Made by a program: the position numbers and the translations under genes. The notes under the pieces are model-generated. The model was not told the DNA's origin and ran no database searches. It saw only the letters and a program-made list of their open reading frames with translations. 64,000 nucleotides of DNA from positions 96,001 to 160,000 of IMG/VR virus record IMGVR_UViG_3300044846_004119. One strand, written 5' to 3'. Positions 1-64,000 of this stretch are shown piece after piece. This DNA comes from a virus. Positions within the stretch are counted from its first letter, which is position 1. Each line of letters starts with the position of its first letter.

Positions 1-585
1 AAAGAAAGTCCAAAAGTTTTAGGTCTTGATGTGTCAACTCGAACAATCGGTGTTGCATTATTTGATATACAAAGTAGAGAATTATTAGAATTAACTCACG
101 TATCACCAGTTCCAAAACCAAAAGAAGAGTCTAAAATTAAGGAATTATTACTTAAGAGTGATATTTTTAGAAATAAGTTAATTGAATATAAAGACTTAGG
201 TATTGTTAAGGTTATTATTGAAGAACCATTATTAAATTCAAATAATGTTTATACTATTAGTATTTTATTAAGATATAATACCTTAATTACTAAAGAAATT
301 TATGATGTTTTAGGTATTGTACCTGAATTTATATCCACCTATAATTCACGTAAGTTTGCTTACCCTGAATTAGTTAGAGAAAACAACAAAAATAAGTTTG
401 TTTTATTTGGGGGATTCCCAAAAGACTGTGATAAAAAACAAATCATATGGGAACAAGTTGCTAAAAGAGAACCACAAATACAGTGGTTGTATACTCGAAA
501 CAATACATTAAAGAAAGAAAACTTTGACCAAACAGACGCCTATACTTGTGTATTAGGTTATATGAGACAAGAAAAACTTTGGTAA
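1..585 (+). CDS. RuvC-like Holliday junction resolvase, 5'-truncated by the window edge
   Basis: Frame is open from base 1 (KESPKVLGLDVSTRTIGVA). RNase H-fold acidic motifs LGLD, IIEEP and DQTDA. The ORF-track start at 31 omits the first catalytic motif. Confidence 0.75.
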   Translation, partial: KESPKVLGLDVSTRTIGVALFDIQSRELLELTHVSPVPKPKEESKIKELLLKSDIFRNKLIEYKDLGIVKVIIEEPLLNSNNVYTISILLRYNTLITKEIYDVLGIVPEFISTYNSRKFAYPELVRENNKNKFVLFGGFPKDCDKKQIIWEQVAKREPQIQWLYTRNNTLKKENFDQTDAYTCVLGYMRQEKLW

Positions 586-611
586 TATCGTATAAATAAC
601 CGATAATATAG

Positions 612-642
612 AATATCGTCTTTTTAGACGATATTTTTTTTT
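612..642 (+). terminator. Intrinsic terminator between convergent genes
   Basis: Perfect 10-bp stem AATATCGTCT/AGACGATATT, TTTT loop, followed by a T run. Confidence 0.75.
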
Positions 643-662
643 ACCTTAAAGTTTTGATTTAC

Positions 663-3600
663 TCAATTTTGAGCAGTAGTTGAGGTTATTATAATTGGAA
701 CACCACAGTTTGCGGTTGTTACTGTAAAAGAATAGTTTATTTCAAAAACTTGGTCAATAGATAATACAGAGTTGTTGTATGAACCAATACTTAATTGAGC
801 ATTCGAAATAAATCCGGTACAAAATGATGAAGGTACCATTGCCTGTAAATAAACCGATACCACAGCACCTGTTTGAACTGAAAAAGTATTTGAATAGACA
901 CCAGCAGCTAAGCTAGATTGAAACGTATATACTATAACACCATTAACTTTTATATTACCCGTTGTCCAAGAACAATAGGTTTTTGTGTGAGTGTAAGACA
1001 TGGTACAAGGTTGTGGTGTTACAGTTGTTGTTGTTGTTGTTGTTGGTGTTGCCGCCGCAGAACAAGCATTACAACTAGGGTATGTTGAGAAACCAGTGAA
1101 GTAATTACCAGACCAAGTAATTACATTTGTGTTTGGGGAAAATTGTCCCGGTGAACATAAGGAAGAGCCAATAAATTTCCAACACACCCCTGTAGTAGGG
1201 TTACGTAAAACATTCCCAACAATAGTTGTTGGTGTTGCCGGTACAGTTTGAACTAAGACCTGCAGGGTACTAGATGAATTGTTATTATTGTTAGTACAAT
1301 CTGTAAACACATAATAAGTTAAACATGGAGTTGGAGTTACGGTTGATGATGGTGTTGGAGGTAATCCTGATGTTACGGTAGGAGTTGGCGTTTGTGTTGG
1401 TGTTTGGGTTGGCGTATTTGTTGGTGTACTTGTTGGCGTAATAACACAGTTTAAACAATCACCTAAATTAGAAAAACCAAAAGGACCTGCAAGTAAATCC
1501 ATTTGGTTAATACCTATGATATCGTTGTTTACCCCAATATAACTCACACATTTTGACACACCATCAACAAGTGATTCAAAAACCATATATATTTCTATAT
1601 CAAGACCTGGAGTTGGGTTCTCAAGGACACTTGTTGTATAATACATACTACCATTAAAACAGTCTTGGAATTGTTTACTTGATGGACATTTAATTAAGTC
1701 ATTAACAGTATTAAATGTTACGTTTCCTAAAAAGTCACACGGTCTGTCAATTGCGGGTGTAGGTGTTGGTGTGGTTGTTACTGTAGGTGTTGGTGTTGGT
1801 GTAATAGAACTAATCGTTGCATCAACACTAACATTTGAACATACATTTATTGGTGTCTGAGTAGGTGTCTGAGTAGGTGTTGGGGTCTGAGTAGGTGTTT
1901 GCGTTGGAGTAGGAGTAAAGTCACAATCAAATAATGCCGTAAAGTCAACATCACACGGTAATGTAGGTGTTGGCGTTGGTGTAGGACAAATACCTGCAAG
2001 TAAATTGTCGTCACATAAATCAGGACAAATACTATAACAAGGTGATTTACCCGATAATAAACAAATACCACCTAAACTGGTCGATAAACACCATTGAGTG
2101 TTTGTCGTGTCATAATAAATAAATAATGAATTTAATGTACCAACCCAATAAAAATTAATACCATAAGCACCAACTCTTACGTAGTTATCGTCCCATAAGA
2201 CATTGCCCGTATCATATAAACAATAGTTTATTACCGTACAAAAACCTACAGGTATTGATGTTTCAGTTGGTGTTGGCGTTGGTGTTTCAGTTGGTGTAGG
2301 AGTATTTGTTGGTGTTTGGGTTGGAGTTTCGGTTGGTGTAGGAGTATTTGTTGGTGTTTGGGTCAGCCCATTTGTTGGCGTATTTGTTGGTGTTTCAGTT
2401 GGTGTTGGTGTTTGGGTTGGTGTATTTGTTGGTGTTTCAGTTGGAGTATTTGTTGGAGTTTCAGTTGGTGTTTGGGTTGGTGTTTCAGTTGGTGTTGGTG
2501 TTGGTGTTTCATTTGGGGTTGGAGTATTTGTTGGTGTAGGTGTATTTGTTGGTGTTTCAGTTGGCGTATTTGTTGGTGTTTCAGTATTTGTTGGTGTATT
2601 TGTTGGTGTTTCAGTATTTGTTGGAGTATTTGTTGGAGTATTTGTTGGTGTTTCAGTTGGAGTATTTGTTGGAGTATTTGTTGGGGTATTTGTTGGTGTT
2701 TCAGTTGGCGTTGGTGTAACTGTTGGTGTTGGAGTATTTGTTGGAGTATTTGTTGGTGTAGGTGTATTTGTTGGTGTTTCAGTTGGCGTATTTGTTGGTG
2801 TTACAGTATTTGTTGGGGTAACTGTTGATGTAGGTGTATTTGTTGGGGTATTTGTTGGGGTATTAGTCGGAGTTTGAGTCGGCGTTTGAGTCGGAGTATT
2901 TGTTGGAGTTACAGTATTTGTTGGAGTATTAGTTACAGTATTTGTTGGAGTATTTGTTGGAGTATTTGTTGGAGTATTTGTTGGTGTTTCAGTTGGAGTA
3001 TTTGTTGGAGTTACAGTGTTTGTTGGAGTATTAGTTGGCGTAGATGTTGGAGTTTCAGTTGGGCTTGGTGTAGGAGTATTTGTTGGAGTTATTGTATTTG
3101 TTGGTGTTACAGTATTAGTTGGAGTATTAGTTGGAGTATTAGTCGGTGTATTAGTTGGTGTATTTGTTGGAGTTACAGTATTAGTTGGCGTTATTGTATT
3201 TGTTGGTGTTGAAGTATTTGTTGGAGTATTAGTTGGAGTTGTTGTTGGTGTTGGTGGAGGATTTGTTGAGGTAAGAGTTGGGGTGGGTGTTGGAGTTTCA
3301 GTTGGACTTGGTGTAGGAGTATTTGTTGGAGTTACAGTATTTGTTGGTGTTGGTGTATTTGATGGTGTTGAAGTATTTGTTGGTGTTATTGTATTTGTTG
3401 GTGTTGATGTATTTGTTGGCGTTATTGTATTTGTTGGTGTTACAGTATTAGTTGGAGTATTAGTCGGCGTATTAGTCGGCGTATTAGTTGGAGTATTAGT
3501 TGGAGTTGGAGTTGGGGTTGGGGTTTGGGTTGGAGTGTTAGTTGGAGTTGGAGTTGGGGTAGGTGTTGGGCTAAGTGGTGGTGTACAATACCAACTTGGA

Positions 3601-4157
3601 GCATTACACATGTTTAGAGTAACAGTTACAGTTGAATAAGTTGCGTTAGTTTTAACGTCATTAATATATAAATATGGAATTGGGTTTAGTATATTAACAC
3701 ACATGTTGAATGTACCAGGCACCTCAAATGGGTATGATAAAGTTTCTCCAAGCTGACAATTATACATGTCAACAAATACTACTCCGTCAACTGCAGGGTC
3801 AGTATTACCTACGGCATCATTTAAGTCCTTAGAATCAATATAAATGTCAACACACGTACAAGTTGGTAATGGTATAATATTGGGACTTTGACATTTTGCC
3901 GTATGGTCGACCATACAAGCGGCACAACCACCTCCAGGTGTATACTCAAAATAGGTGTTAACACTATTATAGTGAGTCTCAACATAACCAGCAAGTTTGG
4001 CCTCCCAACATACATCATTTGTGTCATAATAAATTTTACCTGCAATAAACTCTGAGTTTGTAACTCCATCAATTGTTGGCGTACATGGCCTAATAATTAC
4101 TGCATTGTTAAAACAACATCTTAAAAATACTGTATTACATTCTGGTATTTGCGGCAT
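663..4157 (-). CDS. Large Pro/Thr-rich (mucin-like) protein with Cys-rich domains, probable virion surface or fibre protein
   Basis: 1164-aa ORF. About 440 aa of [16 protein letters not shown] repeats flanked by Cys-rich beta-type segments. TATTTAT motif upstream (4195-4201). Confidence 0.75.
2250..3575 (-). repeat. Coding low-complexity tandem repeat (about 12-bp units such as GTATTTGTTGGA on + strand)
   Basis: Degenerate 6/12-bp units encoding Pro-Thr-Asn-Thr type repeats. Shorter tracts near 1770-1990 and 1330-1440. Confidence 0.95.
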
Positions 4158-4347
4158 TTATTTTAGTTTTTTTGTTATATGGTTATCTCAGTCTATAAAT
4201 ACCTTTAAGGTTCTTTTTATTTTTAAAAAAAATTGTAATACAAATAACGTTTTTTACAAATTTCTCACTTAACCCAACGTAAATTTGTTGTATATTAATT
4301 AATTTCATATTCCATTCCTATAATAGTATCAATTTAGGTTTTAATGG

Positions 4348-4563
4348 TTATAAACTTAAATAAGTGATAACTTCACAACTATTATTATCAATAACCTTTA
4401 GATTAAAACTTAACTGACTTCCCATAACTGACGGAATAACAAACGAGTATGGCGCCGAATTGATTGTGTCAATATAAATACATATTGTTATTGGGTCGTC
4501 ACAAAGATAAATATCAAATGGAGATGCTCCTGTAATGTTGTTAATTGTTATATTTGTTGACAT
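4348..4563 (-). CDS. Small beta-rich hypothetical protein, probably structural
   Basis: 71-aa ORF co-oriented with the PT-rich gene, own TATTTAT at 4580-4586. Confidence 0.6.
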   Translation of the reverse strand: MSTNITINNITGASPFDIYLCDDPITICIYIDTINSAPYSFVIPSVMGSQLSFNLKVIDNNSCEVITYLSL

Positions 4564-4648
4564 TGAGATTTCTTTTTAGATAAATATAATCAGAGCCAAA
4601 AACTTGTGAAGGTTGATTAACTTAATATTTTTAATTATTATGTGTTAT

Positions 4649-5551
4649 ATGTCAGACGATAAAGAAATTTTATTAGAATTACTTAGGGAAATCCTTGGTG
4701 ATGAAAAACAACATTATGAGTCTAAAGGGCAAATCGCGTTCGACTGTGTAATATGTGATGAAGATAGACATAAAGGTAATTTAGAGGTTAACTACTTACA
4801 TCACGTATATAAATGCTGGAGTTGTGGTGACGTTAATAATACTAAAGGACCTCTTGGTAAATTATTTGACCAATTTGGAAATAAAAAACAAAAAAAAGTC
4901 TATAAACTACTACAACCCGAAGAGTTTAAACCCAAAGAAGAAAAATTTCAAAAATTAAGACTACCTGAAAGTTTTACTTTATTTAAGGACTCAAGTACCG
5001 TTTATCCTGTTAGAAGACAAGCCTACAACTACTTAAAGAACCGTGGTATTGGTGATGATATTATTGAAAAATATGGTATTGGATTTTGTGATAATGGTTC
5101 CCATAAAGGTAGAATTATTGTACCATCGTATGATAAGAAAGGTGAACTAACTTATTATATCGCAAGAAGTTGGGACCCAAACACACGAGCTAAATATAAA
5201 AATCCACAAGCGGAAAAAGATAAAATAATCTTCAACGAACACTTAATTGATTGGAAAAAAGATATATTTTTAGTTGAGGGTGTTTTTGACGGGTTTTTCC
5301 TACCAAATAGTATTGCAATGTTGGGTAAACATATGAGTGAATTATTATTTAACTCGTTATACAATAAAGCAAAAAAAAATATAATAATTTCATTGGATGG
5401 CGACGCTTGGGACAATTCAACTAGATTATACGAAGAATTAAACGGTGGTGGTCTATATGGTAAAATAAAACTATTAAAATTACCAAAAGATAAAGACGTT
5501 TGTGATTTAAAAGGTGAAATTAACGACTATTATTATACTATGAAGTTTTAA
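4649..5551 (+). CDS. DnaG-like DNA primase (Zn finger plus TOPRIM)
   Basis: CVIC...CWSC zinc finger, YIARS, FLVEGVFD and ISLDGDA TOPRIM motifs. Start taken at the ATG of MSDDKE (track start 4613). Confidence 0.8.
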   Translation: MSDDKEILLELLREILGDEKQHYESKGQIAFDCVICDEDRHKGNLEVNYLHHVYKCWSCGDVNNTKGPLGKLFDQFGNKKQKKVYKLLQPEEFKPKEEKFQKLRLPESFTLFKDSSTVYPVRRQAYNYLKNRGIGDDIIEKYGIGFCDNGSHKGRIIVPSYDKKGELTYYIARSWDPNTRAKYKNPQAEKDKIIFNEHLIDWKKDIFLVEGVFDGFFLPNSIAMLGKHMSELLFNSLYNKAKKNIIISLDGDAWDNSTRLYEELNGGGLYGKIKLLKLPKDKDVCDLKGEINDYYYTMKF

Positions 5552-5552
5552 T

Positions 5553-5900
5553 ATGGAAATTGGTAAATTAATTAAAGTTAAAGTTGGTGATATCAAAGCT
5601 CCTGAATGTATTGTTTGGACGACGGACAATTTAGATATGGTTGATGAAATTATTAAGAATTACGATGTGAATATTAGTGCTATTAAGATATCAAAAGATT
5701 TTAAACTCATTGATGGTGGTCATCGACTTTGCATACTTTGGGAAGAATATGGGGATAAACATGAGATAATGGTTAGACAAGTTCCAATCAATCAATGGTT
5801 GTTTTATACCATATTATTTACGTTTTTACCAATATTATTTCCCGTGGGAATTGTTTTGAGGGTTTTAAAACAAAAAAAAAATAAAAAAAAATGGAATTAA
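5553..5900 (+). CDS. ParB/Srx-like N-terminal domain with C-terminal membrane helix
   Basis: KLIDGGHRL motif, hydrophobic WLFYTILFTFLPILFPVGIVL followed by a basic tail. Confidence 0.5.
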   Translation: MEIGKLIKVKVGDIKAPECIVWTTDNLDMVDEIIKNYDVNISAIKISKDFKLIDGGHRLCILWEEYGDKHEIMVRQVPINQWLFYTILFTFLPILFPVGIVLRVLKQKKNKKKWN

Positions 5901-6751
5901 ATAAGATTGCGGAAGAAATTCGAGAGATTTTACAGAAAAGGAGAGATGAGTTAGATTTAACCTTTGTGGAGGACACTCACACATATTATATGAAGGATTT
6001 AGATGGTAATATCAAAGATGATTACCCTTCGGTGAGTAAGGTTATGAAATATTTTTACGAGGAGTTTGATAGTGAAGGTATCTCTTTAAGAAAGGCTAAG
6101 GGTGACCTTGAAGTCCAACAACAATTACTTGATGAGTGGAAAGCTGCTGGTGATTATTCTACAAACATGGGTAGTAGAGTACACTATTTGTTAGAGAAGA
6201 AACTTATAGAAATGTTTGGTAATTACAAGGAAGTGCGACAACCAATTTTTGATTGTGACTTTACACAGATACTTAAAGGTGATTCAATGGTCTCGGCTGG
6301 AAGTGATTATTTAAATCTTATGATTGAAAGAGGTGCGGTGTTATTAGATACTGAGATTGTGTTAGGTGACCCTGAATTAGGTTATACAGGACAACCTGAT
6401 AAGGTGTGGTTAATCTTTAATAAAGAAATGACCGAGTTTGGTTTGATAATTACCGATTGGAAATCCAATAAACCTAAAAACTTTGAACAGACTCATTTTA
6501 CGACAAAAATGAAATACCCATTTCAAAAACACCCAAACAATGCTTTAGGTCACTATTTCACACAATTACCATTCTATGGTAAATTGTTACTTAAAATGTT
6601 GAAGGGTACTAAATATGAAAATATTAAACTATACGGATGTATTGTTGTTTTAGTAAAAGAGATTGGTGAGTATGAGGAATTTAGAGTACCTAAAGAAGTA
6701 ATTACAACTATTCTTGATATGGATATGAAAAAATATTTGACTAAAAAATAA
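5891..6751 (+). CDS. PD-(D/E)XK superfamily nuclease
   Basis: YPSVS, G+RVH, GYTGQPDKV, ITDWKS and QLPFY motifs. Confidence 0.7.
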   Translation: MELNKIAEEIREILQKRRDELDLTFVEDTHTYYMKDLDGNIKDDYPSVSKVMKYFYEEFDSEGISLRKAKGDLEVQQQLLDEWKAAGDYSTNMGSRVHYLLEKKLIEMFGNYKEVRQPIFDCDFTQILKGDSMVSAGSDYLNLMIERGAVLLDTEIVLGDPELGYTGQPDKVWLIFNKEMTEFGLIITDWKSNKPKNFEQTHFTTKMKYPFQKHPNNALGHYFTQLPFYGKLLLKMLKGTKYENIKLYGCIVVLVKEIGEYEEFRVPKEVITTILDMDMKKYLTKK

Positions 6752-6770
6752 AAAATAACTATATTTTATT

Positions 6771-6863
6771 ATGAAAAATAATATAACATTGGTATGGGTG
6801 CATACCACAACTTTGGATTATTTTATTCCAAATGGATTAACAATAAATTATATAATTAAATAA
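6771..6863 (+). CDS. 30-aa small ORF (MKNNITLVWVHTTTLDYF...), not in the ORF track
   Basis: ATG to TAA fills the gap between two co-oriented genes exactly. Confidence 0.45.
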   Translation: MKNNITLVWVHTTTLDYFIPNGLTINYIIK

Positions 6864-6864
6864 A

Positions 6865-7101
6865 ATGGAAGATATTTTAAAACCAAAAATTGACCTTAAA
6901 AAACAACCAACTGTTGAATGTGAAAAATGTTCCTCAAAATATTTTAAAGAAGTTGTTTTGATAAAAAAAGTTTCTAAACTAATGACTGGTAGTTTTGATG
7001 ATACGTTAGTTCCATTCCCAACATACCGATGTGATGATTGTGGGCATGTTAATTCGGATTTTGTGTTATTTGACGAAGGTAATAATACTAATTTAGTTTA
7101 A
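6865..7101 (+). CDS. Zn-ribbon protein
   Basis: CEKC...CDDC. Confidence 0.7.
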   Translation: MEDILKPKIDLKKQPTVECEKCSSKYFKEVVLIKKVSKLMTGSFDDTLVPFPTYRCDDCGHVNSDFVLFDEGNNTNLV

Positions 7102-7102
7102 G

Positions 7103-7324
7103 ATGGACTATAAAGAATTTTACATTTGGTTAGATGGGTTTATGACAAATAGATGTTGGACAACAATTAAACAGATTGACATTCAAAGCATTCAAGATAA
7201 AATGAAAGAAGTTAAAGATGATTTACCTAAATTAGGTGGTAATAAGTTATCTAATGAATTTATACCAAACGCGGCACCAACCAATCCTTTAAGAGATATG
7301 ATTTGGGATATCCAAAAAAAATAG
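7103..7324 (+). CDS. Hypothetical protein
   Basis: 73-aa ORF in a tightly packed operon. Confidence 0.6.
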   Translation: MDYKEFYIWLDGFMTNRCWTTIKQIDIQSIQDKMKEVKDDLPKLGGNKLSNEFIPNAAPTNPLRDMIWDIQKK

Positions 7325-7328
7325 TAAT

Positions 7329-7667
7329 GTGATTATGATTGAAGATATTAAAGTTATACACCTTAAGAGTAATGCTCAACAACTTGAAACATGGATTGCC
7401 ATGTTAAATGGTGAAATTATAGGCCACATATATATGGAACGAGAAGAAAGTAATAAAATAAAATTCTTAGATGCTTGGGTACATGAGGAACATAGACTAA
7501 AAGGTGTTTTTAGAATGTTGTGGGATACTAGATGGGAATATGTTAAAACTCGTTATAGTGGATATACAGTATATGCTTGGTGTAAACCAGGTTCATTACC
7601 ATTATTAATTGAAAAAGGATTCACTGAAGGTGAGACATCAACTTATGTTGAAAAAATAATAGAATAA
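7329..7667 (+). CDS. GNAT-family acetyltransferase
   Basis: AWVHEEHRLKGVFRML (motif A-like) and LLIEKGF (motif B-like). Confidence 0.7.
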   Translation: MIMIEDIKVIHLKSNAQQLETWIAMLNGEIIGHIYMEREESNKIKFLDAWVHEEHRLKGVFRMLWDTRWEYVKTRYSGYTVYAWCKPGSLPLLIEKGFTEGETSTYVEKIIE

Positions 7668-7680
7668 ATAAATTAAAACT

Positions 7681-8016
7681 ATGAAAAACTTATTAACCAT
7701 CATTGTTAGTACATCAATTCTTATTGGAATATTTGCCGCCATTATCAATAATAGAGCGAATACCAAATTCAGTGGAGTAATAAAAGATAAAGAAAGAATA
7801 ATTGATAGTCTTAAAAAAAACCCCCATGTAGACACTCTATGGTTATCATTACCTGAAGACTCCATTAAGGTTCAAATAGGAAAACAATTAAAAAAAATTC
7901 AATCTCAAAGGGATAGAAATCGGGCGTTGAAAGAATATATTATTTTTTTAGAAAATGATAACCAATTTTTAGGTAGTGTTCTTGCAGAGAAAGAATTAAA
8001 AGACGGTATCAAATAA
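7681..8016 (+). CDS. Membrane-anchored coiled-coil protein
   Basis: N-terminal hydrophobic helix, DSL/DTL/DSI tripeptides. Confidence 0.6.
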   Translation: MKNLLTIIVSTSILIGIFAAIINNRANTKFSGVIKDKERIIDSLKKNPHVDTLWLSLPEDSIKVQIGKQLKKIQSQRDRNRALKEYIIFLENDNQFLGSVLAEKELKDGIK

Positions 8017-8042
8017 TAAATAAATTACTAAAAACATAAAAA

Positions 8043-8288
8043 ATGAAAAAAAGAACACTTAACGAGTTAAGACAAGAAAAAGAATTTGGTTACAAACCAC
8101 CGGTAGATAAGAAAACAAAACCGGAACAAATTTTTGAGATTAAAATTACCATAACAGATGGAGAAAAAAAAATAAAATCAAAAATTAATGTTTCCGATTA
8201 TAAAACATCAAAAGAATTACATAACGTTAGTTTAGTTGATGAAACAGTGGCCGCTTTATTAGTTGAATTTGAAAATAATATCAAATAA
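8043..8288 (+). CDS. Hypothetical protein
   Basis: 81-aa ORF in operon. Confidence 0.55.
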   Translation: MKKRTLNELRQEKEFGYKPPVDKKTKPEQIFEIKITITDGEKKIKSKINVSDYKTSKELHNVSLVDETVAALLVEFENNIK

Positions 8289-8413
8289 TAGAAGTAAAAA
8301 TGATTGATATGTTATATAGATTAAGATATAAATTATTAAAATATGTGTTGTATAATCAACGTAAGATTGATAAAACAACAAAGATTACCCTAAACGATTA
8401 AACTTAATTTAAA

Positions 8414-9295
8414 TTGGAAAATTATTTAGAGGTGGGCCAAACACCACTTATCCCTATTGATATTGATGGAGTCATTATTTGGGGTAAGGCAGAATTTATG
8501 AACCCATCAGGTTCTGTTAAAGACAGACCAATCAAAAACATTTTAACACGAGCGGTAGAGAATGGTTTATTATCCAAAGGAGGTACCGTTGTTGAAGCAA
8601 CTAGTGGAAACGCAGGTATTTCATTTGCCATGTATTGTGCCGAAATGGGGTTTAAATGTGTTATTGTAATGCCATCTAACATGAGTGAAGAACGTAAAAA
8701 AATGTTACGTCTATATGGTGCGGAACTTATTGAAGTTGGACCTGGTGATTTTGATTCTGCAATTAAATTAAGAGATGAGTTGGCAGAAAAAAATGGATGG
8801 TTTAATGGAAATCAATTTGCATCGCCTTGGAATATAGAGGCTCATAAAGAAGGGACAGGTGTTGAACTAATGTATCAGGCAATTAGTAATAAAATTAGAC
8901 CATCAGCATTTGTATTAGGAACTGGTACTGGTGGAACACTAATGGGGGCGGGAGAAACACTTAAAAATTTTTATTATGATATGGAAATTGTTGCGGTTGA
9001 ACCATCAGAGTCACCAGTAATGAGTGGAGGAGAATCAGGATTACATGGGATTCAGGGAATTGGTGATGGTTCTAAGTTTATGGTTGATTTAGATTTTGTT
9101 GACCACATTATTACAATATCAACAGAAGAGGCGACTCAAATGAGTCGTAGATTATCTAAAGATTATGGAATCTTTGTTGGAATTTCTGCGGGAGCAAATG
9201 TTTTGGCCTCACTTAAATACGGACAAAAGTTTGATAAGACAAATATTTTCACTATACTTTGTGATAGAGGAGACAGATACCTTTCAATATTATGA
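8414..9295 (+). CDS. cysK: Cysteine synthase (PLP-dependent, CysK/CysM family)
   Basis: KAEFMNPSGSVKDR PLP-lysine motif, EATSGNAG, GTGTGGT, HGIQGIG, GISAG. TTG start. Confidence 0.9.
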   Translation: MENYLEVGQTPLIPIDIDGVIIWGKAEFMNPSGSVKDRPIKNILTRAVENGLLSKGGTVVEATSGNAGISFAMYCAEMGFKCVIVMPSNMSEERKKMLRLYGAELIEVGPGDFDSAIKLRDELAEKNGWFNGNQFASPWNIEAHKEGTGVELMYQAISNKIRPSAFVLGTGTGGTLMGAGETLKNFYYDMEIVAVEPSESPVMSGGESGLHGIQGIGDGSKFMVDLDFVDHIITISTEEATQMSRRLSKDYGIFVGISAGANVLASLKYGQKFDKTNIFTILCDRGDRYLSIL

Positions 9296-10071
9296 TTAAA
9301 ACTTTAGTACACTTTTCTGATTTACATATCAGATTATATAAAGACCACAATTTATACCGTTCAATATTAGAACCCGCAATTGAACAATGGAAAGAATTGT
9401 CTCCTGACCGTATTATATTTACGGGAGACTTGGTCCACAGTAAGAATCAATTAACTCCAGAACTTATTGAGTTTGTTGTTTGGATTTTAACAGAATGTTC
9501 TAACATTGCTAAAACAATTATTATACCTGGTAATCACGATTTTTTAACAAATAATACCGAAAGATTAGACGCTCTTACACCTATCATTAATTCTTTGAAT
9601 AATGATAATATTGTATACTACCGAGATAGAGGTGTGTATGAGGATGATAACATTAGTTGGTGTGTTTATTCTCAATACCAAGGAAATATTCCTCCTGATA
9701 TTATTGATGGTAAGGGAAGAAAGATTGGTTTATTTCATGGTCCTATTTCAGGTTTAAAAACAGACCTTGGATTTGAGTTTGGTGAGGAAGCGTATGAGAT
9801 TGAAAAGTTTGATGGTTTGGAAACCGTATTATGTGGTGATATTCACAAACGAGCTGAGTTCCAAATTAAAGGGGGTAAAGGTTATATGATTGGTTCAACA
9901 ATTCAAAATAATTTAGGTGAAAGTATTAGTAAACACGGATATGGTATTTATGATGTTGAAAACAAAGAATATAAATATAAAGATTTATTTAATCCAAAAC
10001 CTTATCTTTCATTTAAAATAACATCATTTGAGGATATTATAAATGGAAAAGAAAAACTCACAAATGTATAA
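9292..10071 (+). CDS. Mre11/SbcD-like metallophosphoesterase nuclease subunit
   Basis: SDLH, TGDL, PGNHD, FHG and GDIH motifs, upstream of a Rad50-like gene. Confidence 0.8.
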   Translation: MIKTLVHFSDLHIRLYKDHNLYRSILEPAIEQWKELSPDRIIFTGDLVHSKNQLTPELIEFVVWILTECSNIAKTIIIPGNHDFLTNNTERLDALTPIINSLNNDNIVYYRDRGVYEDDNISWCVYSQYQGNIPPDIIDGKGRKIGLFHGPISGLKTDLGFEFGEEAYEIEKFDGLETVLCGDIHKRAEFQIKGGKGYMIGSTIQNNLGESISKHGYGIYDVENKEYKYKDLFNPKPYLSFKITSFEDIINGKEKLTNV

Positions 10072-10672
10072 TATTGATATTAATAACACTAAAGAAATCT
10101 ATGATTTTTGTTTATTAAATAAAATTTTGGATATTGATGGGTTTATTAATAAATGTTTTAAGAATGGATTTCATATTGAAAAGTATGGTTTTATTGGGGA
10201 AGACTCAGGTAAAACACTTAATGATGGTGAAAAAGACTTAAAAACGGGTGGGATTCAGGAAAAACGTGTAGAAATCGAGGTAATCCGAGAAATACGGGTG
10301 GAAGTACCTGTTGAAGTGATTAAAGAAGTTGAAAAAATTGTGGAGGTTATTAAAGAAGTTCCTGTTGAAAAAATAATTGAAAAAATCATCCAAGTTTCTG
10401 ATGATACTCAAATAAATGAACTGTTGTTAAAAATACAACAGTTGGAAAACAGGCCACCTGAAATTGTTGAAGTTATTAAAGAGGTCATTACCCAATCAAA
10501 TAACGATAAGTCATTAATGTTACAAGACACATTGAATAAATTAAGAAAAGAACTTACAGAAAAAAATAGTAAGATAACAGAACTTGAGGGGACTATCAAA
10601 AAATTAGAACAAATAAACATAAATCAAGGGGCGGCTTATATGAAAGGGTCGAACCTAACAAAAAACATATAA
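10043..10672 (+). CDS. Coiled-coil protein with VEVIKEV/EKIVEVP repeats
   Basis: VEVPVEVIKEVEKIVEVIKEVPVEKIIEK followed by a heptad-rich C-terminus. Confidence 0.65.
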   Translation: MEKKNSQMYNIDINNTKEIYDFCLLNKILDIDGFINKCFKNGFHIEKYGFIGEDSGKTLNDGEKDLKTGGIQEKRVEIEVIREIRVEVPVEVIKEVEKIVEVIKEVPVEKIIEKIIQVSDDTQINELLLKIQQLENRPPEIVEVIKEVITQSNNDKSLMLQDTLNKLRKELTEKNSKITELEGTIKKLEQININQGAAYMKGSNLTKNI

Positions 10673-10673
10673 T

Positions 10674-11012
10674 ATGGCAATTTTAATTTGGTTAATCGCC
10701 GCTTATGGAATGAGTAACATACTTGTGTACAGTTCCATATTCGCAGGAATGAGAGAGTTCTTCAAAAAATGGGGAAGTAATAAATTAGTACCTTTACACG
10801 GGATTGGACAATTCATATCGGATTTACTATCTTGTATGATGTGTACTAGTACATGGGTTGGATTTTTCTTCTCATTATGTTATTACTCACCATCACATGA
10901 ATTGATTGGTACAAATATTACATCATTCTTTTTTGATGGTATGATAGCCTCAGGATTTGTATGGGGGATAAATGCAATAATAGAATGGTTCGAAGAGAAT
11001 CGACCTAAATAA
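10674..11012 (+). CDS. Membrane protein, DUF1360-like
   Basis: Three hydrophobic segments, LLSCMMCTSTWVG (CxxC-x-S-x-W). Confidence 0.55.
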   Translation: MAILIWLIAAYGMSNILVYSSIFAGMREFFKKWGSNKLVPLHGIGQFISDLLSCMMCTSTWVGFFFSLCYYSPSHELIGTNITSFFFDGMIASGFVWGINAIIEWFEENRPK

Positions 11013-11034
11013 TTTATAAATAAAAAACAAAAAA

Positions 11035-11304
11035 ATGGGAAAAAAAGCAAAAGAACACAGAAAAAAAACTCAAGCGAGAAACGTAAAAATTAAGGGAGAA
11101 CAAAAAAAAATGCAAAAACTTTACCAAGACATGTTCAGTAAACAATTAACTGACTTAGAATCTAAATTTTCCGGCGAAACAGAAAATTTAACTGTTAAAG
11201 TTGGAGATGTTGAGGTACCTTTTGAGGTGGTGAATAACCCAATTGAAAATATCCTTGAACAAAAACAAGTTGAAAAAATAGAAATTTCTGATTTAGAAAA
11301 ATAA
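11035..11304 (+). CDS. Hypothetical protein with basic N-terminus
   Basis: 89-aa ORF in operon. Confidence 0.55.
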   Translation: MGKKAKEHRKKTQARNVKIKGEQKKMQKLYQDMFSKQLTDLESKFSGETENLTVKVGDVEVPFEVVNNPIENILEQKQVEKIEISDLEK

Positions 11305-11308
11305 TAGA

Positions 11309-13681
11309 ATGGATTTATTTAATCCACCAATAGAATTTAATTATAAAATAATGAATAGTGAATTAGAGTTTGAAACTTTTGATAATCCATATGTACAAGT
11401 TGTATGGGATGATTATGCTGAAAATTTTACTCAAGAAAAGATTAAAAGTGTTAGACATTATTTCCAAAAAAAATACAATACGACTAATGTAAATGTTATT
11501 ACTAAGACTAAGGCTAGTGATGATGTCACTCATACTGTTGACATATCTTTTAATATCTTGGACAAGAATTATCAGTCTGAATTAGTTAAAACATATCTAA
11601 CATCTAAATCTTTAGAGAAGTATTTTGATGAGGTAATTCATCTTGATGGGATTGTTGATAATAAATTATTGGTTAATAACAGTGAAGTTACCCCATTTAA
11701 ACGATGGTTCATTAAGAACATTGAGTTCTCAAATTTCCTTTCATATGGTGAGAATCAGAAATTGGATTTTGAAAAATGTGATGGGATTACCGTAGTTGAG
11801 TCTAACCCACCAAATTTTGGAGGTAAAACAGTTTTAACTGTGGATTTATTATTGTTCTTATTCTTTAATGAGACTACTAAAACATCCAAAGCCGAAGAGG
11901 TCTTCAATCGATTCACCGATAAGAATAAAGTATCCGTTAAAGGAGAAATCATTATCGATGGTGATGAATATATAATTGTTAGACATATTGAAAGAAAAAA
12001 ATCTAAGGCGGGAGAGTGGAATGTTAAAACTGAATTGGACTTTTTTAAAAAGTTGTCTGACGGTAGTTTACAAAACTTTACAGGAGAACAAAGACGAGAA
12101 ACAGAGGCGTTCATTAAAACTTCCATTGGGTCTAAAGAAGATTTCTTAATGACAATCTTAACTACTGCAACTAACTTAGAGGATTTAATTGATTCTAAAC
12201 CAACTGCTAGAGGGCAAGTTTTGTCAAGATTCATGGGGTTAGATTTTCTTAAAAAGAAAGAAGAGGAGGGAAAGGAAATCTACAGTGATTTCTCAAAATC
12301 AATGATGTCTAACATTTATAGTAGTGAAAAGTTAAAAACCGATAATGAAGATTATAATTCTAAAATAGTTGGGTTTAATGAAGAGAACCAACAACTCCAA
12401 AAAGATTTAATTAATGTTCAGGAGAGAATCATTAAAGGTCAGGAATACAAAGATAATTTGTTAAAGAGTAAACATAATGACATTGATAAAGAAATCAGTT
12501 TACTTTCCCCTGATAAAGTAATTTTGGATATAACAACTCTTAAAAGTCAAAGACAAGGTGTTGAAAAACAATTTTCCGAAATAAAAGTTGTTGAACCATC
12601 ATCTTTTTATCATGAGGATGAACATGATAAAGTTAAAGAAGACTACAATGAGGAGTATAAGAAAAAAGTTGAGGTTGACCATAAAATAAAAACTATTGAG
12701 GATTTGAAGAGTTCTGTTGATGGCGGAATTAAATGTGAACATTGTGGAATTAATTTAATGATGGCATCAATTACCCAATCTAAAATTGCCGAACTTGATG
12801 GTTATATTAAGCATAAAGACCAAATTTCGGAGTTAATGCAGGTTTTATTAGGCAAAGAACAAAGTTTCGTACAACTTAAAAAAGAGTTTGATGAGTATGA
12901 AAAAAACAAACTAATAAAAGAAAAATACGAACTTAGTATTGAATCGTTTGATTTAAAAATTAAAAGACTCCAAGAGAAGTTAACAAAATATAATGAGTTA
13001 CAGGATAAGATAACATCCAACGAAAAAATTGAAACCCAATTAATTAAAGCGGGTTTACGTTTAGATGACCTTGATGTTGAAAAAAGTAACACAACAAAAA
13101 AAATAAACAGTAACGATTATCAAATCCAAACGTATAAAGATAAGATTGAACAAAATTTAAAAACAATTGTTAAGATTGGTGAAGAGGCGGAACGAGAAAA
13201 AATCTACAAAATTTATTTGGAAATATATGGTAAAAACGGAGTATCAAAAATGATTATGAAAACGATGATGCCGTTAATCAATTCTGAATTACAAAGGTTG
13301 TTGGAGAATAGTTCTCATTTCAGATTGGAAGTTAATATTAATGATAAGAACGAAGTTGAGTTCCTGATGATTGATAACAATACTCAGGTAGAAAAACTTA
13401 TGGCCTCAGGTTCAGGTTACGAAAGAACAATCGCCTCTTTAGCGTTAAGAGCTGTATTAAGTAAAATTTGTTCATTACCTAAACCAAATATTGTGGTATT
13501 TGATGAAGTCTTTGGTAAAATATCTAACGATAACTTGGATATGGTTTCCGAGTTCTTTACAAAGATTAAAGAATATTTTGAAAAAATATTTGTTATAACA
13601 CATAACCCATTGGTGACCAACTGGTCTGATAATGTGGTTAAGATTAGGAAGGAAGAAAATATTAGTTTTGTGTCACAATAA
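11309..13681 (+). CDS. Rad50/SbcC-like ABC ATPase with N-terminal extension
   Basis: NFLSYG, variant Walker A SNPPNFGGKT, coiled coils with CEHC zinc hook, signature-like SGSGYE, Walker B VVFDE, VITH. Confidence 0.85.
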   Translation: MDLFNPPIEFNYKIMNSELEFETFDNPYVQVVWDDYAENFTQEKIKSVRHYFQKKYNTTNVNVITKTKASDDVTHTVDISFNILDKNYQSELVKTYLTSKSLEKYFDEVIHLDGIVDNKLLVNNSEVTPFKRWFIKNIEFSNFLSYGENQKLDFEKCDGITVVESNPPNFGGKTVLTVDLLLFLFFNETTKTSKAEEVFNRFTDKNKVSVKGEIIIDGDEYIIVRHIERKKSKAGEWNVKTELDFFKKLSDGSLQNFTGEQRRETEAFIKTSIGSKEDFLMTILTTATNLEDLIDSKPTARGQVLSRFMGLDFLKKKEEEGKEIYSDFSKSMMSNIYSSEKLKTDNEDYNSKIVGFNEENQQLQKDLINVQERIIKGQEYKDNLLKSKHNDIDKEISLLSPDKVILDITTLKSQRQGVEKQFSEIKVVEPSSFYHEDEHDKVKEDYNEEYKKKVEVDHKIKTIEDLKSSVDGGIKCEHCGINLMMASITQSKIAELDGYIKHKDQISELMQVLLGKEQSFVQLKKEFDEYEKNKLIKEKYELSIESFDLKIKRLQEKLTKYNELQDKITSNEKIETQLIKAGLRLDDLDVEKSNTTKKINSNDYQIQTYKDKIEQNLKTIVKIGEEAEREKIYKIYLEIYGKNGVSKMIMKTMMPLINSELQRLLENSSHFRLEVNINDKNEVEFLMIDNNTQVEKLMASGSGYERTIASLALRAVLSKICSLPKPNIVVFDEVFGKISNDNLDMVSEFFTKIKEYFEKIFVITHNPLVTNWSDNVVKIRKEENISFVSQ

Positions 13682-13712
13682 TTTGATATTAACTAAATAA
13701 TTTGTAATTTTG
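13682..13712 (+). promoter_or_regulatory. Bacteroidota-type housekeeping promoter
   Basis: TTTG(13682-85), 19-nt spacer, TAATTTTG(13705-12) matches TTTG/TAnnTTTG. Confidence 0.65.
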
Positions 13713-13724
13713 TAAAAAAAACAT

Positions 13725-14279
13725 ATGAATGATAGATTAACTAGTTATATTTTATTTGTCTTTGCTAAACACGATGAACAGGAAGAGTTTATAACATCGT
13801 TAGCTGAGGAACTATCGGTCATATCCGATTCATTAAATATAAAATTTTATTATGGGCCCGAATCTGGTATATTTACTTTTGATACCAAAGATGATTTCTC
13901 GGTTATTAAAGAATATATGGATATAATGTTTTGTGAAAGTAAAATTGTTTATATGTTGTTACCATATGACCATGACAAAATATCAGTTGGTTTTTCGGAT
14001 GATATTTATAACCACTTATTTACACAAAATGTTGGTAAAAATATATCAAGTTTTGAATCTGAGTCGCAAAAAACGTTAAGTGAAGAATTAAAAAGTAGAG
14101 TTGATTTATTTTTTGATAAGATAATTGACGATGAGGACGATGATGAGGATGAGATTAAAAAAATTAAATCTAAACTTTCAGTTCCTTCTTTAGATGACTT
14201 ACTTGATAAAATAAATGATAAAGGCCTTGTATCATTAACAAAAAAAGAACTATCTTTGCTAAAACAATACTCTAAATAA
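13725..14279 (+). CDS. Hypothetical protein with C-terminal DUF6576-like helical module
   Basis: C-terminus SLDDLLDKINDKGLVSLTKKELSLLK resembles the module at the end of Bacteroidota rhomboid-like proteins. Confidence 0.5.
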   Translation: MNDRLTSYILFVFAKHDEQEEFITSLAEELSVISDSLNIKFYYGPESGIFTFDTKDDFSVIKEYMDIMFCESKIVYMLLPYDHDKISVGFSDDIYNHLFTQNVGKNISSFESESQKTLSEELKSRVDLFFDKIIDDEDDDEDEIKKIKSKLSVPSLDDLLDKINDKGLVSLTKKELSLLKQYSK

Positions 14280-14284
14280 AAAAT

Positions 14285-15085
14285 ATGAAAGAAAAAAGCT
14301 CATCAATTTCAATTAACCAAGAAGAGATACAAATATATCTTAAGGACATTCGTAAAATAAAAGTTATGACTCCTGAAAGGGAGAGAGAACTTGCAAAGAT
14401 GATAGCTACTGAGGGTATTACCCAAAGAGAAAAAGATGCAATTCACAAAGAACTTTTAGAAGGTAATTTACGTTTTGTAATTACAGTGGCAAAACAATAT
14501 CAAAATCAAGGATTAGATTTTCCTGATTTAATAGCCGAAGGTAATTTAGGGCTAATGAAAGCCATTAATAATTTTGATTGGTCTAAAAACCTTAGATTTA
14601 TTTCTTATGCGGTTTGGTGGGTTAAACAATCAATCTTACAGTCTTTAAATGACAACTCAAGAACAATTAGATTACCTGTTAATGTTGTTCAAGATTTACA
14701 TCGAGCAAAAAAAGAGGTTGAATCTAATGGTGCTCAACTAGATGATAAATTCCAAAGGTTACCATCGATGATTGATTTGGATATGAATATTAACGAAGAT
14801 GGTGATACTTTAATTGATATTATTAAGAATGACCAAGCGGAGATGCCTGATGAGATATTTAATAGTAAGGATATGTTAAAGTCAAAACTATTAAATCTTC
14901 TTGATTTTTTAGATGAAAGAGAAAAAGTGATTATTGAAGATTATTTTGGATTAACAGGGACACCAAGAACTTTAGAGGATATAGGTGGTGATTTTAACTT
15001 AACAAAGGAGAGAGTTCGTCAGATAAAACAAAAGGCTTTAAGGAAAATAAGAAATGAAAGTGATTGTTTATACGATTATATGTAA
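14285..15085 (+). CDS. Sigma70-family RNA polymerase sigma factor, Bacteroidota RpoD-like
   Basis: NLRFVITVAKQYQNQG, DLIAEGNLGLMKA, RFISYAVWWVKQSI, RTIRLP, region 4 TLEDIG...TKERVRQI. Confidence 0.92.
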   Translation: MKEKSSSISINQEEIQIYLKDIRKIKVMTPERERELAKMIATEGITQREKDAIHKELLEGNLRFVITVAKQYQNQGLDFPDLIAEGNLGLMKAINNFDWSKNLRFISYAVWWVKQSILQSLNDNSRTIRLPVNVVQDLHRAKKEVESNGAQLDDKFQRLPSMIDLDMNINEDGDTLIDIIKNDQAEMPDEIFNSKDMLKSKLLNLLDFLDEREKVIIEDYFGLTGTPRTLEDIGGDFNLTKERVRQIKQKALRKIRNESDCLYDYM

Positions 15086-15092
15086 AAAAAAG

Positions 15093-15126
15093 AAAACCTT
15101 CTATTTATTAAGATAGAAGGTTTTTT
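15093..15126 (+). terminator. Intrinsic terminator hairpin overlapping a TATTTAT motif
   Basis: 12-bp stem AAAACCTTCTAT/ATAGAAGGTTTT plus T tail. TATTTAT at 15102-15108. Confidence 0.7.
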
Positions 15127-15151
15127 ACTTTTATAAAAAAAACAAAATATT

Positions 15152-15442
15152 ATGAAAGCAATTTTAAATTTTATTGACACTTGGGGAGTTAGAATCATTA
15201 CATTATTAATATTAATTATCTTTTTTAAAACTTGTTCGACTAATGGAAAAGTTGAAAAAGTTCAAAAAAGTGTAGTGGAGACTAACATTAAAGTAGATTC
15301 ATTATCACTTGAATTACAAAAACAAATTAAGATTGAAGGTCTTAAATCTGAAAAAAGAATGATTCAATCTACTGATAGAAAAATTATGGATGTTAACAGA
15401 CAGACAGAAATTGATAAAGAAATATCTCAACTTGATAAATGA
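15152..15442 (+). CDS. Membrane-anchored coiled-coil protein
   Basis: N-terminal hydrophobic helix ending in IFFKTC. Confidence 0.6.
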   Translation: MKAILNFIDTWGVRIITLLILIIFFKTCSTNGKVEKVQKSVVETNIKVDSLSLELQKQIKIEGLKSEKRMIQSTDRKIMDVNRQTEIDKEISQLDK

Positions 15443-16311
15443 AAATAATTTTTTCATGGATTAAATCCAACCCAATTAGGGCTATGTTTTTATTCCCGAT
15501 TATATTAGTTGGGATTATTTCTATTTCCCACGTAGTCTCTTGGTATGATTTAGCGAATCCACTTAGTTGGGCAATCTACCTATCAATAGCTATAGAGATT
15601 GGCGCTATGACGGCATTGATTGCGGCAACAAATCGAATTAAAGGTGGGGTGTGGTTTATGTTTGGGTTAGTTACTTTTGTACAAATGATTGGTAATATAT
15701 TTTTTTCTTATAAAGAAATTGACTCCAACGGGGAATTATTCAAATCTTGGGTAGAACTTACTGGCCCAATATGGGAAGGTTTAGGTTCTGACATTACAGA
15801 TGTTGTATCATTGAAAAGATGGTTAGCATTTTTAGAAGGTGGTTTATTACCAATAATATCTTTAACCTCATTACATTTTTTCATTAAATACGATGAAGGT
15901 AATAGGACTGTTGTTGAACCTGAAGTGTTTGAAAAAATTGTTGAAGTAATTAAAGAAGATTCAGAGAGGGACACCAATGTCCCTCACAAAGAAGATACCA
16001 TACATGATACTATACATGATGAGATTGAGATTCCTGAAAGTTATTTAACACATCATACCACACATTATACCCCTCAAGTCGAAACAATTGTAGTTGAAAA
16101 AATTGTTGAGGTACCTGTTGAGGTTATTAAAGAAGTGGAGAAAATTGTTGAGGTACTTGTTGAGGTTATTAAAGAAGTACCTGTTGAAGTAATTAGAGAA
16201 GTTGAGGTTATTAAAGAAGTATTTGTTGAGGTTATTAAAGAAGTTGAGGTCACAACAACCACAACAACTGAAGATAATATTAAAAGATTAAGTTATATAA
16301 AACCTGATTAA
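15439..16311 (+). CDS. Multi-pass membrane protein with C-terminal VEVIKEV repeats, holin-like position
   Basis: Four hydrophobic helices, repeat tract, directly upstream of the amidase. Confidence 0.6.
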   Translation: MKIIFSWIKSNPIRAMFLFPIILVGIISISHVVSWYDLANPLSWAIYLSIAIEIGAMTALIAATNRIKGGVWFMFGLVTFVQMIGNIFFSYKEIDSNGELFKSWVELTGPIWEGLGSDITDVVSLKRWLAFLEGGLLPIISLTSLHFFIKYDEGNRTVVEPEVFEKIVEVIKEDSERDTNVPHKEDTIHDTIHDEIEIPESYLTHHTTHYTPQVETIVVEKIVEVPVEVIKEVEKIVEVLVEVIKEVPVEVIREVEVIKEVFVEVIKEVEVTTTTTTEDNIKRLSYIKPD

Positions 16312-16342
16312 GATAACTAAATAAAATTTTAAGTTATATGTT

Positions 16343-16948
16343 ATGTTTGATATAATTAACTACAAAAAATTTAAACCTAAGGGTAAACAAAAGAAAAAAT
16401 ATCAAATAATACTAACCCACACCTCAAGGAACGTTACAGATTATTTAAACTCTATTAAGTATAGATACTCGGGAAATTATCCTAAAATCCCAAACTATAT
16501 TATAACTATGGATGGAAAAGTATTACAACTATTAGACAATACGGAACACACCCAATACTTTGAAGAACCTAATATTAATAGGAATTCAATTATCATTTCA
16601 TTAGAAAATTTAGGATGGTTACAAAAAGAACCGTTAAAAGACTATTACGTTAACTGGATTGGTGATATTTATAAAGGTAATGTGTTTGAGAAAAAATGGA
16701 GAGACTATTTTTTTTGGCAACCTTATACCGATATCCAAGTACAGAATACAAGTATATTGTGTAATATATTGTTTAAAGAAATGTCTATAAAACCAATGAT
16801 TGTTGGGCACAACACAAAAATAAATGGTATTGAAAAATATGAAGGTGTGGTCACTAAAAGTAATTTTGATTTGAATTTTACTGATGTTAGTCCATCTTTT
16901 AATTTTGAAAAATTTTTAAAAAAAATTAATAATGAAAAAAATTGTTAA
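16343..16948 (+). CDS. N-acetylmuramoyl-L-alanine amidase (Amidase_2-like), putative endolysin
   Basis: ILTHTS, NYII..DGK.LQLL, NSIIISLE, IVGHN, DVSP metal-ligand pattern. Confidence 0.65.
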   Translation: MFDIINYKKFKPKGKQKKKYQIILTHTSRNVTDYLNSIKYRYSGNYPKIPNYIITMDGKVLQLLDNTEHTQYFEEPNINRNSIIISLENLGWLQKEPLKDYYVNWIGDIYKGNVFEKKWRDYFFWQPYTDIQVQNTSILCNILFKEMSIKPMIVGHNTKINGIEKYEGVVTKSNFDLNFTDVSPSFNFEKFLKKINNEKNC

Positions 16949-17240
16949 ATTAAATGAATCTGAATTAATAAATTTTATTAAAAAATTTATTGCTGAAGAA
17001 GAATCTGAAGATGATTTTAATGATAATAATTTTACGGTTGAACCTAATGTTAATATGATACCAAGAGAAAAACAACTACAAGGTATGTTTGGTAAATATG
17101 AAGACCAAGTCCCAAATGATGTTTTAAGGTATTTAAGAAAAAATCCACAACTAATTATGAACCGATTAGTTAAAATTTATGGGGATAAATTTTTAGAGTT
17201 TGCCGAAAAAGCTTACATTAAGAACTATAAAATAAAATAA
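16932..17240 (+). CDS. Hypothetical protein with shared N-terminal tag
   Basis: MKKIVKLNESELINFIKKFIAEE. Confidence 0.65.
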   Translation: MKKIVKLNESELINFIKKFIAEEESEDDFNDNNFTVEPNVNMIPREKQLQGMFGKYEDQVPNDVLRYLRKNPQLIMNRLVKIYGDKFLEFAEKAYIKNYKIK

Positions 17241-17262
17241 TATTTAAATTAATTAAAATACA

Positions 17263-17859
17263 ATGAATAATTCGCACGATGAAATTAAAAATTTATTAAA
17301 AGCCTCTAGAAAATTATTAAATAATGAGACTATTAATGAAGATATCCGTAGACAATATGGGGTATTAACCGAACAAGGTGTTGACATGACTGACGATAAT
17401 GTTACTAAAAAACTTAATATTACACAATCTGTTGAAGACGAAATAGATGATAATACAGAATCCTCAAAAGATAAAACACAAGGGTATAGAATATCTGGTG
17501 GTGTATTGGTTTTACATGGTAAAACCCAAACTGAATTAGAATTAACAACTGATGAAAAAACTGCATTCCAAGAAACTATGGATGAGTTTGTTACTGGGGT
17601 TTCTGATTTAGTTGATTTTAATAAGTTAAATGTATTCCCAAACAATGTTGAATGGTCGGGTAAAATAATTGATTTTGATATTGAGTTTTTTTTCACAATT
17701 GGCGAAGAAAATGGAGTTTATATTAATGGACAAATGATTAAGGTAGATGATAAATTTTTAGATATGGTTAATAAATTAAAAACTTTTTATGAAAAGTTTA
17801 AATCAAAATGGGCTAAAATTATGGCATCAAGAAAAAAAACAAAAAAAACCGAAGAATAA
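17263..17859 (+). CDS. Hypothetical protein
   Basis: 198-aa ORF, TATTTAA variant upstream. Confidence 0.65.
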   Translation: MNNSHDEIKNLLKASRKLLNNETINEDIRRQYGVLTEQGVDMTDDNVTKKLNITQSVEDEIDDNTESSKDKTQGYRISGGVLVLHGKTQTELELTTDEKTAFQETMDEFVTGVSDLVDFNKLNVFPNNVEWSGKIIDFDIEFFFTIGEENGVYINGQMIKVDDKFLDMVNKLKTFYEKFKSKWAKIMASRKKTKKTEE

Positions 17860-18200
17860 TGAAAAAATTTTTTAATGAACAAACAATTTTATTATTAATT
17901 ATTGCCGTATTGGCAATTTGGAATATATTCAACACTAACAGTATTAAAACGGATGTTGATTCATATAAAGATAAGATAAAGACAATTCAAGTACAAGTAG
18001 ACTCTGTCCAAACGGTAAATAAAGAAATTGATGGAAAAATTGGTAAAGTTGACAAAAAAATTGTTAATGTTACTAAAGAGATTCATCATATTGATAATAC
18101 AATAACAATAGTAAAAAATAACACAAATGAAAAAATTAATACTGCTGACAATTTTGGCGTTAACGAGCTTGAATTGTTTTTCGCAAACAGGTACCAATAA
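17859..18200 (+). CDS. Type II membrane coiled-coil protein, possibly spanin-like
   Basis: N-terminal TM helix plus heptads, overlaps the next gene by 74 nt. Confidence 0.5.
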   Translation: MKKFFNEQTILLLIIAVLAIWNIFNTNSIKTDVDSYKDKIKTIQVQVDSVQTVNKEIDGKIGKVDKKIVNVTKEIHHIDNTITIVKNNTNEKINTADNFGVNELELFFANRYQ

Positions 18201-18549
18201 AGAATCAGACACCACTAAAGTTGTTTTAACTAAAGAGGTTGCTAAACAAATTGTGAAAGACTTGATTAGGCTAGATGGATGTCAAGAAGAGTTAAAATTA
18301 ACTCAAAATAAAATTATTAAACTTGAAGAAAGAGAAATTCAAAAAGATACAATCATTTCTTTATTGAGAGATAAAGATAAGAATAACCAATTTGTTATTA
18401 CTCAAAAAGATAAACAATTACAAATATCTGACGAGTTATCTAAAAGTTTAGGTAAAGAATTAAAAAGTTCTAAACGTACCACTTCCTTATATAAATTAGG
18501 AACTTTAGTTGGGATTATATCAACATCACTTTTATTAATTATTAAATAA
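18127..18549 (+). CDS. Secreted coiled-coil protein with C-terminal TM helix, possibly spanin partner
   Basis: Signal peptide ending ...CFS/Q, coiled coil, C-terminal hydrophobic helix. Confidence 0.5.
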   Translation: MKKLILLTILALTSLNCFSQTGTNKESDTTKVVLTKEVAKQIVKDLIRLDGCQEELKLTQNKIIKLEEREIQKDTIISLLRDKDKNNQFVITQKDKQLQISDELSKSLGKELKSSKRTTSLYKLGTLVGIISTSLLLIIK

Positions 18550-18550
18550 C

Positions 18551-19282
18551 ATGAAAATTAAAGAAACATATTCTGGTGACCTAAAAACTAAAATGGCGGA
18601 TGAAATGAGTAAAACAGGTGTTTTCTCACAAGGTTCAGACGCGGTCCAAACTGCAAACTCTTTTATTAGAAGTATACCTGAAAGTAAAAACAAAAAAGAA
18701 GAGATTATTCGTAAACCATTAAAGAAAGGTTTTACCAATAAGTTAGTTAGTACTAAAAAAATAACAAAACCTATAGGCAAATTAACTATGGGAATGCCAA
18801 TAATGGGTGAAAAAAAAACAGAATCAACAGAATCAACAGGTTCAGGTTCTGCGGGAGGATTCTCAGAGCCATTATTCTCAACAACTAAAAAAGAAATGGA
18901 AGAAAATACGTTCAAAGCCCCAAAACTAACTATGTTTTCGGATGAAAAACCAAAACTTAAAAAAGTTGAGGCGACAGAAGCTACAGGTTCATCATCTTCA
19001 GGTGCTTATGAAACCAATGCGGCTTGGGCAAAATCCACAAGTAAAAAAGATTGGAGAGGTAAATCTAAACCTCAAATACCTGGAGGTAAGTTCGTCCAAG
19101 TTAAAGAGAAGTGTAAAAAATTCCCATACTGTAATCAAGGAGATATTAAAGCTTTAAAAATATTTGAAAACAATACTGTTAAAAAAGTGATTACAAATAT
19201 TAGTAAAAAACATAACATAAGTGAAAACGTGATTAAAACGATACTATCTTATGAGTATGAAAATAGTAAATCTAACAAATAA
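18551..19282 (+). CDS. Hypothetical protein with two E-[SA]-T-G-S-x-S-x-G motifs
   Basis: TESTGSGSAGG and TEATGSSSSGA, C-terminal CKKFPYC. Confidence 0.65.
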   Translation: MKIKETYSGDLKTKMADEMSKTGVFSQGSDAVQTANSFIRSIPESKNKKEEIIRKPLKKGFTNKLVSTKKITKPIGKLTMGMPIMGEKKTESTESTGSGSAGGFSEPLFSTTKKEMEENTFKAPKLTMFSDEKPKLKKVEATEATGSSSSGAYETNAAWAKSTSKKDWRGKSKPQIPGGKFVQVKEKCKKFPYCNQGDIKALKIFENNTVKKVITNISKKHNISENVIKTILSYEYENSKSNK

Positions 19283-19319
19283 ACTGAAATATTTAGATAT
19301 TTATATTAAAAACAAGAAA

Positions 19320-20867
19320 ATGAAAAACACAAATAACAAATACCTTGATAATTTGGTCGCTAGATTGGTTAAAGAAACCTTAGAGGAAAGAACCGATGAG
19401 TTAACTACCAAGATAAATGAATTAGGTGGTATGGATGATGGTCATCCTAAATTTGGTAAGTTAAATTTAAATAAAATGTCAGATGAAGACTTAAATGACT
19501 TAATGAGTTCTAATGTTGAAGGTGATGACGACGACTATAAAGACCGAAGTGCGTATAAACCATATTATGGTGAAGAAGATGGTGACGATGATTTCCAAGA
19601 CGATGATTTCCAATACAATGGTGACATTGACAATGACTTTGATAATGATGAGGAATTAGACGAATCATCAGAAGTATGTGAATGTGGTGGTGGTATGTAT
19701 GAAGGTATTTGTGAAGAATGTGGTTATAGTAAAGTAGACGAAGGAATTGATGATGAAGAAGACCTTAATGGTAAATTTGATTATGTTGAGGAAGAAGTTG
19801 ATTTTGAAGATGAGGAAGAAATTGAAGACGAGACTCAATCAGAAGATAAAGAGGCTTGCAAGTACCATATGGATAATTTTGGTCCTGAGGACAAAAGAAC
19901 ACAACAGTTCTGTGGTTCAAATAAAATGGGTTTAAACAAATTTAAATTCTCAATGAATGAAAGATTAAAAGGTCGACAAAGAAATATTGACAAAAACAAA
20001 AATGGTAAAATTGATTCTGAAGATTTTGAAATGTTAAGAAAAGGTGAGACTAAAGAAGGTAAAATGAATGAGAAATTAAAAGGTCGACAAAGAAATATTG
20101 ACAAAAACAAAAATGGTAAAATTGATTCTGAAGATTTTGAAATGTTAAGAAAAGGTGAGACTAAAGAAGGTAAAAAATCTGTTAAACTTTCTGAGAACGA
20201 AATGATTGATTTAATAGAAAAACTTGTTAGAGAAGAAAATGCTGGCAAAAAACAAACTAATAATATTAAAAGTGCCGGAAAACCTAAAGGACTTACAAAA
20301 TACGAACAAATTCACACTAAAGATGGTAAAGAAAATGATAACTATCTTAAGGATGTTTCTAAAAAAATGAAAGATTATTTAAAAGACGGTTCTAAAGGTG
20401 ATTTTGATATGAACCCTAAAATGTTTCCTAAAGGAAATGGTGAATTAGCAACAATGAAAAAGAAAGCATATATCCCATCAACTGCGGTTGAGGACTACGT
20501 TGACAACTTTACGGCTGCTGCGTTAGAAAATTTAGATTACGATGGTATCCATGCAAATGAAGAATGGGTAACAGATAACATCGAAGGTTCTTCAAGAACA
20601 GGTAATAACCCTGAATGGGCTAACACGGGGGAATCTGATGTGAACAAAAAACGTAACAAAATCAGAAAAGATAATATGTTGGCTAAACTTAAGAGAAAGG
20701 CCTACAACAAATCACCACAACCAGTTGTTAACGATACTGCGGGTGAAGATAAAGGTAGTGTGATTATGGCTAAATTAGAGTCAACTGAACCAAAACAAGC
20801 GAAACAAATTAATGAAGAGTTTGATAGAATGAAATCTTTAATAGGTTACAATCAAAAAACTCAATAA
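19320..20867 (+). CDS. Acidic, probably prohead core or scaffold-like protein with duplicated EF-hand-like repeat
   Basis: D/E-rich N-half, CECGG..CEECG, two DKNKNGKIDSEDF loops. Start at the ATG after TATTTAT (19298-19304), track start 19251. Confidence 0.6.
   Translation: MKNTNNKYLDNLVARLVKETLEERTDELTTKINELGGMDDGHPKFGKLNLNKMSDEDLNDLMSSNVEGDDDDYKDRSAYKPYYGEEDGDDDFQDDDFQYNGDIDNDFDNDEELDESSEVCECGGGMYEGICEECGYSKVDEGIDDEEDLNGKFDYVEEEVDFEDEEEIEDETQSEDKEACKYHMDNFGPEDKRTQQFCGSNKMGLNKFKFSMNERLKGRQRNIDKNKNGKIDSEDFEMLRKGETKEGKMNEKLKGRQRNIDKNKNGKIDSEDFEMLRKGETKEGKKSVKLSENEMIDLIEKLVREENAGKKQTNNIKSAGKPKGLTKYEQIHTKDGKENDNYLKDVSKKMKDYLKDGSKGDFDMNPKMFPKGNGELATMKKKAYIPSTAVEDYVDNFTAAALENLDYDGIHANEEWVTDNIEGSSRTGNNPEWANTGESDVNKKRNKIRKDNMLAKLKRKAYNKSPQPVVNDTAGEDKGSVIMAKLESTEPKQAKQINEEFDRMKSLIGYNQKTQ
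19953..20174 (+). repeat. Near-perfect 111-bp in-frame tandem duplication
   Basis: Units 19953-20063 and 20064-20174 differ at 2 nt and encode MNE[RK]LKGRQRNIDKNKNGKIDSEDFEMLRKGETKEGK. Confidence 0.95.
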
Positions 20868-20914
20868 TTTACAAACACATAATATAACTTATAATTTCTC
20901 CATAGACTAACTCT

Positions 20915-21382
20915 ATGGAGAATTTTTTTAATTACATATCAAATCCGTTAACTCCTGAGGATGTTGACATCTGGTTTAGGGTAAATAATATCATACCTGA
21001 AAAAATAGAGTTATTTTCCGACTTCTCACATTCCCTGAACATATTAATTGTTGAAACTTATTTAGGTGAGAATAACACCGCAAATGAAACCAAAATTGTT
21101 ATGTCGTTAGACGATAATCACAAACATTTTGAATGGTGTTGGAATAAAATAATTGATAACTTTACTAAAGAGAATATTAGATTCCAACCAATTGGTGACC
21201 ACTACGAATACTTCCAATCATTTTTTGTTGATATCTTTTATAATCAAAGTGACGTTAAAATTAGACATTCTATTGATAGTTACCTCAACGACCTTTTTGA
21301 CACCAAAAAATCTTTCACTAAATCTGATTTAGATATGATATTAACCATATATAAAGTGTTAGATAAAAATCTTAAAATTTAA
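20915..21382 (+). CDS. Hypothetical protein
   Basis: 155-aa ORF. Confidence 0.6.
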   Translation: MENFFNYISNPLTPEDVDIWFRVNNIIPEKIELFSDFSHSLNILIVETYLGENNTANETKIVMSLDDNHKHFEWCWNKIIDNFTKENIRFQPIGDHYEYFQSFFVDIFYNQSDVKIRHSIDSYLNDLFDTKKSFTKSDLDMILTIYKVLDKNLKI

Positions 21383-21464
21383 AAAATACCTTTATAGTGT
21401 TTACTATAGACCAAAAAAAATTATTTTATAATAAAACAATAAATAAACTAATTGAATTTTAAAA

Positions 21465-21641
21465 ATGGAAACATTAGAACAAATTAAAACACTAACTGAA
21501 GAATTGTCACAAGAAGTGGCCAAATTCTTTAAAGGTAATAAAAGTGCGGGTACTAGAGCTAGAAAAAACGCTCATGACTTGAAAAATTTATTACAAACAC
21601 TAAGAACTGAAATACTTGAAGAAAGAAAAAAACCTCAATAA
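21465..21641 (+). CDS. Histone H1-like Hc1-type small protein (Bacteroidota type), missed by the ORF track
   Basis: 58 aa METLEQIK...KGNKSAGTRARKNAHDLKNLLQTLR, matching the GNKxAGTRARK signature. TAATG-coupled to the next gene. Confidence 0.8.
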   Translation: METLEQIKTLTEELSQEVAKFFKGNKSAGTRARKNAHDLKNLLQTLRTEILEERKKPQ

Positions 21642-21829
21642 TGCATAATTTAAATGCAATATATTTGTTTTTATTTATCTTTTCGGTTCTGACCGTAATT
21701 AGAACGGTCGCTAGGTTTATAAGTACCCTATTACAGAACCCACCAAGTCAACTAAAATTGACTAGGTGGGAACTTATACACTTAGGATTATCACTATCCT
21801 ATGTCATAACCTATTTTATTAAAAATTAA
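21641..21829 (+). CDS. Small two-TM membrane protein
   Basis: Two hydrophobic segments in 62 aa. Confidence 0.55.
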   Translation: MHNLNAIYLFLFIFSVLTVIRTVARFISTLLQNPPSQLKLTRWELIHLGLSLSYVITYFIKN

Positions 21830-21831
21830 TT

Positions 21832-22281
21832 ATGAGTTTATATAAAGAGTTTTCAACATTACTTCCATACATACAGTCTGTAAGGAAACTTAAAAACTAT
21901 TTAAGTTTTGACGTTAGTTTTCCTAAAACATGGAAATTACCTAAAAAATATATTGAAGAAGATAAAATTTTAGAACAAGAAAGTACTATTATTGATAATA
22001 GATTTTTTTCTTTTGTATCTGAGATAACTGAAGAAGGTGTTGAAAACACATCTAAAAATATTCAAAATATTATTAAATATAATTTAGAAAGAGAAGAGAA
22101 AGAAAAATTATTCCAAAATAAAGTAGATGAATTAAAGCATATTTTTGAAAAACAAAATCTTAAAAACTTAAAAAGTTTACAATTTGAAATAAAAAATAAT
22201 AAATTAGAACTTGAATACGATGAAGAAGAGCTCGAAGGTGCTAGAGTGGTTCCAGAACGAATTAACAAAGGACAAGATTGA
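21832..22281 (+). CDS. Hypothetical protein
   Basis: 149-aa ORF in operon. Confidence 0.6.
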   Translation: MSLYKEFSTLLPYIQSVRKLKNYLSFDVSFPKTWKLPKKYIEEDKILEQESTIIDNRFFSFVSEITEEGVENTSKNIQNIIKYNLEREEKEKLFQNKVDELKHIFEKQNLKNLKSLQFEIKNNKLELEYDEEELEGARVVPERINKGQD

Positions 22282-22414
22282 TTTAGATAAAGGAAAGTCT
22301 GATTTAATCAACCAAATTAAAAAATTAAAAAAGGAAGAAATACTTCCTAAAATACCTCAAACCCCTGAAAAAATATCACTATGGAAGAGAATCAAAAAAG
22401 TATTGATGGGATAA
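22220..22414 (+). CDS. Hypothetical small basic protein
   Basis: ATG at 22220 (track TTG 22211), overlaps both neighbours. Confidence 0.5.
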   Translation: MKKSSKVLEWFQNELTKDKIDLDKGKSDLINQIKKLKKEEILPKIPQTPEKISLWKRIKKVLMG

Positions 22415-22695
22415 TTGAAAAATTAGCGTTAGTTGCTGATGCGATTGACAGTTTATTTCCTGATGGAAAATCCGCAATCGCCTTTGAACTTAAATCAGAA
22501 GATTTTAAAAGAGTTCAAAATAACTTTCGACAAGTTGACCATACACATAAACAATTCAAAATAGTTATTTCAAATACCGAATTTATGTTTTTGTTGGATG
22601 GGTTGTTGATTGACGAAACAGATAGGTTTTCGGAAACCCTTTCTCAGATAAAATTAAATAAAGATACTTCCTCTGAGCAGTTGAATAATCTTTAA
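22381..22695 (+). CDS. Hypothetical protein
   Basis: 104-aa ORF whose 3' end overlaps the convergent gene. Confidence 0.5.
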   Translation: MEENQKSIDGIIEKLALVADAIDSLFPDGKSAIAFELKSEDFKRVQNNFRQVDHTHKQFKIVISNTEFMFLLDGLLIDETDRFSETLSQIKLNKDTSSEQLNNL

Positions 22696-23230
22696 CAAAC
22701 ATACAATCACTTCTTTTTTGAGATATGAAATTTTCAGAAAGATTATCTAATAGTCTTGATGAATCATCATCATTTTTTAATGTGAATAAATTATAATTGT
22801 CATCGTTTTGTACAATTACTTTATTATTTAATTTAGATATCATTTTTAAACCAGGTGGGTCTAAATATTTTTTAATAAAATCATTGATTGTTATTCTAGT
22901 ATTGGTGGAATAGTCAACAATAAGTTCCTCTAAATTATATTTTGATATTTTGATAATTGAGAAATCATTATCGTCTAAGTCAACTTTAACCTGTCTACCA
23001 AAAACATCTTTCATATACATTGGTGACAAAGTTCCTGATGTTTTTTCTAACAATGCTAATTCATACAATGATTCGTAACCATTTTCATATTTTTTATCAA
23101 AAAAAATGGAATTACTTTTCTCAACCAATAAATTATATAACTCATTTGCTTTTTTATGTGTTTTAAATTTATTGATTATTTTCTTTTTTACTTTATTCTT
23201 AAACAGTACTACTTGATAGTTGTATGACAT
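22583..23230 (-). CDS. Hypothetical protein
   Basis: 215-aa ORF divergent from dnaJ. Confidence 0.65.
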   Translation of the reverse strand: MSYNYQVVLFKNKVKKKIINKFKTHKKANELYNLLVEKSNSIFFDKKYENGYESLYELALLEKTSGTLSPMYMKDVFGRQVKVDLDDNDFSIIKISKYNLEELIVDYSTNTRITINDFIKKYLDPPGLKMISKLNNKVIVQNDDNYNLFTLKNDDDSSRLLDNLSENFISQKRSDCMFVKDYSTAQRKYLYLILSEKGFPKTYLFRQSTTHPTKT

Positions 23231-23279
23231 TGAAAAATGATAATATTAACTAAATTAGTTTCAAAACAAATATAAGTAA

Positions 23280-24203
23280 ATGAGTATGGATAATTTTTAC
23301 AATACAATAGGGGTTAATGAAACCGCAACACAAGATGAGATTAAAAAAGCTTACCGTAAATTAGCAATTGAACATCATCCAGATAAAGGTGGTGATGAAA
23401 ATAAATTTAAAAAAATTTCGGAAGCCTACGATACTTTAGGTGACGAGATTAAAAGAAGTCAATATGACAATCAAAGGCAAAATCCTTTTAATAACATGGG
23501 AGGTGGAGGATTCAACCCATTTGAAGATTTGTTTAAAGGAGCATTTCATACTCAAAGAAGACGAACTGTTCCTGATAAAGTAATTGAAGTTCAGATTAGT
23601 GCTCTTGAATCGTTTATTGCGGGGGATAAGGTAATTAGTTATTCAAGACAACATATGTGTAATGATTGTGTTGGACAAGGTGGAGATAGAGACACTTGTA
23701 ATGTATGTAATGGAGATGGATTTATTGTTCAAAAAATTGGTGGAAGTATGTTTTCTCAGGTGGTTAGACAAACGTGTAACAAATGTAAAGGGAATGGATT
23801 CGCCTATAAAAAAACTTGTGGTACTTGCCACGGACAAACAACTAGGTCTGAAACGGAATCAATTAAGATTAAATTACCACATGGGATTGATGATGGACAA
23901 TTTTTAAGGTTACAAGGTAAAGGTGATTATAAAGATGGTATGTATGGTAATTTGGTTATTAGAGTTAAAGTGATGTCTGAAAATAATTTTGAAAAACTTG
24001 GGGATGATTTAATCTATAACGCTTATTTTGATTTAAATGGGTTACACAGTGATAATTTAGAGATTCCGCATCCACAAGGGAATATATCAATTAAATTACC
24101 AACTCAATTTGATACATCAAAACCCCTTAGAGTTAAATCTAAAGGGTATAATAATGTTGGTGATATGTTTGTTAAACTTTTTGTTAGGTTTAACCGTAAT
24201 TAA
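23280..24203 (+). CDS. dnaJ: DnaJ co-chaperone
   Basis: J-domain with HHPD, G/F stretch, four CxxCxGxG repeats, C-terminal GDL/GDM motifs. Confidence 0.92.
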   Translation: MSMDNFYNTIGVNETATQDEIKKAYRKLAIEHHPDKGGDENKFKKISEAYDTLGDEIKRSQYDNQRQNPFNNMGGGGFNPFEDLFKGAFHTQRRRTVPDKVIEVQISALESFIAGDKVISYSRQHMCNDCVGQGGDRDTCNVCNGDGFIVQKIGGSMFSQVVRQTCNKCKGNGFAYKKTCGTCHGQTTRSETESIKIKLPHGIDDGQFLRLQGKGDYKDGMYGNLVIRVKVMSENNFEKLGDDLIYNAYFDLNGLHSDNLEIPHPQGNISIKLPTQFDTSKPLRVKSKGYNNVGDMFVKLFVRFNRN

Positions 24204-24403
24204 TTTGTGAAGTAATTTTGAGCTTCGTGTATTAATTTTATAGTCCCGTATATTGCGGCAAATAAAATATAGAATGATATTGCAATTAAAAACCACTGTT
24301 GTTTTCGGAATTTACCACAAGAACTACATTTTTTTGTTGATTTAGAGGATTTACCTGTATTAATTTCGGTTTCATCAATTACTGTTCCTTCGACTGTATC
24401 CAT
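24200..24403 (-). CDS. Small membrane protein with CxxC
   Basis: CSSCG followed by a TM helix. Confidence 0.5.
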   Translation of the reverse strand: MDTVEGTVIDETEINTGKSSKSTKKCSSCGKFRKQQWFLIAISFYILFAAIYGTIKLIHEAQNYFTN

Positions 24404-24521
24404 TGTTTTTTAAATTTAAATAGTTTATGACCCAAAAGTAATCTAAAAATACATTAAAGTAAAATACCTAAAACATTTGCCTTTTTGGTTTTTTTCACTT
24501 ATACTTTTAAAAAAAATAACT

Positions 24522-25361
24522 ATGCTATCATACATCGGAGGTAAAAGTAAAATTGGAAAGTGGATTGTCCCTTTCTACCCTGAGGATATGGAGACGTACG
24601 TAGAAACATTCGGAGGGATGTTTTGGTGTTTCTTCAACATGGATTTATCCAAATATCCAAATCTTAAAGAAGTCGTATATAACGACTTCAATCCATTAAA
24701 TTATAACTTGTTTCAATGTGTTAAAAATCCTAAACTATTATTGGATGCGATTAATGCAATACCATGTCAACAATTTGGTGAAGAAATTACACCGTCAATT
24801 TACAAAGAACAATTTATCAGCTTCCAAGCTGAAATATTTGCCGATAATTACAGCGTACAACCTGGCGATTATGTTGTTGCCGCGAAATATGCTTACGTAT
24901 TAACACAAGTATTTAGTGGTAGTAAACCTGAAACGAGTGGTTTTATTGACTTAAAAGGTAAGTATAAATCAAAATACCTTACATTTAGAGATAAGTTATC
25001 TAAACCTGAATGGGTTGAACATTTTTTAAAGATAACCAAGGTTGAGAATATGGATTTTGAGGATGTTATTAAAAAATATGACTCACCAACAACATATATC
25101 TATTTGGACCCACCTTATTGGAAAACGGAAAATTATTACAATAATCATGACTTTGATAGAGATGACCATGAGAGATTGGCTAATGTATTAAAAGATATTA
25201 AAGGTAAATTTAGTTTATCTTATTATGACTTTGAATTATTACATACTTGGTTTCCTGAACCAAAATATCGATGGGAGAAAAAAGAATTCGCCAAAGCTGC
25301 GGCGGCTAAAAAAGGTAAGACTCAAAACATGGGGGAAGAACTTTTAATTATGAATTACTAA
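24522..25361 (+). CDS. Dam-like (D12 class) DNA adenine methyltransferase, orphan
   Basis: YIGGKS, YVETFGG, VYNDFN, YLDPPY. ATG at 24522 (track TTG 24477). Confidence 0.85.
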   Translation: MLSYIGGKSKIGKWIVPFYPEDMETYVETFGGMFWCFFNMDLSKYPNLKEVVYNDFNPLNYNLFQCVKNPKLLLDAINAIPCQQFGEEITPSIYKEQFISFQAEIFADNYSVQPGDYVVAAKYAYVLTQVFSGSKPETSGFIDLKGKYKSKYLTFRDKLSKPEWVEHFLKITKVENMDFEDVIKKYDSPTTYIYLDPPYWKTENYYNNHDFDRDDHERLANVLKDIKGKFSLSYYDFELLHTWFPEPKYRWEKKEFAKAAAAKKGKTQNMGEELLIMNY

Positions 25362-25410
25362 ATAATGGATTATTTCTTAATTCTGAATATTTATATTAAA
25401 AACATTTAAA

Positions 25411-26787
25411 ATGAGAATAACAACATTACTTTCGAATTTAATAGTAGAACAATCTAGATTTCAGGTTTTATTTGATAAATTAGTTAAACCTGCCACTAAA
25501 TCTAAAAATATTGAGACAGGAAAAAAACCAAAAGGTATTATGGATTTTGAAACCCTAAAGGCGATTATCCTTGCTGACCCAACAACTAGAGTACCTGAAG
25601 GTAAAGATATAGACACTTTATCCATGGAAGATATGGAAAGAGTTAAAGTTGGTAAATACTCACAATGGTTACTTAAAAACTATGTTAGTCCTCAGATTGA
25701 AACTGATGATGAAGTTGATTTTAAAAGTCCTGCATATCAAAAGTCTTTAGTTGAAGGCCGAAGATTATTCATGGAGGATTTATATAAAACTACCGCTGAT
25801 TTAGTTAAGTTTGAAAAGGCTAAACCCTATTTACCCCAAGAACAAAGAGACATCAATAAATTTACGGTAACATCATTATTTGATACTTTAAAAGATTTTC
25901 AAATTCCTGAAAAGAAAAGGGGTGAACTTGAAAAGAAAGAAGCTAAAAAATCAAGAGAAGGTTTTAACCACGCTGGTGGTAAAATCGTTTATGAAGGTCC
26001 AAATTGGACAATGATTAAAATTGAAGACCAAGGTAGTGTTGGTAAAGACGCGGCGGTTTACTATGGTGGATTCCATGAGTACGACCAAGGAGAATCAAGA
26101 TGGTGTACGTCATCACCTGGATTAACTTATTTTAATGGATACATTAAAGATGGCCCATTATATGTCGTATTTCCAAATGATGACAAAGGTTTAGTTGGTA
26201 AAAAAACAGGTTTACCACAAGAAAGATTCCAATTCCATTTCCCTTCAAATCAGTTTATGGATAGACATGACAGACAAATTAATTTAGTTGAATATTTGAA
26301 CGGACCTATGTCTGAACTCAAGGACTTCTTCAAACCTGAATTTGCGAAAGGATTAGTAACTAAAGGTGGTAATAAGGTTGAAATTAACTATCCTGATAGT
26401 TCTGCGGGTAAATTTGTTGCTTTATATGGATTTGATGAATTATTTGATAGTTTACCTGAAAATATAGAACACTTATTAATTAATAACAAATCAAAAGAAG
26501 AGATTGCGTTAACAGTTCCTGAGTCTTTAGGTAGATTCAAAGACTTACAAGCATTGTTATTACAAAATATCGCTAAAACATTACCTGAGTCAATCGGTCA
26601 ATTACAGAATTTAAATTTCTTGGCGTTACCGTCAAATAAATCGTTACAAAGTTTACCTGAATCAATTGCTGATATACCAGGTTTAGCGTTTATTAACTTA
26701 AAAGATAGTAACCCTGGTGTTAAAATACCTGAAAGATTAAAAGAAAAACTATCTGATGAAGGTAGTGGGTTTTATTATGTAAACTAA
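25411..26787 (+). CDS. Protein with WCT-motif central domain and C-terminal leucine-rich repeats
   Basis: SRWCTS...GPLYV...FQFHF..NQFMD, then VPESLGRFKDLQALLL / LPESIGQLQNLNFLAL / LPESIADIPGLAFINL repeats. Confidence 0.7.
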   Translation: MRITTLLSNLIVEQSRFQVLFDKLVKPATKSKNIETGKKPKGIMDFETLKAIILADPTTRVPEGKDIDTLSMEDMERVKVGKYSQWLLKNYVSPQIETDDEVDFKSPAYQKSLVEGRRLFMEDLYKTTADLVKFEKAKPYLPQEQRDINKFTVTSLFDTLKDFQIPEKKRGELEKKEAKKSREGFNHAGGKIVYEGPNWTMIKIEDQGSVGKDAAVYYGGFHEYDQGESRWCTSSPGLTYFNGYIKDGPLYVVFPNDDKGLVGKKTGLPQERFQFHFPSNQFMDRHDRQINLVEYLNGPMSELKDFFKPEFAKGLVTKGGNKVEINYPDSSAGKFVALYGFDELFDSLPENIEHLLINNKSKEEIALTVPESLGRFKDLQALLLQNIAKTLPESIGQLQNLNFLALPSNKSLQSLPESIADIPGLAFINLKDSNPGVKIPERLKEKLSDEGSGFYYVN

Positions 26788-26816
26788 TTTACTTATTTTT
26801 TTACAAAAATAATGTT

Positions 26817-27107
26817 ATGGGAAATGTTGACGTAGACATATATGTTAATCAGTTTATATCATTTTTTGATAAAAACCCTGAAGAGTTAAAAATTTTAATC
26901 GGTGATGTGGATAAAAATGAATTTTATCTTAAAGTTACTGAACAATGTTATGTTAATGTTGAAAATGGGGAAGAAATTTCTTTAACAAGGCCTCAGATAC
27001 TTAAAATAATTGTTAAACTTAGAAAGAGTGAAATTACTATCTTTGAAAAAACTAAGATTTACGAAATTCACCAAAAAACAAAATTCGGAAACATTTGTTT
27101 AAATTAA
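26817..27107 (+). CDS. Hypothetical protein
   Basis: 96-aa ORF. Confidence 0.55.
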   Translation: MGNVDVDIYVNQFISFFDKNPEELKILIGDVDKNEFYLKVTEQCYVNVENGEEISLTRPQILKIIVKLRKSEITIFEKTKIYEIHQKTKFGNICLN

Positions 27108-27108
27108 A

Positions 27109-27140
27109 TTTGGTAATATGAATGGTATTCATTACTTTTG
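27109..27140 (+). promoter_or_regulatory. Bacteroidota-type housekeeping promoter
   Basis: TTTG(27109-12), 20 nt, TACTTTTG(27133-40). Confidence 0.65.
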
Positions 27141-27166
27141 TATTATAAATTTAAAAACAACAAAAT

Positions 27167-27922
27167 ATGTCATACACTTCCGAGTCAATTAAATCAACCG
27201 CACCAGCAGTATTTGCAACGTTCCCATCTCAAAAGATGTCGGATAAGTATGTTTTCGTACCAACATTTGAAATTCTTGAGAATTTTGAACGTGAGGGATG
27301 GCAATTATCATCTGTTAAACAAACAGGTCGTGGTGAACATGGTGTTCACGAATTAAGATTTCGTAATGGGGAATTACCTAAAGTTGGTGATTCAATCGTA
27401 GAGGCAATTATTCGTAACTCGCATAACGGATTGGCAACATTCTCAGTTAGTGCTGGCCTTCATCGATTAGTATGTAGTAACGGTTTAACGGTACCTACGT
27501 CACTTTCTGAGTCATTCAACCTTAGACATCAAAGATTTGATTTAAATGAGGTAAAACAACTTACAGAGAGTTTTGCGGGACGGTTACCTGTAATCCAAAG
27601 GTCAGTAGACCGAATGATGAATAAAGAACTGACTTTACCTGAGAAAATTCAATTCATTAAGAAAGCTATCAACACTCGTTGGAAGACTGGTACTGTACCG
27701 CCAACTCTTGATGTTATGGAGATTATGTACCCTAAACGTGAGGAAGATAACAAGAATGACTTATGGACGGTATTCAATGTGGTACAAGAGAAGTTTATTA
27801 AAGGTGGTCTTGAGTATCAAACACAAAGAGGTAGAAAAACATCCTTAAGAGGTTTAAGTAGTATTATGGCGGTTAACCAAGTTAATACCAAACTTTGGGA
27901 ACTTGCAGAAGAGATGTGTTAA
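27167..27922 (+). CDS. DUF932/DUF945-family protein
   Basis: NSHNG...F..SAGLHRLVCSNGL, DLWTVFNVVQE, N.KLW. Confidence 0.8.
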   Translation: MSYTSESIKSTAPAVFATFPSQKMSDKYVFVPTFEILENFEREGWQLSSVKQTGRGEHGVHELRFRNGELPKVGDSIVEAIIRNSHNGLATFSVSAGLHRLVCSNGLTVPTSLSESFNLRHQRFDLNEVKQLTESFAGRLPVIQRSVDRMMNKELTLPEKIQFIKKAINTRWKTGTVPPTLDVMEIMYPKREEDNKNDLWTVFNVVQEKFIKGGLEYQTQRGRKTSLRGLSSIMAVNQVNTKLWELAEEMC

Positions 27923-27926
27923 TTTA

Positions 27927-27955
27927 AATGGGGGTAATAATCCCCCATTCATTTA
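27927..27955 (+). terminator. Hairpin after the DUF932 gene
   Basis: AATGGGGG/CCCCCATT stem, weak U tail. Confidence 0.45.
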
Positions 27956-27964
27956 ATTTAAATT

Positions 27965-29731
27965 ATGAAAGAAATTTATTCATATACTTTGACGGATTAC
28001 ACCACGATAAAATTCGAGGGTACTAATGATTTATGTTTTGATAAACATGAGACTGTGAATCCATTGGGGGATGACGAACCATTAAAGAAAAAAGTTACAC
28101 TATCAACCGATGATTGGGATGGAGGGTATTATGGTAAATTTAAACAAGAATCTGTTAGTGAAGACAAAGAGGATTTTATTAAAAACTATGGTAATCCTTT
28201 ATGTACTGTAAGGTTGTACAGAAGAACCATTGTTGTTACTGAGAAGGATAATAAGATTGCTTTAAAAATATTTGAATATAACCGAGTTAGGATTAAGGCG
28301 ACCAAATATTTTAGGTTATCAACAAGAGTTGAATTTCTAACATTTAATCATACAACAAATTCATTATATACGGGTTATATTCTAGACTATCATAAAAAAA
28401 GAAAGTGTCGTAAAAAAATTAGAAGGTGTATTTTTGCTGAAGACCCAATTAATCGTTTTCGTTCTTTAATAAATTCTTTATTTGGTGACTACAATAAAAA
28501 AGTTATTGAACCTAAAATTTGGGGGAGGTCTGATTTAATTAATCATATTATTAATTTGTTTGTTAACTCAATCCCTGGCACTGAAAAATACCCTGAATTA
28601 TCACCTGAGTTAAAATTATATAAACGATACTTAGATTATTCGGGTATTAAATTCTCAAACAATTGGAGTTCGTTTATATTATATAATCCACAACCTAAAA
28701 AGGTTGAGTTGGTTAAGAATGGTATGAAATATATTGATACTATTATTAGTAACGCAGGTCTTAATGGAGATAAACTTAAACGTGTATTACATAAAGTAAA
28801 ACAATGTGATTTTACAACATTATCTTATACTTATGAGGTTTTTGGTAAGAATTTTATAATGTCACAAAATGACGATATCATTAAAAAAATGATTGAAAAC
28901 TCCGTGGTTAACGGTAGTGGCGTACAGGTTAATTTTACTAACAAGGAAAACCAAAACTCGTTCGATATCTTCAAGTTAGTATTAGATGGACAAATAAATT
29001 ATAATACCTTCCATGACCATTTAAACTTTCATAATTTCTTAAATAATTTAGAAACAATTAAGTGGAAGTCTTCTAATTACGAAGACTTTATGGATGAACA
29101 CTTTGAGTGGTCAGAAAAACAAGCGTTCTATACGTCAGGTGACTTTAAAAGATATTATGGTGAGAAGTTTAAGTCAGAAGTTGAAAGACCGTTATTGGGT
29201 GTAAATGTTCATTTTCCTGTTTTATTGACCACTAGTAAAGAATATAATAAAGAATCTTTCATACAGTCTAATTGTGTTAAAACTTATATTAAAAAACCAC
29301 ACTCAGTTATTGTATCTTTAAGAAGAGATAATGTTGATTCTGAATATAGAGTGACTATTGAATACTTTATTAAGTATAGTGGTGGTAAAGTAGTTGAATT
29401 GAAAAGAGTACAATCATTAGGTAAATTTAATTATAACTTTGGGGAAGATTGGTCAATTATTTTAGAAAACCTTGATAGACGAATAGATAACTTGGTTAAA
29501 AAAGAATTGTTTGTTTTACCTGAGATAGAATCTATATTTGGTCACAAAACAATCAAAAGTAAATTAGTTGAAATAGGCCCAAACCAATTTTATGATGTTC
29601 ATAACAGAGGTAGTGAAACTAAATTAGATTGGGATAATGATATGATATATAATGTTGCTTTAAAACAAAGTATATTTGATGATTTTGAACCTAATAATTT
29701 ACTAAATATGATTAATGAATTAGATTTTTAA
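27965..29731 (+). CDS. PcfJ-like domain protein
   Basis: C-terminal L.TS.EY..ES..Q.NCV.TY...RVTIEY...Q..G.FN pattern. Confidence 0.65.
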   Translation: MKEIYSYTLTDYTTIKFEGTNDLCFDKHETVNPLGDDEPLKKKVTLSTDDWDGGYYGKFKQESVSEDKEDFIKNYGNPLCTVRLYRRTIVVTEKDNKIALKIFEYNRVRIKATKYFRLSTRVEFLTFNHTTNSLYTGYILDYHKKRKCRKKIRRCIFAEDPINRFRSLINSLFGDYNKKVIEPKIWGRSDLINHIINLFVNSIPGTEKYPELSPELKLYKRYLDYSGIKFSNNWSSFILYNPQPKKVELVKNGMKYIDTIISNAGLNGDKLKRVLHKVKQCDFTTLSYTYEVFGKNFIMSQNDDIIKKMIENSVVNGSGVQVNFTNKENQNSFDIFKLVLDGQINYNTFHDHLNFHNFLNNLETIKWKSSNYEDFMDEHFEWSEKQAFYTSGDFKRYYGEKFKSEVERPLLGVNVHFPVLLTTSKEYNKESFIQSNCVKTYIKKPHSVIVSLRRDNVDSEYRVTIEYFIKYSGGKVVELKRVQSLGKFNYNFGEDWSIILENLDRRIDNLVKKELFVLPEIESIFGHKTIKSKLVEIGPNQFYDVHNRGSETKLDWDNDMIYNVALKQSIFDDFEPNNLLNMINELDF

Positions 29732-29732
29732 G

Positions 29733-30044
29733 ATGAAAGAAATTCCTTTATTTTGTGTTGAAATGTTTACCAAAAAGTATGGTGTTCATCCTAGTTTTGT
29801 TGAGGTGATGTTACCATATTCAGAATCCGCAATTAAAACGGTAATTAAGAAATCGTATTTACTATGGTACAATGACTTTGTTAATGAGAAAGGTGAAGTG
29901 TTAACTAAAGACACGTTATATGAATACGATTCAACAGGAGTTCTTTTGTATTTTAAAAACGGTACTCATATATTTATATTAACAAAACCCGACAAGAAAA
30001 GTATTGTTGAGTTTTTTATACATAACTTAAAAAAAATAAAATAA
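29733..30044 (+). CDS. Hypothetical protein
   Basis: 103-aa ORF in operon. Confidence 0.55.
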   Translation: MKEIPLFCVEMFTKKYGVHPSFVEVMLPYSESAIKTVIKKSYLLWYNDFVNEKGEVLTKDTLYEYDSTGVLLYFKNGTHIFILTKPDKKSIVEFFIHNLKKIK

Positions 30045-30047
30045 ACT

Positions 30048-30371
30048 ATGGAAATTACACAAGAATTATTACAGGAAAAAATTAACAACGGAGAAAAATT
30101 AGTTGTGGATTTTTGGGCACCTTGGTGTGGCCCTTGTAAAATGATGAAACCTGTTTTTGAAACCGTTGCGGAAAAATATCAAAAAGAAAATTCTGAAGTA
30201 CAATTATATACATTGAATGTTGAAGAGAATAAAGAATTTTCGTCCAAGTTAGGAATTAGAGCAATCCCTACAATAAAATCTTTTGCCAATGGTAAAGAAC
30301 AATTTTCAAGACCAGGATTACAAATGGAGTCTCAAATAAATGATATTGCAAAAAATTTATTAAATGGATAA
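30048..30371 (+). CDS. trxA: Thioredoxin
   Basis: VVDFWAPWCGPCK, GIRAIPT. Confidence 0.92.
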   Translation: MEITQELLQEKINNGEKLVVDFWAPWCGPCKMMKPVFETVAEKYQKENSEVQLYTLNVEENKEFSSKLGIRAIPTIKSFANGKEQFSRPGLQMESQINDIAKNLLNG

Positions 30372-30648
30372 AGTATTAATTCTTTTCACAATGGAGGGTT
30401 GTCCTTTTTGTGATATAATGAAAGAACAATTAAATGAGATTGATATCGATTATGTGGTTAGGGATATTAACGAATATGAGGAAGAATATGACATGTTTGT
30501 TGAGATTACCGAAAATGACTTTGTACCGGCATTTATGATTATTGAATCACCTGATGAAAATCCTAAGACCATGTTATTTGCTCCTGATAGAGATTTCAAT
30601 GAAATTGAAGACGGGGTTAAAATAATTAAAGAACATTTTAATTTATAA
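30364..30648 (+). CDS. Glutaredoxin-like protein
   Basis: FTMEGCPFC and VPAF (cis-Pro) motifs. Confidence 0.75.
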   Translation: MDKVLILFTMEGCPFCDIMKEQLNEIDIDYVVRDINEYEEEYDMFVEITENDFVPAFMIIESPDENPKTMLFAPDRDFNEIEDGVKIIKEHFNL

Positions 30649-30670
30649 AAATCCTTCACTGGATTTTTTT
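30648..30670 (+). terminator. Intrinsic terminator
   Basis: AAAATCC/GGATTTT stem plus T run. Confidence 0.55.
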
Positions 30671-30683
30671 ATGTATTTACGAT

Positions 30684-31208
30684 ATGAATTTGACTTTTAA
30701 AAAAAATGGTGTCACTCATCATCCTGCAAGAACTTGGGAATTAACTGACGGTAATTACATTAATATTTATCAGGGTAGTCGTGGACACAATCCAGAGTTA
30801 GATTTTATTGTTAAATATAAAACTGAAAAATCTAGATTAAGAGCACCATCACATACTCATTGGATTGTTGATTTACTTTTAAAATGTGAACATAATCCAA
30901 ATGGAGTTAATTCTTATGTAACTGAATGGTTAGAGATATACGATGTTGCCTCAGCATTCAACTCTATTGAGGAACGTAATAATTATTGTTTAATGTATAA
31001 CGATTATTTTACCGAAAAATATGATTTATTACAAAATTTAGGTGTTTTTTCAGTTGAATTTTTATCCGCAATGATTGAATTGTTTATTAAGTGTGAAAAA
31101 CAAACGCCCAATGCCTTCATGTTTAAAACCCTTTTAGTTTTAATTAAAGATTATTGTGAGGGTAAAAAAGACTTCTACCAAGTAGTGTCCTATTCTAAAC
31201 GAGTTTAA
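30684..31208 (+). CDS. Hypothetical protein
   Basis: 174-aa ORF with RLRAPSHTHWIVDLLLK, TATTTAC 3 nt upstream. Confidence 0.65.
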   Translation: MNLTFKKNGVTHHPARTWELTDGNYINIYQGSRGHNPELDFIVKYKTEKSRLRAPSHTHWIVDLLLKCEHNPNGVNSYVTEWLEIYDVASAFNSIEERNNYCLMYNDYFTEKYDLLQNLGVFSVEFLSAMIELFIKCEKQTPNAFMFKTLLVLIKDYCEGKKDFYQVVSYSKRV

Positions 31209-32026
31209 AAAATAATTAAATCTTTTGTTCTATCATGGATTAACCATGGTTTATCACTAATAGGATTATTTAAATCCTCAGAAACATCGTAGTTTAATAT
31301 GGTAGTTTGAAATTTATTTAAATTAAAATCAAATACATCCAATACCATAGATTTAATTGTTTCTTCCTGATAAATCGAATCTGAAATTATTCTTATATTA
31401 AAATCGTAATCTTGGTTTTTAAGCGTTGATATTTTGAATAATATCTTATTTGAATTAATTACTTTGAATAACTGATTACAAATATATTCTGAATAATAAA
31501 AATATAATCTACCCATACTTAAACTATGTCCGTATGGGAATTCTGATGAAATATTAAGAGGTGAATAAGAGAAGTAACTTAATTTTGTTGTATCTTCATG
31601 ACCAAAATCTAACTCAACCATGAACCCTTTATGGTCCGATACTGAATTATATTTAACAGTATTATCTGATTGAACAAAGTCAATCATTTTTTGGTTAAAT
31701 GACGGTCTTTCAGTATTATAGAAGGTGAACCAATATTCTTCCTTCTTAACTAATTCATTATTGTATAAGATTAGGTCGACAACATTTATATTATCATAAC
31801 CGTACTTGTTCAACAAGGATTCGTTTTCTTTATAAAACCTTTCTTTAACGTCAGACATGTCTAATATCTTAGAAGAGTTTGTCATACCGTTTATTACAAA
31901 GAATTTACCACAATCAGTTATCTCAACTACCGTATCGTATTTTGTATCTTTGTTTATCTCTTTTAAAACAAAATCGGCAAAACTGTTTACGATTCCTTTA
32001 TTTGAATATTTATTGATGTAGTTCAT
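31205..32026 (-). CDS. Degenerate S-adenosylmethionine synthetase-like protein
   Basis: N-terminus aligns by eye with MetK (ADFVLKEINKDTK..VVE....FFVING...S..LD), but the GHPD motif and C-terminal domain are absent, 273 aa. Confidence 0.45.
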   Translation of the reverse strand: MNYINKYSNKGIVNSFADFVLKEINKDTKYDTVVEITDCGKFFVINGMTNSSKILDMSDVKERFYKENESLLNKYGYDNINVVDLILYNNELVKKEEYWFTFYNTERPSFNQKMIDFVQSDNTVKYNSVSDHKGFMVELDFGHEDTTKLSYFSYSPLNISSEFPYGHSLSMGRLYFYYSEYICNQLFKVINSNKILFKISTLKNQDYDFNIRIISDSIYQEETIKSMVLDVFDFNLNKFQTTILNYDVSEDLNNPISDKPWLIHDRTKDLIIF

Positions 32027-32076
32027 TTTTAATAATTATACCAATTAATAGTAAAAATAATTTAGATTATAAATAG

Positions 32077-32103
32077 AAAAAGAGGTGTTTATCACCCCTT
32101 TTT
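32077..32103. terminator. Possible bidirectional terminator
   Basis: AAAAAGAGGTG/CACCCCTTTTT stem with one mismatch, A and T runs on either side. Confidence 0.45.
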
Positions 32104-32125
32104 AATAACAGAAATAAGAAATATA

Positions 32126-32299
32126 TTACTTCTTATTGTAGTACTTCTCAACAACTTTCTTAATTGACTCTTGAATAGAAGAGTTATTAGTAGTTTGCCC
32201 TTGAACCTGAGCCAAAGTTTGATTTTGACTACTTTGTTGAGGGGTCGAAACTGTTTGAGGTTGAGTTTGATTTCCTTTATTTTTGCAACCGCAGCCCAT
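32126..32299 (-). CDS. 57-aa small protein MGCGCK...Q/T-rich...KKVVEKYYNKK, missed by the ORF track
   Basis: Clean ATG-TAA ORF, TATTTAT at 32333-32339 upstream on the minus strand. Confidence 0.65.
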   Translation of the reverse strand: MGCGCKNKGNQTQPQTVSTPQQSSQNQTLAQVQGQTTNNSSIQESIKKVVEKYYNKK

Positions 32300-32406
32300 G
32301 GTAATAATATTTAGATTTGTTTATTCTTATTTATAAATATCACCAATTAATATTTAATGTCAAGAAAATCAAGTTAAATTTATTTTATTTTCAAGTATTT
32401 ATAGAC

Positions 32407-33771
32407 ATGGCAAATAAAGTGAGACTTACTGAACAGGGGTTACAACAACTAATTAAAAGAATTGTTGAGGAAGTTGATGGTGAATATTATAAAATATCAC
32501 CAGAAGAATATTTAGAACTATTAAAGTTATCGGGGTATCACGGACAAGGAATTAGCAGATTACCAAAGTTTCAAGGAAAACCTTTGTGGATAACCGGTGA
32601 TTTAAAAATAAGTAACACATCAACAGATTCTTTAGGGAATGTTGGTTATGTTGATGGTAGTTTAGATATATCAAACACTAAGATAAGTGACATATCAAAA
32701 ATTAATGTTAAAAACCATGTATGGGATGGCGGGACTCCAGTTCAACGAAAAAGATTGGCGGCCGAATTACAAAAAAAGAAAAATGAAATGGATGTTCTTC
32801 GCGATAACGATGAATGGAACATTAATAATACAGATGATGTAGGTTTAAAGGCTAATGCCTTATTTAAATATTTAGTTTCTGTCGGTTTAGATGTATTAGA
32901 CGAAGAGGGTCAAGAAAAATTATCTAACTTAAAAATTGAGTTAGATAAACTACAAGACAAATATAACAACGTTGAAGAACCTGAATTAGTTTCTGGTTTA
33001 TATGATGAAATTAGTGATTTAGAGGGTGATATTGAAGGTTTAGAGAATGAAAATAATGATGTTTATATCATTTCCCCAAATCGTTATAGTACCTATGGGT
33101 TACAAAGTTTTGAAGTCTTAAGCCCTGAGTTTACAGACATGGTTTATAGTGTTGGGACCTCTGATGAGATGGATGACGCGGCGTTAATATACGCTAAAAA
33201 TTATATTGATGAGGTTGGACTTGATGGGTTTAATCGGGGTTTTATTGATGAATACATTGATATTAATTATCTTAGAAGTTACTTTAGTGATTGGTTTGAA
33301 GATGATATACGACAAAATTCTGAAGTTTATTTTAGTGAAGATGATTTTAAATTAACTCAAAAACAAGAAGAAGAAAAAACTAAATTAGAACAAGAGATTG
33401 AAGAATATGAAGAAAGACAAAGTAATTTAGATTTTGACACTGAAGCTCCTGAGGAATTTCATAGAATGTATGACCAAATACAAGACCACATCGATACCTT
33501 ACAAGAAGAATTAGATAATATAACACCTGATGATGAACCTACCGAGGAAATGATAGAAGAACTTCTTGAAAGTAGGTTAAATGATGTTGAAGACAGTCCT
33601 ATATATTATATTAAAGAATATGGTGCTGACATTAGAAATTTTATTGACGAAGACGCTTTAGCTAAAGGACTTGTTGATAGCGACGGATGGGGTGTTATGA
33701 ACGGGTATGATGGAGATTATGAGGAAGTAACCGTAAATGGGCAAGATTTTTATATTATGAGAGTCGAGTAA
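32407..33771 (+). CDS. Acidic protein with shared N-terminal tag, short LRR-like repeats and an ArdA-like C-terminal motif
   Basis: MANKVRLTEQGLQQLIKRIVEE, GDLKISNT/GSLDISNT repeats, very D/E-rich. ATG 4 nt after TATTTAT (track start 32317). Confidence 0.65.
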   Translation: MANKVRLTEQGLQQLIKRIVEEVDGEYYKISPEEYLELLKLSGYHGQGISRLPKFQGKPLWITGDLKISNTSTDSLGNVGYVDGSLDISNTKISDISKINVKNHVWDGGTPVQRKRLAAELQKKKNEMDVLRDNDEWNINNTDDVGLKANALFKYLVSVGLDVLDEEGQEKLSNLKIELDKLQDKYNNVEEPELVSGLYDEISDLEGDIEGLENENNDVYIISPNRYSTYGLQSFEVLSPEFTDMVYSVGTSDEMDDAALIYAKNYIDEVGLDGFNRGFIDEYIDINYLRSYFSDWFEDDIRQNSEVYFSEDDFKLTQKQEEEKTKLEQEIEEYEERQSNLDFDTEAPEEFHRMYDQIQDHIDTLQEELDNITPDDEPTEEMIEELLESRLNDVEDSPIYYIKEYGADIRNFIDEDALAKGLVDSDGWGVMNGYDGDYEEVTVNGQDFYIMRVE

Positions 33772-33813
33772 AAGTATTCATTTATTTATAAAATTTTTGT
33801 ATATTTTTAATAA

Positions 33814-34590
33814 ATGGAAAAGAAAGGGAGACATAAAAAAGTTGAGTTTATAATGGATACTGATTGGTTATTTCAAGGTATCTTAGATGCTGAACAAAAA
33901 CAATACGTTTTATTAGACTATTTCCAAAAATTAAATAAACATTTGGAATTAATGGAGGTCTATCCAATGTTTATTGAACTATCACTACATTTAGGGAATA
34001 TTCAAACCTTACTTAATAAAAACCAAATTTTATATACTGATAAAAAATTTTTAACTAATGATGATGAGTTAGTATTATCGGATTTAAAAGTTAAAGACAT
34101 TCCTGTTCTTGCGGACGAAGAAATTGACGAGTACCATCAGATTTTAAAAAATACACAACCACAATTATTTTACTACTTTAATTTTGCAAAATCAATTTGG
34201 AGTATGGTGTATGATTCTGTCGATATTGTTGTAAAAAAAAATAAAAATAATTTTAAAAGTAATTCAGGGTTTTTTTATTTTAAATCTAAAAATATTGTTT
34301 ATGTATGGCAATATACCACCAAAAAAGTTTATAGGGTTAAGAATCAAAGTAAAACAACTACAAAATTAGTTTACGAAGGACCACAAAATAATTTGACAAT
34401 GTTAGAAATTATTTCTAAATTTTCTAAAACATATGAAAAGAACGAGGAAGTTAATAATCCTGTTTTTGAAATGTTTTGTAAAGATATATTTCCGCTTGAG
34501 GAAACGTTAATTCCAATCTTTAAAAGAAAAGTGTTAACATATATTAGTCAAAGTGGTGGTAGTAAAAAAACGGTTAAATATATAGAATAA
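33814..34590 (+). CDS. Hypothetical protein
   Basis: 258-aa ORF, TDWLFQG.LDAEQKQYVLLDY. Confidence 0.65.
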   Translation: MEKKGRHKKVEFIMDTDWLFQGILDAEQKQYVLLDYFQKLNKHLELMEVYPMFIELSLHLGNIQTLLNKNQILYTDKKFLTNDDELVLSDLKVKDIPVLADEEIDEYHQILKNTQPQLFYYFNFAKSIWSMVYDSVDIVVKKNKNNFKSNSGFFYFKSKNIVYVWQYTTKKVYRVKNQSKTTTKLVYEGPQNNLTMLEIISKFSKTYEKNEEVNNPVFEMFCKDIFPLEETLIPIFKRKVLTYISQSGGSKKTVKYIE

Positions 34591-34796
34591 TGGGGCTCAA
34601 AAGTAGATTTATTGATATTGATAGCATCAATCATTACTTAAAAGGTAATGAAAAATTAGATATGTTATTTAAGGCGGATTCTTTTATTTTTATGGATGAA
34701 ACTGCGTCTAAAGTTTACGAGTGGTATATTAAAAAGTTAACTGATGAAGAAATAAAATTAAAAATCAGTGAGTATTATATAAATAAAATAAAGTAA
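34590..34796 (+). CDS. Hypothetical protein
   Basis: 68-aa coupled ORF. Confidence 0.5.
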   Translation: MGLKSRFIDIDSINHYLKGNEKLDMLFKADSFIFMDETASKVYEWYIKKLTDEEIKLKISEYYINKIK

Positions 34797-34801
34797 AAAA
34801 G

Positions 34802-35995
34802 ATGATAAAAATTGAATATGTATGGTTAGATGGATATGCACCAGAACCTAATTTAAGAAGTAAGATAAAAGTAATTGAAGGTGTGATTACTGATTTAACA
34901 AAAGTACCTGAATGGAACTTTGATGGTTCGTCAACAAAACAAGCCGAAGGATATAGTTCTGATTGTATATTAAAACCCGTTCGAATATATCGTGAGAATG
35001 ATTGTTATAATAAAGTGTATGTGTTTTGTGAGGTAATGAATCCTGACGGAACACCACATGAATCAAACCATAGAACCATGTTAGGTGACGAGGTTAATGA
35101 TATGTGGTTTGGGTTTGAACAAGAATATTTTATTCAAGAGGGTATTGGGAAATCAATATTAGGATTTAATCGAGGTCATATTGAAGGACAAGGTAAATAC
35201 TATTGTGGTGTCGGTAGTAATGTTGTTGGACGACAATTAGTTGAAGAACATATGGATTTATGTTTAAATATGGGGATTGAAATTACCGGAGTTAATGCTG
35301 AAGTTGCTTTGGGACAATGGGAATATCAAGTGTTTGCTAAAGGTAAAATTAAAGCTGGTGATGATTTATGGATGTCAAGATATTTGATGGAGAAATTATC
35401 TGAAAAATACGGATATCATATTAACTACCACCCAAAACCTATTACTGCGGGTGATTGGAATGGTTCGGGTTTACATACAAACTTTTCAACAAAAAAGATG
35501 AGAGAAGTTGGGGGTGAAGGTTATTTCAAAACACTATTCAATGCGCTTGAGTCAAGAAAAGAACAACATATTGAAGTTTACGGTTCAGATAATAATCTTA
35601 GATTAACTGGTAAACATGAGACACAATCAATCCATAAATTTAGTTGGGGGGTAAGTGACAGAGGAGCTTCAATTAGAGTTCCAAGGTTAGTTGCAGAATT
35701 ATGGAAAGGGTATCTTGAAGATAGACGGCCAGCATCCAATGCAAACCCATACGAGGTTATCAAAGCAATTAGTGATACTATTGATATGGCTGACGAATTA
35801 TCGGTTACATTAAGTAATATGTTTTCAAATGTTAATACTAAAAACTTTGATGATTTAAAATCTAAATACAATGGAATACCAACCGCAGAAGAACTTTTGG
35901 AGGAGTATAAAAATGATGATGATTATGAGTTATCTGAAAAAATGATGGAGTCTAAAGCAAATGTTAAACCAGAGTTTATTAATAACAAAAACTAA
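34802..35995 (+). CDS. glnII: Glutamine synthetase, type II
   Basis: IEYVWLDG..NLRSK, WNFDGSST.QA, GFEQEY, NAEVALGQWEYQ, DWNGSGLHTNFS, LTGKHET, RGASIRVP, EDRRPASN. Confidence 0.92.
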   Translation: MIKIEYVWLDGYAPEPNLRSKIKVIEGVITDLTKVPEWNFDGSSTKQAEGYSSDCILKPVRIYRENDCYNKVYVFCEVMNPDGTPHESNHRTMLGDEVNDMWFGFEQEYFIQEGIGKSILGFNRGHIEGQGKYYCGVGSNVVGRQLVEEHMDLCLNMGIEITGVNAEVALGQWEYQVFAKGKIKAGDDLWMSRYLMEKLSEKYGYHINYHPKPITAGDWNGSGLHTNFSTKKMREVGGEGYFKTLFNALESRKEQHIEVYGSDNNLRLTGKHETQSIHKFSWGVSDRGASIRVPRLVAELWKGYLEDRRPASNANPYEVIKAISDTIDMADELSVTLSNMFSNVNTKNFDDLKSKYNGIPTAEELLEEYKNDDDYELSEKMMESKANVKPEFINNKN

Positions 35996-36003
35996 TAATA
36001 TAA

Positions 36004-36303
36004 ATGAAAGATAATTGTGTGTGTAACCCAATAAATGGGGGAGATGGTAATTGCCAGTGTGTAAATTCATCTAATGTTAACATAGAAAAAGAAATGGTAA
36101 ATCATCCTGACCATTACCAATTTGGTAAAAATAATGAATACGAAGCAATAAAAGTTATTGACGCTTGGGATTTAGGGTTTAGTTTAGGAAATGCAATAAA
36201 ATATATTAGTCGTGCAGGAAAAAAAAGAAAAGATACAGAACTTGAAGACCTCAGAAAAGGACTTTGGTACCTCCAACACCATATCGAAAACATCGAAAAA
36301 TAA
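36004..36303 (+). CDS. DUF3310-family phage protein
   Basis: VNHPDHY, EAI.VI, GFSLGNAIKYISRAGKK, EDL.K..WYL. Confidence 0.8.
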   Translation: MKDNCVCNPINGGDGNCQCVNSSNVNIEKEMVNHPDHYQFGKNNEYEAIKVIDAWDLGFSLGNAIKYISRAGKKRKDTELEDLRKGLWYLQHHIENIEK

Positions 36304-36607
36304 AACAGGACTTAGTAAAGAAATTTCAGTTTTAGATGCAATTACAACACCAAGTGAATTACTACGAGAAACTTTTATTAATTTTATGTGGGGATTTTTA
36401 GGTAATTCTATTGTTGTGTTTGTCGCAAAAGAATTGGACTTTTTAGTTTTAATAAATTATATTTTGTATTACGTTTTAATTTCGTATATTGTCAACAGAA
36501 AAAAATATGATACAATTTTAGGTAAGTTTATAGTTCTCCCTGGTTCGGCCGCGGGAGGAGCATTTGCGGGATATAAATTAGCTCAAATAATTACAGAAAT
36601 GGTTTAA
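36212..36607 (+). CDS. Three-TM membrane protein, start uncertain
   Basis: Hydrophobic C-terminal two-thirds, 5' part overlaps the DUF3310 gene. Confidence 0.55.
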   Translation: MQEKKEKIQNLKTSEKDFGTSNTISKTSKNKTGLSKEISVLDAITTPSELLRETFINFMWGFLGNSIVVFVAKELDFLVLINYILYYVLISYIVNRKKYDTILGKFIVLPGSAAGGAFAGYKLAQIITEMV

Positions 36608-36778
36608 TTAAAAAAAGATAAGATATGATAGGTAGTTTAGTGTATGTAAGTTTGTTATTGAATGTAGTATTAATTTTAAAATTGATACGCAAATGATGAT
36701 AGTAATGGGAATTTTAATTGTTGTTGCGATAGTGTTAACAACTGTGTTAGTGATGGACATTTTAATTGATATAATAAT

Positions 36779-37309
36779 ATGAAATACTACAAAATAATTT
36801 TGGCCGGTAAAGGAGCTGAACTTTACCCATTTCAATTAAACACAAAACAATACGAAACTTTTCGTGATAACGGGGTAGAACAAGATGAGATGGAATGCGA
36901 TGATATATGTGAAATATTAGAAGTTGAAAGTTTCCTTGATTCGACAAACGAATCTATTATGGGGCCTTTTGCGGATTCATTTATTTTAAGAGTTGAAGAT
37001 GAGTATGGAAAAGTTGTTTATGAAACAGAAGTTTTGGATATAAAAAAAATTGATTACGAAGAAAAATATTGTAGTAATAAAGCTTTTTTAATTGTTGAAA
37101 ATTATTGTAAAGGTGAACAAGTAATTTATGATATACCACTTGAAGAAGATTTTGATATTGATAAATTAAGATTAAAAGTCTATGATGTTGGTTGTAGAGT
37201 CGAAGTAGTAAACGAAATTATATATGATGAAAAATCATATGAAATTTATAAATCATATGGTGATACAACTAGTAAAGGATTTAATTATCATTTAACCGCA
37301 GGAATTTAA
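36779..37309 (+). CDS. Hypothetical acidic protein
   Basis: 176-aa ORF. Confidence 0.6.
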   Translation: MKYYKIILAGKGAELYPFQLNTKQYETFRDNGVEQDEMECDDICEILEVESFLDSTNESIMGPFADSFILRVEDEYGKVVYETEVLDIKKIDYEEKYCSNKAFLIVENYCKGEQVIYDIPLEEDFDIDKLRLKVYDVGCRVEVVNEIIYDEKSYEIYKSYGDTTSKGFNYHLTAGI

Positions 37310-37314
37310 AAATT

Positions 37315-38166
37315 ATGGAAACAGGAAAAATAATAAATGGAGATTGCATCAAGGTAATGAAAACATTATCTGATGGGTGTGTTGATTTGGTTGTGACATC
37401 ACCACCATATAATTGCGGAATTAAATATGATACCCACATAGATGACTTACCTATGGATAAATATTGGGGTTGGACAAGAGAATGGTTAACAGAAACTTAC
37501 CGATTGATTAAAGATGACGGTAGAGTCTCAATTAACATTCCCTACGAAGTGAATGTTCAAGATAGAGGAGGTAGAGTATTTTTTGTTTCAGAATTTTATC
37601 AAATAATGAAAGAGGTTGGATTTAAATTCTTTGGAATCGTGGATTTAGAAGAAGATTCGCCACACAGAAGTAAGACAACCGCATGGGGTTCTTGGATGAG
37701 TCCTAGTTCTCCATATATTTATAATCCAAAAGAATGTGTAATATTAGCTTATAAAAAACAACACATTAAAAAAGTTAAAGGTGAGCCAGAGTGGAAAGGA
37801 GTCCCAACTGAGATTGAACAGGAAGATGGGACATTAAAGAAAAAAATTGTATATGAGGAAAAAGATAAGAAAGAGTTTATGGAACTTGTATTTGGTCAGT
37901 GGAATTACTTTGCAGATACTAAATCACTCACCAAGGCAACTTTCTCGATGGACATACCAACAAAAGCAATTAAAATATTGTCCTACAAAAACGATGTAGT
38001 TCTTGACCCATTTGCGGGTAGCGGGACATCATGCGTTGCTGCGGAAATATTAGATAGACGATGGATAGGTATAGAACTAAGTCCTGACTACGCTGAGATT
38101 TCTCGTAAACGAATACAATCTTTTGTGGATAAGAAAAAACAACTTAAATTAGAATTTAATAAATAG
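37315..38166 (+). CDS. Beta-class N4/N6 DNA methyltransferase, orphan
   Basis: INGDC, VVTSPPYN preceding VLDPFAGSGT, WIGIEL. Confidence 0.88.
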   Translation: METGKIINGDCIKVMKTLSDGCVDLVVTSPPYNCGIKYDTHIDDLPMDKYWGWTREWLTETYRLIKDDGRVSINIPYEVNVQDRGGRVFFVSEFYQIMKEVGFKFFGIVDLEEDSPHRSKTTAWGSWMSPSSPYIYNPKECVILAYKKQHIKKVKGEPEWKGVPTEIEQEDGTLKKKIVYEEKDKKEFMELVFGQWNYFADTKSLTKATFSMDIPTKAIKILSYKNDVVLDPFAGSGTSCVAAEILDRRWIGIELSPDYAEISRKRIQSFVDKKKQLKLEFNK

Positions 38167-38194
38167 GGGAATTTAATATCCCCTTTTTTGTTTT
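38165..38194 (+). terminator. Intrinsic terminator
   Basis: AGGGGA/TCCCCT stem plus T run. Confidence 0.6.
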
Positions 38195-38220
38195 CATGAT
38201 ATTTATTATAAAAAATACAC

Positions 38221-39369
38221 ATGAAAGGAATGAAACTTAATGAGTCTGAATTAAAAGACAGGATATTTCAAATTTATAAAGAGGAACAATATAAGATTCT
38301 TGAAGAAAAATGGAACAAATTATCTAAAGAAGATAAAATATTTGTTTTTGAATTTGCAAAAAAAATATACACTGAACAAACCAAGTTAATAAAAGAATCT
38401 AAATGGTATAATACTCTTGGTGATGTTGTCGGTATCTTTGACCCAACAGGTATTGTTGATATTGTTAATGGTATTAGTTATTGGAGACAAGGTGATAAAT
38501 TATATGCAATTCTTTCATTTGTTTCGGCAATCCCTTATTTAGGTGACCTTATCGCTAAACCTGTCATTGGTGTTATGAAATTAGGTGGTGGAGCCGCTAA
38601 AGCGTTTAAAGCAGCAACTTTAACTGGCGATGCCGTTAAAATTGCTGGTACGGCAAAAAGAGCTGGTGGACCTATTGCTAAGATGGTTGAGACTGCTCCA
38701 ACTTGGGGTGAGAAATTAGTGACCGCTTTAAAAGGGTCTATTGGCCGAGTTCCTTTGTTAGGTTCTGGCTTAGTAAAAGTTATTGAAGAGTACGTCCAAA
38801 TTTTTGGTAAAGCCGGAAAAGAAATGAAAGCGGGAACTGAAATTGGTAAAGGTATTGTAAAAAGTGAAAAGGCGTTAAGCGCTGTTGAAAAAGAAGAATT
38901 ATTAAAACAAATGAGTAAAGACCAATCTTTCAGAGGGTTTAGAGATTTAGGCACTGGAAAAAATAGTTGGTTAAGTTTTATGAAATCGGATGCAAGTTTA
39001 GGCGCTAAATTTTATGCGGGGGTTCCTAGAATTTTTGGTGGTAATCCTGCAACAAGGTCTTTGATGAAAAGAACTAAATTTTATGCGGGGTTTTTAGATT
39101 GGTTAGGTGTTGGAAATTTTGTTGGTCCTGATGAGCTTGAAAAAATGTACCCTGACGTTGAAAAACAGTATGAACAATACGCTCAATTACCCGAATCACA
39201 AAATTTATGGAATCAGGAGTTTGCCTCAGGACAAACAACACAAACTACTGTAGCGTCCGAGTTACCATCATTGTCTACTGCAAAACAATCAACATCAACT
39301 GCGGTTAAAACAGATGCATTCACATCATTAATTAGTTCACTATTAGGTGGGGGAAAAGCGTTAGTATGA
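38221..39369 (+). CDS. Tagged protein with pre-toxin TG-like domain and Gly/Ala-rich amphipathic region
   Basis: MKLNESEL tag, LGDVVGIFDPTGIVDIVNGISYWRQGDKLYAILSFVSAIPYLGD. Confidence 0.6.
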   Translation: MKGMKLNESELKDRIFQIYKEEQYKILEEKWNKLSKEDKIFVFEFAKKIYTEQTKLIKESKWYNTLGDVVGIFDPTGIVDIVNGISYWRQGDKLYAILSFVSAIPYLGDLIAKPVIGVMKLGGGAAKAFKAATLTGDAVKIAGTAKRAGGPIAKMVETAPTWGEKLVTALKGSIGRVPLLGSGLVKVIEEYVQIFGKAGKEMKAGTEIGKGIVKSEKALSAVEKEELLKQMSKDQSFRGFRDLGTGKNSWLSFMKSDASLGAKFYAGVPRIFGGNPATRSLMKRTKFYAGFLDWLGVGNFVGPDELEKMYPDVEKQYEQYAQLPESQNLWNQEFASGQTTQTTVASELPSLSTAKQSTSTAVKTDAFTSLISSLLGGGKALV

Positions 39370-40772
39370 AAAACTTACTAAAAGAAAGTGGTATCAGAGA
39401 TATCAATAAGTTAGCTAAACGTTATTCTAAAGCTGAAATTTATTTTCACCAAGATTTGGATGGCGTAACAACCGCACTTGCGATGAAAAAATACCTTGAA
39501 GACAATGGTATTAAAGTTGTTGATGCTCACGTTATTCAATACGGGGATAAAGAGTTCTCGGTAAAGAAGAATGACGCTCAAGGTGATATTATGCCAGTAC
39601 TTGTGGATTTTGCTCATGGTAAACCAATGTTTGTTATCCATACAGACCACCACGATAGACAAGCGGGTGCGGAAGACACTAAATCAACTTCATTTAGAAG
39701 TTCACGTTCAAATGTTGAAACAATATCCCAGGTGGTATCACCTAATGAAATATTCTCACCTGAAGATATTCAATTAATATCTATGGTTGACTCAGCTAAT
39801 TACGCGGCGAACGAAGTAACGGTTGACCAAGTAATAAATTATTTATTCAAATTAGATAAAGATAAATCTTTGGGTAAAAACAAAACTGCCTTAGGTTTAG
39901 TTGCTAATAAGTTATTATTGGCGTTTAAAAATAAACCAGGGTTTTTAGAAGAACTTGTTATGGTTGGAACCCCATCACTTATGAATCTTGTTACTAACAT
40001 AAAAAGAATCATGATTGAAAAAGGTTACGCTACCGTACCCGAATTACAGAAAAACAAAGAAGGTTATATTGACCAAATGAAAAACCACCATAATGTTAAA
40101 ATTGAAGGTAACATTATTGTTCAATACGGAGGTGGTAGTATGATGAAACCTGGTTCTTATGATAGATACACGCCCTTCAAAAATAACCCTGACGCTGATT
40201 TCTTAGTTATTGCTTGGCCATTAGGTTTAGTTCAAGCGTCTTGTAATCCTTATAAAAAAGAACGTGAGTTAAAAGGTGTTAACTTAGGTGAGATTGCTCA
40301 GGAAGTACTTGCTAAATGGGAGACTCAATTACAAGAAAGACAAATACCGTTATCAACAATTAAATGGATTTCTGAAGGTTCAAAAGGATTTGGTCCTGAA
40401 TCAGTTGGGTTTACCTTTAAAGATTTTGTTGCGTTATATGGTAACAATTTTAAAACAATGGAGAATGGTAAAAAACATTTAACTCAAATTGGTAAAATGA
40501 TGGAAATTCCTTTTACTGAATTAAGCGAGGAAGAAATGAAAATGTTAGATGGTGTCACAATTAATGCTTGGGATTTAATTCAAGCTAATAGTGGTGGACA
40601 TAAATGTATCACGAACATTTCGGGGCTTAGTTATTTAGGTAGGTCTAAAAGACCGCCAGATGGAAAGTACAAGTATAATGCTGAGTCAGATGATTCTCCT
40701 TATGTGAAGTTTACTAAAATGGTTCAAAAAGAATTGGTAAATGTGTTACAGTCTAAAATTAATGAAGGTTAA
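39366..40772 (+). CDS. DHH/DHHA1-family phosphoesterase
   Basis: HQDLDG, VLVDF, HTDHH, MVDS and C-terminal SGGH. ATGA-coupled to the upstream gene. Confidence 0.7.
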   Translation: MKNLLKESGIRDINKLAKRYSKAEIYFHQDLDGVTTALAMKKYLEDNGIKVVDAHVIQYGDKEFSVKKNDAQGDIMPVLVDFAHGKPMFVIHTDHHDRQAGAEDTKSTSFRSSRSNVETISQVVSPNEIFSPEDIQLISMVDSANYAANEVTVDQVINYLFKLDKDKSLGKNKTALGLVANKLLLAFKNKPGFLEELVMVGTPSLMNLVTNIKRIMIEKGYATVPELQKNKEGYIDQMKNHHNVKIEGNIIVQYGGGSMMKPGSYDRYTPFKNNPDADFLVIAWPLGLVQASCNPYKKERELKGVNLGEIAQEVLAKWETQLQERQIPLSTIKWISEGSKGFGPESVGFTFKDFVALYGNNFKTMENGKKHLTQIGKMMEIPFTELSEEEMKMLDGVTINAWDLIQANSGGHKCITNISGLSYLGRSKRPPDGKYKYNAESDDSPYVKFTKMVQKELVNVLQSKINEG

Positions 40773-41110
40773 AAATTAACCTCATCACCGATTTGTAATC
40801 CTAATTTTTTTGCGGTACCCCCCATAATTTCTAAAATTATATCACCTTCACCACAGTAATTAACACATTCATCTGTCGTACATGGGGAACAATTATGGTG
40901 TATTTTAGTTATGGTATTACTATCAATAAAAATAATGTCTAACGGGATAATACAATTTTTCATCCAAAAACAATGTTCACCATCATCTATTAAAAATAAC
41001 ATACCATTATAGGAACTGTCAAATTTTTTACCCATCATACCACTTTCAGTATCTTTTGGAGTAATAACTGTTTTAACTTTAAACTTATTGTTATTAATTT
41101 TTATTATCAT
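40769..41110 (-). CDS. DUF192-family protein
   Basis: GMM..., GMLF, FWMKNC.IPLDIIFID, ILEI..G.A..LGL..GD. Confidence 0.85.
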   Translation of the reverse strand: MIIKINNNKFKVKTVITPKDTESGMMGKKFDSSYNGMLFLIDDGEHCFWMKNCIIPLDIIFIDSNTITKIHHNCSPCTTDECVNYCGEGDIILEIMGGTAKKLGLQIGDEVNF

Positions 41111-41190
41111 ATTTAATAAATATCTTAAGTTTTTATAATAAAATTTTAAAAATAGTTTTTCTTTTTGAAAAGTTTAATATATTTATATCC

Positions 41191-41268
41191 TACAAAGCCC
41201 CAACGACCCCCTTTCTTGAGTTGGTTAATAATTAAACCCTAACAGTGTAAAAATTGTTAGGGTTTTTA
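41191..41268 (+). ncRNA. Candidate small non-coding RNA upstream of smpB
   Basis: TATTTAT (41180-86) upstream, CCAAC/GTTGG hairpin with C-rich loop, 11-bp terminator AAACCCTAACA/TGTTAGGGTTT plus T run, no ORF. Confidence 0.35.
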
Positions 41269-41280
41269 ATTTTTAATCAC

Positions 41281-41288
41281 TATCTTTG
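41281..41288 (+). promoter_or_regulatory. Host-type -7 element of smpB, probably leaderless
   Basis: TATCTTTG exactly 4 nt before the ATG, TTAG 20 nt upstream. Confidence 0.6.
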
Positions 41289-41292
41289 CTTT

Positions 41293-41727
41293 ATGGGGAC
41301 TCAAATCAGCATAATAAATCGTAAAGTTAAGTTCGAATATTCATTTATTGAAACTTTGATTGTTGGTATAAAATTGGTTGGTCCTGAAGTTAAATCAATT
41401 CGTAGTGGTAAAGTGTCATTAGTTGATGCTTATTGTTTTTTTATTGATAACGAGTTAGTAGTTAAAGGAATGAATATTCCAGAATATAAAATGGCGTATA
41501 CTCACGAACCATTGCGAGATAGAAAGTTATTACTTAAGAAAAAAGAAATTGTTAAATTACAAAAAGAACTTGTTAAAGGATTAACATTGGTCCCATATAG
41601 AATATTTTCAAATGATAGAGGATTGTTGAAGATGGAAATAGTTTTGGGTAAGGGTAAAAAATTACATGATAAGAGAGAATCTATTAAAGAAAGAGATATT
41701 AATAGAGAAATTATGCGTGGCATTTAA
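41293..41727 (+). CDS. smpB: SsrA-binding protein SmpB
   Basis: NRKVKFEY, GI.L.G.EVKSIR.GKVSL.DAY, H.P.RDRKLLL.K.EI, GKGKKLHDKRE.IKERD. ATG 41293 (track TTG 41254). Confidence 0.92.
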   Translation: MGTQISIINRKVKFEYSFIETLIVGIKLVGPEVKSIRSGKVSLVDAYCFFIDNELVVKGMNIPEYKMAYTHEPLRDRKLLLKKKEIVKLQKELVKGLTLVPYRIFSNDRGLLKMEIVLGKGKKLHDKRESIKERDINREIMRGI

Positions 41728-41765
41728 AAATTTTTTGTATCTTTGTAATCACAAACACCGATACT

Positions 41766-42509
41766 ATGACAGACGCATTAACACAAAAAAAAATTGCAAA
41801 AACTAAGTACCAAGACGCTAAGCGTAGTGCGTTAAGAAGTTATGACCAACAAAAGTTGGTAATTGACATTAAACAAAAAGTTTTTGAAGATTTTTATACC
41901 GATATGGTTAAAGTATCTCCTGATTTTGAATTGGTTAAAACTCAAAATTCTTTGGACTATAAAGTTTGGGTTAATTCATTTCCTGTTGAAACTTTAACAT
42001 TAAATTATTTTGATTATGAAATTAAATACACAGGTAAATTACCTGAAGTAGTATCAAAAGGTAAAATTCGTATTGATGTTAGTGAACACTATGTTACTCC
42101 AAGAGGTTCGTGGAAACAAAAAAACTTGGGTTTTAAAATTAAAACTTTATTAGGTTATAATGAAGAAAGTCCATATTACAAATCTGGTAGAACTGTTGCT
42201 AAGAAAATAATTGAATATGTAGATTCTTTATGGGTAATTGAAAAAGACAGATTATTAAAACAAGATATAAGAAGCCGTGCCTTCAGAGAATTAATTGGCA
42301 TGTTTAGTTTTTCTAGAGTTGATTTTGGTACACCAACAACGCCAAACGACCCTAATACTTTTACAGTAACTAATGTTAATAAAACCAAGATTATTTTAGG
42401 GTACAGATATCGTTCTGTTAATGATAAGATTGAGTTTATTAAAAAGGATATCATTGTACCTAAAGAATTTAATTTAACTTCTTTAGTGGAAAAATTAGGA
42501 GAATTGTAA
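41766..42509 (+). CDS. Hypothetical protein
   Basis: 247-aa ORF, TATCTTTG at 41738-45. Confidence 0.65.
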   Translation: MTDALTQKKIAKTKYQDAKRSALRSYDQQKLVIDIKQKVFEDFYTDMVKVSPDFELVKTQNSLDYKVWVNSFPVETLTLNYFDYEIKYTGKLPEVVSKGKIRIDVSEHYVTPRGSWKQKNLGFKIKTLLGYNEESPYYKSGRTVAKKIIEYVDSLWVIEKDRLLKQDIRSRAFRELIGMFSFSRVDFGTPTTPNDPNTFTVTNVNKTKIILGYRYRSVNDKIEFIKKDIIVPKEFNLTSLVEKLGEL

Positions 42510-42543
42510 AAAACTCAGTATATTTGTAGAAACAATTAAGGAT

Positions 42544-42819
42544 ATGAACACACAGACATACAACATCAGAATCGAGAACGAGAAATTTGGTAAACTTTTG
42601 AATGAAACATTCATTGATGGAATCCAATTCAAATTATTTTTGAAGATGGTTAGTGGATGTTTAGAGTTAAAAAATGACTTAACATTTTTCAACGGAACCG
42701 ATTTCTTAATCAACATTCCTTACAAATTTTTAAAGGATTCAATTATTGTTACATCAACTAACGAGTTCACTTTGGCTGACCATGCAAAAAGCAAAATTGA
42801 AGCGTTAGTTACTAAATAA
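42544..42819 (+). CDS. Hypothetical protein
   Basis: 91-aa ORF, TATATTTG at 42519-26. Confidence 0.65.
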   Translation: MNTQTYNIRIENEKFGKLLNETFIDGIQFKLFLKMVSGCLELKNDLTFFNGTDFLINIPYKFLKDSIIVTSTNEFTLADHAKSKIEALVTK

Positions 42820-42827
42820 AATAAATT

Positions 42828-43070
42828 ATGAGCATTGAAACAGGATTATTAATCTCAATTTTAGCATCACTTTATATCATCTATAAGTTTTGGAAAAAAA
42901 TTCTTAAAACTTTGTTGATTATTACAGTACTTTTTTTTGTTTTTTTAGTAATTAAAGTAAAAAGTGTTTACGATAAATTAATTTCAAAAGATACTATTGA
43001 ACAACCTAGTGAAACAATTCTTAATAAAAAAGAACTTAATAAAGTTTGGGAATTAATTACTAAAGAATAA
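42828..43070 (+). CDS. Small two-TM membrane protein
   Basis: Two hydrophobic helices. Confidence 0.55.
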   Translation: MSIETGLLISILASLYIIYKFWKKILKTLLIITVLFFVFLVIKVKSVYDKLISKDTIEQPSETILNKKELNKVWELITKE

Positions 43071-43221
43071 TAAAAAAATGTCTTTTATTAATATAAGAAC
43101 AATTTTGTTAATAAAAATGTTGATGGTTTTAGAGTTTTACCTGTTTCTGAATTCTCATAATATATTGTTTCCTTGTTTAAAAAAATAAGGTGGTGGTGTC
43201 TGACATAACCTGTCGGCCCTA

Positions 43222-43247
43222 AAGGAGACTTAGGTCTCCTTTTTTTT
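43222..43247 (+). terminator. Intrinsic terminator
   Basis: AAGGAGAC-TTAG-GTCTCCTT plus T run. Confidence 0.75.
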
Positions 43248-43277
43248 GTTTTAATGATATTTATAACTAAAACAATT

Positions 43278-43598
43278 ATGGCTAAAGATATTATTATTTC
43301 GGAAAAACAATTAGAACTGTTAGTTAATGGCGTTAAAAAAGGAAATATACAAGAGCACGGACAAGAAGGGTCTTATATGGCAAAACAACAATTATTCACT
43401 ATTGCAACATTAGCACATGCTATGTGGGAAAAAATGGAACAAGGTGAACAACTTGAGGATTGGATGGAGACTAAACTTGCTCAGGCCGAACAAAGTGTTG
43501 TTAGTGTTGTTAAGACATATATGTATGACGAATTTGAGTCTAAAGACTCTGAAGGTATGGGTAAATTAAATTACGATGAAATAGTAATTGGTAAATAA
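43278..43598 (+). CDS. Tagged hypothetical protein
   Basis: MAKDIIISEKQLELL, EGSYMAKQQL...LEDWMETKL. ATG after TATTTAT (43258-64). Confidence 0.65.
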   Translation: MAKDIIISEKQLELLVNGVKKGNIQEHGQEGSYMAKQQLFTIATLAHAMWEKMEQGEQLEDWMETKLAQAEQSVVSVVKTYMYDEFESKDSEGMGKLNYDEIVIGK

Positions 43599-43657
43599 TT
43601 AGAAAATACTTTTACATTTAAAAACTTTTGTTTTATTATTAAGACAAAAGTTTTTTT

Positions 43658-44554
43658 ATGAGTAAAATTATAGTAACAGGTGGGTTAGGTTTTATTGGGT
43701 CACATTTTGTAAATTATGTTAGAGAAAATACATACCACAAAGTATTAATTATTGATAAACTTACATACGCAGGTAATCTTAATAATCTTATATTACCAAC
43801 CGATTATTTAAAAAAAGATATATGTGATGTGATACCTGAGGATTTAGGTGACTACGATTACATAGTTAATTTTGCTGCTGAGTCACACGTTGACAATTCA
43901 ATTAAAGACGGATTACCATTTGTTAAATCAAATGTACAAGGTACCTTCAACATGATTGAGGTCGCAAGAAAAAACAAAAACCTAATTAAATTCTTACACA
44001 TTTCAACGGACGAAGTTTATGGTGATATAGATGAGTATTCAGCAATTGAATCCGATAACATTATTCCAAGTTCATATTATTCTGCAACTAAAGCATCTGC
44101 CGATATGTTGGTAATGTCTGCAGGAAGAACATATGGGTTTCCATATTTAATCACACGTACTTGTAATAATTACGGGGAAAATCAACACCACGAAAAATTT
44201 ATACCAAAGATTATTAGGTCAATTAAAAACGGTGATGAGGTACCGGTGTATGGTGATGGTGAACAAGTTAGGGAGTGGATACATGCTGATGATAACGCAA
44301 AATCAATATTAACCTTATTAATGTCGGATGAAGTTAATGAAATATATAATATTGGAACTGGAGAATCATACACTAACAACCAAATAATCAAAATGATTGG
44401 TGATATATTAGGTAAGGATGTTAAATTTAAATACGTTGAGGATAGACTAGGCCACGATAGAAGATATTCATTAAGTTCTTTAAAATATGAAAACAAATTT
44501 GGTGTAATGCAAAATACTAAACTAACCGAATGGTTAAAAAAAATAATTAAATAA
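43658..44554 (+). CDS. rmlB: dTDP-glucose 4,6-dehydratase
   Basis: VTGGLGFIG, DKLTYAGN, FAAESHVDNSI, HISTDEVYG, YSATK, CNNYG, REWIH. Confidence 0.92.
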   Translation: MSKIIVTGGLGFIGSHFVNYVRENTYHKVLIIDKLTYAGNLNNLILPTDYLKKDICDVIPEDLGDYDYIVNFAAESHVDNSIKDGLPFVKSNVQGTFNMIEVARKNKNLIKFLHISTDEVYGDIDEYSAIESDNIIPSSYYSATKASADMLVMSAGRTYGFPYLITRTCNNYGENQHHEKFIPKIIRSIKNGDEVPVYGDGEQVREWIHADDNAKSILTLLMSDEVNEIYNIGTGESYTNNQIIKMIGDILGKDVKFKYVEDRLGHDRRYSLSSLKYENKFGVMQNTKLTEWLKKIIK

Positions 44555-44560
44555 ATAAAA

Positions 44561-44782
44561 ATGGTAGAAAAACAAAACAGATTACTTAATGCGTTAGACG
44601 CAAAATATCGAGCGGAAATAATGGACGCTTTAGCAAGATTAGAAGTTTACGTAACTTCACCCGTTGCAATTGGGGAACATCCACAACATACTGAAGAAAT
44701 GGATAAATTAATTGAACAGTATGCAAATGCTAAAGATAAAGCTGAATCATTAATGATTATGAAAGCGGAATTAGGATTTTAA
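44561..44782 (+). CDS. Small phage hypothetical protein
   Basis: PVAIGEH motif in a helical 73-aa ORF. Confidence 0.6.
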   Translation: MVEKQNRLLNALDAKYRAEIMDALARLEVYVTSPVAIGEHPQHTEEMDKLIEQYANAKDKAESLMIMKAELGF

Positions 44783-44812
44783 ATGAGTTAATTTAAACAA
44801 ATAATAAATAAT

Positions 44813-45334
44813 ATGGAAGAAGGTTTATTAATACATAATTCAGTATTCAAAGATAGTCGAGGAACATTTGCACCTTTACCTTTAAAATTTGATGAAAGTA
44901 ACTTATCTGTTTTACGTAAAGATTGGGTACAAAGTAATATTAGTGTTAACCCTAATAAATTTACGTTTAGAGGATTACATTTTCAAGTTGGTGAGTTCGC
45001 TCAGTCAAAGTTAGTTAAGGTCATTACGGGGAAGATAATCGACTTCATCGTTGATATTAGACCTAATTCGCCTAACTATCTAAAGACTTATGAGTTTGTT
45101 GTAGAACCTAACAATGAATTGTTTGTCCCTAAAGGATTTGCCCACGGGTTTATAACTACTGAGGATAACACGGTAGTTCAGTACTTGGTAGACAATGATT
45201 ACTCACCATTAAAGGAGGGTTCCATTTTTTGGGCTGACTTTAATTTAGTTAAACAAACCGTAGAACGAGTGATTGAGGATAATGAGTTAACAATTTCAAC
45301 AAAGGATTTGGTAACTAAAAATTTTAATGTATAA
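44813..45334 (+). CDS. rmlC: dTDP-4-dehydrorhamnose 3,5-epimerase
   Basis: FKDSRG.F, Q.N.S, RGLHFQ, Q.KLV.V..G.I.D..VDIRP.SP, LFVPKGFAHGF, Y.VDN.Y. Confidence 0.9.
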   Translation: MEEGLLIHNSVFKDSRGTFAPLPLKFDESNLSVLRKDWVQSNISVNPNKFTFRGLHFQVGEFAQSKLVKVITGKIIDFIVDIRPNSPNYLKTYEFVVEPNNELFVPKGFAHGFITTEDNTVVQYLVDNDYSPLKEGSIFWADFNLVKQTVERVIEDNELTISTKDLVTKNFNV

Positions 45335-45593
45335 TCAAGCGATAAAATTTCATGAGAATAAGACAATACCAATTGAACTACCAAGTCCAACAGGCACAAC
45401 TTCTGTTGATATAAAGTTAAAAAGTGGGAAGAATGACCTCAGTTTTATTGTTGAAGTTTATAGAACCAAGGATATTAATGGTTTAACTAATAAAGTAATA
45501 CAACACTATATCTACAAACAATTATCATTGTATCTAACATTATTCTCAATCGATGACGAATATAACATAGAGACTTTTAATTTTATTGATTGA
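45327..45593 (+). CDS. Hypothetical protein
   Basis: 88-aa coupled ORF. Confidence 0.5.
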   Translation: MYNQAIKFHENKTIPIELPSPTGTTSVDIKLKSGKNDLSFIVEVYRTKDINGLTNKVIQHYIYKQLSLYLTLFSIDDEYNIETFNFID

Positions 45594-45620
45594 TAAGATA
45601 TTTATAGTGAAAACATTACT

Positions 45621-46064
45621 ATGAAAAATGAAATTTTAAAAGATAAAATATTTGAGGTTATTAAACAACAAGAATTATTAACCGAACAAAAAACAGGTAC
45701 TAAAGATTTTATTGAGATGGTTTCTCTGTTATTTCACTCTAGAACTCAAGCACATACATTACATTTACAGACCAAATCATTTGCTGAACATAGTGCATTA
45801 AATGGGTATTATGACGAAATTGGAGGATTGGTTGATGGGATTATAGAATCATACCAAGGTAAATATAGTATCCTCAAAGGGTATAAAAAATACGATATTG
45901 AAGATTATAAAGACTCAACAACCACAATTAATTATTTTAAAGACCTTTGTGGACAAGTTAATGATTTAAGAGATTGTTGTAAAGATTCTTATATTCAAAA
46001 TCAAATTGATACTGTTTGTGAATTAATTAACTCAACATTATATAAATTAAGATTTTTAAAATAA
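45621..46064 (+). CDS. Dps/ferritin-like protein (DUF5856-like) with N-terminal leader
   Basis: QAH.LHLQT.SFAEH.AL..YYD.....VD...ESYQG, LLTEQ leader, TATTTAT at 45599-605. Confidence 0.6.
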   Translation: MKNEILKDKIFEVIKQQELLTEQKTGTKDFIEMVSLLFHSRTQAHTLHLQTKSFAEHSALNGYYDEIGGLVDGIIESYQGKYSILKGYKKYDIEDYKDSTTTINYFKDLCGQVNDLRDCCKDSYIQNQIDTVCELINSTLYKLRFLK

Positions 46065-46084
46065 TTAAATCAATATTTATTTTT

Positions 46085-47272
46085 ATGAATAAACGAGAAA
46101 TTCTTAACGATTTAATTAAAAAAATAATTTCATGTAATACTCAACATGAACTTAAAGAAATTGTTAAAGATATTAATGATTTTATTAATGATTATTCTAT
46201 TGTCAATAATTCTAATGAGTATAAGAGGCTCAAAAATGCCGTTGGAATTATGAGAATAAAACTAAAAAAAGATTTTAAGATTGATGAGTCAAAAACAATT
46301 CGTGTTACTGAGTTTGACTTAGTTAAAATTGTTAAATTAATTATTAAAGAACAACTTGAAGGTCAAGGAGAAAATCCTTTGTCGGAAAAAGAGATTAGGT
46401 TATTCAAATATCTTAATAAAAATAAACAAGATATGGGTAACCAATCTAAAATGTTAGCTTTTGTTAAAACCATGATGCCTTTTGTGGGGAGACCTGAATC
46501 TGATGCAAGATTCTATTACGAAATTTATACCGCGAACTACAGACCTGATGGTGATTACGAGAATTTAGATAAGACAACTTTCAGAAACTTCAAAGAGTTT
46601 AAACAAAGAAGAACGCCAAACAATAACGCGTACCAATTCAGTAGCGCTAAAATTCCTTTTAAAGGTTCTAATATTGAAGGGTATTGGGATGTTAATAGAA
46701 AAAATGAATGGTATTATGTTGTTAAGTCTTATGGTTGGTATCCAGTTTATTTATTCATTAACAATCAATGGTATGTAGTTAGTAATACCTATTCATCATC
46801 AACATCTAAACAAATGTCACACGCTAATCCTGTAAGATATAATTCAGGTTTAGATGCTAAAGTTATTAGTGTAACAAAGGAAGAAATCCAAAATCTTATT
46901 AACGGAAAAAGTTTAGATGATGTTAAATCCGAAAGAGTAACTAATTTTGGTGATAAATTTGCTAGTTCTTTAATTGGTACTAAAAAATTATTAACTATTG
47001 ATTTTGGATGGGGTGATAACAGAAAGAAAGTTAATTATACTATCACAGACGTTAAGAATGACGGTGGTAAAATTAAAATTGACATCACTATTAATAAAGC
47101 AGGTACCGTTGAAGGTACAAATAAGATGGTTGTTAATCCTGAAGGTTATGTACACCCAAGCCCTTTCTCAGAAGATTTGGAAAATGGTATTGAGTTAAAA
47201 ATAATTTCTGATAATAAAGATTATTTAACTGATGATAATACTGAGTTTACTTTTCATCACCCCTCAAAATAA
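46085..47272 (+). CDS. Hypothetical protein with internal copy of the shared tag
   Basis: KTIRVTEFDLVKIVKLIIKEQ, TATTTAT 4 nt before the ATG. Confidence 0.65.
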   Translation: MNKREILNDLIKKIISCNTQHELKEIVKDINDFINDYSIVNNSNEYKRLKNAVGIMRIKLKKDFKIDESKTIRVTEFDLVKIVKLIIKEQLEGQGENPLSEKEIRLFKYLNKNKQDMGNQSKMLAFVKTMMPFVGRPESDARFYYEIYTANYRPDGDYENLDKTTFRNFKEFKQRRTPNNNAYQFSSAKIPFKGSNIEGYWDVNRKNEWYYVVKSYGWYPVYLFINNQWYVVSNTYSSSTSKQMSHANPVRYNSGLDAKVISVTKEEIQNLINGKSLDDVKSERVTNFGDKFASSLIGTKKLLTIDFGWGDNRKKVNYTITDVKNDGGKIKIDITINKAGTVEGTNKMVVNPEGYVHPSPFSEDLENGIELKIISDNKDYLTDDNTEFTFHHPSK

Positions 47273-47275
47273 GGT

Positions 47276-47980
47276 TTAAAATTTTATTAAAAAATCTATT
47301 GAGATTGGTACTTCTTCTTCTCGATTCTCGGAAAAGTCTAAGGTAACATCCTTTGACTCATTATTAAAGATAAAACGACCTTGAGAACCTTCATTAATTT
47401 CCCATCCACCCATGTGTTTTTCTAATTGTTCGTAAATGAAATTAACAATTTTAACGTCTAAATTTATCCGGCCTTCAAAATCTCCGTATGCAAAGTCATT
47501 ACAGTCACCACTATCACCACCACCACTAAAATCAACATAACCTTCAGAAACATTTTTTTCGTGAAGTTGGTCAAATAAATTCACAATTGCTTCATACAAT
47601 TCATCACTATAATCTTCTTTAATTTCTTCTAATGTGGTTTCTGATTGAGATTCTAATGTTGTGTATTGCATTTCCCATACGTTTAAAAATAATATACGTT
47701 CTTTACAATCAATATTAATTCTAATTGTGCCTCTATACTCACAATCTGACATTACTTTGTAGACCTCATTTTTGTCTAAAATATGTTCTAAAGTGTCAGA
47801 TATTGCTTCATATAATTCTATTGTTGTTCCGTCGTCACTGTACGCACTGTCGTCCATGTAATCAAGGTGGCATTCTTCAGTATAAACGGTAATGTTAACC
47901 TCACTACTTCCATATGACATGCAATAATATGAAAATAGTTTAAGGGTTTTTAATTGTTCTTCAGTTACTTGAGGTGTCAT
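47276..47980 (-). CDS. DUF6878-like acidic protein
   Basis: VDFSGGGDSG and GWEINEGSQG.F.F motifs, tag-like VTEEQL N-terminus. Confidence 0.55.
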   Translation of the reverse strand: MTPQVTEEQLKTLKLFSYYCMSYGSSEVNITVYTEECHLDYMDDSAYSDDGTTIELYEAISDTLEHILDKNEVYKVMSDCEYRGTIRINIDCKERILFLNVWEMQYTTLESQSETTLEEIKEDYSDELYEAIVNLFDQLHEKNVSEGYVDFSGGGDSGDCNDFAYGDFEGRINLDVKIVNFIYEQLEKHMGGWEINEGSQGRFIFNNESKDVTLDFSENREEEVPISIDFLIKF

Positions 47981-48002
47981 ATTGTTTTTAACTATAAATA
48001 CT

Positions 48003-48350
48003 TTAATCTATGTTAATATCTAAAGTTCTCATCATCCACATAGGTCTTTCTTTAGATTCTAAAGCCATTATCCATTCTTTAGCACAAGGTAAATGGTTAT
48101 AACAATCTTCTCTAACATGTTGTTCACCAACATAACGAGTGTAAACAATCTTATCATCACTATTTACAAATGACATACCAAAAACCTTTTCCATTTCAAA
48201 AATACCCTCACTATGATGTCTAAACATTCTGTGATTAGAATGTCCATACCAAGCCTTGGTCTCGTCAAACCAATTGTGTATGTTTATGTATTCTTCCCAA
48301 GTTCCACCAAATTTTTTGGCCGATGATTTTGCGTGAATAATAGGGTGCAT
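48003..48350 (-). CDS. DUF6915-like His-rich protein
   Basis: HP..HA.SSAKKFGG, IH.WFD.TK, HR..RHH.EGIF, GEQHV.ED. Confidence 0.7.
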   Translation of the reverse strand: MHPIIHAKSSAKKFGGTWEEYINIHNWFDETKAWYGHSNHRMFRHHSEGIFEMEKVFGMSFVNSDDKIVYTRYVGEQHVREDCYNHLPCAKEWIMALESKERPMWMMRTLDINID

Positions 48351-48428
48351 AATGTTTTTAATGTAAATATAAGTATTTTGTTCACATGATAAATAAAAAA
48401 TATTTCTTAACCCAATATATTTATTAAT

Positions 48429-48866
48429 ATGGAAAATACATCATTCGGTAATGATTACCAATTTGGACATTGTCATTACTTTGCAAAATATCTAATAAAA
48501 GTATTCCAAGAGTTACTTCCTAATGAGGAAATTAATTACCATTTAATATTAGCTGAAAGACTTGATGATGATAATGAAAATATTGACGATGTGTTAGTCC
48601 ATGTTTATCTTAAAGTAGGTGACTATCTAATTGATTCTGAAGGTGTACATTCTATTGATATTGCTTCAGAAAGAGAAAAAGAATGGGCCGACAGAGAAAT
48701 GGATTTAACCCCTGATGGGTATGACTTCTCAACTTGGGAAGAAAGTAGAGATGAGATTCCTGAAATGTTCTTCAATAGATTCTGTTCAACCAAAAAATTA
48801 AAACAAGATGTAATTGATTTTGTTAAAAGACAAGATGTTCAAGAAGTTATTCAAAAATTAAAATAA
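48429..48866 (+). CDS. Hypothetical protein with possible Cys-His-Asp triad
   Basis: GHCHYFA..L, VHVY, LIDSEG. TATTTAT 4 nt before the ATG. Confidence 0.55.
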   Translation: MENTSFGNDYQFGHCHYFAKYLIKVFQELLPNEEINYHLILAERLDDDNENIDDVLVHVYLKVGDYLIDSEGVHSIDIASEREKEWADREMDLTPDGYDFSTWEESRDEIPEMFFNRFCSTKKLKQDVIDFVKRQDVQEVIQKLK

Positions 48867-48878
48867 ATTTACTACATT

Positions 48879-49448
48879 ATGAAACTTAAAATAACAGAAC
48901 AACAATTACACAGTATCAACGAATTCCTTGCCGAAAAGAAAGCTTTCTTTAAATATTGGGATAGATTTGGTGGTAAAATTGATGATAACTTTTATAAGTT
49001 ATTTGGTTTTGACGGTACTCGATTACCTGAGTTAATTGTTGGTAAAACTAAAATTAGGTATTACGATGTTTTAGGTTTTTTAAGAGAGTGGTTAGGTGAG
49101 TCTAAATCAATTGAAATGACTGAAGAATTGTTAAAAGGCACCCACCATGTTGTTGGGCCTATTTATGGTGGTTATGATTACAAATTTACTGTATCTGAAG
49201 TACAAGAAAAAAATTCAACCCAATTTACAACTACAGTACTTATTGATGATGTTAATGGTGAGGTGACTTTATTTCAGAATGAAGAACTTTATAAATTAAT
49301 TGACGCGAGAAATGAAGAAAATTTTGGATGGGAGATTGAAAATGAAATTCAAGACTGTACTGATGAATACCTTTCAAAAGAAATAACTAGCCGTACGGGA
49401 ATTGTAATTGTGTTTAATGATATTGATTTCACAAGTGGTGAAAAATAA
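48879..49448 (+). CDS. Tagged hypothetical protein
   Basis: MKLKITEQQLHSINEFLAE. Confidence 0.65.
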   Translation: MKLKITEQQLHSINEFLAEKKAFFKYWDRFGGKIDDNFYKLFGFDGTRLPELIVGKTKIRYYDVLGFLREWLGESKSIEMTEELLKGTHHVVGPIYGGYDYKFTVSEVQEKNSTQFTTTVLIDDVNGEVTLFQNEELYKLIDARNEENFGWEIENEIQDCTDEYLSKEITSRTGIVIVFNDIDFTSGEK

Positions 49449-49838
49449 TTATCTTTTTTGTCTTTGTTCCCAATCTGTTTTACCTGTACTTCCAGGTTTC
49501 ATTTGACTTAATCTATGTTCCCAATCAAAAATTGAAATACCTTTTCCATCGTAAATAATTACTTGATAATCATAACTTTTAAGCGGTAAATGTTCAAAAG
49601 GAATTAATTTTGAAACGACATTCATTATTTGATGGTCAATCAACCAAAGAACGTCAATGTCATCCTCTACCTCTTCTATGGTTATATCTTCATCTTTCAT
49701 ATAAATTTTATAGATAAGATATGGCTGACGCACCCCATGTATAGACACATCAATATGGTCAACATTGGGGTACGTCGATAGTATAAGACCTGAATTAACA
49801 ATCTTGTTTAACGCTTGTATTTCTTGGTCTTGAGTCAT
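49449..49838 (-). CDS. Hypothetical protein
   Basis: 129-aa ORF coupled to the upstream gene. Confidence 0.55.
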   Translation of the reverse strand: MTQDQEIQALNKIVNSGLILSTYPNVDHIDVSIHGVRQPYLIYKIYMKDEDITIEEVEDDIDVLWLIDHQIMNVVSKLIPFEHLPLKSYDYQVIIYDGKGISIFDWEHRLSQMKPGSTGKTDWEQRQKR

Positions 49839-50434
49839 TATTTAATATCGTTACTTCCGATTAAAGTATAACTGAATGAGTTACCATGGATGTTTTTAGA
49901 CTTTCTACAGATTGACATGAATTCCTCAAAATCCGCAGCTTTCTTAAATACTTGACAACCTTCAGACCAATTCTCTACGTAAGTTGAGTCAGCACCCGCT
50001 TTATGAATATTAATACCGTAAACACCTTCAGTTATTTTTGTTTCATCATATTTCATATCACGATTTGCATCACGATAAACCTTAACATTCTTTGCTTGAC
50101 CTAACGCTTCATATTTACCTTGGTGTAATCTAATAGTGTGGGAACCACGATATTGGCCCTCAACTAAACGAGCAACACCCGCAGCGTTATGATATTCCAT
50201 AACACCTTTTTTACCTGGGTCAGTAGTTGCTGGCCAAATATGGAATTTCCATTCACCATTTTCTTTGTATGATAATGTAATATAATCATCAAATACATTG
50301 GTAACTTTATCACCTGTAGAATCATTTCTAACTCCCACAATGTTCACATCAAAACCTTTGTTGTTTGCATCCTCAAACCATACGTGACCTTTACTTTTAA
50401 CCGCCGATTCAATTTGCTCTCTTTTGTAAGACAT
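49838..50434 (-). CDS. YkuD/L,D-transpeptidase-like putative peptidoglycan hydrolase
   Basis: NIVGVR, ATTDPG, GINIH.AG and WSEGCQV (His...S-x-G-C). Confidence 0.6.
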   Translation of the reverse strand: MSYKREQIESAVKSKGHVWFEDANNKGFDVNIVGVRNDSTGDKVTNVFDDYITLSYKENGEWKFHIWPATTDPGKKGVMEYHNAAGVARLVEGQYRGSHTIRLHQGKYEALGQAKNVKVYRDANRDMKYDETKITEGVYGINIHKAGADSTYVENWSEGCQVFKKAADFEEFMSICRKSKNIHGNSFSYTLIGSNDIK

Positions 50435-50545
50435 AATTTAATTTTTAATTGTTTATTTATTAAATAAATATGAGGTTAACATTTAATCTGCGGTTTTGAA
50501 GTTAAATAATAATATAAACTATTATGGGATATATTTATATTATAG

Positions 50546-51280
50546 ATGAAAAAAAATTTGTATATCTCTGAGGTTGAGAAGGTGGTAAAACAAATATTAC
50601 CTAAATTTATTGATAGGTTTAAATCTCAACACAATTTTGAATTACCTAAATTTGTGATTGACATTAGTGGGTACCCAAACAATATGTGGAATCGGAGAGG
50701 TGAGTATGAACCTATTAGTTTTAATACAATAGTTGCTAAAGTCAAAGTTGATGTTAAAGATGGTCGTTTAGGTAGATTAAAGAAACTATTAAAAATTGTA
50801 ATAGAACAATCTCTTAGTAGTTTAGGGTATAATTACGGTGAGGTTTATATTGAGTTTGATAAAGAGTCAATCCAAGAACAAACAAACTCGGTTGATAGAT
50901 TTAAAAGTATTATAACTAAGTTGATTAGCGATAAACCTACACATCAAGGGTCATACACAATGCCTTATACTGATAATGATGATATGGTTGATTGGCACGT
51001 TGAGTACGTGGTGAAAAATGTTGAATTATGGAAACCAAATGAACGTGAACTTAGTTTATGTGAACAAGATACTTTATATACTGGTACTGTATATATTAAC
51101 GTAAATAGAATCTTAGTTGGGTTTGAAGAAACTGACGAATGGGAAAGAGGTCATGGTGAAGATGATTTACCTAGTTGGTGTTGGGACGATGTTCAAGAAA
51201 ATGTTATGAATACTATTGAACAAATGTTACCGCAAATATGTATTGATGTAGATTTAAGTTTTAAAGTTAATTATGAGTAA
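50546..51280 (+). CDS. Two-domain hypothetical protein
   Basis: 244-aa ORF, YISE leader, internal IQEQ, TATTTAT upstream. Confidence 0.6.
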   Translation: MKKNLYISEVEKVVKQILPKFIDRFKSQHNFELPKFVIDISGYPNNMWNRRGEYEPISFNTIVAKVKVDVKDGRLGRLKKLLKIVIEQSLSSLGYNYGEVYIEFDKESIQEQTNSVDRFKSIITKLISDKPTHQGSYTMPYTDNDDMVDWHVEYVVKNVELWKPNERELSLCEQDTLYTGTVYINVNRILVGFEETDEWERGHGEDDLPSWCWDDVQENVMNTIEQMLPQICIDVDLSFKVNYE

Positions 51281-51767
51281 AGAAAAAAAAATATACGAAT
51301 TAATAGAAAATCTTGGGTTAACTAACGCATCTAATATATTGGGGTTACCAAAATATGAATTAGTTAGGATTGCAAATTACCCTATTAATTATGAAACCGC
51401 AAATATGTTACTTTTTGATTTGAATAGAGATAATTTATTACCTACTGTTTATAAAGATTGTGAGATAAGTGTTAGTAATTGGGATGGTATATTTTATTGG
51501 GAGTATAAAGGACCTGACGATGAAAAAATGTTAACCATGGCGACACCATTTTGGGATGGTAATAACATCACACCCGTTGAATCAATAGAATATAAAATCA
51601 ACGGGTTTACAATTGATGAGGGTTTTTATATCGAATTAAAAAGCCAAATAGAATTTGATGGTATTGAAGATTTATTAACTTGGTATAAACACTTTTATTT
51701 GCCAAAAGTTTATAATCTGATATTAAGTAATTTAGAAAGATTTAGAGATAATGCAACGTTCTATTAG
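51273..51767 (+). CDS. Hypothetical protein
   Basis: 164-aa coupled ORF. Confidence 0.6.
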   Translation: MSKEKKIYELIENLGLTNASNILGLPKYELVRIANYPINYETANMLLFDLNRDNLLPTVYKDCEISVSNWDGIFYWEYKGPDDEKMLTMATPFWDGNNITPVESIEYKINGFTIDEGFYIELKSQIEFDGIEDLLTWYKHFYLPKVYNLILSNLERFRDNATFY

Positions 51768-52622
51768 TTAAACATAAAGACCTATAACCCTTAATGCACC
51801 TGAAAGATTTTGTAATTCAATCATTGGTTTTAAATCTACAGTAATAAATACTGTTGTATTATCTTCCAAATCAAGAAGACCATGGTCATCAGACTCATCA
51901 ACCCATTCTTTATTAAAGAATACTAATGATTGAGAGTTATCTATTAATTTAAGATAGGTTTCGTTATTAATTACTTTAGGTTGTTCCATAGTTTCAAACA
52001 AATCTCTAAATTTACTATTCCAAGATAATACAAAGAAATATTCTAATTTAAGTGAATCGTTAGTCGCAATATCACCATTACCATCACAATTATAACAATC
52101 AACACTACCAGTGGAATCACATGAGTTACATTCAATATCCCCATCACCACCACATTCATCACAATACACTTGTCCGCCACCTTGACACTTACCACAATCT
52201 TTACCTTCCGAATCTTCATCTTCACCTGAACCCTCACAATCAATACACGTAACTTCACCTGAACCATCGCACAAATCGCATCTTAAATACGAATCTCCCA
52301 TACAATCTTCACAACCATTTTGGCCAGCACCGTCACAGGAAGGACACTCAACATTTGGGTCATGTTCTAATATAGTTGCAATTGATACCCCAAATAAATT
52401 GGATTTCATAATATCATAAGCAACGTTAATATCTCTACCTTTTTTTTCTTGAGGTATAAGAAAACACATATATGCTAAATCTTCACCAGATATCCTATCA
52501 CCAAATAATTCTGTAATAAACTTATTTTCTCTTAATGTACCTAATACATTACCAGGATGTAAACCATTTTTATATTGTATTGATAATTTTTTAACTAATG
52601 ACAGTAATTGTTCTTTTTTCAT
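51768..52622 (-). CDS. Protein with expanded DnaJ-type CxxCxGxG zinc-finger array
   Basis: CPSCDGAG, CEDCMGDS, CDLCDGSG, CIDCEGSG, CGKCQGGG, CDECGGDG, CNSCDSTG, CYNCDGNG. Confidence 0.7.
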   Translation of the reverse strand: MKKEQLLSLVKKLSIQYKNGLHPGNVLGTLRENKFITELFGDRISGEDLAYMCFLIPQEKKGRDINVAYDIMKSNLFGVSIATILEHDPNVECPSCDGAGQNGCEDCMGDSYLRCDLCDGSGEVTCIDCEGSGEDEDSEGKDCGKCQGGGQVYCDECGGDGDIECNSCDSTGSVDCYNCDGNGDIATNDSLKLEYFFVLSWNSKFRDLFETMEQPKVINNETYLKLIDNSQSLVFFNKEWVDESDDHGLLDLEDNTTVFITVDLKPMIELQNLSGALRVIGLYV

Positions 52623-52623
52623 T

Positions 52624-53112
52624 TTAACTAATTTTTCTTACTGAACTATAGTCATAACTAACATCTGTTGTTTCACCATCGTAATAGTCTTCATCAATCA
52701 TATCACCATCGTAATAATCAAATACCCCTTCGCCTTCAGCCATTCTACTTGTTGGAATAACTAAGTTTGCATCATAAGAACTCATTTCATGGCGATATGT
52801 TCTTGTAACATGCTCCGTTCTATCTTCAGAAATTTCAAACTTATAGACACCAACTGACGGTCTTTTAATTTCACCATTTGGTTTTTGTGTTGAAAAATCA
52901 TAATTTGTATTTAGGTGTAATGTTGCGACAATATAATTTTCGTCAATTGGAAAATTTAAATCCAACCCAACAATTTTTGCTGCGTGGTCACAATTATTTG
53001 ATAAACCATAATCTTCCATATCAGGCGTTGAATCATTAGATTTTGATATAAAACTTTTAAGTAAGTAAAATAATTGTTTATTACCAATGTTTTCTAATTT
53101 TGACTTTTCCAT
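52624..53112 (-). CDS. Hypothetical protein
   Basis: 162-aa ORF, TATTTAT 5 nt before the ATG. Confidence 0.6.
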   Translation of the reverse strand: MEKSKLENIGNKQLFYLLKSFISKSNDSTPDMEDYGLSNNCDHAAKIVGLDLNFPIDENYIVATLHLNTNYDFSTQKPNGEIKRPSVGVYKFEISEDRTEHVTRTYRHEMSSYDANLVIPTSRMAEGEGVFDYYDGDMIDEDYYDGETTDVSYDYSSVRKIS

Positions 53113-53140
53113 ATTTTATAAATATAATAATATAATAAAA

Positions 53141-53533
53141 TTAATTTTCAGCAATACTAACCGCATTTAAATCATAACGTTTGTTTAACCACTCAAGAAC
53201 TAATTGAGGTGCATATAAATCACCAAACAAATCAACTATTTTTTGGTAGAGATAAGTATCTATCTCAATTAAAGGGTATGTTGATAACACATAAGGGGTC
53301 GTAATGTTATGATATTCTTCATAATCTTCTGAGGTTCCAAAATAGGTAAATACAAATTCATAGTCAGAATCCATATCCATATCCTCACCATCGTTAGGGT
53401 ATTCGTAAAAAAACTCTCTAACACTATTACCATAACCTGTTCTATGCTCATTAGCATATTTTAATTCATCCTGTGAATCCAAGTACTTGAACAGTAGTTT
53501 TTTAAATTTATCCTTATTTATTTTAATGTCCAT
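53141..53533 (-). CDS. Hypothetical protein
   Basis: 130-aa ORF, TATTTAA variant upstream. Confidence 0.6.
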   Translation of the reverse strand: MDIKINKDKFKKLLFKYLDSQDELKYANEHRTGYGNSVREFFYEYPNDGEDMDMDSDYEFVFTYFGTSEDYEEYHNITTPYVLSTYPLIEIDTYLYQKIVDLFGDLYAPQLVLEWLNKRYDLNAVSIAEN

Positions 53534-53637
53534 ATTGTTAAATACTTTTAAACTGTTGTTTTACCCCAATAATTTTTATATATTTGTAATATAAAAATAG
53601 AATAAAAAAACACATTATTTAAACAATATAAAAAAAT

Positions 53638-53859
53638 ATGCAAACACTCACATTCAACACAACATTTAAAAAAGTAGTTTTATTATCAGGTTCAAGAGAA
53701 GATTCAAAAGTTTTAGAAACATTTGACAATGTTTCAACTGTAAAATGTTCTGAATTAGGATTTTACGAAATTATGCAGAAATTAGAAACTGATTCGATTT
53801 CGGCAATTCCTGTGATGAGACTACCTATTACAAGCACAAATATGATTATTATTAAGTAA
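53638..53859 (+). CDS. Hypothetical protein
   Basis: 73-aa ORF, TATATTTG at 53579-86. Confidence 0.6.
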   Translation: MQTLTFNTTFKKVVLLSGSREDSKVLETFDNVSTVKCSELGFYEIMQKLETDSISAIPVMRLPITSTNMIIIK

Positions 53860-53871
53860 AAAACTAAAAAT

Positions 53872-54090
53872 ATGACTGAAGAAGAATTTGAAAATTGGAA
53901 ATCGGTTGATTACCGAATGAGAGAAGAAGGAATTGATTATTGTTTTGAGCATTATAGTCGATTCGAAGAAATCAAAGATGAAGAATTCCACAAATTAAGA
54001 TTGGAGTTTTTATCTAGTATGCACAAAATACGTGAATACGTTAAAAACACAATAGAAAGTTACGAAGAGGAAGACACAAATATGTTGTAA
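53872..54090 (+). CDS. Hypothetical acidic small protein
   Basis: 72-aa ORF in operon. Confidence 0.55.
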   Translation: MTEEEFENWKSVDYRMREEGIDYCFEHYSRFEEIKDEEFHKLRLEFLSSMHKIREYVKNTIESYEEEDTNML

Positions 54091-54093
54091 TAC

Positions 54094-54130
54094 TTTTGAG
54101 AGGGACATCAATATCCCCCTCAAAATTTTT
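54094..54130. terminator. Hairpin terminator between convergent genes
   Basis: TTTTGAGAGGGA/TCCCCCTCAAAA stem with one mismatch, plus T run. Confidence 0.65.
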
Positions 54131-54154
54131 TATAATGTTTTTTGGGGTAAAGGA

Positions 54155-54532
54155 TTACCAAGTTTTACACGCCCAATATCTTGCTTTCCATCTTGGACCT
54201 GGTGTCTCACAATGATGACGAGCTCTAAATGATTTTCTTCTTGCTGGGTTATTCTTTTTTATCACCATTCTTTTTCCTTTAGCGGATTTACCGCCAAATC
54301 CAAAGTTTACTTTAACAACATTACCTTTGTCGTTTTTAACGTAAACTTTAGATTTCTTTACATCACCTTGCATTATCTTACCTAATTGAACTTTACGTCC
54401 TTGGTATTCTGCTTCCGTTAATAAGTCAGTAACTTTAAATTCAGTCTCCTCGACTGACCCATAAAAACTATCAACCATTTCTTTTAGGTTAAACAGTTTA
54501 TTGTATTGTGATTCTGTGATTATGAATTTCAT
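54155..54532 (-). CDS. Tagged, highly basic protein
   Basis: MKFIITESQY tag, LLTEAEYQGRKV, RRKSFRARHHC...ARYWAC.TW. Confidence 0.7.
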   Translation of the reverse strand: MKFIITESQYNKLFNLKEMVDSFYGSVEETEFKVTDLLTEAEYQGRKVQLGKIMQGDVKKSKVYVKNDKGNVVKVNFGFGGKSAKGKRMVIKKNNPARRKSFRARHHCETPGPRWKARYWACKTW

Positions 54533-54885
54533 TTTTTTTCGTAGTGTGTCATTGTTGGTTTATTACCTTTCCCTATTTTAGGGTCTTTCTTTTCAGCTCT
54601 TCTCTTTTGTTGAGTCATTGCTTTTTTTTCATCTTTATCGTATGATGAAGCAATCTTTGGTGTTTCAGATGAAACTTTTTTTGAGGGGCGACATTTTGGA
54701 TATGATTTTCCGTCGGCATCCTTTCTTCCACAAGGTGGATGTTTTCCGTCAACTTTTTTACTTACATCAACCCACTTCTCTTTAAACCAGTTTCTTAAAT
54801 CTTCATTAACATTTTTGTTTTTTTCAGAAGTGGTTAAACCGTTAAGTAGTTTTTTGTATTGAGATTCTGTTAAAATAATTTTCAT
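54529..54885 (-). CDS. Tagged, highly basic protein
   Basis: MKIILTESQY tag, EDLRNWFKEKWVD, PPCGR, YPKCRP. Confidence 0.7.
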   Translation of the reverse strand: MKIILTESQYKKLLNGLTTSEKNKNVNEDLRNWFKEKWVDVSKKVDGKHPPCGRKDADGKSYPKCRPSKKVSSETPKIASSYDKDEKKAMTQQKRRAEKKDPKIGKGNKPTMTHYEKK

Positions 54886-54927
54886 ATTAATAAATATATG
54901 AATATTTATAAATCAAACAATATAAGC

Positions 54928-56055
54928 ATGAGTAATCAAAAAGCATCGGAGATTTTAAATAGATTTAACGATGGTGAGTGGGATGAGTTACAACCATATT
55001 TTAATAATATAATAACTTTTTTTAAATTTGTTAAAAAATATGGACTTTTAGAAGAGATAGATTTAGGGGAGATTCCTTCTGGTTATTTTAGTAATGAAGT
55101 GTTTGATTATTTGGTTGAAAATGGTATAATGTCTAATTTAGATTATGATTCTGTTCCTGAAGAATTTAAAAACAATTATCTAATACATGGTTTAGAACAT
55201 AACTACGAAAATACTATTAAGTATATTACAAACGACCTTTTAACCGATGTTAAAATTAGACCTGATGGGTTCTATCTATATTTAGGTAATGATAGAGATG
55301 ATTTAGCTTCTTTTTTCTGTGGTTCCTCCCGTCGTGACGTTTCTTCTGAAGATGTTGCAAAACAAATATTTAGTGAAGATGGTTTAGGTCACGATTGGTA
55401 TTTTGATGTTGATACAAAACCATCTGATGTTATTGACGATTTAGACGAAAAAAATACCACCCATTTAAAAGATGTTATTTTTAAAGAAATTGGAGATAAA
55501 GAATTATCTTTAGAAGATTATGATTCTGATTTTTTTGAAAGTTTATCAGAAGAACAGGGGACTGAAGGTTATTTTAGAATTAGGCCTGAAGACTTAAATG
55601 AATTAATTAAAGATTCCGAAGCAATAGATGAACTATGTAAAAATGACTTAAGTGAGTTAGGTCAAGAATTACAAAGTGTTTATTGGAATGCTTATAATTC
55701 TGCATATGAAGATGAAATATATGAATTAGTATATGGTGGTTTAGATGAATACTTTGAAGGAAAAATTGATGAAGTCCCAAAAGAAACTACCAAATCGGAT
55801 GGTAAAAAAGTAACCACATACTTAAATTATATTAAAATTAGAGATTTTGTTGGAAACATCACTTTATTTTTAGAAAACAATAAAGGTCAATCATATTCCG
55901 ATTCATATTTAGACTATTTTGGTAGTTATACTACTTTGATGAAACAACTAATCGACGATGGTGATTTTGACTGTATAGATTTTAGAACTCCTGATTATCC
56001 AGATTGGTCTGATATTAAAAAAAATATAAACGAAATGTTTGATGAATATATTTAA
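54928..56055 (+). CDS. Large acidic hypothetical protein
   Basis: D/E-rich. ATG 54928 follows TATTTAT (54903-09), track start 54898. Confidence 0.65.
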   Translation: MSNQKASEILNRFNDGEWDELQPYFNNIITFFKFVKKYGLLEEIDLGEIPSGYFSNEVFDYLVENGIMSNLDYDSVPEEFKNNYLIHGLEHNYENTIKYITNDLLTDVKIRPDGFYLYLGNDRDDLASFFCGSSRRDVSSEDVAKQIFSEDGLGHDWYFDVDTKPSDVIDDLDEKNTTHLKDVIFKEIGDKELSLEDYDSDFFESLSEEQGTEGYFRIRPEDLNELIKDSEAIDELCKNDLSELGQELQSVYWNAYNSAYEDEIYELVYGGLDEYFEGKIDEVPKETTKSDGKKVTTYLNYIKIRDFVGNITLFLENNKGQSYSDSYLDYFGSYTTLMKQLIDDGDFDCIDFRTPDYPDWSDIKKNINEMFDEYI

Positions 56056-56102
56056 TTGACAATTTAAATTTTAATTACTATTTTTATTTTAAAATTAATA
56101 AA

Positions 56103-56480
56103 ATGATTGAAGAAATTAAAATTGAGAAAGATAAAACTCCAAAAACAACTCCTAACAAACCTATTTTAGATGTTGACCATAAAAATGGTAAAAAAAAATA
56201 TTATAAACCTAAAAAGAAAAGAGAAATTTTAAATATTGAAATTGGTAAAATTGGGTTTGATAATTTTCATAAAGTAGTTCATACAGAAAAACCATATTTA
56301 GAATACAAAAAACTAATAACAAATAAAAATGTTGGTAGCGACTTTATTGATAATAGTAAAAAATTTAGTTTTATCAAATCAGGAATTAGAATTGTTGCTT
56401 GTATTTGTGGATTATTCGGTGAATTTGAGTTGGCGTTTATTTTATTAGGTGTTGCGGAGATTTTTGACGTTTACAAATAA
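56103..56480 (+). CDS. Hypothetical protein with C-terminal hydrophobic hairpin
   Basis: SFIKSGIRIVACI...ILLGVAEIF. Confidence 0.55.
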   Translation: MIEEIKIEKDKTPKTTPNKPILDVDHKNGKKKYYKPKKKREILNIEIGKIGFDNFHKVVHTEKPYLEYKKLITNKNVGSDFIDNSKKFSFIKSGIRIVACICGLFGEFELAFILLGVAEIFDVYK

Positions 56481-56520
56481 TTAGTTTAAAAAAGTCAAAT
56501 TAATTTTGTATCTTTGTACT

Positions 56521-56802
56521 ATGGATAAAGAACTAGTATATTTGATTACATGGTTAGTAACGTGGAGCGACTTCAAATCAAAAGAGGTTGTTCGGATTAT
56601 TTTTACTAATGAAAAAGAATTACGCAATGTACCAACAATTAAATTAGAAACAACAAAAACTGTTGAGTTTAAAGGTTCTGTTAAGTCTAAAAAAGAAGAA
56701 CTTCAAGAGGCATTATCCGTTTTAAAATCCAAAAAGAATAAAACGGTTAAAGATAAAAATTCTATTGGTGTTCTTGAATCGGTCCTGAATAATTATCGTT
56801 AA
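56521..56802 (+). CDS. Hypothetical protein, probably leaderless
   Basis: ATG 4 nt after TATCTTTG (56509-16), track start 56506. Confidence 0.55.
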   Translation: MDKELVYLITWLVTWSDFKSKEVVRIIFTNEKELRNVPTIKLETTKTVEFKGSVKSKKEELQEALSVLKSKKNKTVKDKNSIGVLESVLNNYR

Positions 56803-56884
56803 CAATAACCCCATTTATAAGGTTGGGTTTATTATTTAATTGTTAATTGTTTATAATCTTAAATTTTTAACCTATTTATGAAAT

Positions 56885-57607
56885 ATGGATTTAAATAAAT
56901 ATATTACCATCGTAATACCTTGTAAAAACGAAAAAGACATTATATTAAAAACATTGGACCTGTTAAATTATCAGTCAGATATATATAATGTGAAAGTTAT
57001 TGTGTGTGATAAATCAAACGATAATATAACAAACCAATCATTAATTAATAGGATGGGGAATAAATCAAATAATGATGTGTTTGATTTATATGTGATAGAC
57101 GGTGGATTACCTGCTAAGGCAAGAAATAACGGGTTTAAATTAGTTACAACACCATACGTTTTATTTATTGATGCTGACGTATTTTTGTTGGATTCAAAAA
57201 CAATCAAGAGAGCTTTTTTAAAAATATATAAAAATAATTTAGATTTAGTGACCACCAAATTTAGAAGCGACAACGGTAAATACAATTACATTTATAAAAC
57301 ATTTGATTTTTTACAAATAATTTCAAAATGGTCAACACCATTTTGTTTGGGTGGATTTATGATGATAAAATCTAAAACATTTACTGATTTGGGTGGGTTT
57401 GATGAAGAAATAAAAATTGCTGAGGATTATCAATTTTCAAAACAAATTAAACCAAGAAAGTTTGGTAGAATAAATAATGTTGTTTTTACCCCTCCAAGAA
57501 GATTTGAAAATAAAGGAATTTTATATATGACCAAACTATTTTTAGGTTCATTTTTTAACAACAACAATAAACCATACTTTACAAAAGACAATGACTATTG
57601 GACATGA
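56885..57607 (+). CDS. Family 2 glycosyltransferase
   Basis: IVIPCKNE, VIVCD, ARNNG, LFIDAD, GGF...GGFDE...ED. Confidence 0.85.
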   Translation: MDLNKYITIVIPCKNEKDIILKTLDLLNYQSDIYNVKVIVCDKSNDNITNQSLINRMGNKSNNDVFDLYVIDGGLPAKARNNGFKLVTTPYVLFIDADVFLLDSKTIKRAFLKIYKNNLDLVTTKFRSDNGKYNYIYKTFDFLQIISKWSTPFCLGGFMMIKSKTFTDLGGFDEEIKIAEDYQFSKQIKPRKFGRINNVVFTPPRRFENKGILYMTKLFLGSFFNNNNKPYFTKDNDYWT

Positions 57608-58317
57608 AAACATGGAGAACAATAATAATGAGTGATTTACATCTTGGTGCAAGACAATCACAAACAGACAATATTATTAAATTCTTGGAAGAGAATGAGT
57701 CTTTAATATTAATTTTAAATGGTGATATCATTGATGGATGGGCACTTAAAAGTGGGGGGAAATGGAAAAAAGAATGTTCCAAGATATTCCGAAGATTTAT
57801 GAAAAGAAGTGAGACAGGAACAAAAGTGGTTTATATCAGAGGCAATCATGACGATTTCTTAAAACCATTCGTACCTTTCTTTATGAATAACATTCAAATC
57901 GTTAGGAAGTATATACACATTGGAGTTGATGGTAGAAAGTATTATTGTTTTCATGGTGATGTTCTTGACTTTGTTATTATGAAAGTAAGATGGTTGGCAG
58001 TACTTGGAGGGATATCTTATGACTTAGTAATCAAATTGAATACGTTATATAATTTGATTAGGAGAAAGTTTAATCTACCTTATTATTCATTGGCGAATCA
58101 TATCAAACAAAGTGTAAAGGGGGCAATTAATTTTGTGTCTGACTTTGAAGAAAACGCCAAAAGATTAACAAAAAGTAAAGATTGTGATGTTGCAGTATGT
58201 GGACATATCCACCAACCAAAATTAACTGAAGACTATATGAATTCAGGTGATTTTTGTGAGAATTCAACTTGTTTAGTTGAAGACTTTAACGGTAATTGGA
58301 AAATACTAACATATTAA
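57598..58317 (+). CDS. LpxH-like metallophosphoesterase (UDP-2,3-diacylglucosamine hydrolase family)
   Basis: SDLHLG, LNGDIID, RGNHD, FHGD, CGHIH, NSGD. Confidence 0.75.
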   Translation: MDMKTWRTIIMSDLHLGARQSQTDNIIKFLEENESLILILNGDIIDGWALKSGGKWKKECSKIFRRFMKRSETGTKVVYIRGNHDDFLKPFVPFFMNNIQIVRKYIHIGVDGRKYYCFHGDVLDFVIMKVRWLAVLGGISYDLVIKLNTLYNLIRRKFNLPYYSLANHIKQSVKGAINFVSDFEENAKRLTKSKDCDVAVCGHIHQPKLTEDYMNSGDFCENSTCLVEDFNGNWKILTY

Positions 58318-58329
58318 GTATTTATTAAT

Positions 58330-59043
58330 ATGAGTAATTCAAAATCAAATAATCAATTAATTAATTTATTTTATTCAAAATATCTTAAAAAAATTAACGA
58401 CATTAAAGGTTTAGTTTTTGACTCATCAATTAATGGTGATAATATTATAATCAATATTAGTAACCCAAATGATTTATCTTATAGTCCCGACGCTGTTGTT
58501 GGTTATTTTGAAGAAGTTGTTCATGACTTTAGTAAATTTATAAATGGTGCGGAAACTGGTGGTAATCGTCTCTATAAAAATATTTCTGATAGTTTAATTA
58601 TTTCCATAGATGGTGAATACGCTAAAAACATGAATATTGTTTATGATAAAAAATTTTACTTAAATAAACAAGATTTACGTAATGTTGAACATATATGTGA
58701 CATGATTCGTGTATATAAAATTGATGAGTTTTGGTCCAAATGTAAAGTTACTTTTGAGAAAGCTTACGTTGAAAGTGGTGACGATATCGCACTTATTGAA
58801 CTAAACGTTGTCTTATTGACACCTGAATGGGAAGGGCAACCTCTTAGAAATATGGGCATTTTAAGTGATAAAATTTCTGAAATGTCAGAAAATGAAAACT
58901 TCATTGACTATGAATACGAGTTCGCAAGTTCAGTTACAAGTTTTTTTTGGAATAACCCATTAATGGTTGATAAGGATTATATGGGGACACAACCTGTACT
59001 TAATTTTTATACTCCAGAAGGAAAATTTATAAATTATTGGTAA
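58330..59043 (+). CDS. Hypothetical protein
   Basis: 237-aa ORF, TATTTAT 4 nt before the ATG. Confidence 0.65.
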   Translation: MSNSKSNNQLINLFYSKYLKKINDIKGLVFDSSINGDNIIINISNPNDLSYSPDAVVGYFEEVVHDFSKFINGAETGGNRLYKNISDSLIISIDGEYAKNMNIVYDKKFYLNKQDLRNVEHICDMIRVYKIDEFWSKCKVTFEKAYVESGDDIALIELNVVLLTPEWEGQPLRNMGILSDKISEMSENENFIDYEYEFASSVTSFFWNNPLMVDKDYMGTQPVLNFYTPEGKFINYW

Positions 59044-59063
59044 AAAAAAGGAATTATTCCCTT

Positions 59064-59351
59064 TTAGTTTAATTCTCCCCAAAGAACCTTATATTGTAAA
59101 GTGTCGACATGGTCAACTTTAACCGAGTCAATCACTCGGTAAATGTTGTAACGATATTCATACTGTAATGTTTGAGTTTGACCATTCTTGTAATTCACAA
59201 AGTATGTGTTGTACAAGTTAGTGTCAACCTCAACTACACTAACACTCGTTTGAGTATTTTTATCCGTTGACAGTGGCTTGAACCCTTTGCAAGAAGTTAA
59301 CACTAAAAAAGATGCGATAACGCCGAATACTATTAAAACTATTTTTTTCAT
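59064..59351 (-). CDS. Lipoprotein
   Basis: Signal peptide with lipobox LTSC. Confidence 0.65.
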   Translation of the reverse strand: MKKIVLIVFGVIASFLVLTSCKGFKPLSTDKNTQTSVSVVEVDTNLYNTYFVNYKNGQTQTLQYEYRYNIYRVIDSVKVDHVDTLQYKVLWGELN

Positions 59352-59425
59352 ATCTTTAATTATTTATATTGCTAAGATACGCATTTATTCTTAAACTACA
59401 AACTATTTATTAAAAAAATTTAATC

Positions 59426-60550
59426 ATGAGCTATAAAAGATTCTTAATAAACGAATTAGAAAAGAAAGACATATTAAAACAATATGACTTATTAGTTGAA
59501 GTTGCAACAGTTGACCCTGAACCAGTGTCTACCCTAACTATAGATAAAAATGTTCAATTTCGTGGAGGTTATTGGAGTGAAACCTATTTACCAGAAACTT
59601 TAGGCCCCGAGATTGAAAAAGTTAAAAAATATTTAAGTAGTGGGGCTGGTAAAATATATTTAGTTAGTGTTACTATTGAATCAGGTGAATCTCAATTACC
59701 AAATGTTGACAATGAAAATGGTGGTAAGGCAGTTCCCCCACTTTATTTAGCGACAAAAAGAAATGAGTCAATTCAAAACTATATTACAACACAATTACAA
59801 TCATTTGTTGACCAAAAACTATTAATTAGTTTACCTAAGTTTCAAGTTGCTCAACCTAAAATAGGCGCGACACCATTCCTTGGTGCACCATTTTGTCCTC
59901 AAGGAATGACTGATGTACAACAAAGAAATGTATGTGTTAAAAAATATAGAGAGGGTAAAACCACTATATATAAAACTGATTATGCTGACAAATATTTAAC
60001 GGAACAATATGTTCGGGTAATTTTAAAGTTAGAAGAACTAACGGGCATGAAAAAGTGTTTAGATAATATGGTTATTGAAGTTAATTATACTGATTTATCT
60101 AAAAAACATGTATGTAATAGTGCTATTTACGAAATATCATTAAACGATGTTAAACTATTTAGAGATGATAAAAAACCATATGCAAGTTTAAATAACAATT
60201 ATAATAAGGCTAAAAACTATCCAGGGATTGATGTATACGATAACACTAAAGTTGTTGGTGGTAAAAGATTTAATAAATTTATAATAACACCTGAAATTGC
60301 TAGTCAGATATTAATTCAAACTATTGGTAAAAACGGAGCTGAAAAACCATCATTTATTTTAAAAGCGAAATGTCTTAACCCATTCAATAATACAGACTGG
60401 AATGGAGGATGTCATAAAGGTGTTGGTAATATTGTGGTTACGAATGGACAAAAAGAAGTTTTCAATTATATATCCGCAACTCCTAACGCTAAAGATGAGG
60501 TTAAAAATTTGGCGACATTCAATGCTTGTGGTAGTGGTAAAGCACAATAA
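59426..60550 (+). CDS. Tagged protein with degenerate OmpA-C-like domain
   Basis: FLINELEKKDIL leader, VTIESGES..PN...LATKRNESI.NYI...EQYVRV. Confidence 0.45.
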   Translation: MSYKRFLINELEKKDILKQYDLLVEVATVDPEPVSTLTIDKNVQFRGGYWSETYLPETLGPEIEKVKKYLSSGAGKIYLVSVTIESGESQLPNVDNENGGKAVPPLYLATKRNESIQNYITTQLQSFVDQKLLISLPKFQVAQPKIGATPFLGAPFCPQGMTDVQQRNVCVKKYREGKTTIYKTDYADKYLTEQYVRVILKLEELTGMKKCLDNMVIEVNYTDLSKKHVCNSAIYEISLNDVKLFRDDKKPYASLNNNYNKAKNYPGIDVYDNTKVVGGKRFNKFIITPEIASQILIQTIGKNGAEKPSFILKAKCLNPFNNTDWNGGCHKGVGNIVVTNGQKEVFNYISATPNAKDEVKNLATFNACGSGKAQ

Positions 60551-60552
60551 AA

Positions 60553-60969
60553 ATGACAGACGATTTAATTGCGTACCCAAGCTCATTTATGCCTAAATTG
60601 AATATTAACGTAATCTTCAAGGAGAACCCTAATTACCCACAAATGAAAGAATATTTTAATATGATGGGTTATGGTTTTCTTGCTCCCGAATTTAAAACAA
60701 TTTTCTTAGATGGTGAAAACTTTATTGGTGAAAACGCATTCACCTTTGACGATATGAAATTCGTTGAGGCTCATGAAGTGTCTCATCTTATATTAGGACA
60801 TAATGGTCCTCGTTCAGAAGAAGATGAGATTGAGGCCGACTTAGGTGCGTACATTCTACTAACTAAATATAATATGTCAACAGAACGATTGAAGGACGAG
60901 TTTGAACACAGACACGGAGTTCCTTTTTCTGAAGAATTATTGGATAAAGTAAATGATAGAATGTTATGA
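60553..60969 (+). CDS. HExxH zinc metallopeptidase-like protein
   Basis: AHEVSHLILGH...EIEAD. Confidence 0.7.
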   Translation: MTDDLIAYPSSFMPKLNINVIFKENPNYPQMKEYFNMMGYGFLAPEFKTIFLDGENFIGENAFTFDDMKFVEAHEVSHLILGHNGPRSEEDEIEADLGAYILLTKYNMSTERLKDEFEHRHGVPFSEELLDKVNDRML

Positions 60970-61433
60970 GAGTAATAGTAAATGAAGATGTATATAATAA
61001 TTTATCTCTGAAGTTTAGTAATGAGTTTAGAAGACGTATTCCCCTTCTTGATAAATTAATAAAGGTTTTATTACCTCAAATGTTTCCTTGTGACTTTGAT
61101 GACAAGGATGATTTTGTTAGAGGGGTTATGGATGAAATATCTTGGTTAGTAAGGAATGAAAAGTATGGATTAGATATGGTTGACGTTGGTGACATATCAG
61201 ATTATTTATTTTCAATTAAGAAAGGTTATTTAATCCAATACTATAAAGAACATTGTGAACCCTCTGAAAATGATATTAACGAAATGATTAAATTAGACAT
61301 TAAAGTTGGTGACATCCTAATGGGTGGTAAATTTAAAAACAAAAAAGTTGTTGTCAAAGATATTGGTAAAAACGAAAAAGGTGACATAACTATCAACGGA
61401 AAACCATTACTTAGATTTAGAATCCAAAAATAA
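60966..61433 (+). CDS. Tagged protein with C-terminal SH3/KOW-like module
   Basis: MRVIVNE leader, INE then LDIKVGDILMGGKFKNKKVVVK. Confidence 0.55.
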   Translation: MRVIVNEDVYNNLSLKFSNEFRRRIPLLDKLIKVLLPQMFPCDFDDKDDFVRGVMDEISWLVRNEKYGLDMVDVGDISDYLFSIKKGYLIQYYKEHCEPSENDINEMIKLDIKVGDILMGGKFKNKKVVVKDIGKNEKGDITINGKPLLRFRIQK

Positions 61434-61449
61434 TTATTATCTTTGACAT

Positions 61450-61530
61450 ATGGATAAATTAATTATTGCTCTCACATTATGGTTTTGTATTGTTTATTTC
61501 GGTAGAAGTAAGAAAAAGTACGAAGATTAA
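61450..61530 (+). CDS. 26-aa membrane peptide, probably leaderless
   Basis: MDKLIIALTLWFCIVYFGRSKKKYED, 4 nt after TATCTTTG (61438-45). Confidence 0.45.
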   Translation: MDKLIIALTLWFCIVYFGRSKKKYED

Positions 61531-61616
61531 CTTCAACTGAATATCTAATTCATTTTCCATCCAACAAAGATAAGAAAATAGTTGTTATAAACAAAATAAT
61601 ATTCTATCTTTGCTAT

Positions 61617-62237
61617 GTGGAAGGATACATTTATTTAGGACAGTACTATGACGTGTTAGGGAGAGAGTTGAATCTATCTGATAAGAAGATAGGATTTTCA
61701 ATCGACCCTGTCAGTAGAGAATATCAATTAAATAGGACAAAATCTCCCATAGGTTACTCGATTATCTCTGTTTTTAAGGTAGACAATATGAATAAGGTAG
61801 AAAAGATGTTACATGCAATCTTAGACAGTCGTAGAGTATTTGGTGAGTGGTTTAAAGATGATGAAGATACTTTAACAGGTGAGTTCATTAACTTCATGAT
61901 TGCTTACGGTGGAACAACATGCGATACCACAGAACTCAAACAAAGTCGTGAGACGGTAGAACTAACACCTGACAATAGATTAGTTGATGTTGCTAATAAT
62001 TTTGGCCAAGATAAAATGTTAATTAGAACTTATATGGGGATTGATTATGATGTATTACTTAACACCAAAGGTATGTTAGTTTTTAATGGTGAGCAGTTTG
62101 ACACCCCAAATAAATTATACAACAACGGTGTTGTCAAGTTTGTTAAAGGTAAGAAAGGTAACAGTGGGACTAATAACTTATCTCAATTTAAAATTAAAGA
62201 AACAGGTGAGCGATTAGTTGACACCGTAATAGAATGA
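61617..62237 (+). CDS. T5orf172/GIY-YIG-like protein with RAMA-like C-terminus
   Basis: GYIY...KIGFS..P..R...L...VEKMLH..L..RRV.GEWF, then G.QFDTPN. GTG start 4 nt after TATCTTTG (61605-12). Confidence 0.7.
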   Translation: MEGYIYLGQYYDVLGRELNLSDKKIGFSIDPVSREYQLNRTKSPIGYSIISVFKVDNMNKVEKMLHAILDSRRVFGEWFKDDEDTLTGEFINFMIAYGGTTCDTTELKQSRETVELTPDNRLVDVANNFGQDKMLIRTYMGIDYDVLLNTKGMLVFNGEQFDTPNKLYNNGVVKFVKGKKGNSGTNNLSQFKIKETGERLVDTVIE

Positions 62238-62268
62238 TATAAAAAATCTTATTTACAATTATTTTTCA

Positions 62269-63096
62269 CTAATCTTTGTCTTTACAGTGACGCGAAGTAT
62301 GAATCATTACGATTATGTTGATAGGTAAAAAACTTTTAATGTACGACGACAACGTTGTTTCATTCATAGAATAGGACATCAAAACCAATAAAATGTATTC
62401 ATCCAAATTGGTTTTAATACAGATTATATCACAAACGTCATCAGAGTTCTCAAAATAAGAAAGAGCAATATCCTCAATTAGTTTACCGTACTTACCTTGG
62501 TCAGGATTACTATCTCTGTTAAACTTTTTCATAGGTTTTTCTTCAGATTCTTTAACCGTATTTACATCTTCAGTATCAATTTCATAAGTTCCATCAACAC
62601 CTTTTTCCCACATACCAACAACGGTGCCTTCATTACCTTTCAAGTTTTTGTTTTTACTTTTACGATTAAATTTAGAATCAACACTATTAATAAATGGATA
62701 TAATAATGATTTTTCCCATTTTCTAATACCAAGTTCGATAGGTCCGTTATATTCACCAGCACTAATTAAAGTTGTATTTTCATTAAGATAAAGACCAACA
62801 TTGTATTCTTTAAGACCAATCCAAATAGATTTTGGTTTTAGGTTTGTTTTACTACGAATCCATTTAGCGACATTAATAGCAAATTCCTTATCTATTTTAA
62901 CAGGAACAAAACTTTTAACTTTATTGATGAAATCAAGACCAACATTAACAATACCATTTTCATAATGAAAAAGTTCCTCATTGTCATACTCAATTCTGTA
63001 TGTTGGGTTATACGAATATATTCTCGTAACAGACAACTCTGAGAAGAGACTATCTAATAATAAGAAAAACTGAGGACCATTAATGATTACGTTCAT
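62269..63096 (-). CDS. Multi-segment hypothetical protein
   Basis: 275-aa ORF, TATTTAT 5 nt before the ATG. Confidence 0.6.
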   Translation of the reverse strand: MNVIINGPQFFLLLDSLFSELSVTRIYSYNPTYRIEYDNEELFHYENGIVNVGLDFINKVKSFVPVKIDKEFAINVAKWIRSKTNLKPKSIWIGLKEYNVGLYLNENTTLISAGEYNGPIELGIRKWEKSLLYPFINSVDSKFNRKSKNKNLKGNEGTVVGMWEKGVDGTYEIDTEDVNTVKESEEKPMKKFNRDSNPDQGKYGKLIEDIALSYFENSDDVCDIICIKTNLDEYILLVLMSYSMNETTLSSYIKSFLPINIIVMIHTSRHCKDKD

Positions 63097-63139
63097 AAAC
63101 TATAAATATTAGTTATTACTAAATATACGGATTACTTAT

Positions 63140-63170
63140 TTTGGTAATGTTAATAATTTTTGTATATTTG
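63140..63170 (+). promoter_or_regulatory. Bacteroidota-type housekeeping promoter
   Basis: TTTG(63140-43), 19 nt, TATATTTG(63163-70). Confidence 0.6.
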
Positions 63171-63208
63171 TAATGTAGTCAGTTATTAATCTTTAAAAAA
63201 ATATAGTT

Positions 63209-63283
63209 ATGGAATTAAGTGTGGGTTTATTAGGTATTTGTATATTAATTTTAATTGCCGTGTGCGATTTAAATAAAAAATAA
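63209..63283 (+). CDS. 24-aa membrane peptide
   Basis: MELSVGLLGICILILIAVCDLNKK downstream of a host-type promoter. Confidence 0.4.
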   Translation: MELSVGLLGICILILIAVCDLNKK

Positions 63284-63349
63284 TTAAACTTATGGTCATT
63301 TTAAATATATTTATATTGTGTAAATAATTCATAAAAAAAAATAGAAAAA

Positions 63350-63958
63350 ATGACAATTACAGAACAAAGATTACAAGAATTAACCAACGTTGCTCCAACA
63401 GTATCAGTCAAAATGGATATGGAGTGGTTGAGTTCAACAACAAACACCGCAGACTTCCAAATTCGGTTAACAAACACTGGTACATCAGTAATTAAATTAA
63501 ACGCTTTGATTATTCGTGGTGTTCATTCACCAAAGATAACAACAGGAACTATAACATGGAAAGCATTAAATGACAATACTATTCCAGAATGGTTAGGATG
63601 GCCTAAAAAAGGAACAACCAACTTACCATATATCTCAGGACAAAGGAAATTAAATTTCTCTTCAGCAACAAATATCTTTACCAATGAAACATCTCCTATC
63701 ATACCAACGGGAACAGGAGTAGTAGTTGGAACTTTTAGAGTTTCAACAACAACAACATGGAACCCAAATAGTAACTTTGGTTTTGTATGGGAAATGACAA
63801 CAGGTGGAGTTGTTGGTTATGTAAATTTTGAAACACAGTCTTCAACTACATCACTACCAGTTGGTTTTATGCATTACGGACCAACAACAAATACAAATAT
63901 AGGTAAATGTTTAACAGTAACTGCCCCAAGTGTACAACTATTAAACCCAAAGTTATAA
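63350..63958 (+). CDS. Tagged beta-rich protein
   Basis: MTITEQRLQEL leader, Thr/Gly-rich strands, TATTTAT at 63308-14. Confidence 0.6.
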   Translation: MTITEQRLQELTNVAPTVSVKMDMEWLSSTTNTADFQIRLTNTGTSVIKLNALIIRGVHSPKITTGTITWKALNDNTIPEWLGWPKKGTTNLPYISGQRKLNFSSATNIFTNETSPIIPTGTGVVVGTFRVSTTTTWNPNSNFGFVWEMTTGGVVGYVNFETQSSTTSLPVGFMHYGPTTNTNIGKCLTVTAPSVQLLNPKL

Positions 63959-64000
63959 CAACAATATTCTATTAGCATTAAAACCAAATTGTTTGTTTAC

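Follow-up and report, generated by a model that had tools for sequence, protein, structure and literature searches.

Why should proteins that resemble each other nowhere else begin with the same few residues? This question is raised by the window analysed here, a stretch of 64,000 nucleotides (positions 96,001 to 160,000 of IMG/VR record IMGVR_UViG_3300044846_004119), which comes from a 177-kb fragment, 60% complete, of an uncultured T4-like jumbo phage whose host is probably Flavobacterium. Many unrelated ORFs in it each start with a short peptide from a small interchangeable set, and since these peptides contain the motif at which the T4-type head protease cuts, the tagged proteins are probably loaded into the capsid and trimmed there, as happens to Alt and the internal proteins in T4. 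For comparison we used nine near-complete leader-bearing genomes of 281-322 kb; G003 is a complete relative.

A small set of interchangeable leaders

A first-pass annotation of the window had described one peptide tag on unrelated proteins. This claim holds, and the exact pattern given there occurs at four N-termini against 0.02 expected, while a looser regular expression applied to the 195 ORFs of the contig matches 10 N-termini against 0.3 expected (300 shuffles, maximum 3). The single pattern resolves, however, into at least three leader classes, A (MKIIITESQ[LF]), B (MKKVIRLTESDLTRIVKRVINE) and C (MNLQENIxRIKEMMGL), and shorter helix-only forms. Profile HMMs of the three classes separate real from shuffled sequence, with scores of up to 46 bits against at most 7 in a fivefold shuffled proteome, and find 16 leader genes in the contig and about 39 in G003, nearly all at residues 2-6. 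A short helix-E motif, which forms a weak class, is likewise more frequent at N-termini than expected (12 against 6.3 in G000, 57 against 12.7 in G003). When the class B motif was searched for without requiring an ATG, all 139 of 139 matches had an in-frame ATG 4-5 residues upstream.

The proteins behind the leaders are diverse. Mutual BLAST of the 16 cited window proteins (named by start position, with w for window) gave similarity confined to the leaders, between residues 1-15 of w54532 and w54885 and between residues 2-23 of w16932 and 308-329 of w19251, so the cargos are unrelated. In IMG/VR each leader class occurs at no fewer than about 120 loci, and among the matches listed there are at least 407 cargos in at least 169 unrelated BLAST clusters, spanning such disparate Pfam families as Phage_lysozyme, HD, SET, Pterin_4a, Zn ribbon and L5_gp82. 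A single cargo can be found behind A, B or C depending on the phage. The leaders are virus-specific and virtually absent from prokaryote genomes: 185,579 of these (596 Gb) gave no match to class B and three to class A. Finally, the Leu, Arg, Ser and Thr codons of the leaders vary freely, and identical 12-residue peptides differ at 5.3 of 36 nucleotides, so conservation acts on the peptide. The tag is thus portable, strictly N-terminal and under peptide-level selection.

Leader-bearing genes in the window

About 10-13 of the 16 examples in the first-pass annotation stand (Table 1). The robust ones are 16932, 43278, 54532, 54885, 32407 and the internal copy in 46085. The leader of 16932 is kept in G003 and IMG/VR orthologues (all 41 of its 41 database homologues are unnamed metagenomic proteins), and seven orthologues of 43278 keep A-type leaders. 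The G003 orthologue of 32407 starts with MKKVIRLTESDL, a canonical class B leader, and others have helix-only leaders. In an AF2 model of the 32407 protein (mean pLDDT 80), residues 1-24 have pLDDT below 50 and the folded cargo, for which Foldseek returned no match, begins at about residue 27; the leader is thus modelled as a low-confidence region detached from the cargo.

Table 1. Features in the window. Genes are named by start position; slashes follow the Glu of [LIV]-x-E-type sites.
Feature	Position (nt)	Strand	Leader or site	HMM match	TATTTAT
TATTTAT late-promoter-like motif, example	54890..54896	-	4 nt before ATG of 54885		
Other TATTTAT copies	19298, 25388, 32396, 38200, 43258, 45599, 46074, 48418, 59404, 63308	+			
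TATTTAT copy	47994	-			
16932, 102 aa	16932..17240	+	class B-like, MKKIVKLNESELINFIKKFIAE/E, residues 1-24	B, 34.0 bits, residues 5-24	
19320, multi-module acidic/basic protein	19320..20867	+	helix-type N-terminal, ..NLVARLVKE/TLEE/		19298-19304
Internal leader-like copy in 19320	20172-20237	+	VKLSE/NEMIDLIE/KLVRE/		
25411, 458 aa	25411..26787	+	short helix (weak class), ..LLSNLIVE/Q		25388-25394
32407, 454 aa	32407..33771	+	class B-like, MANKVRLTE/QGLQQLIKRIVE/E	B, 8.7 bits	32396-32402
38221, 382 aa	38221..39369	+	divergent, MKGMKLNE/SELKDRI..	B, only 3.4 bits	38200-38206
39366, 468 aa, DHH-like	39366..40772	+	short N-terminal, MKNLLKE/SG		
43278, 106 aa	43278..43598	+	class A, MAKDIIISE/KQLELL	A, 19.8 bits	43258-43264
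46085, 395 aa, two-module fusion	46085..47272	+	internal class B	B, 13.9 bits, residues 72-90	
Internal class B leader in 46085	46298-46354	+	TIRVTE/FDLVKIVKLIIKE/Q		
48879, 189 aa	48879..49448	+	A-like, MKLKITE/QQLHSINEFLAE/K	below A threshold	
54532, 125 aa	54155..54532	-	class A, MKFIITE/SQY	A, 23.4 bits	
54885, 118 aa	54529..54885	-	class A, MKIILTE/SQY	A, 21.0 bits	
59426, 374 aa	59426..60550	+	divergent A-like, MSYKRFLINE/LEKKDILKQYDLLVE/V		59404-59410
60966, 155 aa, two-module protein	60966..61433	+			
Junction in 60966	61254-61283	+	..NDINE/MIKLDIKVGD		

Other examples are supported through their orthologues. The cargo of 38221 sits behind canonical leader A, MKLIITESQF, in the L056 orthologue; orthologues of 59426 start with MGKILITEDEKKRILNLYGILKE/A, MKKLLITEDDKK..LLTE/A or MGKILITEDEKK..ILKE/A; those of 19320, whose ATG is favoured by the TATTTAT upstream, start with similar helix leaders; and those of 25411 have h-x-x-h-[IV]-[VL]-E at the same place, with ..LIVE[QN] conserved. 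Twelve orthologues of 39366 conserve [IL]-x-E then SG[IL]RD at residues 5-9, one of them with an added helix leader; this gene has no match in Pfam or PHROG, and its membership is tentative. In 48879, ITE at residues 5-7 is followed by LAE at 17-19 (an FLAE site), and distant homologues start MKIIITESQY. The N-terminus of 60966, MRVIVNE, is unsupported as a leader, and the gene is included for its INE/MIKLD junction: its second module is elsewhere a 63-residue gene with leader A, and residues 97-155 align to residues 6-62 of MKIIITEQQYKHITE/MIKLDIKVGD proteins. We no longer count 47980, the orthologues of which have unrelated N-termini, and 63350 and 45621 are uncertain. The cargo functions named earlier (pre-toxin-TG-like, DHH, Dps-like, LRR) found no confirmation in Pfam, which gave only DUF6878 and DUF5872.

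Most of the cited genes had also been placed behind or within operons led by TATTTAT; the motif lies within 80 nt upstream of 11 of them (19320, 25411, 32407, 38221, 43278, 45621, 46085, 47980, 54885, 59426 and 63350), and four more (48879, 54532, 60966 and 16932) follow a TATTTAT-preceded gene in the same operon, 48879 doing so behind 48429 (motif at 48418-48424). Across the genome, 67 of 151 copies fall in intergenic DNA, which makes up 5.3% of the sequence. It stands ahead of sheath, tube and fibre genes in G000, and in G003 of those for TerL, protease, scaffold and gp67-like proteins. The proposed co-occurrence of motif and tag is found in G003, where TATTTAT is commoner before tagged than untagged genes (odds ratio 3.6, p 3e-4), but is not significant in the 177-kb contig (p 0.24), which counts against capsid loading.

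Cleavage-type sites and module junctions

Each leader class has two [LI]-x-E sites at fixed positions. It counts against capsid loading that [LI]-x-E carries little information in a proteome so rich in Lys and Glu, about 24% of untagged proteins having such a site in the corresponding region. Beyond the residues fixed by the search, a second site, [LIVM]-x-E, appears at a fixed position. In class B its last residue is number 22 in 81 of 83 clusters, with E22 in all 102 of 102 DNA versions; a second site is found in 71% of class A and 88% of class C leaders against the 24% background (p 1e-8 and 1e-20, respectively). The ITE and LTE of the leaders are identical to gp21 sites proven in T4 Alt (PMC5694885).

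Cargo modules also start directly after [LIV]-x-E. In differing upstream contexts, the AEYQGRKV module is always preceded by L-[TN]-E, DLRxWFKEKW by [LV]-x-E and MIKLDIKVGD by I-[TN]-E, and acidic spacers stand ahead of basic modules. Thus 54532 (a PHROG 7595 match) consists of the leader, an acidic spacer, LLTE/ and the basic module AEYQGRKV..; in alignment A2, L38, E40 and A41 never vary, and hardly any change is seen from A41 on, while the part upstream is variable. In 54885, the leader and a spacer ending VNE/ precede a basic, Cys-rich DUF5872 module, DLRNWFKEKW.. (Pfam E 6.5e-12), which is preceded by [LV]-x-E in all relatives. In relatives the 54532 gene is fused behind the 54885 module, with its leader internal.

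The internal copies reported in 19320 and 46085 are supported, the former matching the w16932 leader by BLAST (54.5% over 22 residues, E 9e-4) and the latter matching the class B HMM. Residues 82-383 of 46085 match leader-starting proteins, while other proteins match residues 1-76 with their N-termini. As for the proposal that such copies are cleavage points, they do lie where modules meet that elsewhere form genes of their own; cleavage at these points is a prediction.

Head genes of the relatives

The first-pass annotation also suggested a search for a prohead protease. The head module and the protease are absent from the 177-kb, 60%-complete contig, and so we read both from relatives (51-72% sheath identity), from which a protease would be expected in the window's phage; this gap in the contig counts against capsid loading. 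Peptidase_S77, the gp21-type prohead protease, scored above cut-off in all nine near-complete leader-bearing genomes. The G003 protease has 33% identity to T4 gp21, keeps the ELNHP and SSRGxGSL motifs, and is encoded among TerL, portal, gp67/68-like, scaffold and gp23 capsid protein genes in T4 synteny. The capsid protein of the clade keeps [SYH]LINE/A in nine distinct versions (eight and that of G003). Adjoining the G003 capsid gene is a gene for a 432-residue protein that starts ..KKILRE/ATS and holds the DUF5872 module of w54885 as well as a class B leader in its interior (30 bits).

The class C leader resembles the scaffold C-terminal tail of relatives: in three of them FSRIKEMM[KR]KIK takes ranks 17-19 of 600,883 non-N-terminal windows scored with the class C matrix. 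The scaffold tail of G003 itself scores poorly (rank 91 of 90,367), which counts against capsid loading.

Comparison with known systems

Capsid targeting sequences of T4 were reportedly described by Mullaney and Black in 1996. In T4, the Alt, IPI, IPII, IPIII and gp24 proteins have N-terminal propeptides removed by the gp21 prohead protease (PMC9026906, PMC5694885, PMC3012670), which cuts after L/I-x-E (PMC9026906), in Alt at ITE-6 and LTE-619 (PMC5694885). Both systems put short N-terminal peptides (6-20 residues) ending L/I-x-E on otherwise unrelated late-gene proteins, and both have a gp21-type protease with T4-type scaffold, capsid and portal genes. Class A, MKIIITE/S, is close in form to the start of Alt, MELITE/; the class B LTE recurs at Glu65 of gp23 (FLTE/AEIGG) and at LTE-619 of Alt; and ..ILRE/ forms recall gp24, MAKINELLRE/ (LLRE/S). 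The clade differs in scale: against five such proteins in T4, it has about 40-60 tagged genes in each genome and no fewer than 169 cargo clusters. It also has three or more leader classes that can stand in for one another, with two conserved sites apiece; its leaders reach 24 residues and include an amphipathic basic helix, and there are internal copies and polyprotein-like fusions. For the clade, the system as a whole is predicted from sequence.

In the phiKZ-like giant phages phiKZ, 201phi2-1 and SPN3US, a diverged homologue of gp21 cuts the propeptides of ejection and inner-body proteins at S/A-x-E (PMC9026906, PMC5694885, PMC10052503). As predicted for the clade, many head proteins (about 20-50) undergo processing after Glu there, the propeptides have redundant sites, and the giant capsids hold a large protein cargo; however, these phages are of another lineage, and their propeptides are long (often >100 residues), lack a shared portable consensus and are cut at S/A-x-E rather than L/I-x-E. 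The P22 scaffold C-terminal helix and encapsulin cargo-loading peptides are cases in which a short terminal helix is enough to carry unrelated cargo into a shell of the HK97 fold. Class C resembles the scaffold tail of the relatives, and shell binding by the leaders is putative; those peptides are not removed by a protease, as the leaders are predicted to be, and encapsulin peptides are mostly C-terminal.

Alternative explanations

Several observations count against capsid loading. The leaders have no resemblance to the T4 IPIII targeting sequence, the number of tagged genes far exceeds that of T4, and the pterin dehydratase, HD and SET cargos are not obvious capsid passengers. The cargo modules of 54532 and 54885 also occur in podophages and archaeal viruses, and T7-like podophages are not known to have a prohead protease. 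The leaders could instead dock onto a shared partner other than the capsid interior, such as a different part of the virion, a phage assembly or factory in the cytoplasm, or a hub protein of the host, with [LI]-x-E as residues of a binding helix rather than protease sites. Portability, terminal position and peptide-level selection would suit any docking tag, as would the presence of enzymes with no known capsid role and of class C-type helices at the extreme C-termini of some proteins. We nevertheless consider this unlikely, since against docking stand two Glu-terminated sites at fixed positions in three otherwise different classes, their identity to proven gp21 sites, cargo modules that begin exactly after [LIV]-x-E, and a head-module gene that holds both a leader copy and a cargo module.

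That the leaders are pro-regions or degrons, which keep cargo inactive or time its proteolysis or unfolding without packaging, seems to us improbable. Protease-like sites and acidic spacers before basic modules, as in pro-proteins, would fit, and G003 encodes a Clp-like ATPase (685 residues) and an Hsp20-like protein beside its head genes, so that a Clp/Hsp100-like ATPase, or gp21 outside heads, could act on them; but T4 gp21 is active only inside proheads (PMC9026906), and the scaffold-tail similarity and the head-module copy point to the capsid. We give very little credence to a nucleic-acid-level feature without peptide function, whether the shared starts set the translation-initiation context of near-leaderless late mRNAs or serve as blocks of homology promoting the exchange of cassettes. 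The gap between TATTTAT and the ATG is often just 4 nt, so the first codons would lie at the mRNA 5′ end, and the cargo flanked by leaders is exchanged rapidly (G003 conserves 5 of 16 tagged cargos, against 100 of 179 untagged genes, p 0.07). Against this, residues are fixed where synonymous sites vary, leaders have internal and C-terminal copies, and late genes with the same promoter (sheath, tube) lack a leader.

A predicted capsid-loading system

Portability, the [LI]-x-E sites, the relatives' gp21-type protease and the promoter motif shared with head and tail genes speak for the capsid loading that the first-pass annotation had proposed; prohead binding, cleavage, packaging and ejection of the tagged proteins are what we infer from them. 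TATTTAT-driven late genes would yield proteins with a leader in their first 7-24 residues, a short strand-like hydrophobic stretch and an amphipathic basic helix in classes A, B, C or the helix-only forms. The leader would dock the cargo on the core or shell of the assembling prohead, and a gp21-type serine protease would then cut after ITE, LTE, LQE or the second I-x-E at the helix end, freeing mature cargo within the head, to be ejected together with the DNA. Where a multi-module gene has internal leaders or [LIV]-x-E junctions, cutting there would release several small, mostly basic proteins. On these sequence grounds we lean, with modest confidence, towards the leaders being removable capsid-targeting propeptides of a T4-type head-assembly system, which would operate in these phages on a far larger scale than in T4.

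Leader classes in the source genome

The first-pass annotation had proposed that about 15 unrelated proteins of the window begin with one shared short peptide pattern. The pattern is far above chance, with 10 N-terminal matches to a loose regular expression compared with 0.3 in shuffles, and the cited proteins have nothing in common beyond their leaders. However, what was described as a single pattern splits into three leader classes plus shorter helix-only forms. Class A leaders read MK[IYLVF]IITESQ[LF], class B leaders MKK[VI]I[RK]LTESDLTRIVKRVINE, and class C leaders MNLQENIxRIKEMMGL or ..RILREE; the helix-only forms include ..LIVE/Q and ..ILRE/A, where the slash, here and below, marks the predicted cut point after a Glu. 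A check with HMMs found 16 leader genes in the contig that contains the window and about 39 in G003, its closest complete relative, with scores that reach 46 bits, whereas no score exceeds 7 bits in a proteome shuffled five-fold. The leader starts at residues 2-6 in nearly all genes found in this way. A chance origin of the leaders is ruled out by the shuffle controls.

Among the cited genes, which we name by their start positions in the window, 16932, 32407, 43278, 54532 and 54885 are solid examples, as is the internal copy in 46085. Genes 38221, 59426, 19320, 25411, 39366 and 48879 and the junction in 60966 are backed by orthologues with canonical or conserved leaders. Gene 47980 was not borne out as a tagged example, and 63350 and 45621 are counted neither as supported nor as failed. 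Pfam and PHROG scans gave no match for most of the window's cargos, that is, the protein parts after the leader, and all 41 of the database homologues found for the 16932 cargo are unnamed metagenomic proteins. In the AF2 model of 32407 (pLDDT 80), residues 1-24 form a detached, low-confidence helix ahead of a well-folded body, and a Foldseek search with the model found no PDB match at E <= 0.001; the model of 54532, with a mean pLDDT of 49, is unusable.

Positions of further features in the window and in related sequences
Feature	Sequence	Position	Strand	Description
Class C gene run	IMG/VR record, just past the window end	162981-168165		Six consecutive genes with the start MNLQE[NS]I, the last 675 aa long and multi-modular; border of the leader-rich region, which spans ~39-120 kb in G003
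Gene with a tandem duplication	Window	19320-20867	+	~34 aa; each copy with an EF-hand-like loop, DKNKNGKIDSEDF, and MNE/ sites on the flanks
Small basic Cys/Trp modules	Window	54155-54885	-	PHROG 7595; DUF5872
TATTTAT close to a start codon (examples)	Window	46074-46080, 48418-48424, 54890-54896		Motif ends 4 nt before the ATG
Sigma-70-like ORF	Window	14285-15085	+	266 aa; N-terminal region sigma-70-family-like by eye
Clp/Hsp100-like and Hsp20-like genes	G003	122555-125123 (L138:2555-5123)		685-aa ATPase gene and Hsp20-like gene, immediately upstream of the head module
Chromosomal leader ORF	Flavobacterium sp. MAG contig NZ_JAHEBT010000054 (L385)	4644-4814	-	56 aa, containing MKLIITESQFKRL, a class A leader
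ORF adjoining the chromosomal leader ORF	Same contig	4933-5514		35% identity to a phage ORF in locus L271

Interchangeable leaders on unrelated cargos

We searched IMG/VR with a back-translated pattern of each class, which yielded more than 119 loci per class, on contigs of up to 322 kb. The class B search pattern contained no start codon, and yet all 139 of the cases listed have an in-frame ATG 4-5 residues ahead of the motif. Among the matches listed, 407 leader-stripped cargos fall into at least 169 BLAST clusters, and at least four cargo clusters carry more than one leader class; in three phages, one and the same cargo is preceded by leader A, B or C. As the cargos are unrelated, a paralogous gene family is ruled out. 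Pfam domains recognised in class A cargos comprise lysozyme, HD, SET, pterin-4a dehydratase, zinc ribbon and L5_gp82, while the majority have no recognised domain. Tagged cargos tend to turn over faster between the contig and G003, although this is only a trend (p 0.07).

The Leu, Arg, Ser, Thr, Ile and Val codons of the leaders are freely variable, and identical 12-residue leader peptides differ on average at 5.3 of 36 nucleotides. Judged from these codons, conservation of the leaders acts on the peptide. Signal peptides of the Sec, Tat or lipoprotein type are ruled out, since the leaders have no hydrophobic core (at least 10 uncharged residues after a basic n-region), place Glu at residues 5-9 and carry charges throughout; the true lipoprotein and signal starts of the same genome differ from them in appearance.

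Judged by their distribution among sequences, the leaders are virus-specific. The class B leader has no match in 185,579 prokaryote genomes, and the three class A matches there are a mis-binned phage fragment, a chance match and a small ORF in a Flavobacterium MAG. The MAG contig that carries this ORF has 27% GC, like the phage, and the ORF is a hint of either Flavobacterium as host or gene exchange.

Source genome and head module

The IMG/VR virus record comprises 177,135 bp, of which the window covers positions 96,001-160,000; it has 29% GC and is about 60% complete by CheckV. Its genes include a T4-like tail sheath, tube and baseplate hub, a UvsX-like recombinase and a gp32-like SSB. Sheath identity to five relatives of 281-321 kb is 51-72%; the nearest of these, G003 (304 kb, 100% complete), was taken in full. 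The contig is collinear with G003 from 189k to 304k and then from 0 to 40k, so that the head module and the majority of the leader genes lie in the missing 40%. A tblastn search of 50,697 deposited phage genomes with the 25-aa class B leader and the window proteins found no leader-bearing cultured relative, and a sheath search of deposited phages returned distant T4-like phages only, with at most 32% identity.

A prohead protease gene had been called for as a check on the capsid proposal. Searches of the contig itself found neither this protease nor a gp23-type capsid protein, because the collinear head region is absent from it, but Peptidase_S77 scores above the Pfam cut-off in all nine of the near-complete leader-bearing relatives tested. 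The gene order in G003 is that of T4: TerL, portal (Portal_T4), two small genes in the gp67/68 position, protease (Peptidase_S77), acidic scaffold and capsid protein (Gp23). The protease has 33% identity to T4 gp21, the T4 prohead protease, and retains the ELNHP and SSRGxGSL motifs. For the G003 protein in the gp24 position, paralogy to gp23 is not detectable. The chaperone-like gene pair beside the G003 head module has no counterparts in the contig.

Protease-type sites in leaders and at module boundaries

T4 gp21 cleaves after L/I-x-E (PMC9026906), and the first [LI]-x-E site is ITE in class A, LTE in class B and LQE in class C. Furthermore, a second [LIVM]-x-E lies at a fixed distance, outside the residues fixed by the search, in 71-100% of clusters compared with a background of 24-27%, among the matches listed. 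In class B this site ends at residue 22 in 81 of 83 listed cargo clusters, with E22 kept in all 102 listed DNA versions. It is found at residues 15-16 or 20-21 in class A (71% compared with 24% of untagged proteins, p 1e-8), and further sites at residues 12-13 and 18-19 occur in class C (88% compared with 24%, p 1e-20), both among the matches listed.

Of these tripeptides, ITE and LTE are proven gp21 sites in T4. Class A resembles the N-terminus of T4 Alt, which reads MELITE, though peptides of this length do not allow homology to be tested statistically, and is unlike the T4 IPIII peptide. Alt is an enzyme that T4 packages and ejects; its processing sites are ITE-6 and LTE-619 (PMC5694885). 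The tetrapeptide ITES is common to the class A leader, T4 gp21 and T4 gp22, and TITES is present in the G003 scaffold. T4 gp23 contains FLTE/AEIGG and T4 gp24 MAKINELLRE/S; in the clade's capsid protein, [SYH]LINE/A is kept in nine distinct versions (eight plus that of G003).

Sites of this kind also precede conserved modules. In the 54532 family (alignment A2), the sequence is near-invariant from A41 (AEYQGRKV..), with L38, E40 and A41 invariant, and is preceded by a variable leader and acidic spacer. In other contexts the AEYQGRKV module follows MLNE/, LLNE/ or LLTE/, while DLRxWFKEKW follows VNE/, LKE/ or LQE/, and MIKLDIKVGD follows ITE/ or INE/. Genes 54885 and 54532 adjoin each other in the window, but relatives have them as one fused gene in which the second leader is internal; 46085, 60966 and 19320 are also fusions with leader-like junctions. 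The earlier idea that internal copies mark cleavage points of polyproteins thus fits at the level of sequence, although cleavage at the junctions is only predicted.

Homologues of the small basic Cys/Trp modules occur in phages of Pelagibacter, Roseobacter and Prochlorococcus, which belong to several morphotypes, and also in spindle-shaped viruses of Nitrosopumilaceae. In the T4-like Pelagibacter phage HTVC008M, a module of this type is likewise preceded by L-E-E/.

Late-promoter-like motif and other possible links to the head

The late-promoter-like motif TATTTAT is concentrated about 15-fold in intergenic DNA. It lies upstream of sheath, tube and fibre genes in the contig and of TerL, protease, scaffold and gp67-like genes in G003. 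Its proposed association with the tag is significant in G003 (20 of 39 tagged compared with 81 of 361 untagged genes, odds ratio 3.6, p 3e-4) but is not significant in the contig (p 0.24). The motif often ends just 4 nt ahead of the ATG, a spacing that suggests near-leaderless late transcripts, and its sequence suggests a late promoter whose two central bases are not those of T4's TATAAATA. The sigma-70-like ORF could be a candidate reader of the motif.

Adjoining the G003 capsid gene, whose product reads LINE/ATS, is a 432-aa gene that starts ..KKILRE/ATS and, further inside, holds a class B leader (30 bits) as well as the DUF5872 module of 54885. A leader-like sequence also occurs in the scaffold of three other relatives, where the C-terminal tail FSRIKEMM[KR]KIK ranks 17-19 of 600,883 non-N-terminal windows scored with the class C matrix. 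The G003 tail is a weak match (rank 91 of 90,367), a helix of this type also ends a few other proteins, and no co-variation between scaffold tail and leader was seen.

Interpretation and significance

That T4 uses targeting sequences, on five proteins, is textbook knowledge. The best-supported mechanism, and one that we consider slightly better than an even bet, is a T4-type system in which the leaders are propeptides that target cargo to the capsid and are trimmed off by the prohead protease, here enlarged to dozens of cargos in each genome. We infer binding, cleavage, packaging and ejection in the clade by analogy with T4, in which alone these steps are established. A review has suggested that T4-like phages may package varied proteins through targeting sequences (PMC9026906), and our literature searches, which included the leader strings, found no publication on these leaders.

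Several observations call for caution in the capsid reading: the information content of the cleavage motif is low, some cargos are odd as capsid passengers, podophages and archaeal viruses also carry homologues of the small basic cargo modules, and the head module is missing from the contig. The leaders could instead be a docking tag for a partner other than the capsid, which we consider unlikely, or a pro-region or degron, which seems more improbable still. A nucleic-acid-level signal in RNA or DNA is the least plausible and would be very surprising, given that synonymous sites of the leaders vary.

Building on capsid targeting, a broader scenario can be sketched tentatively, to which we give rather less than even credence. 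An uncultured clade of ~300-kb T4-related phages, probably infecting Flavobacterium and other Bacteroidota, would use a multi-class peptide address code to load about a tenth of its proteome into the capsid, with hundreds of fast-turnover cargo families, among them polyproteins that are cleaved into small basic modules. The cargos would dock by mimicking the scaffold tail and would then undergo gp21-type trimming and be ejected. If true, this set of injected proteins would exceed by a wide margin any other known in tailed phages, and would amount to a natural plug-and-play system for cargo loading.

Should the capsid reading prove wrong, there would still be a tag to explain that is virus-specific, interchangeable, strictly N-terminal and carried by at least 169 unrelated cargo families. 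If the leaders are capsid-targeting propeptides, the five-protein trick of T4 would be widened to dozens of passengers per virion in environmental jumbo phages. Short natural tags would then be available for packing foreign proteins into large capsids, and hundreds of uncharacterised proteins would become candidates for effectors that are ejected into the host, for example as factors against host defence, enzymes of host takeover or peptides that condense DNA.
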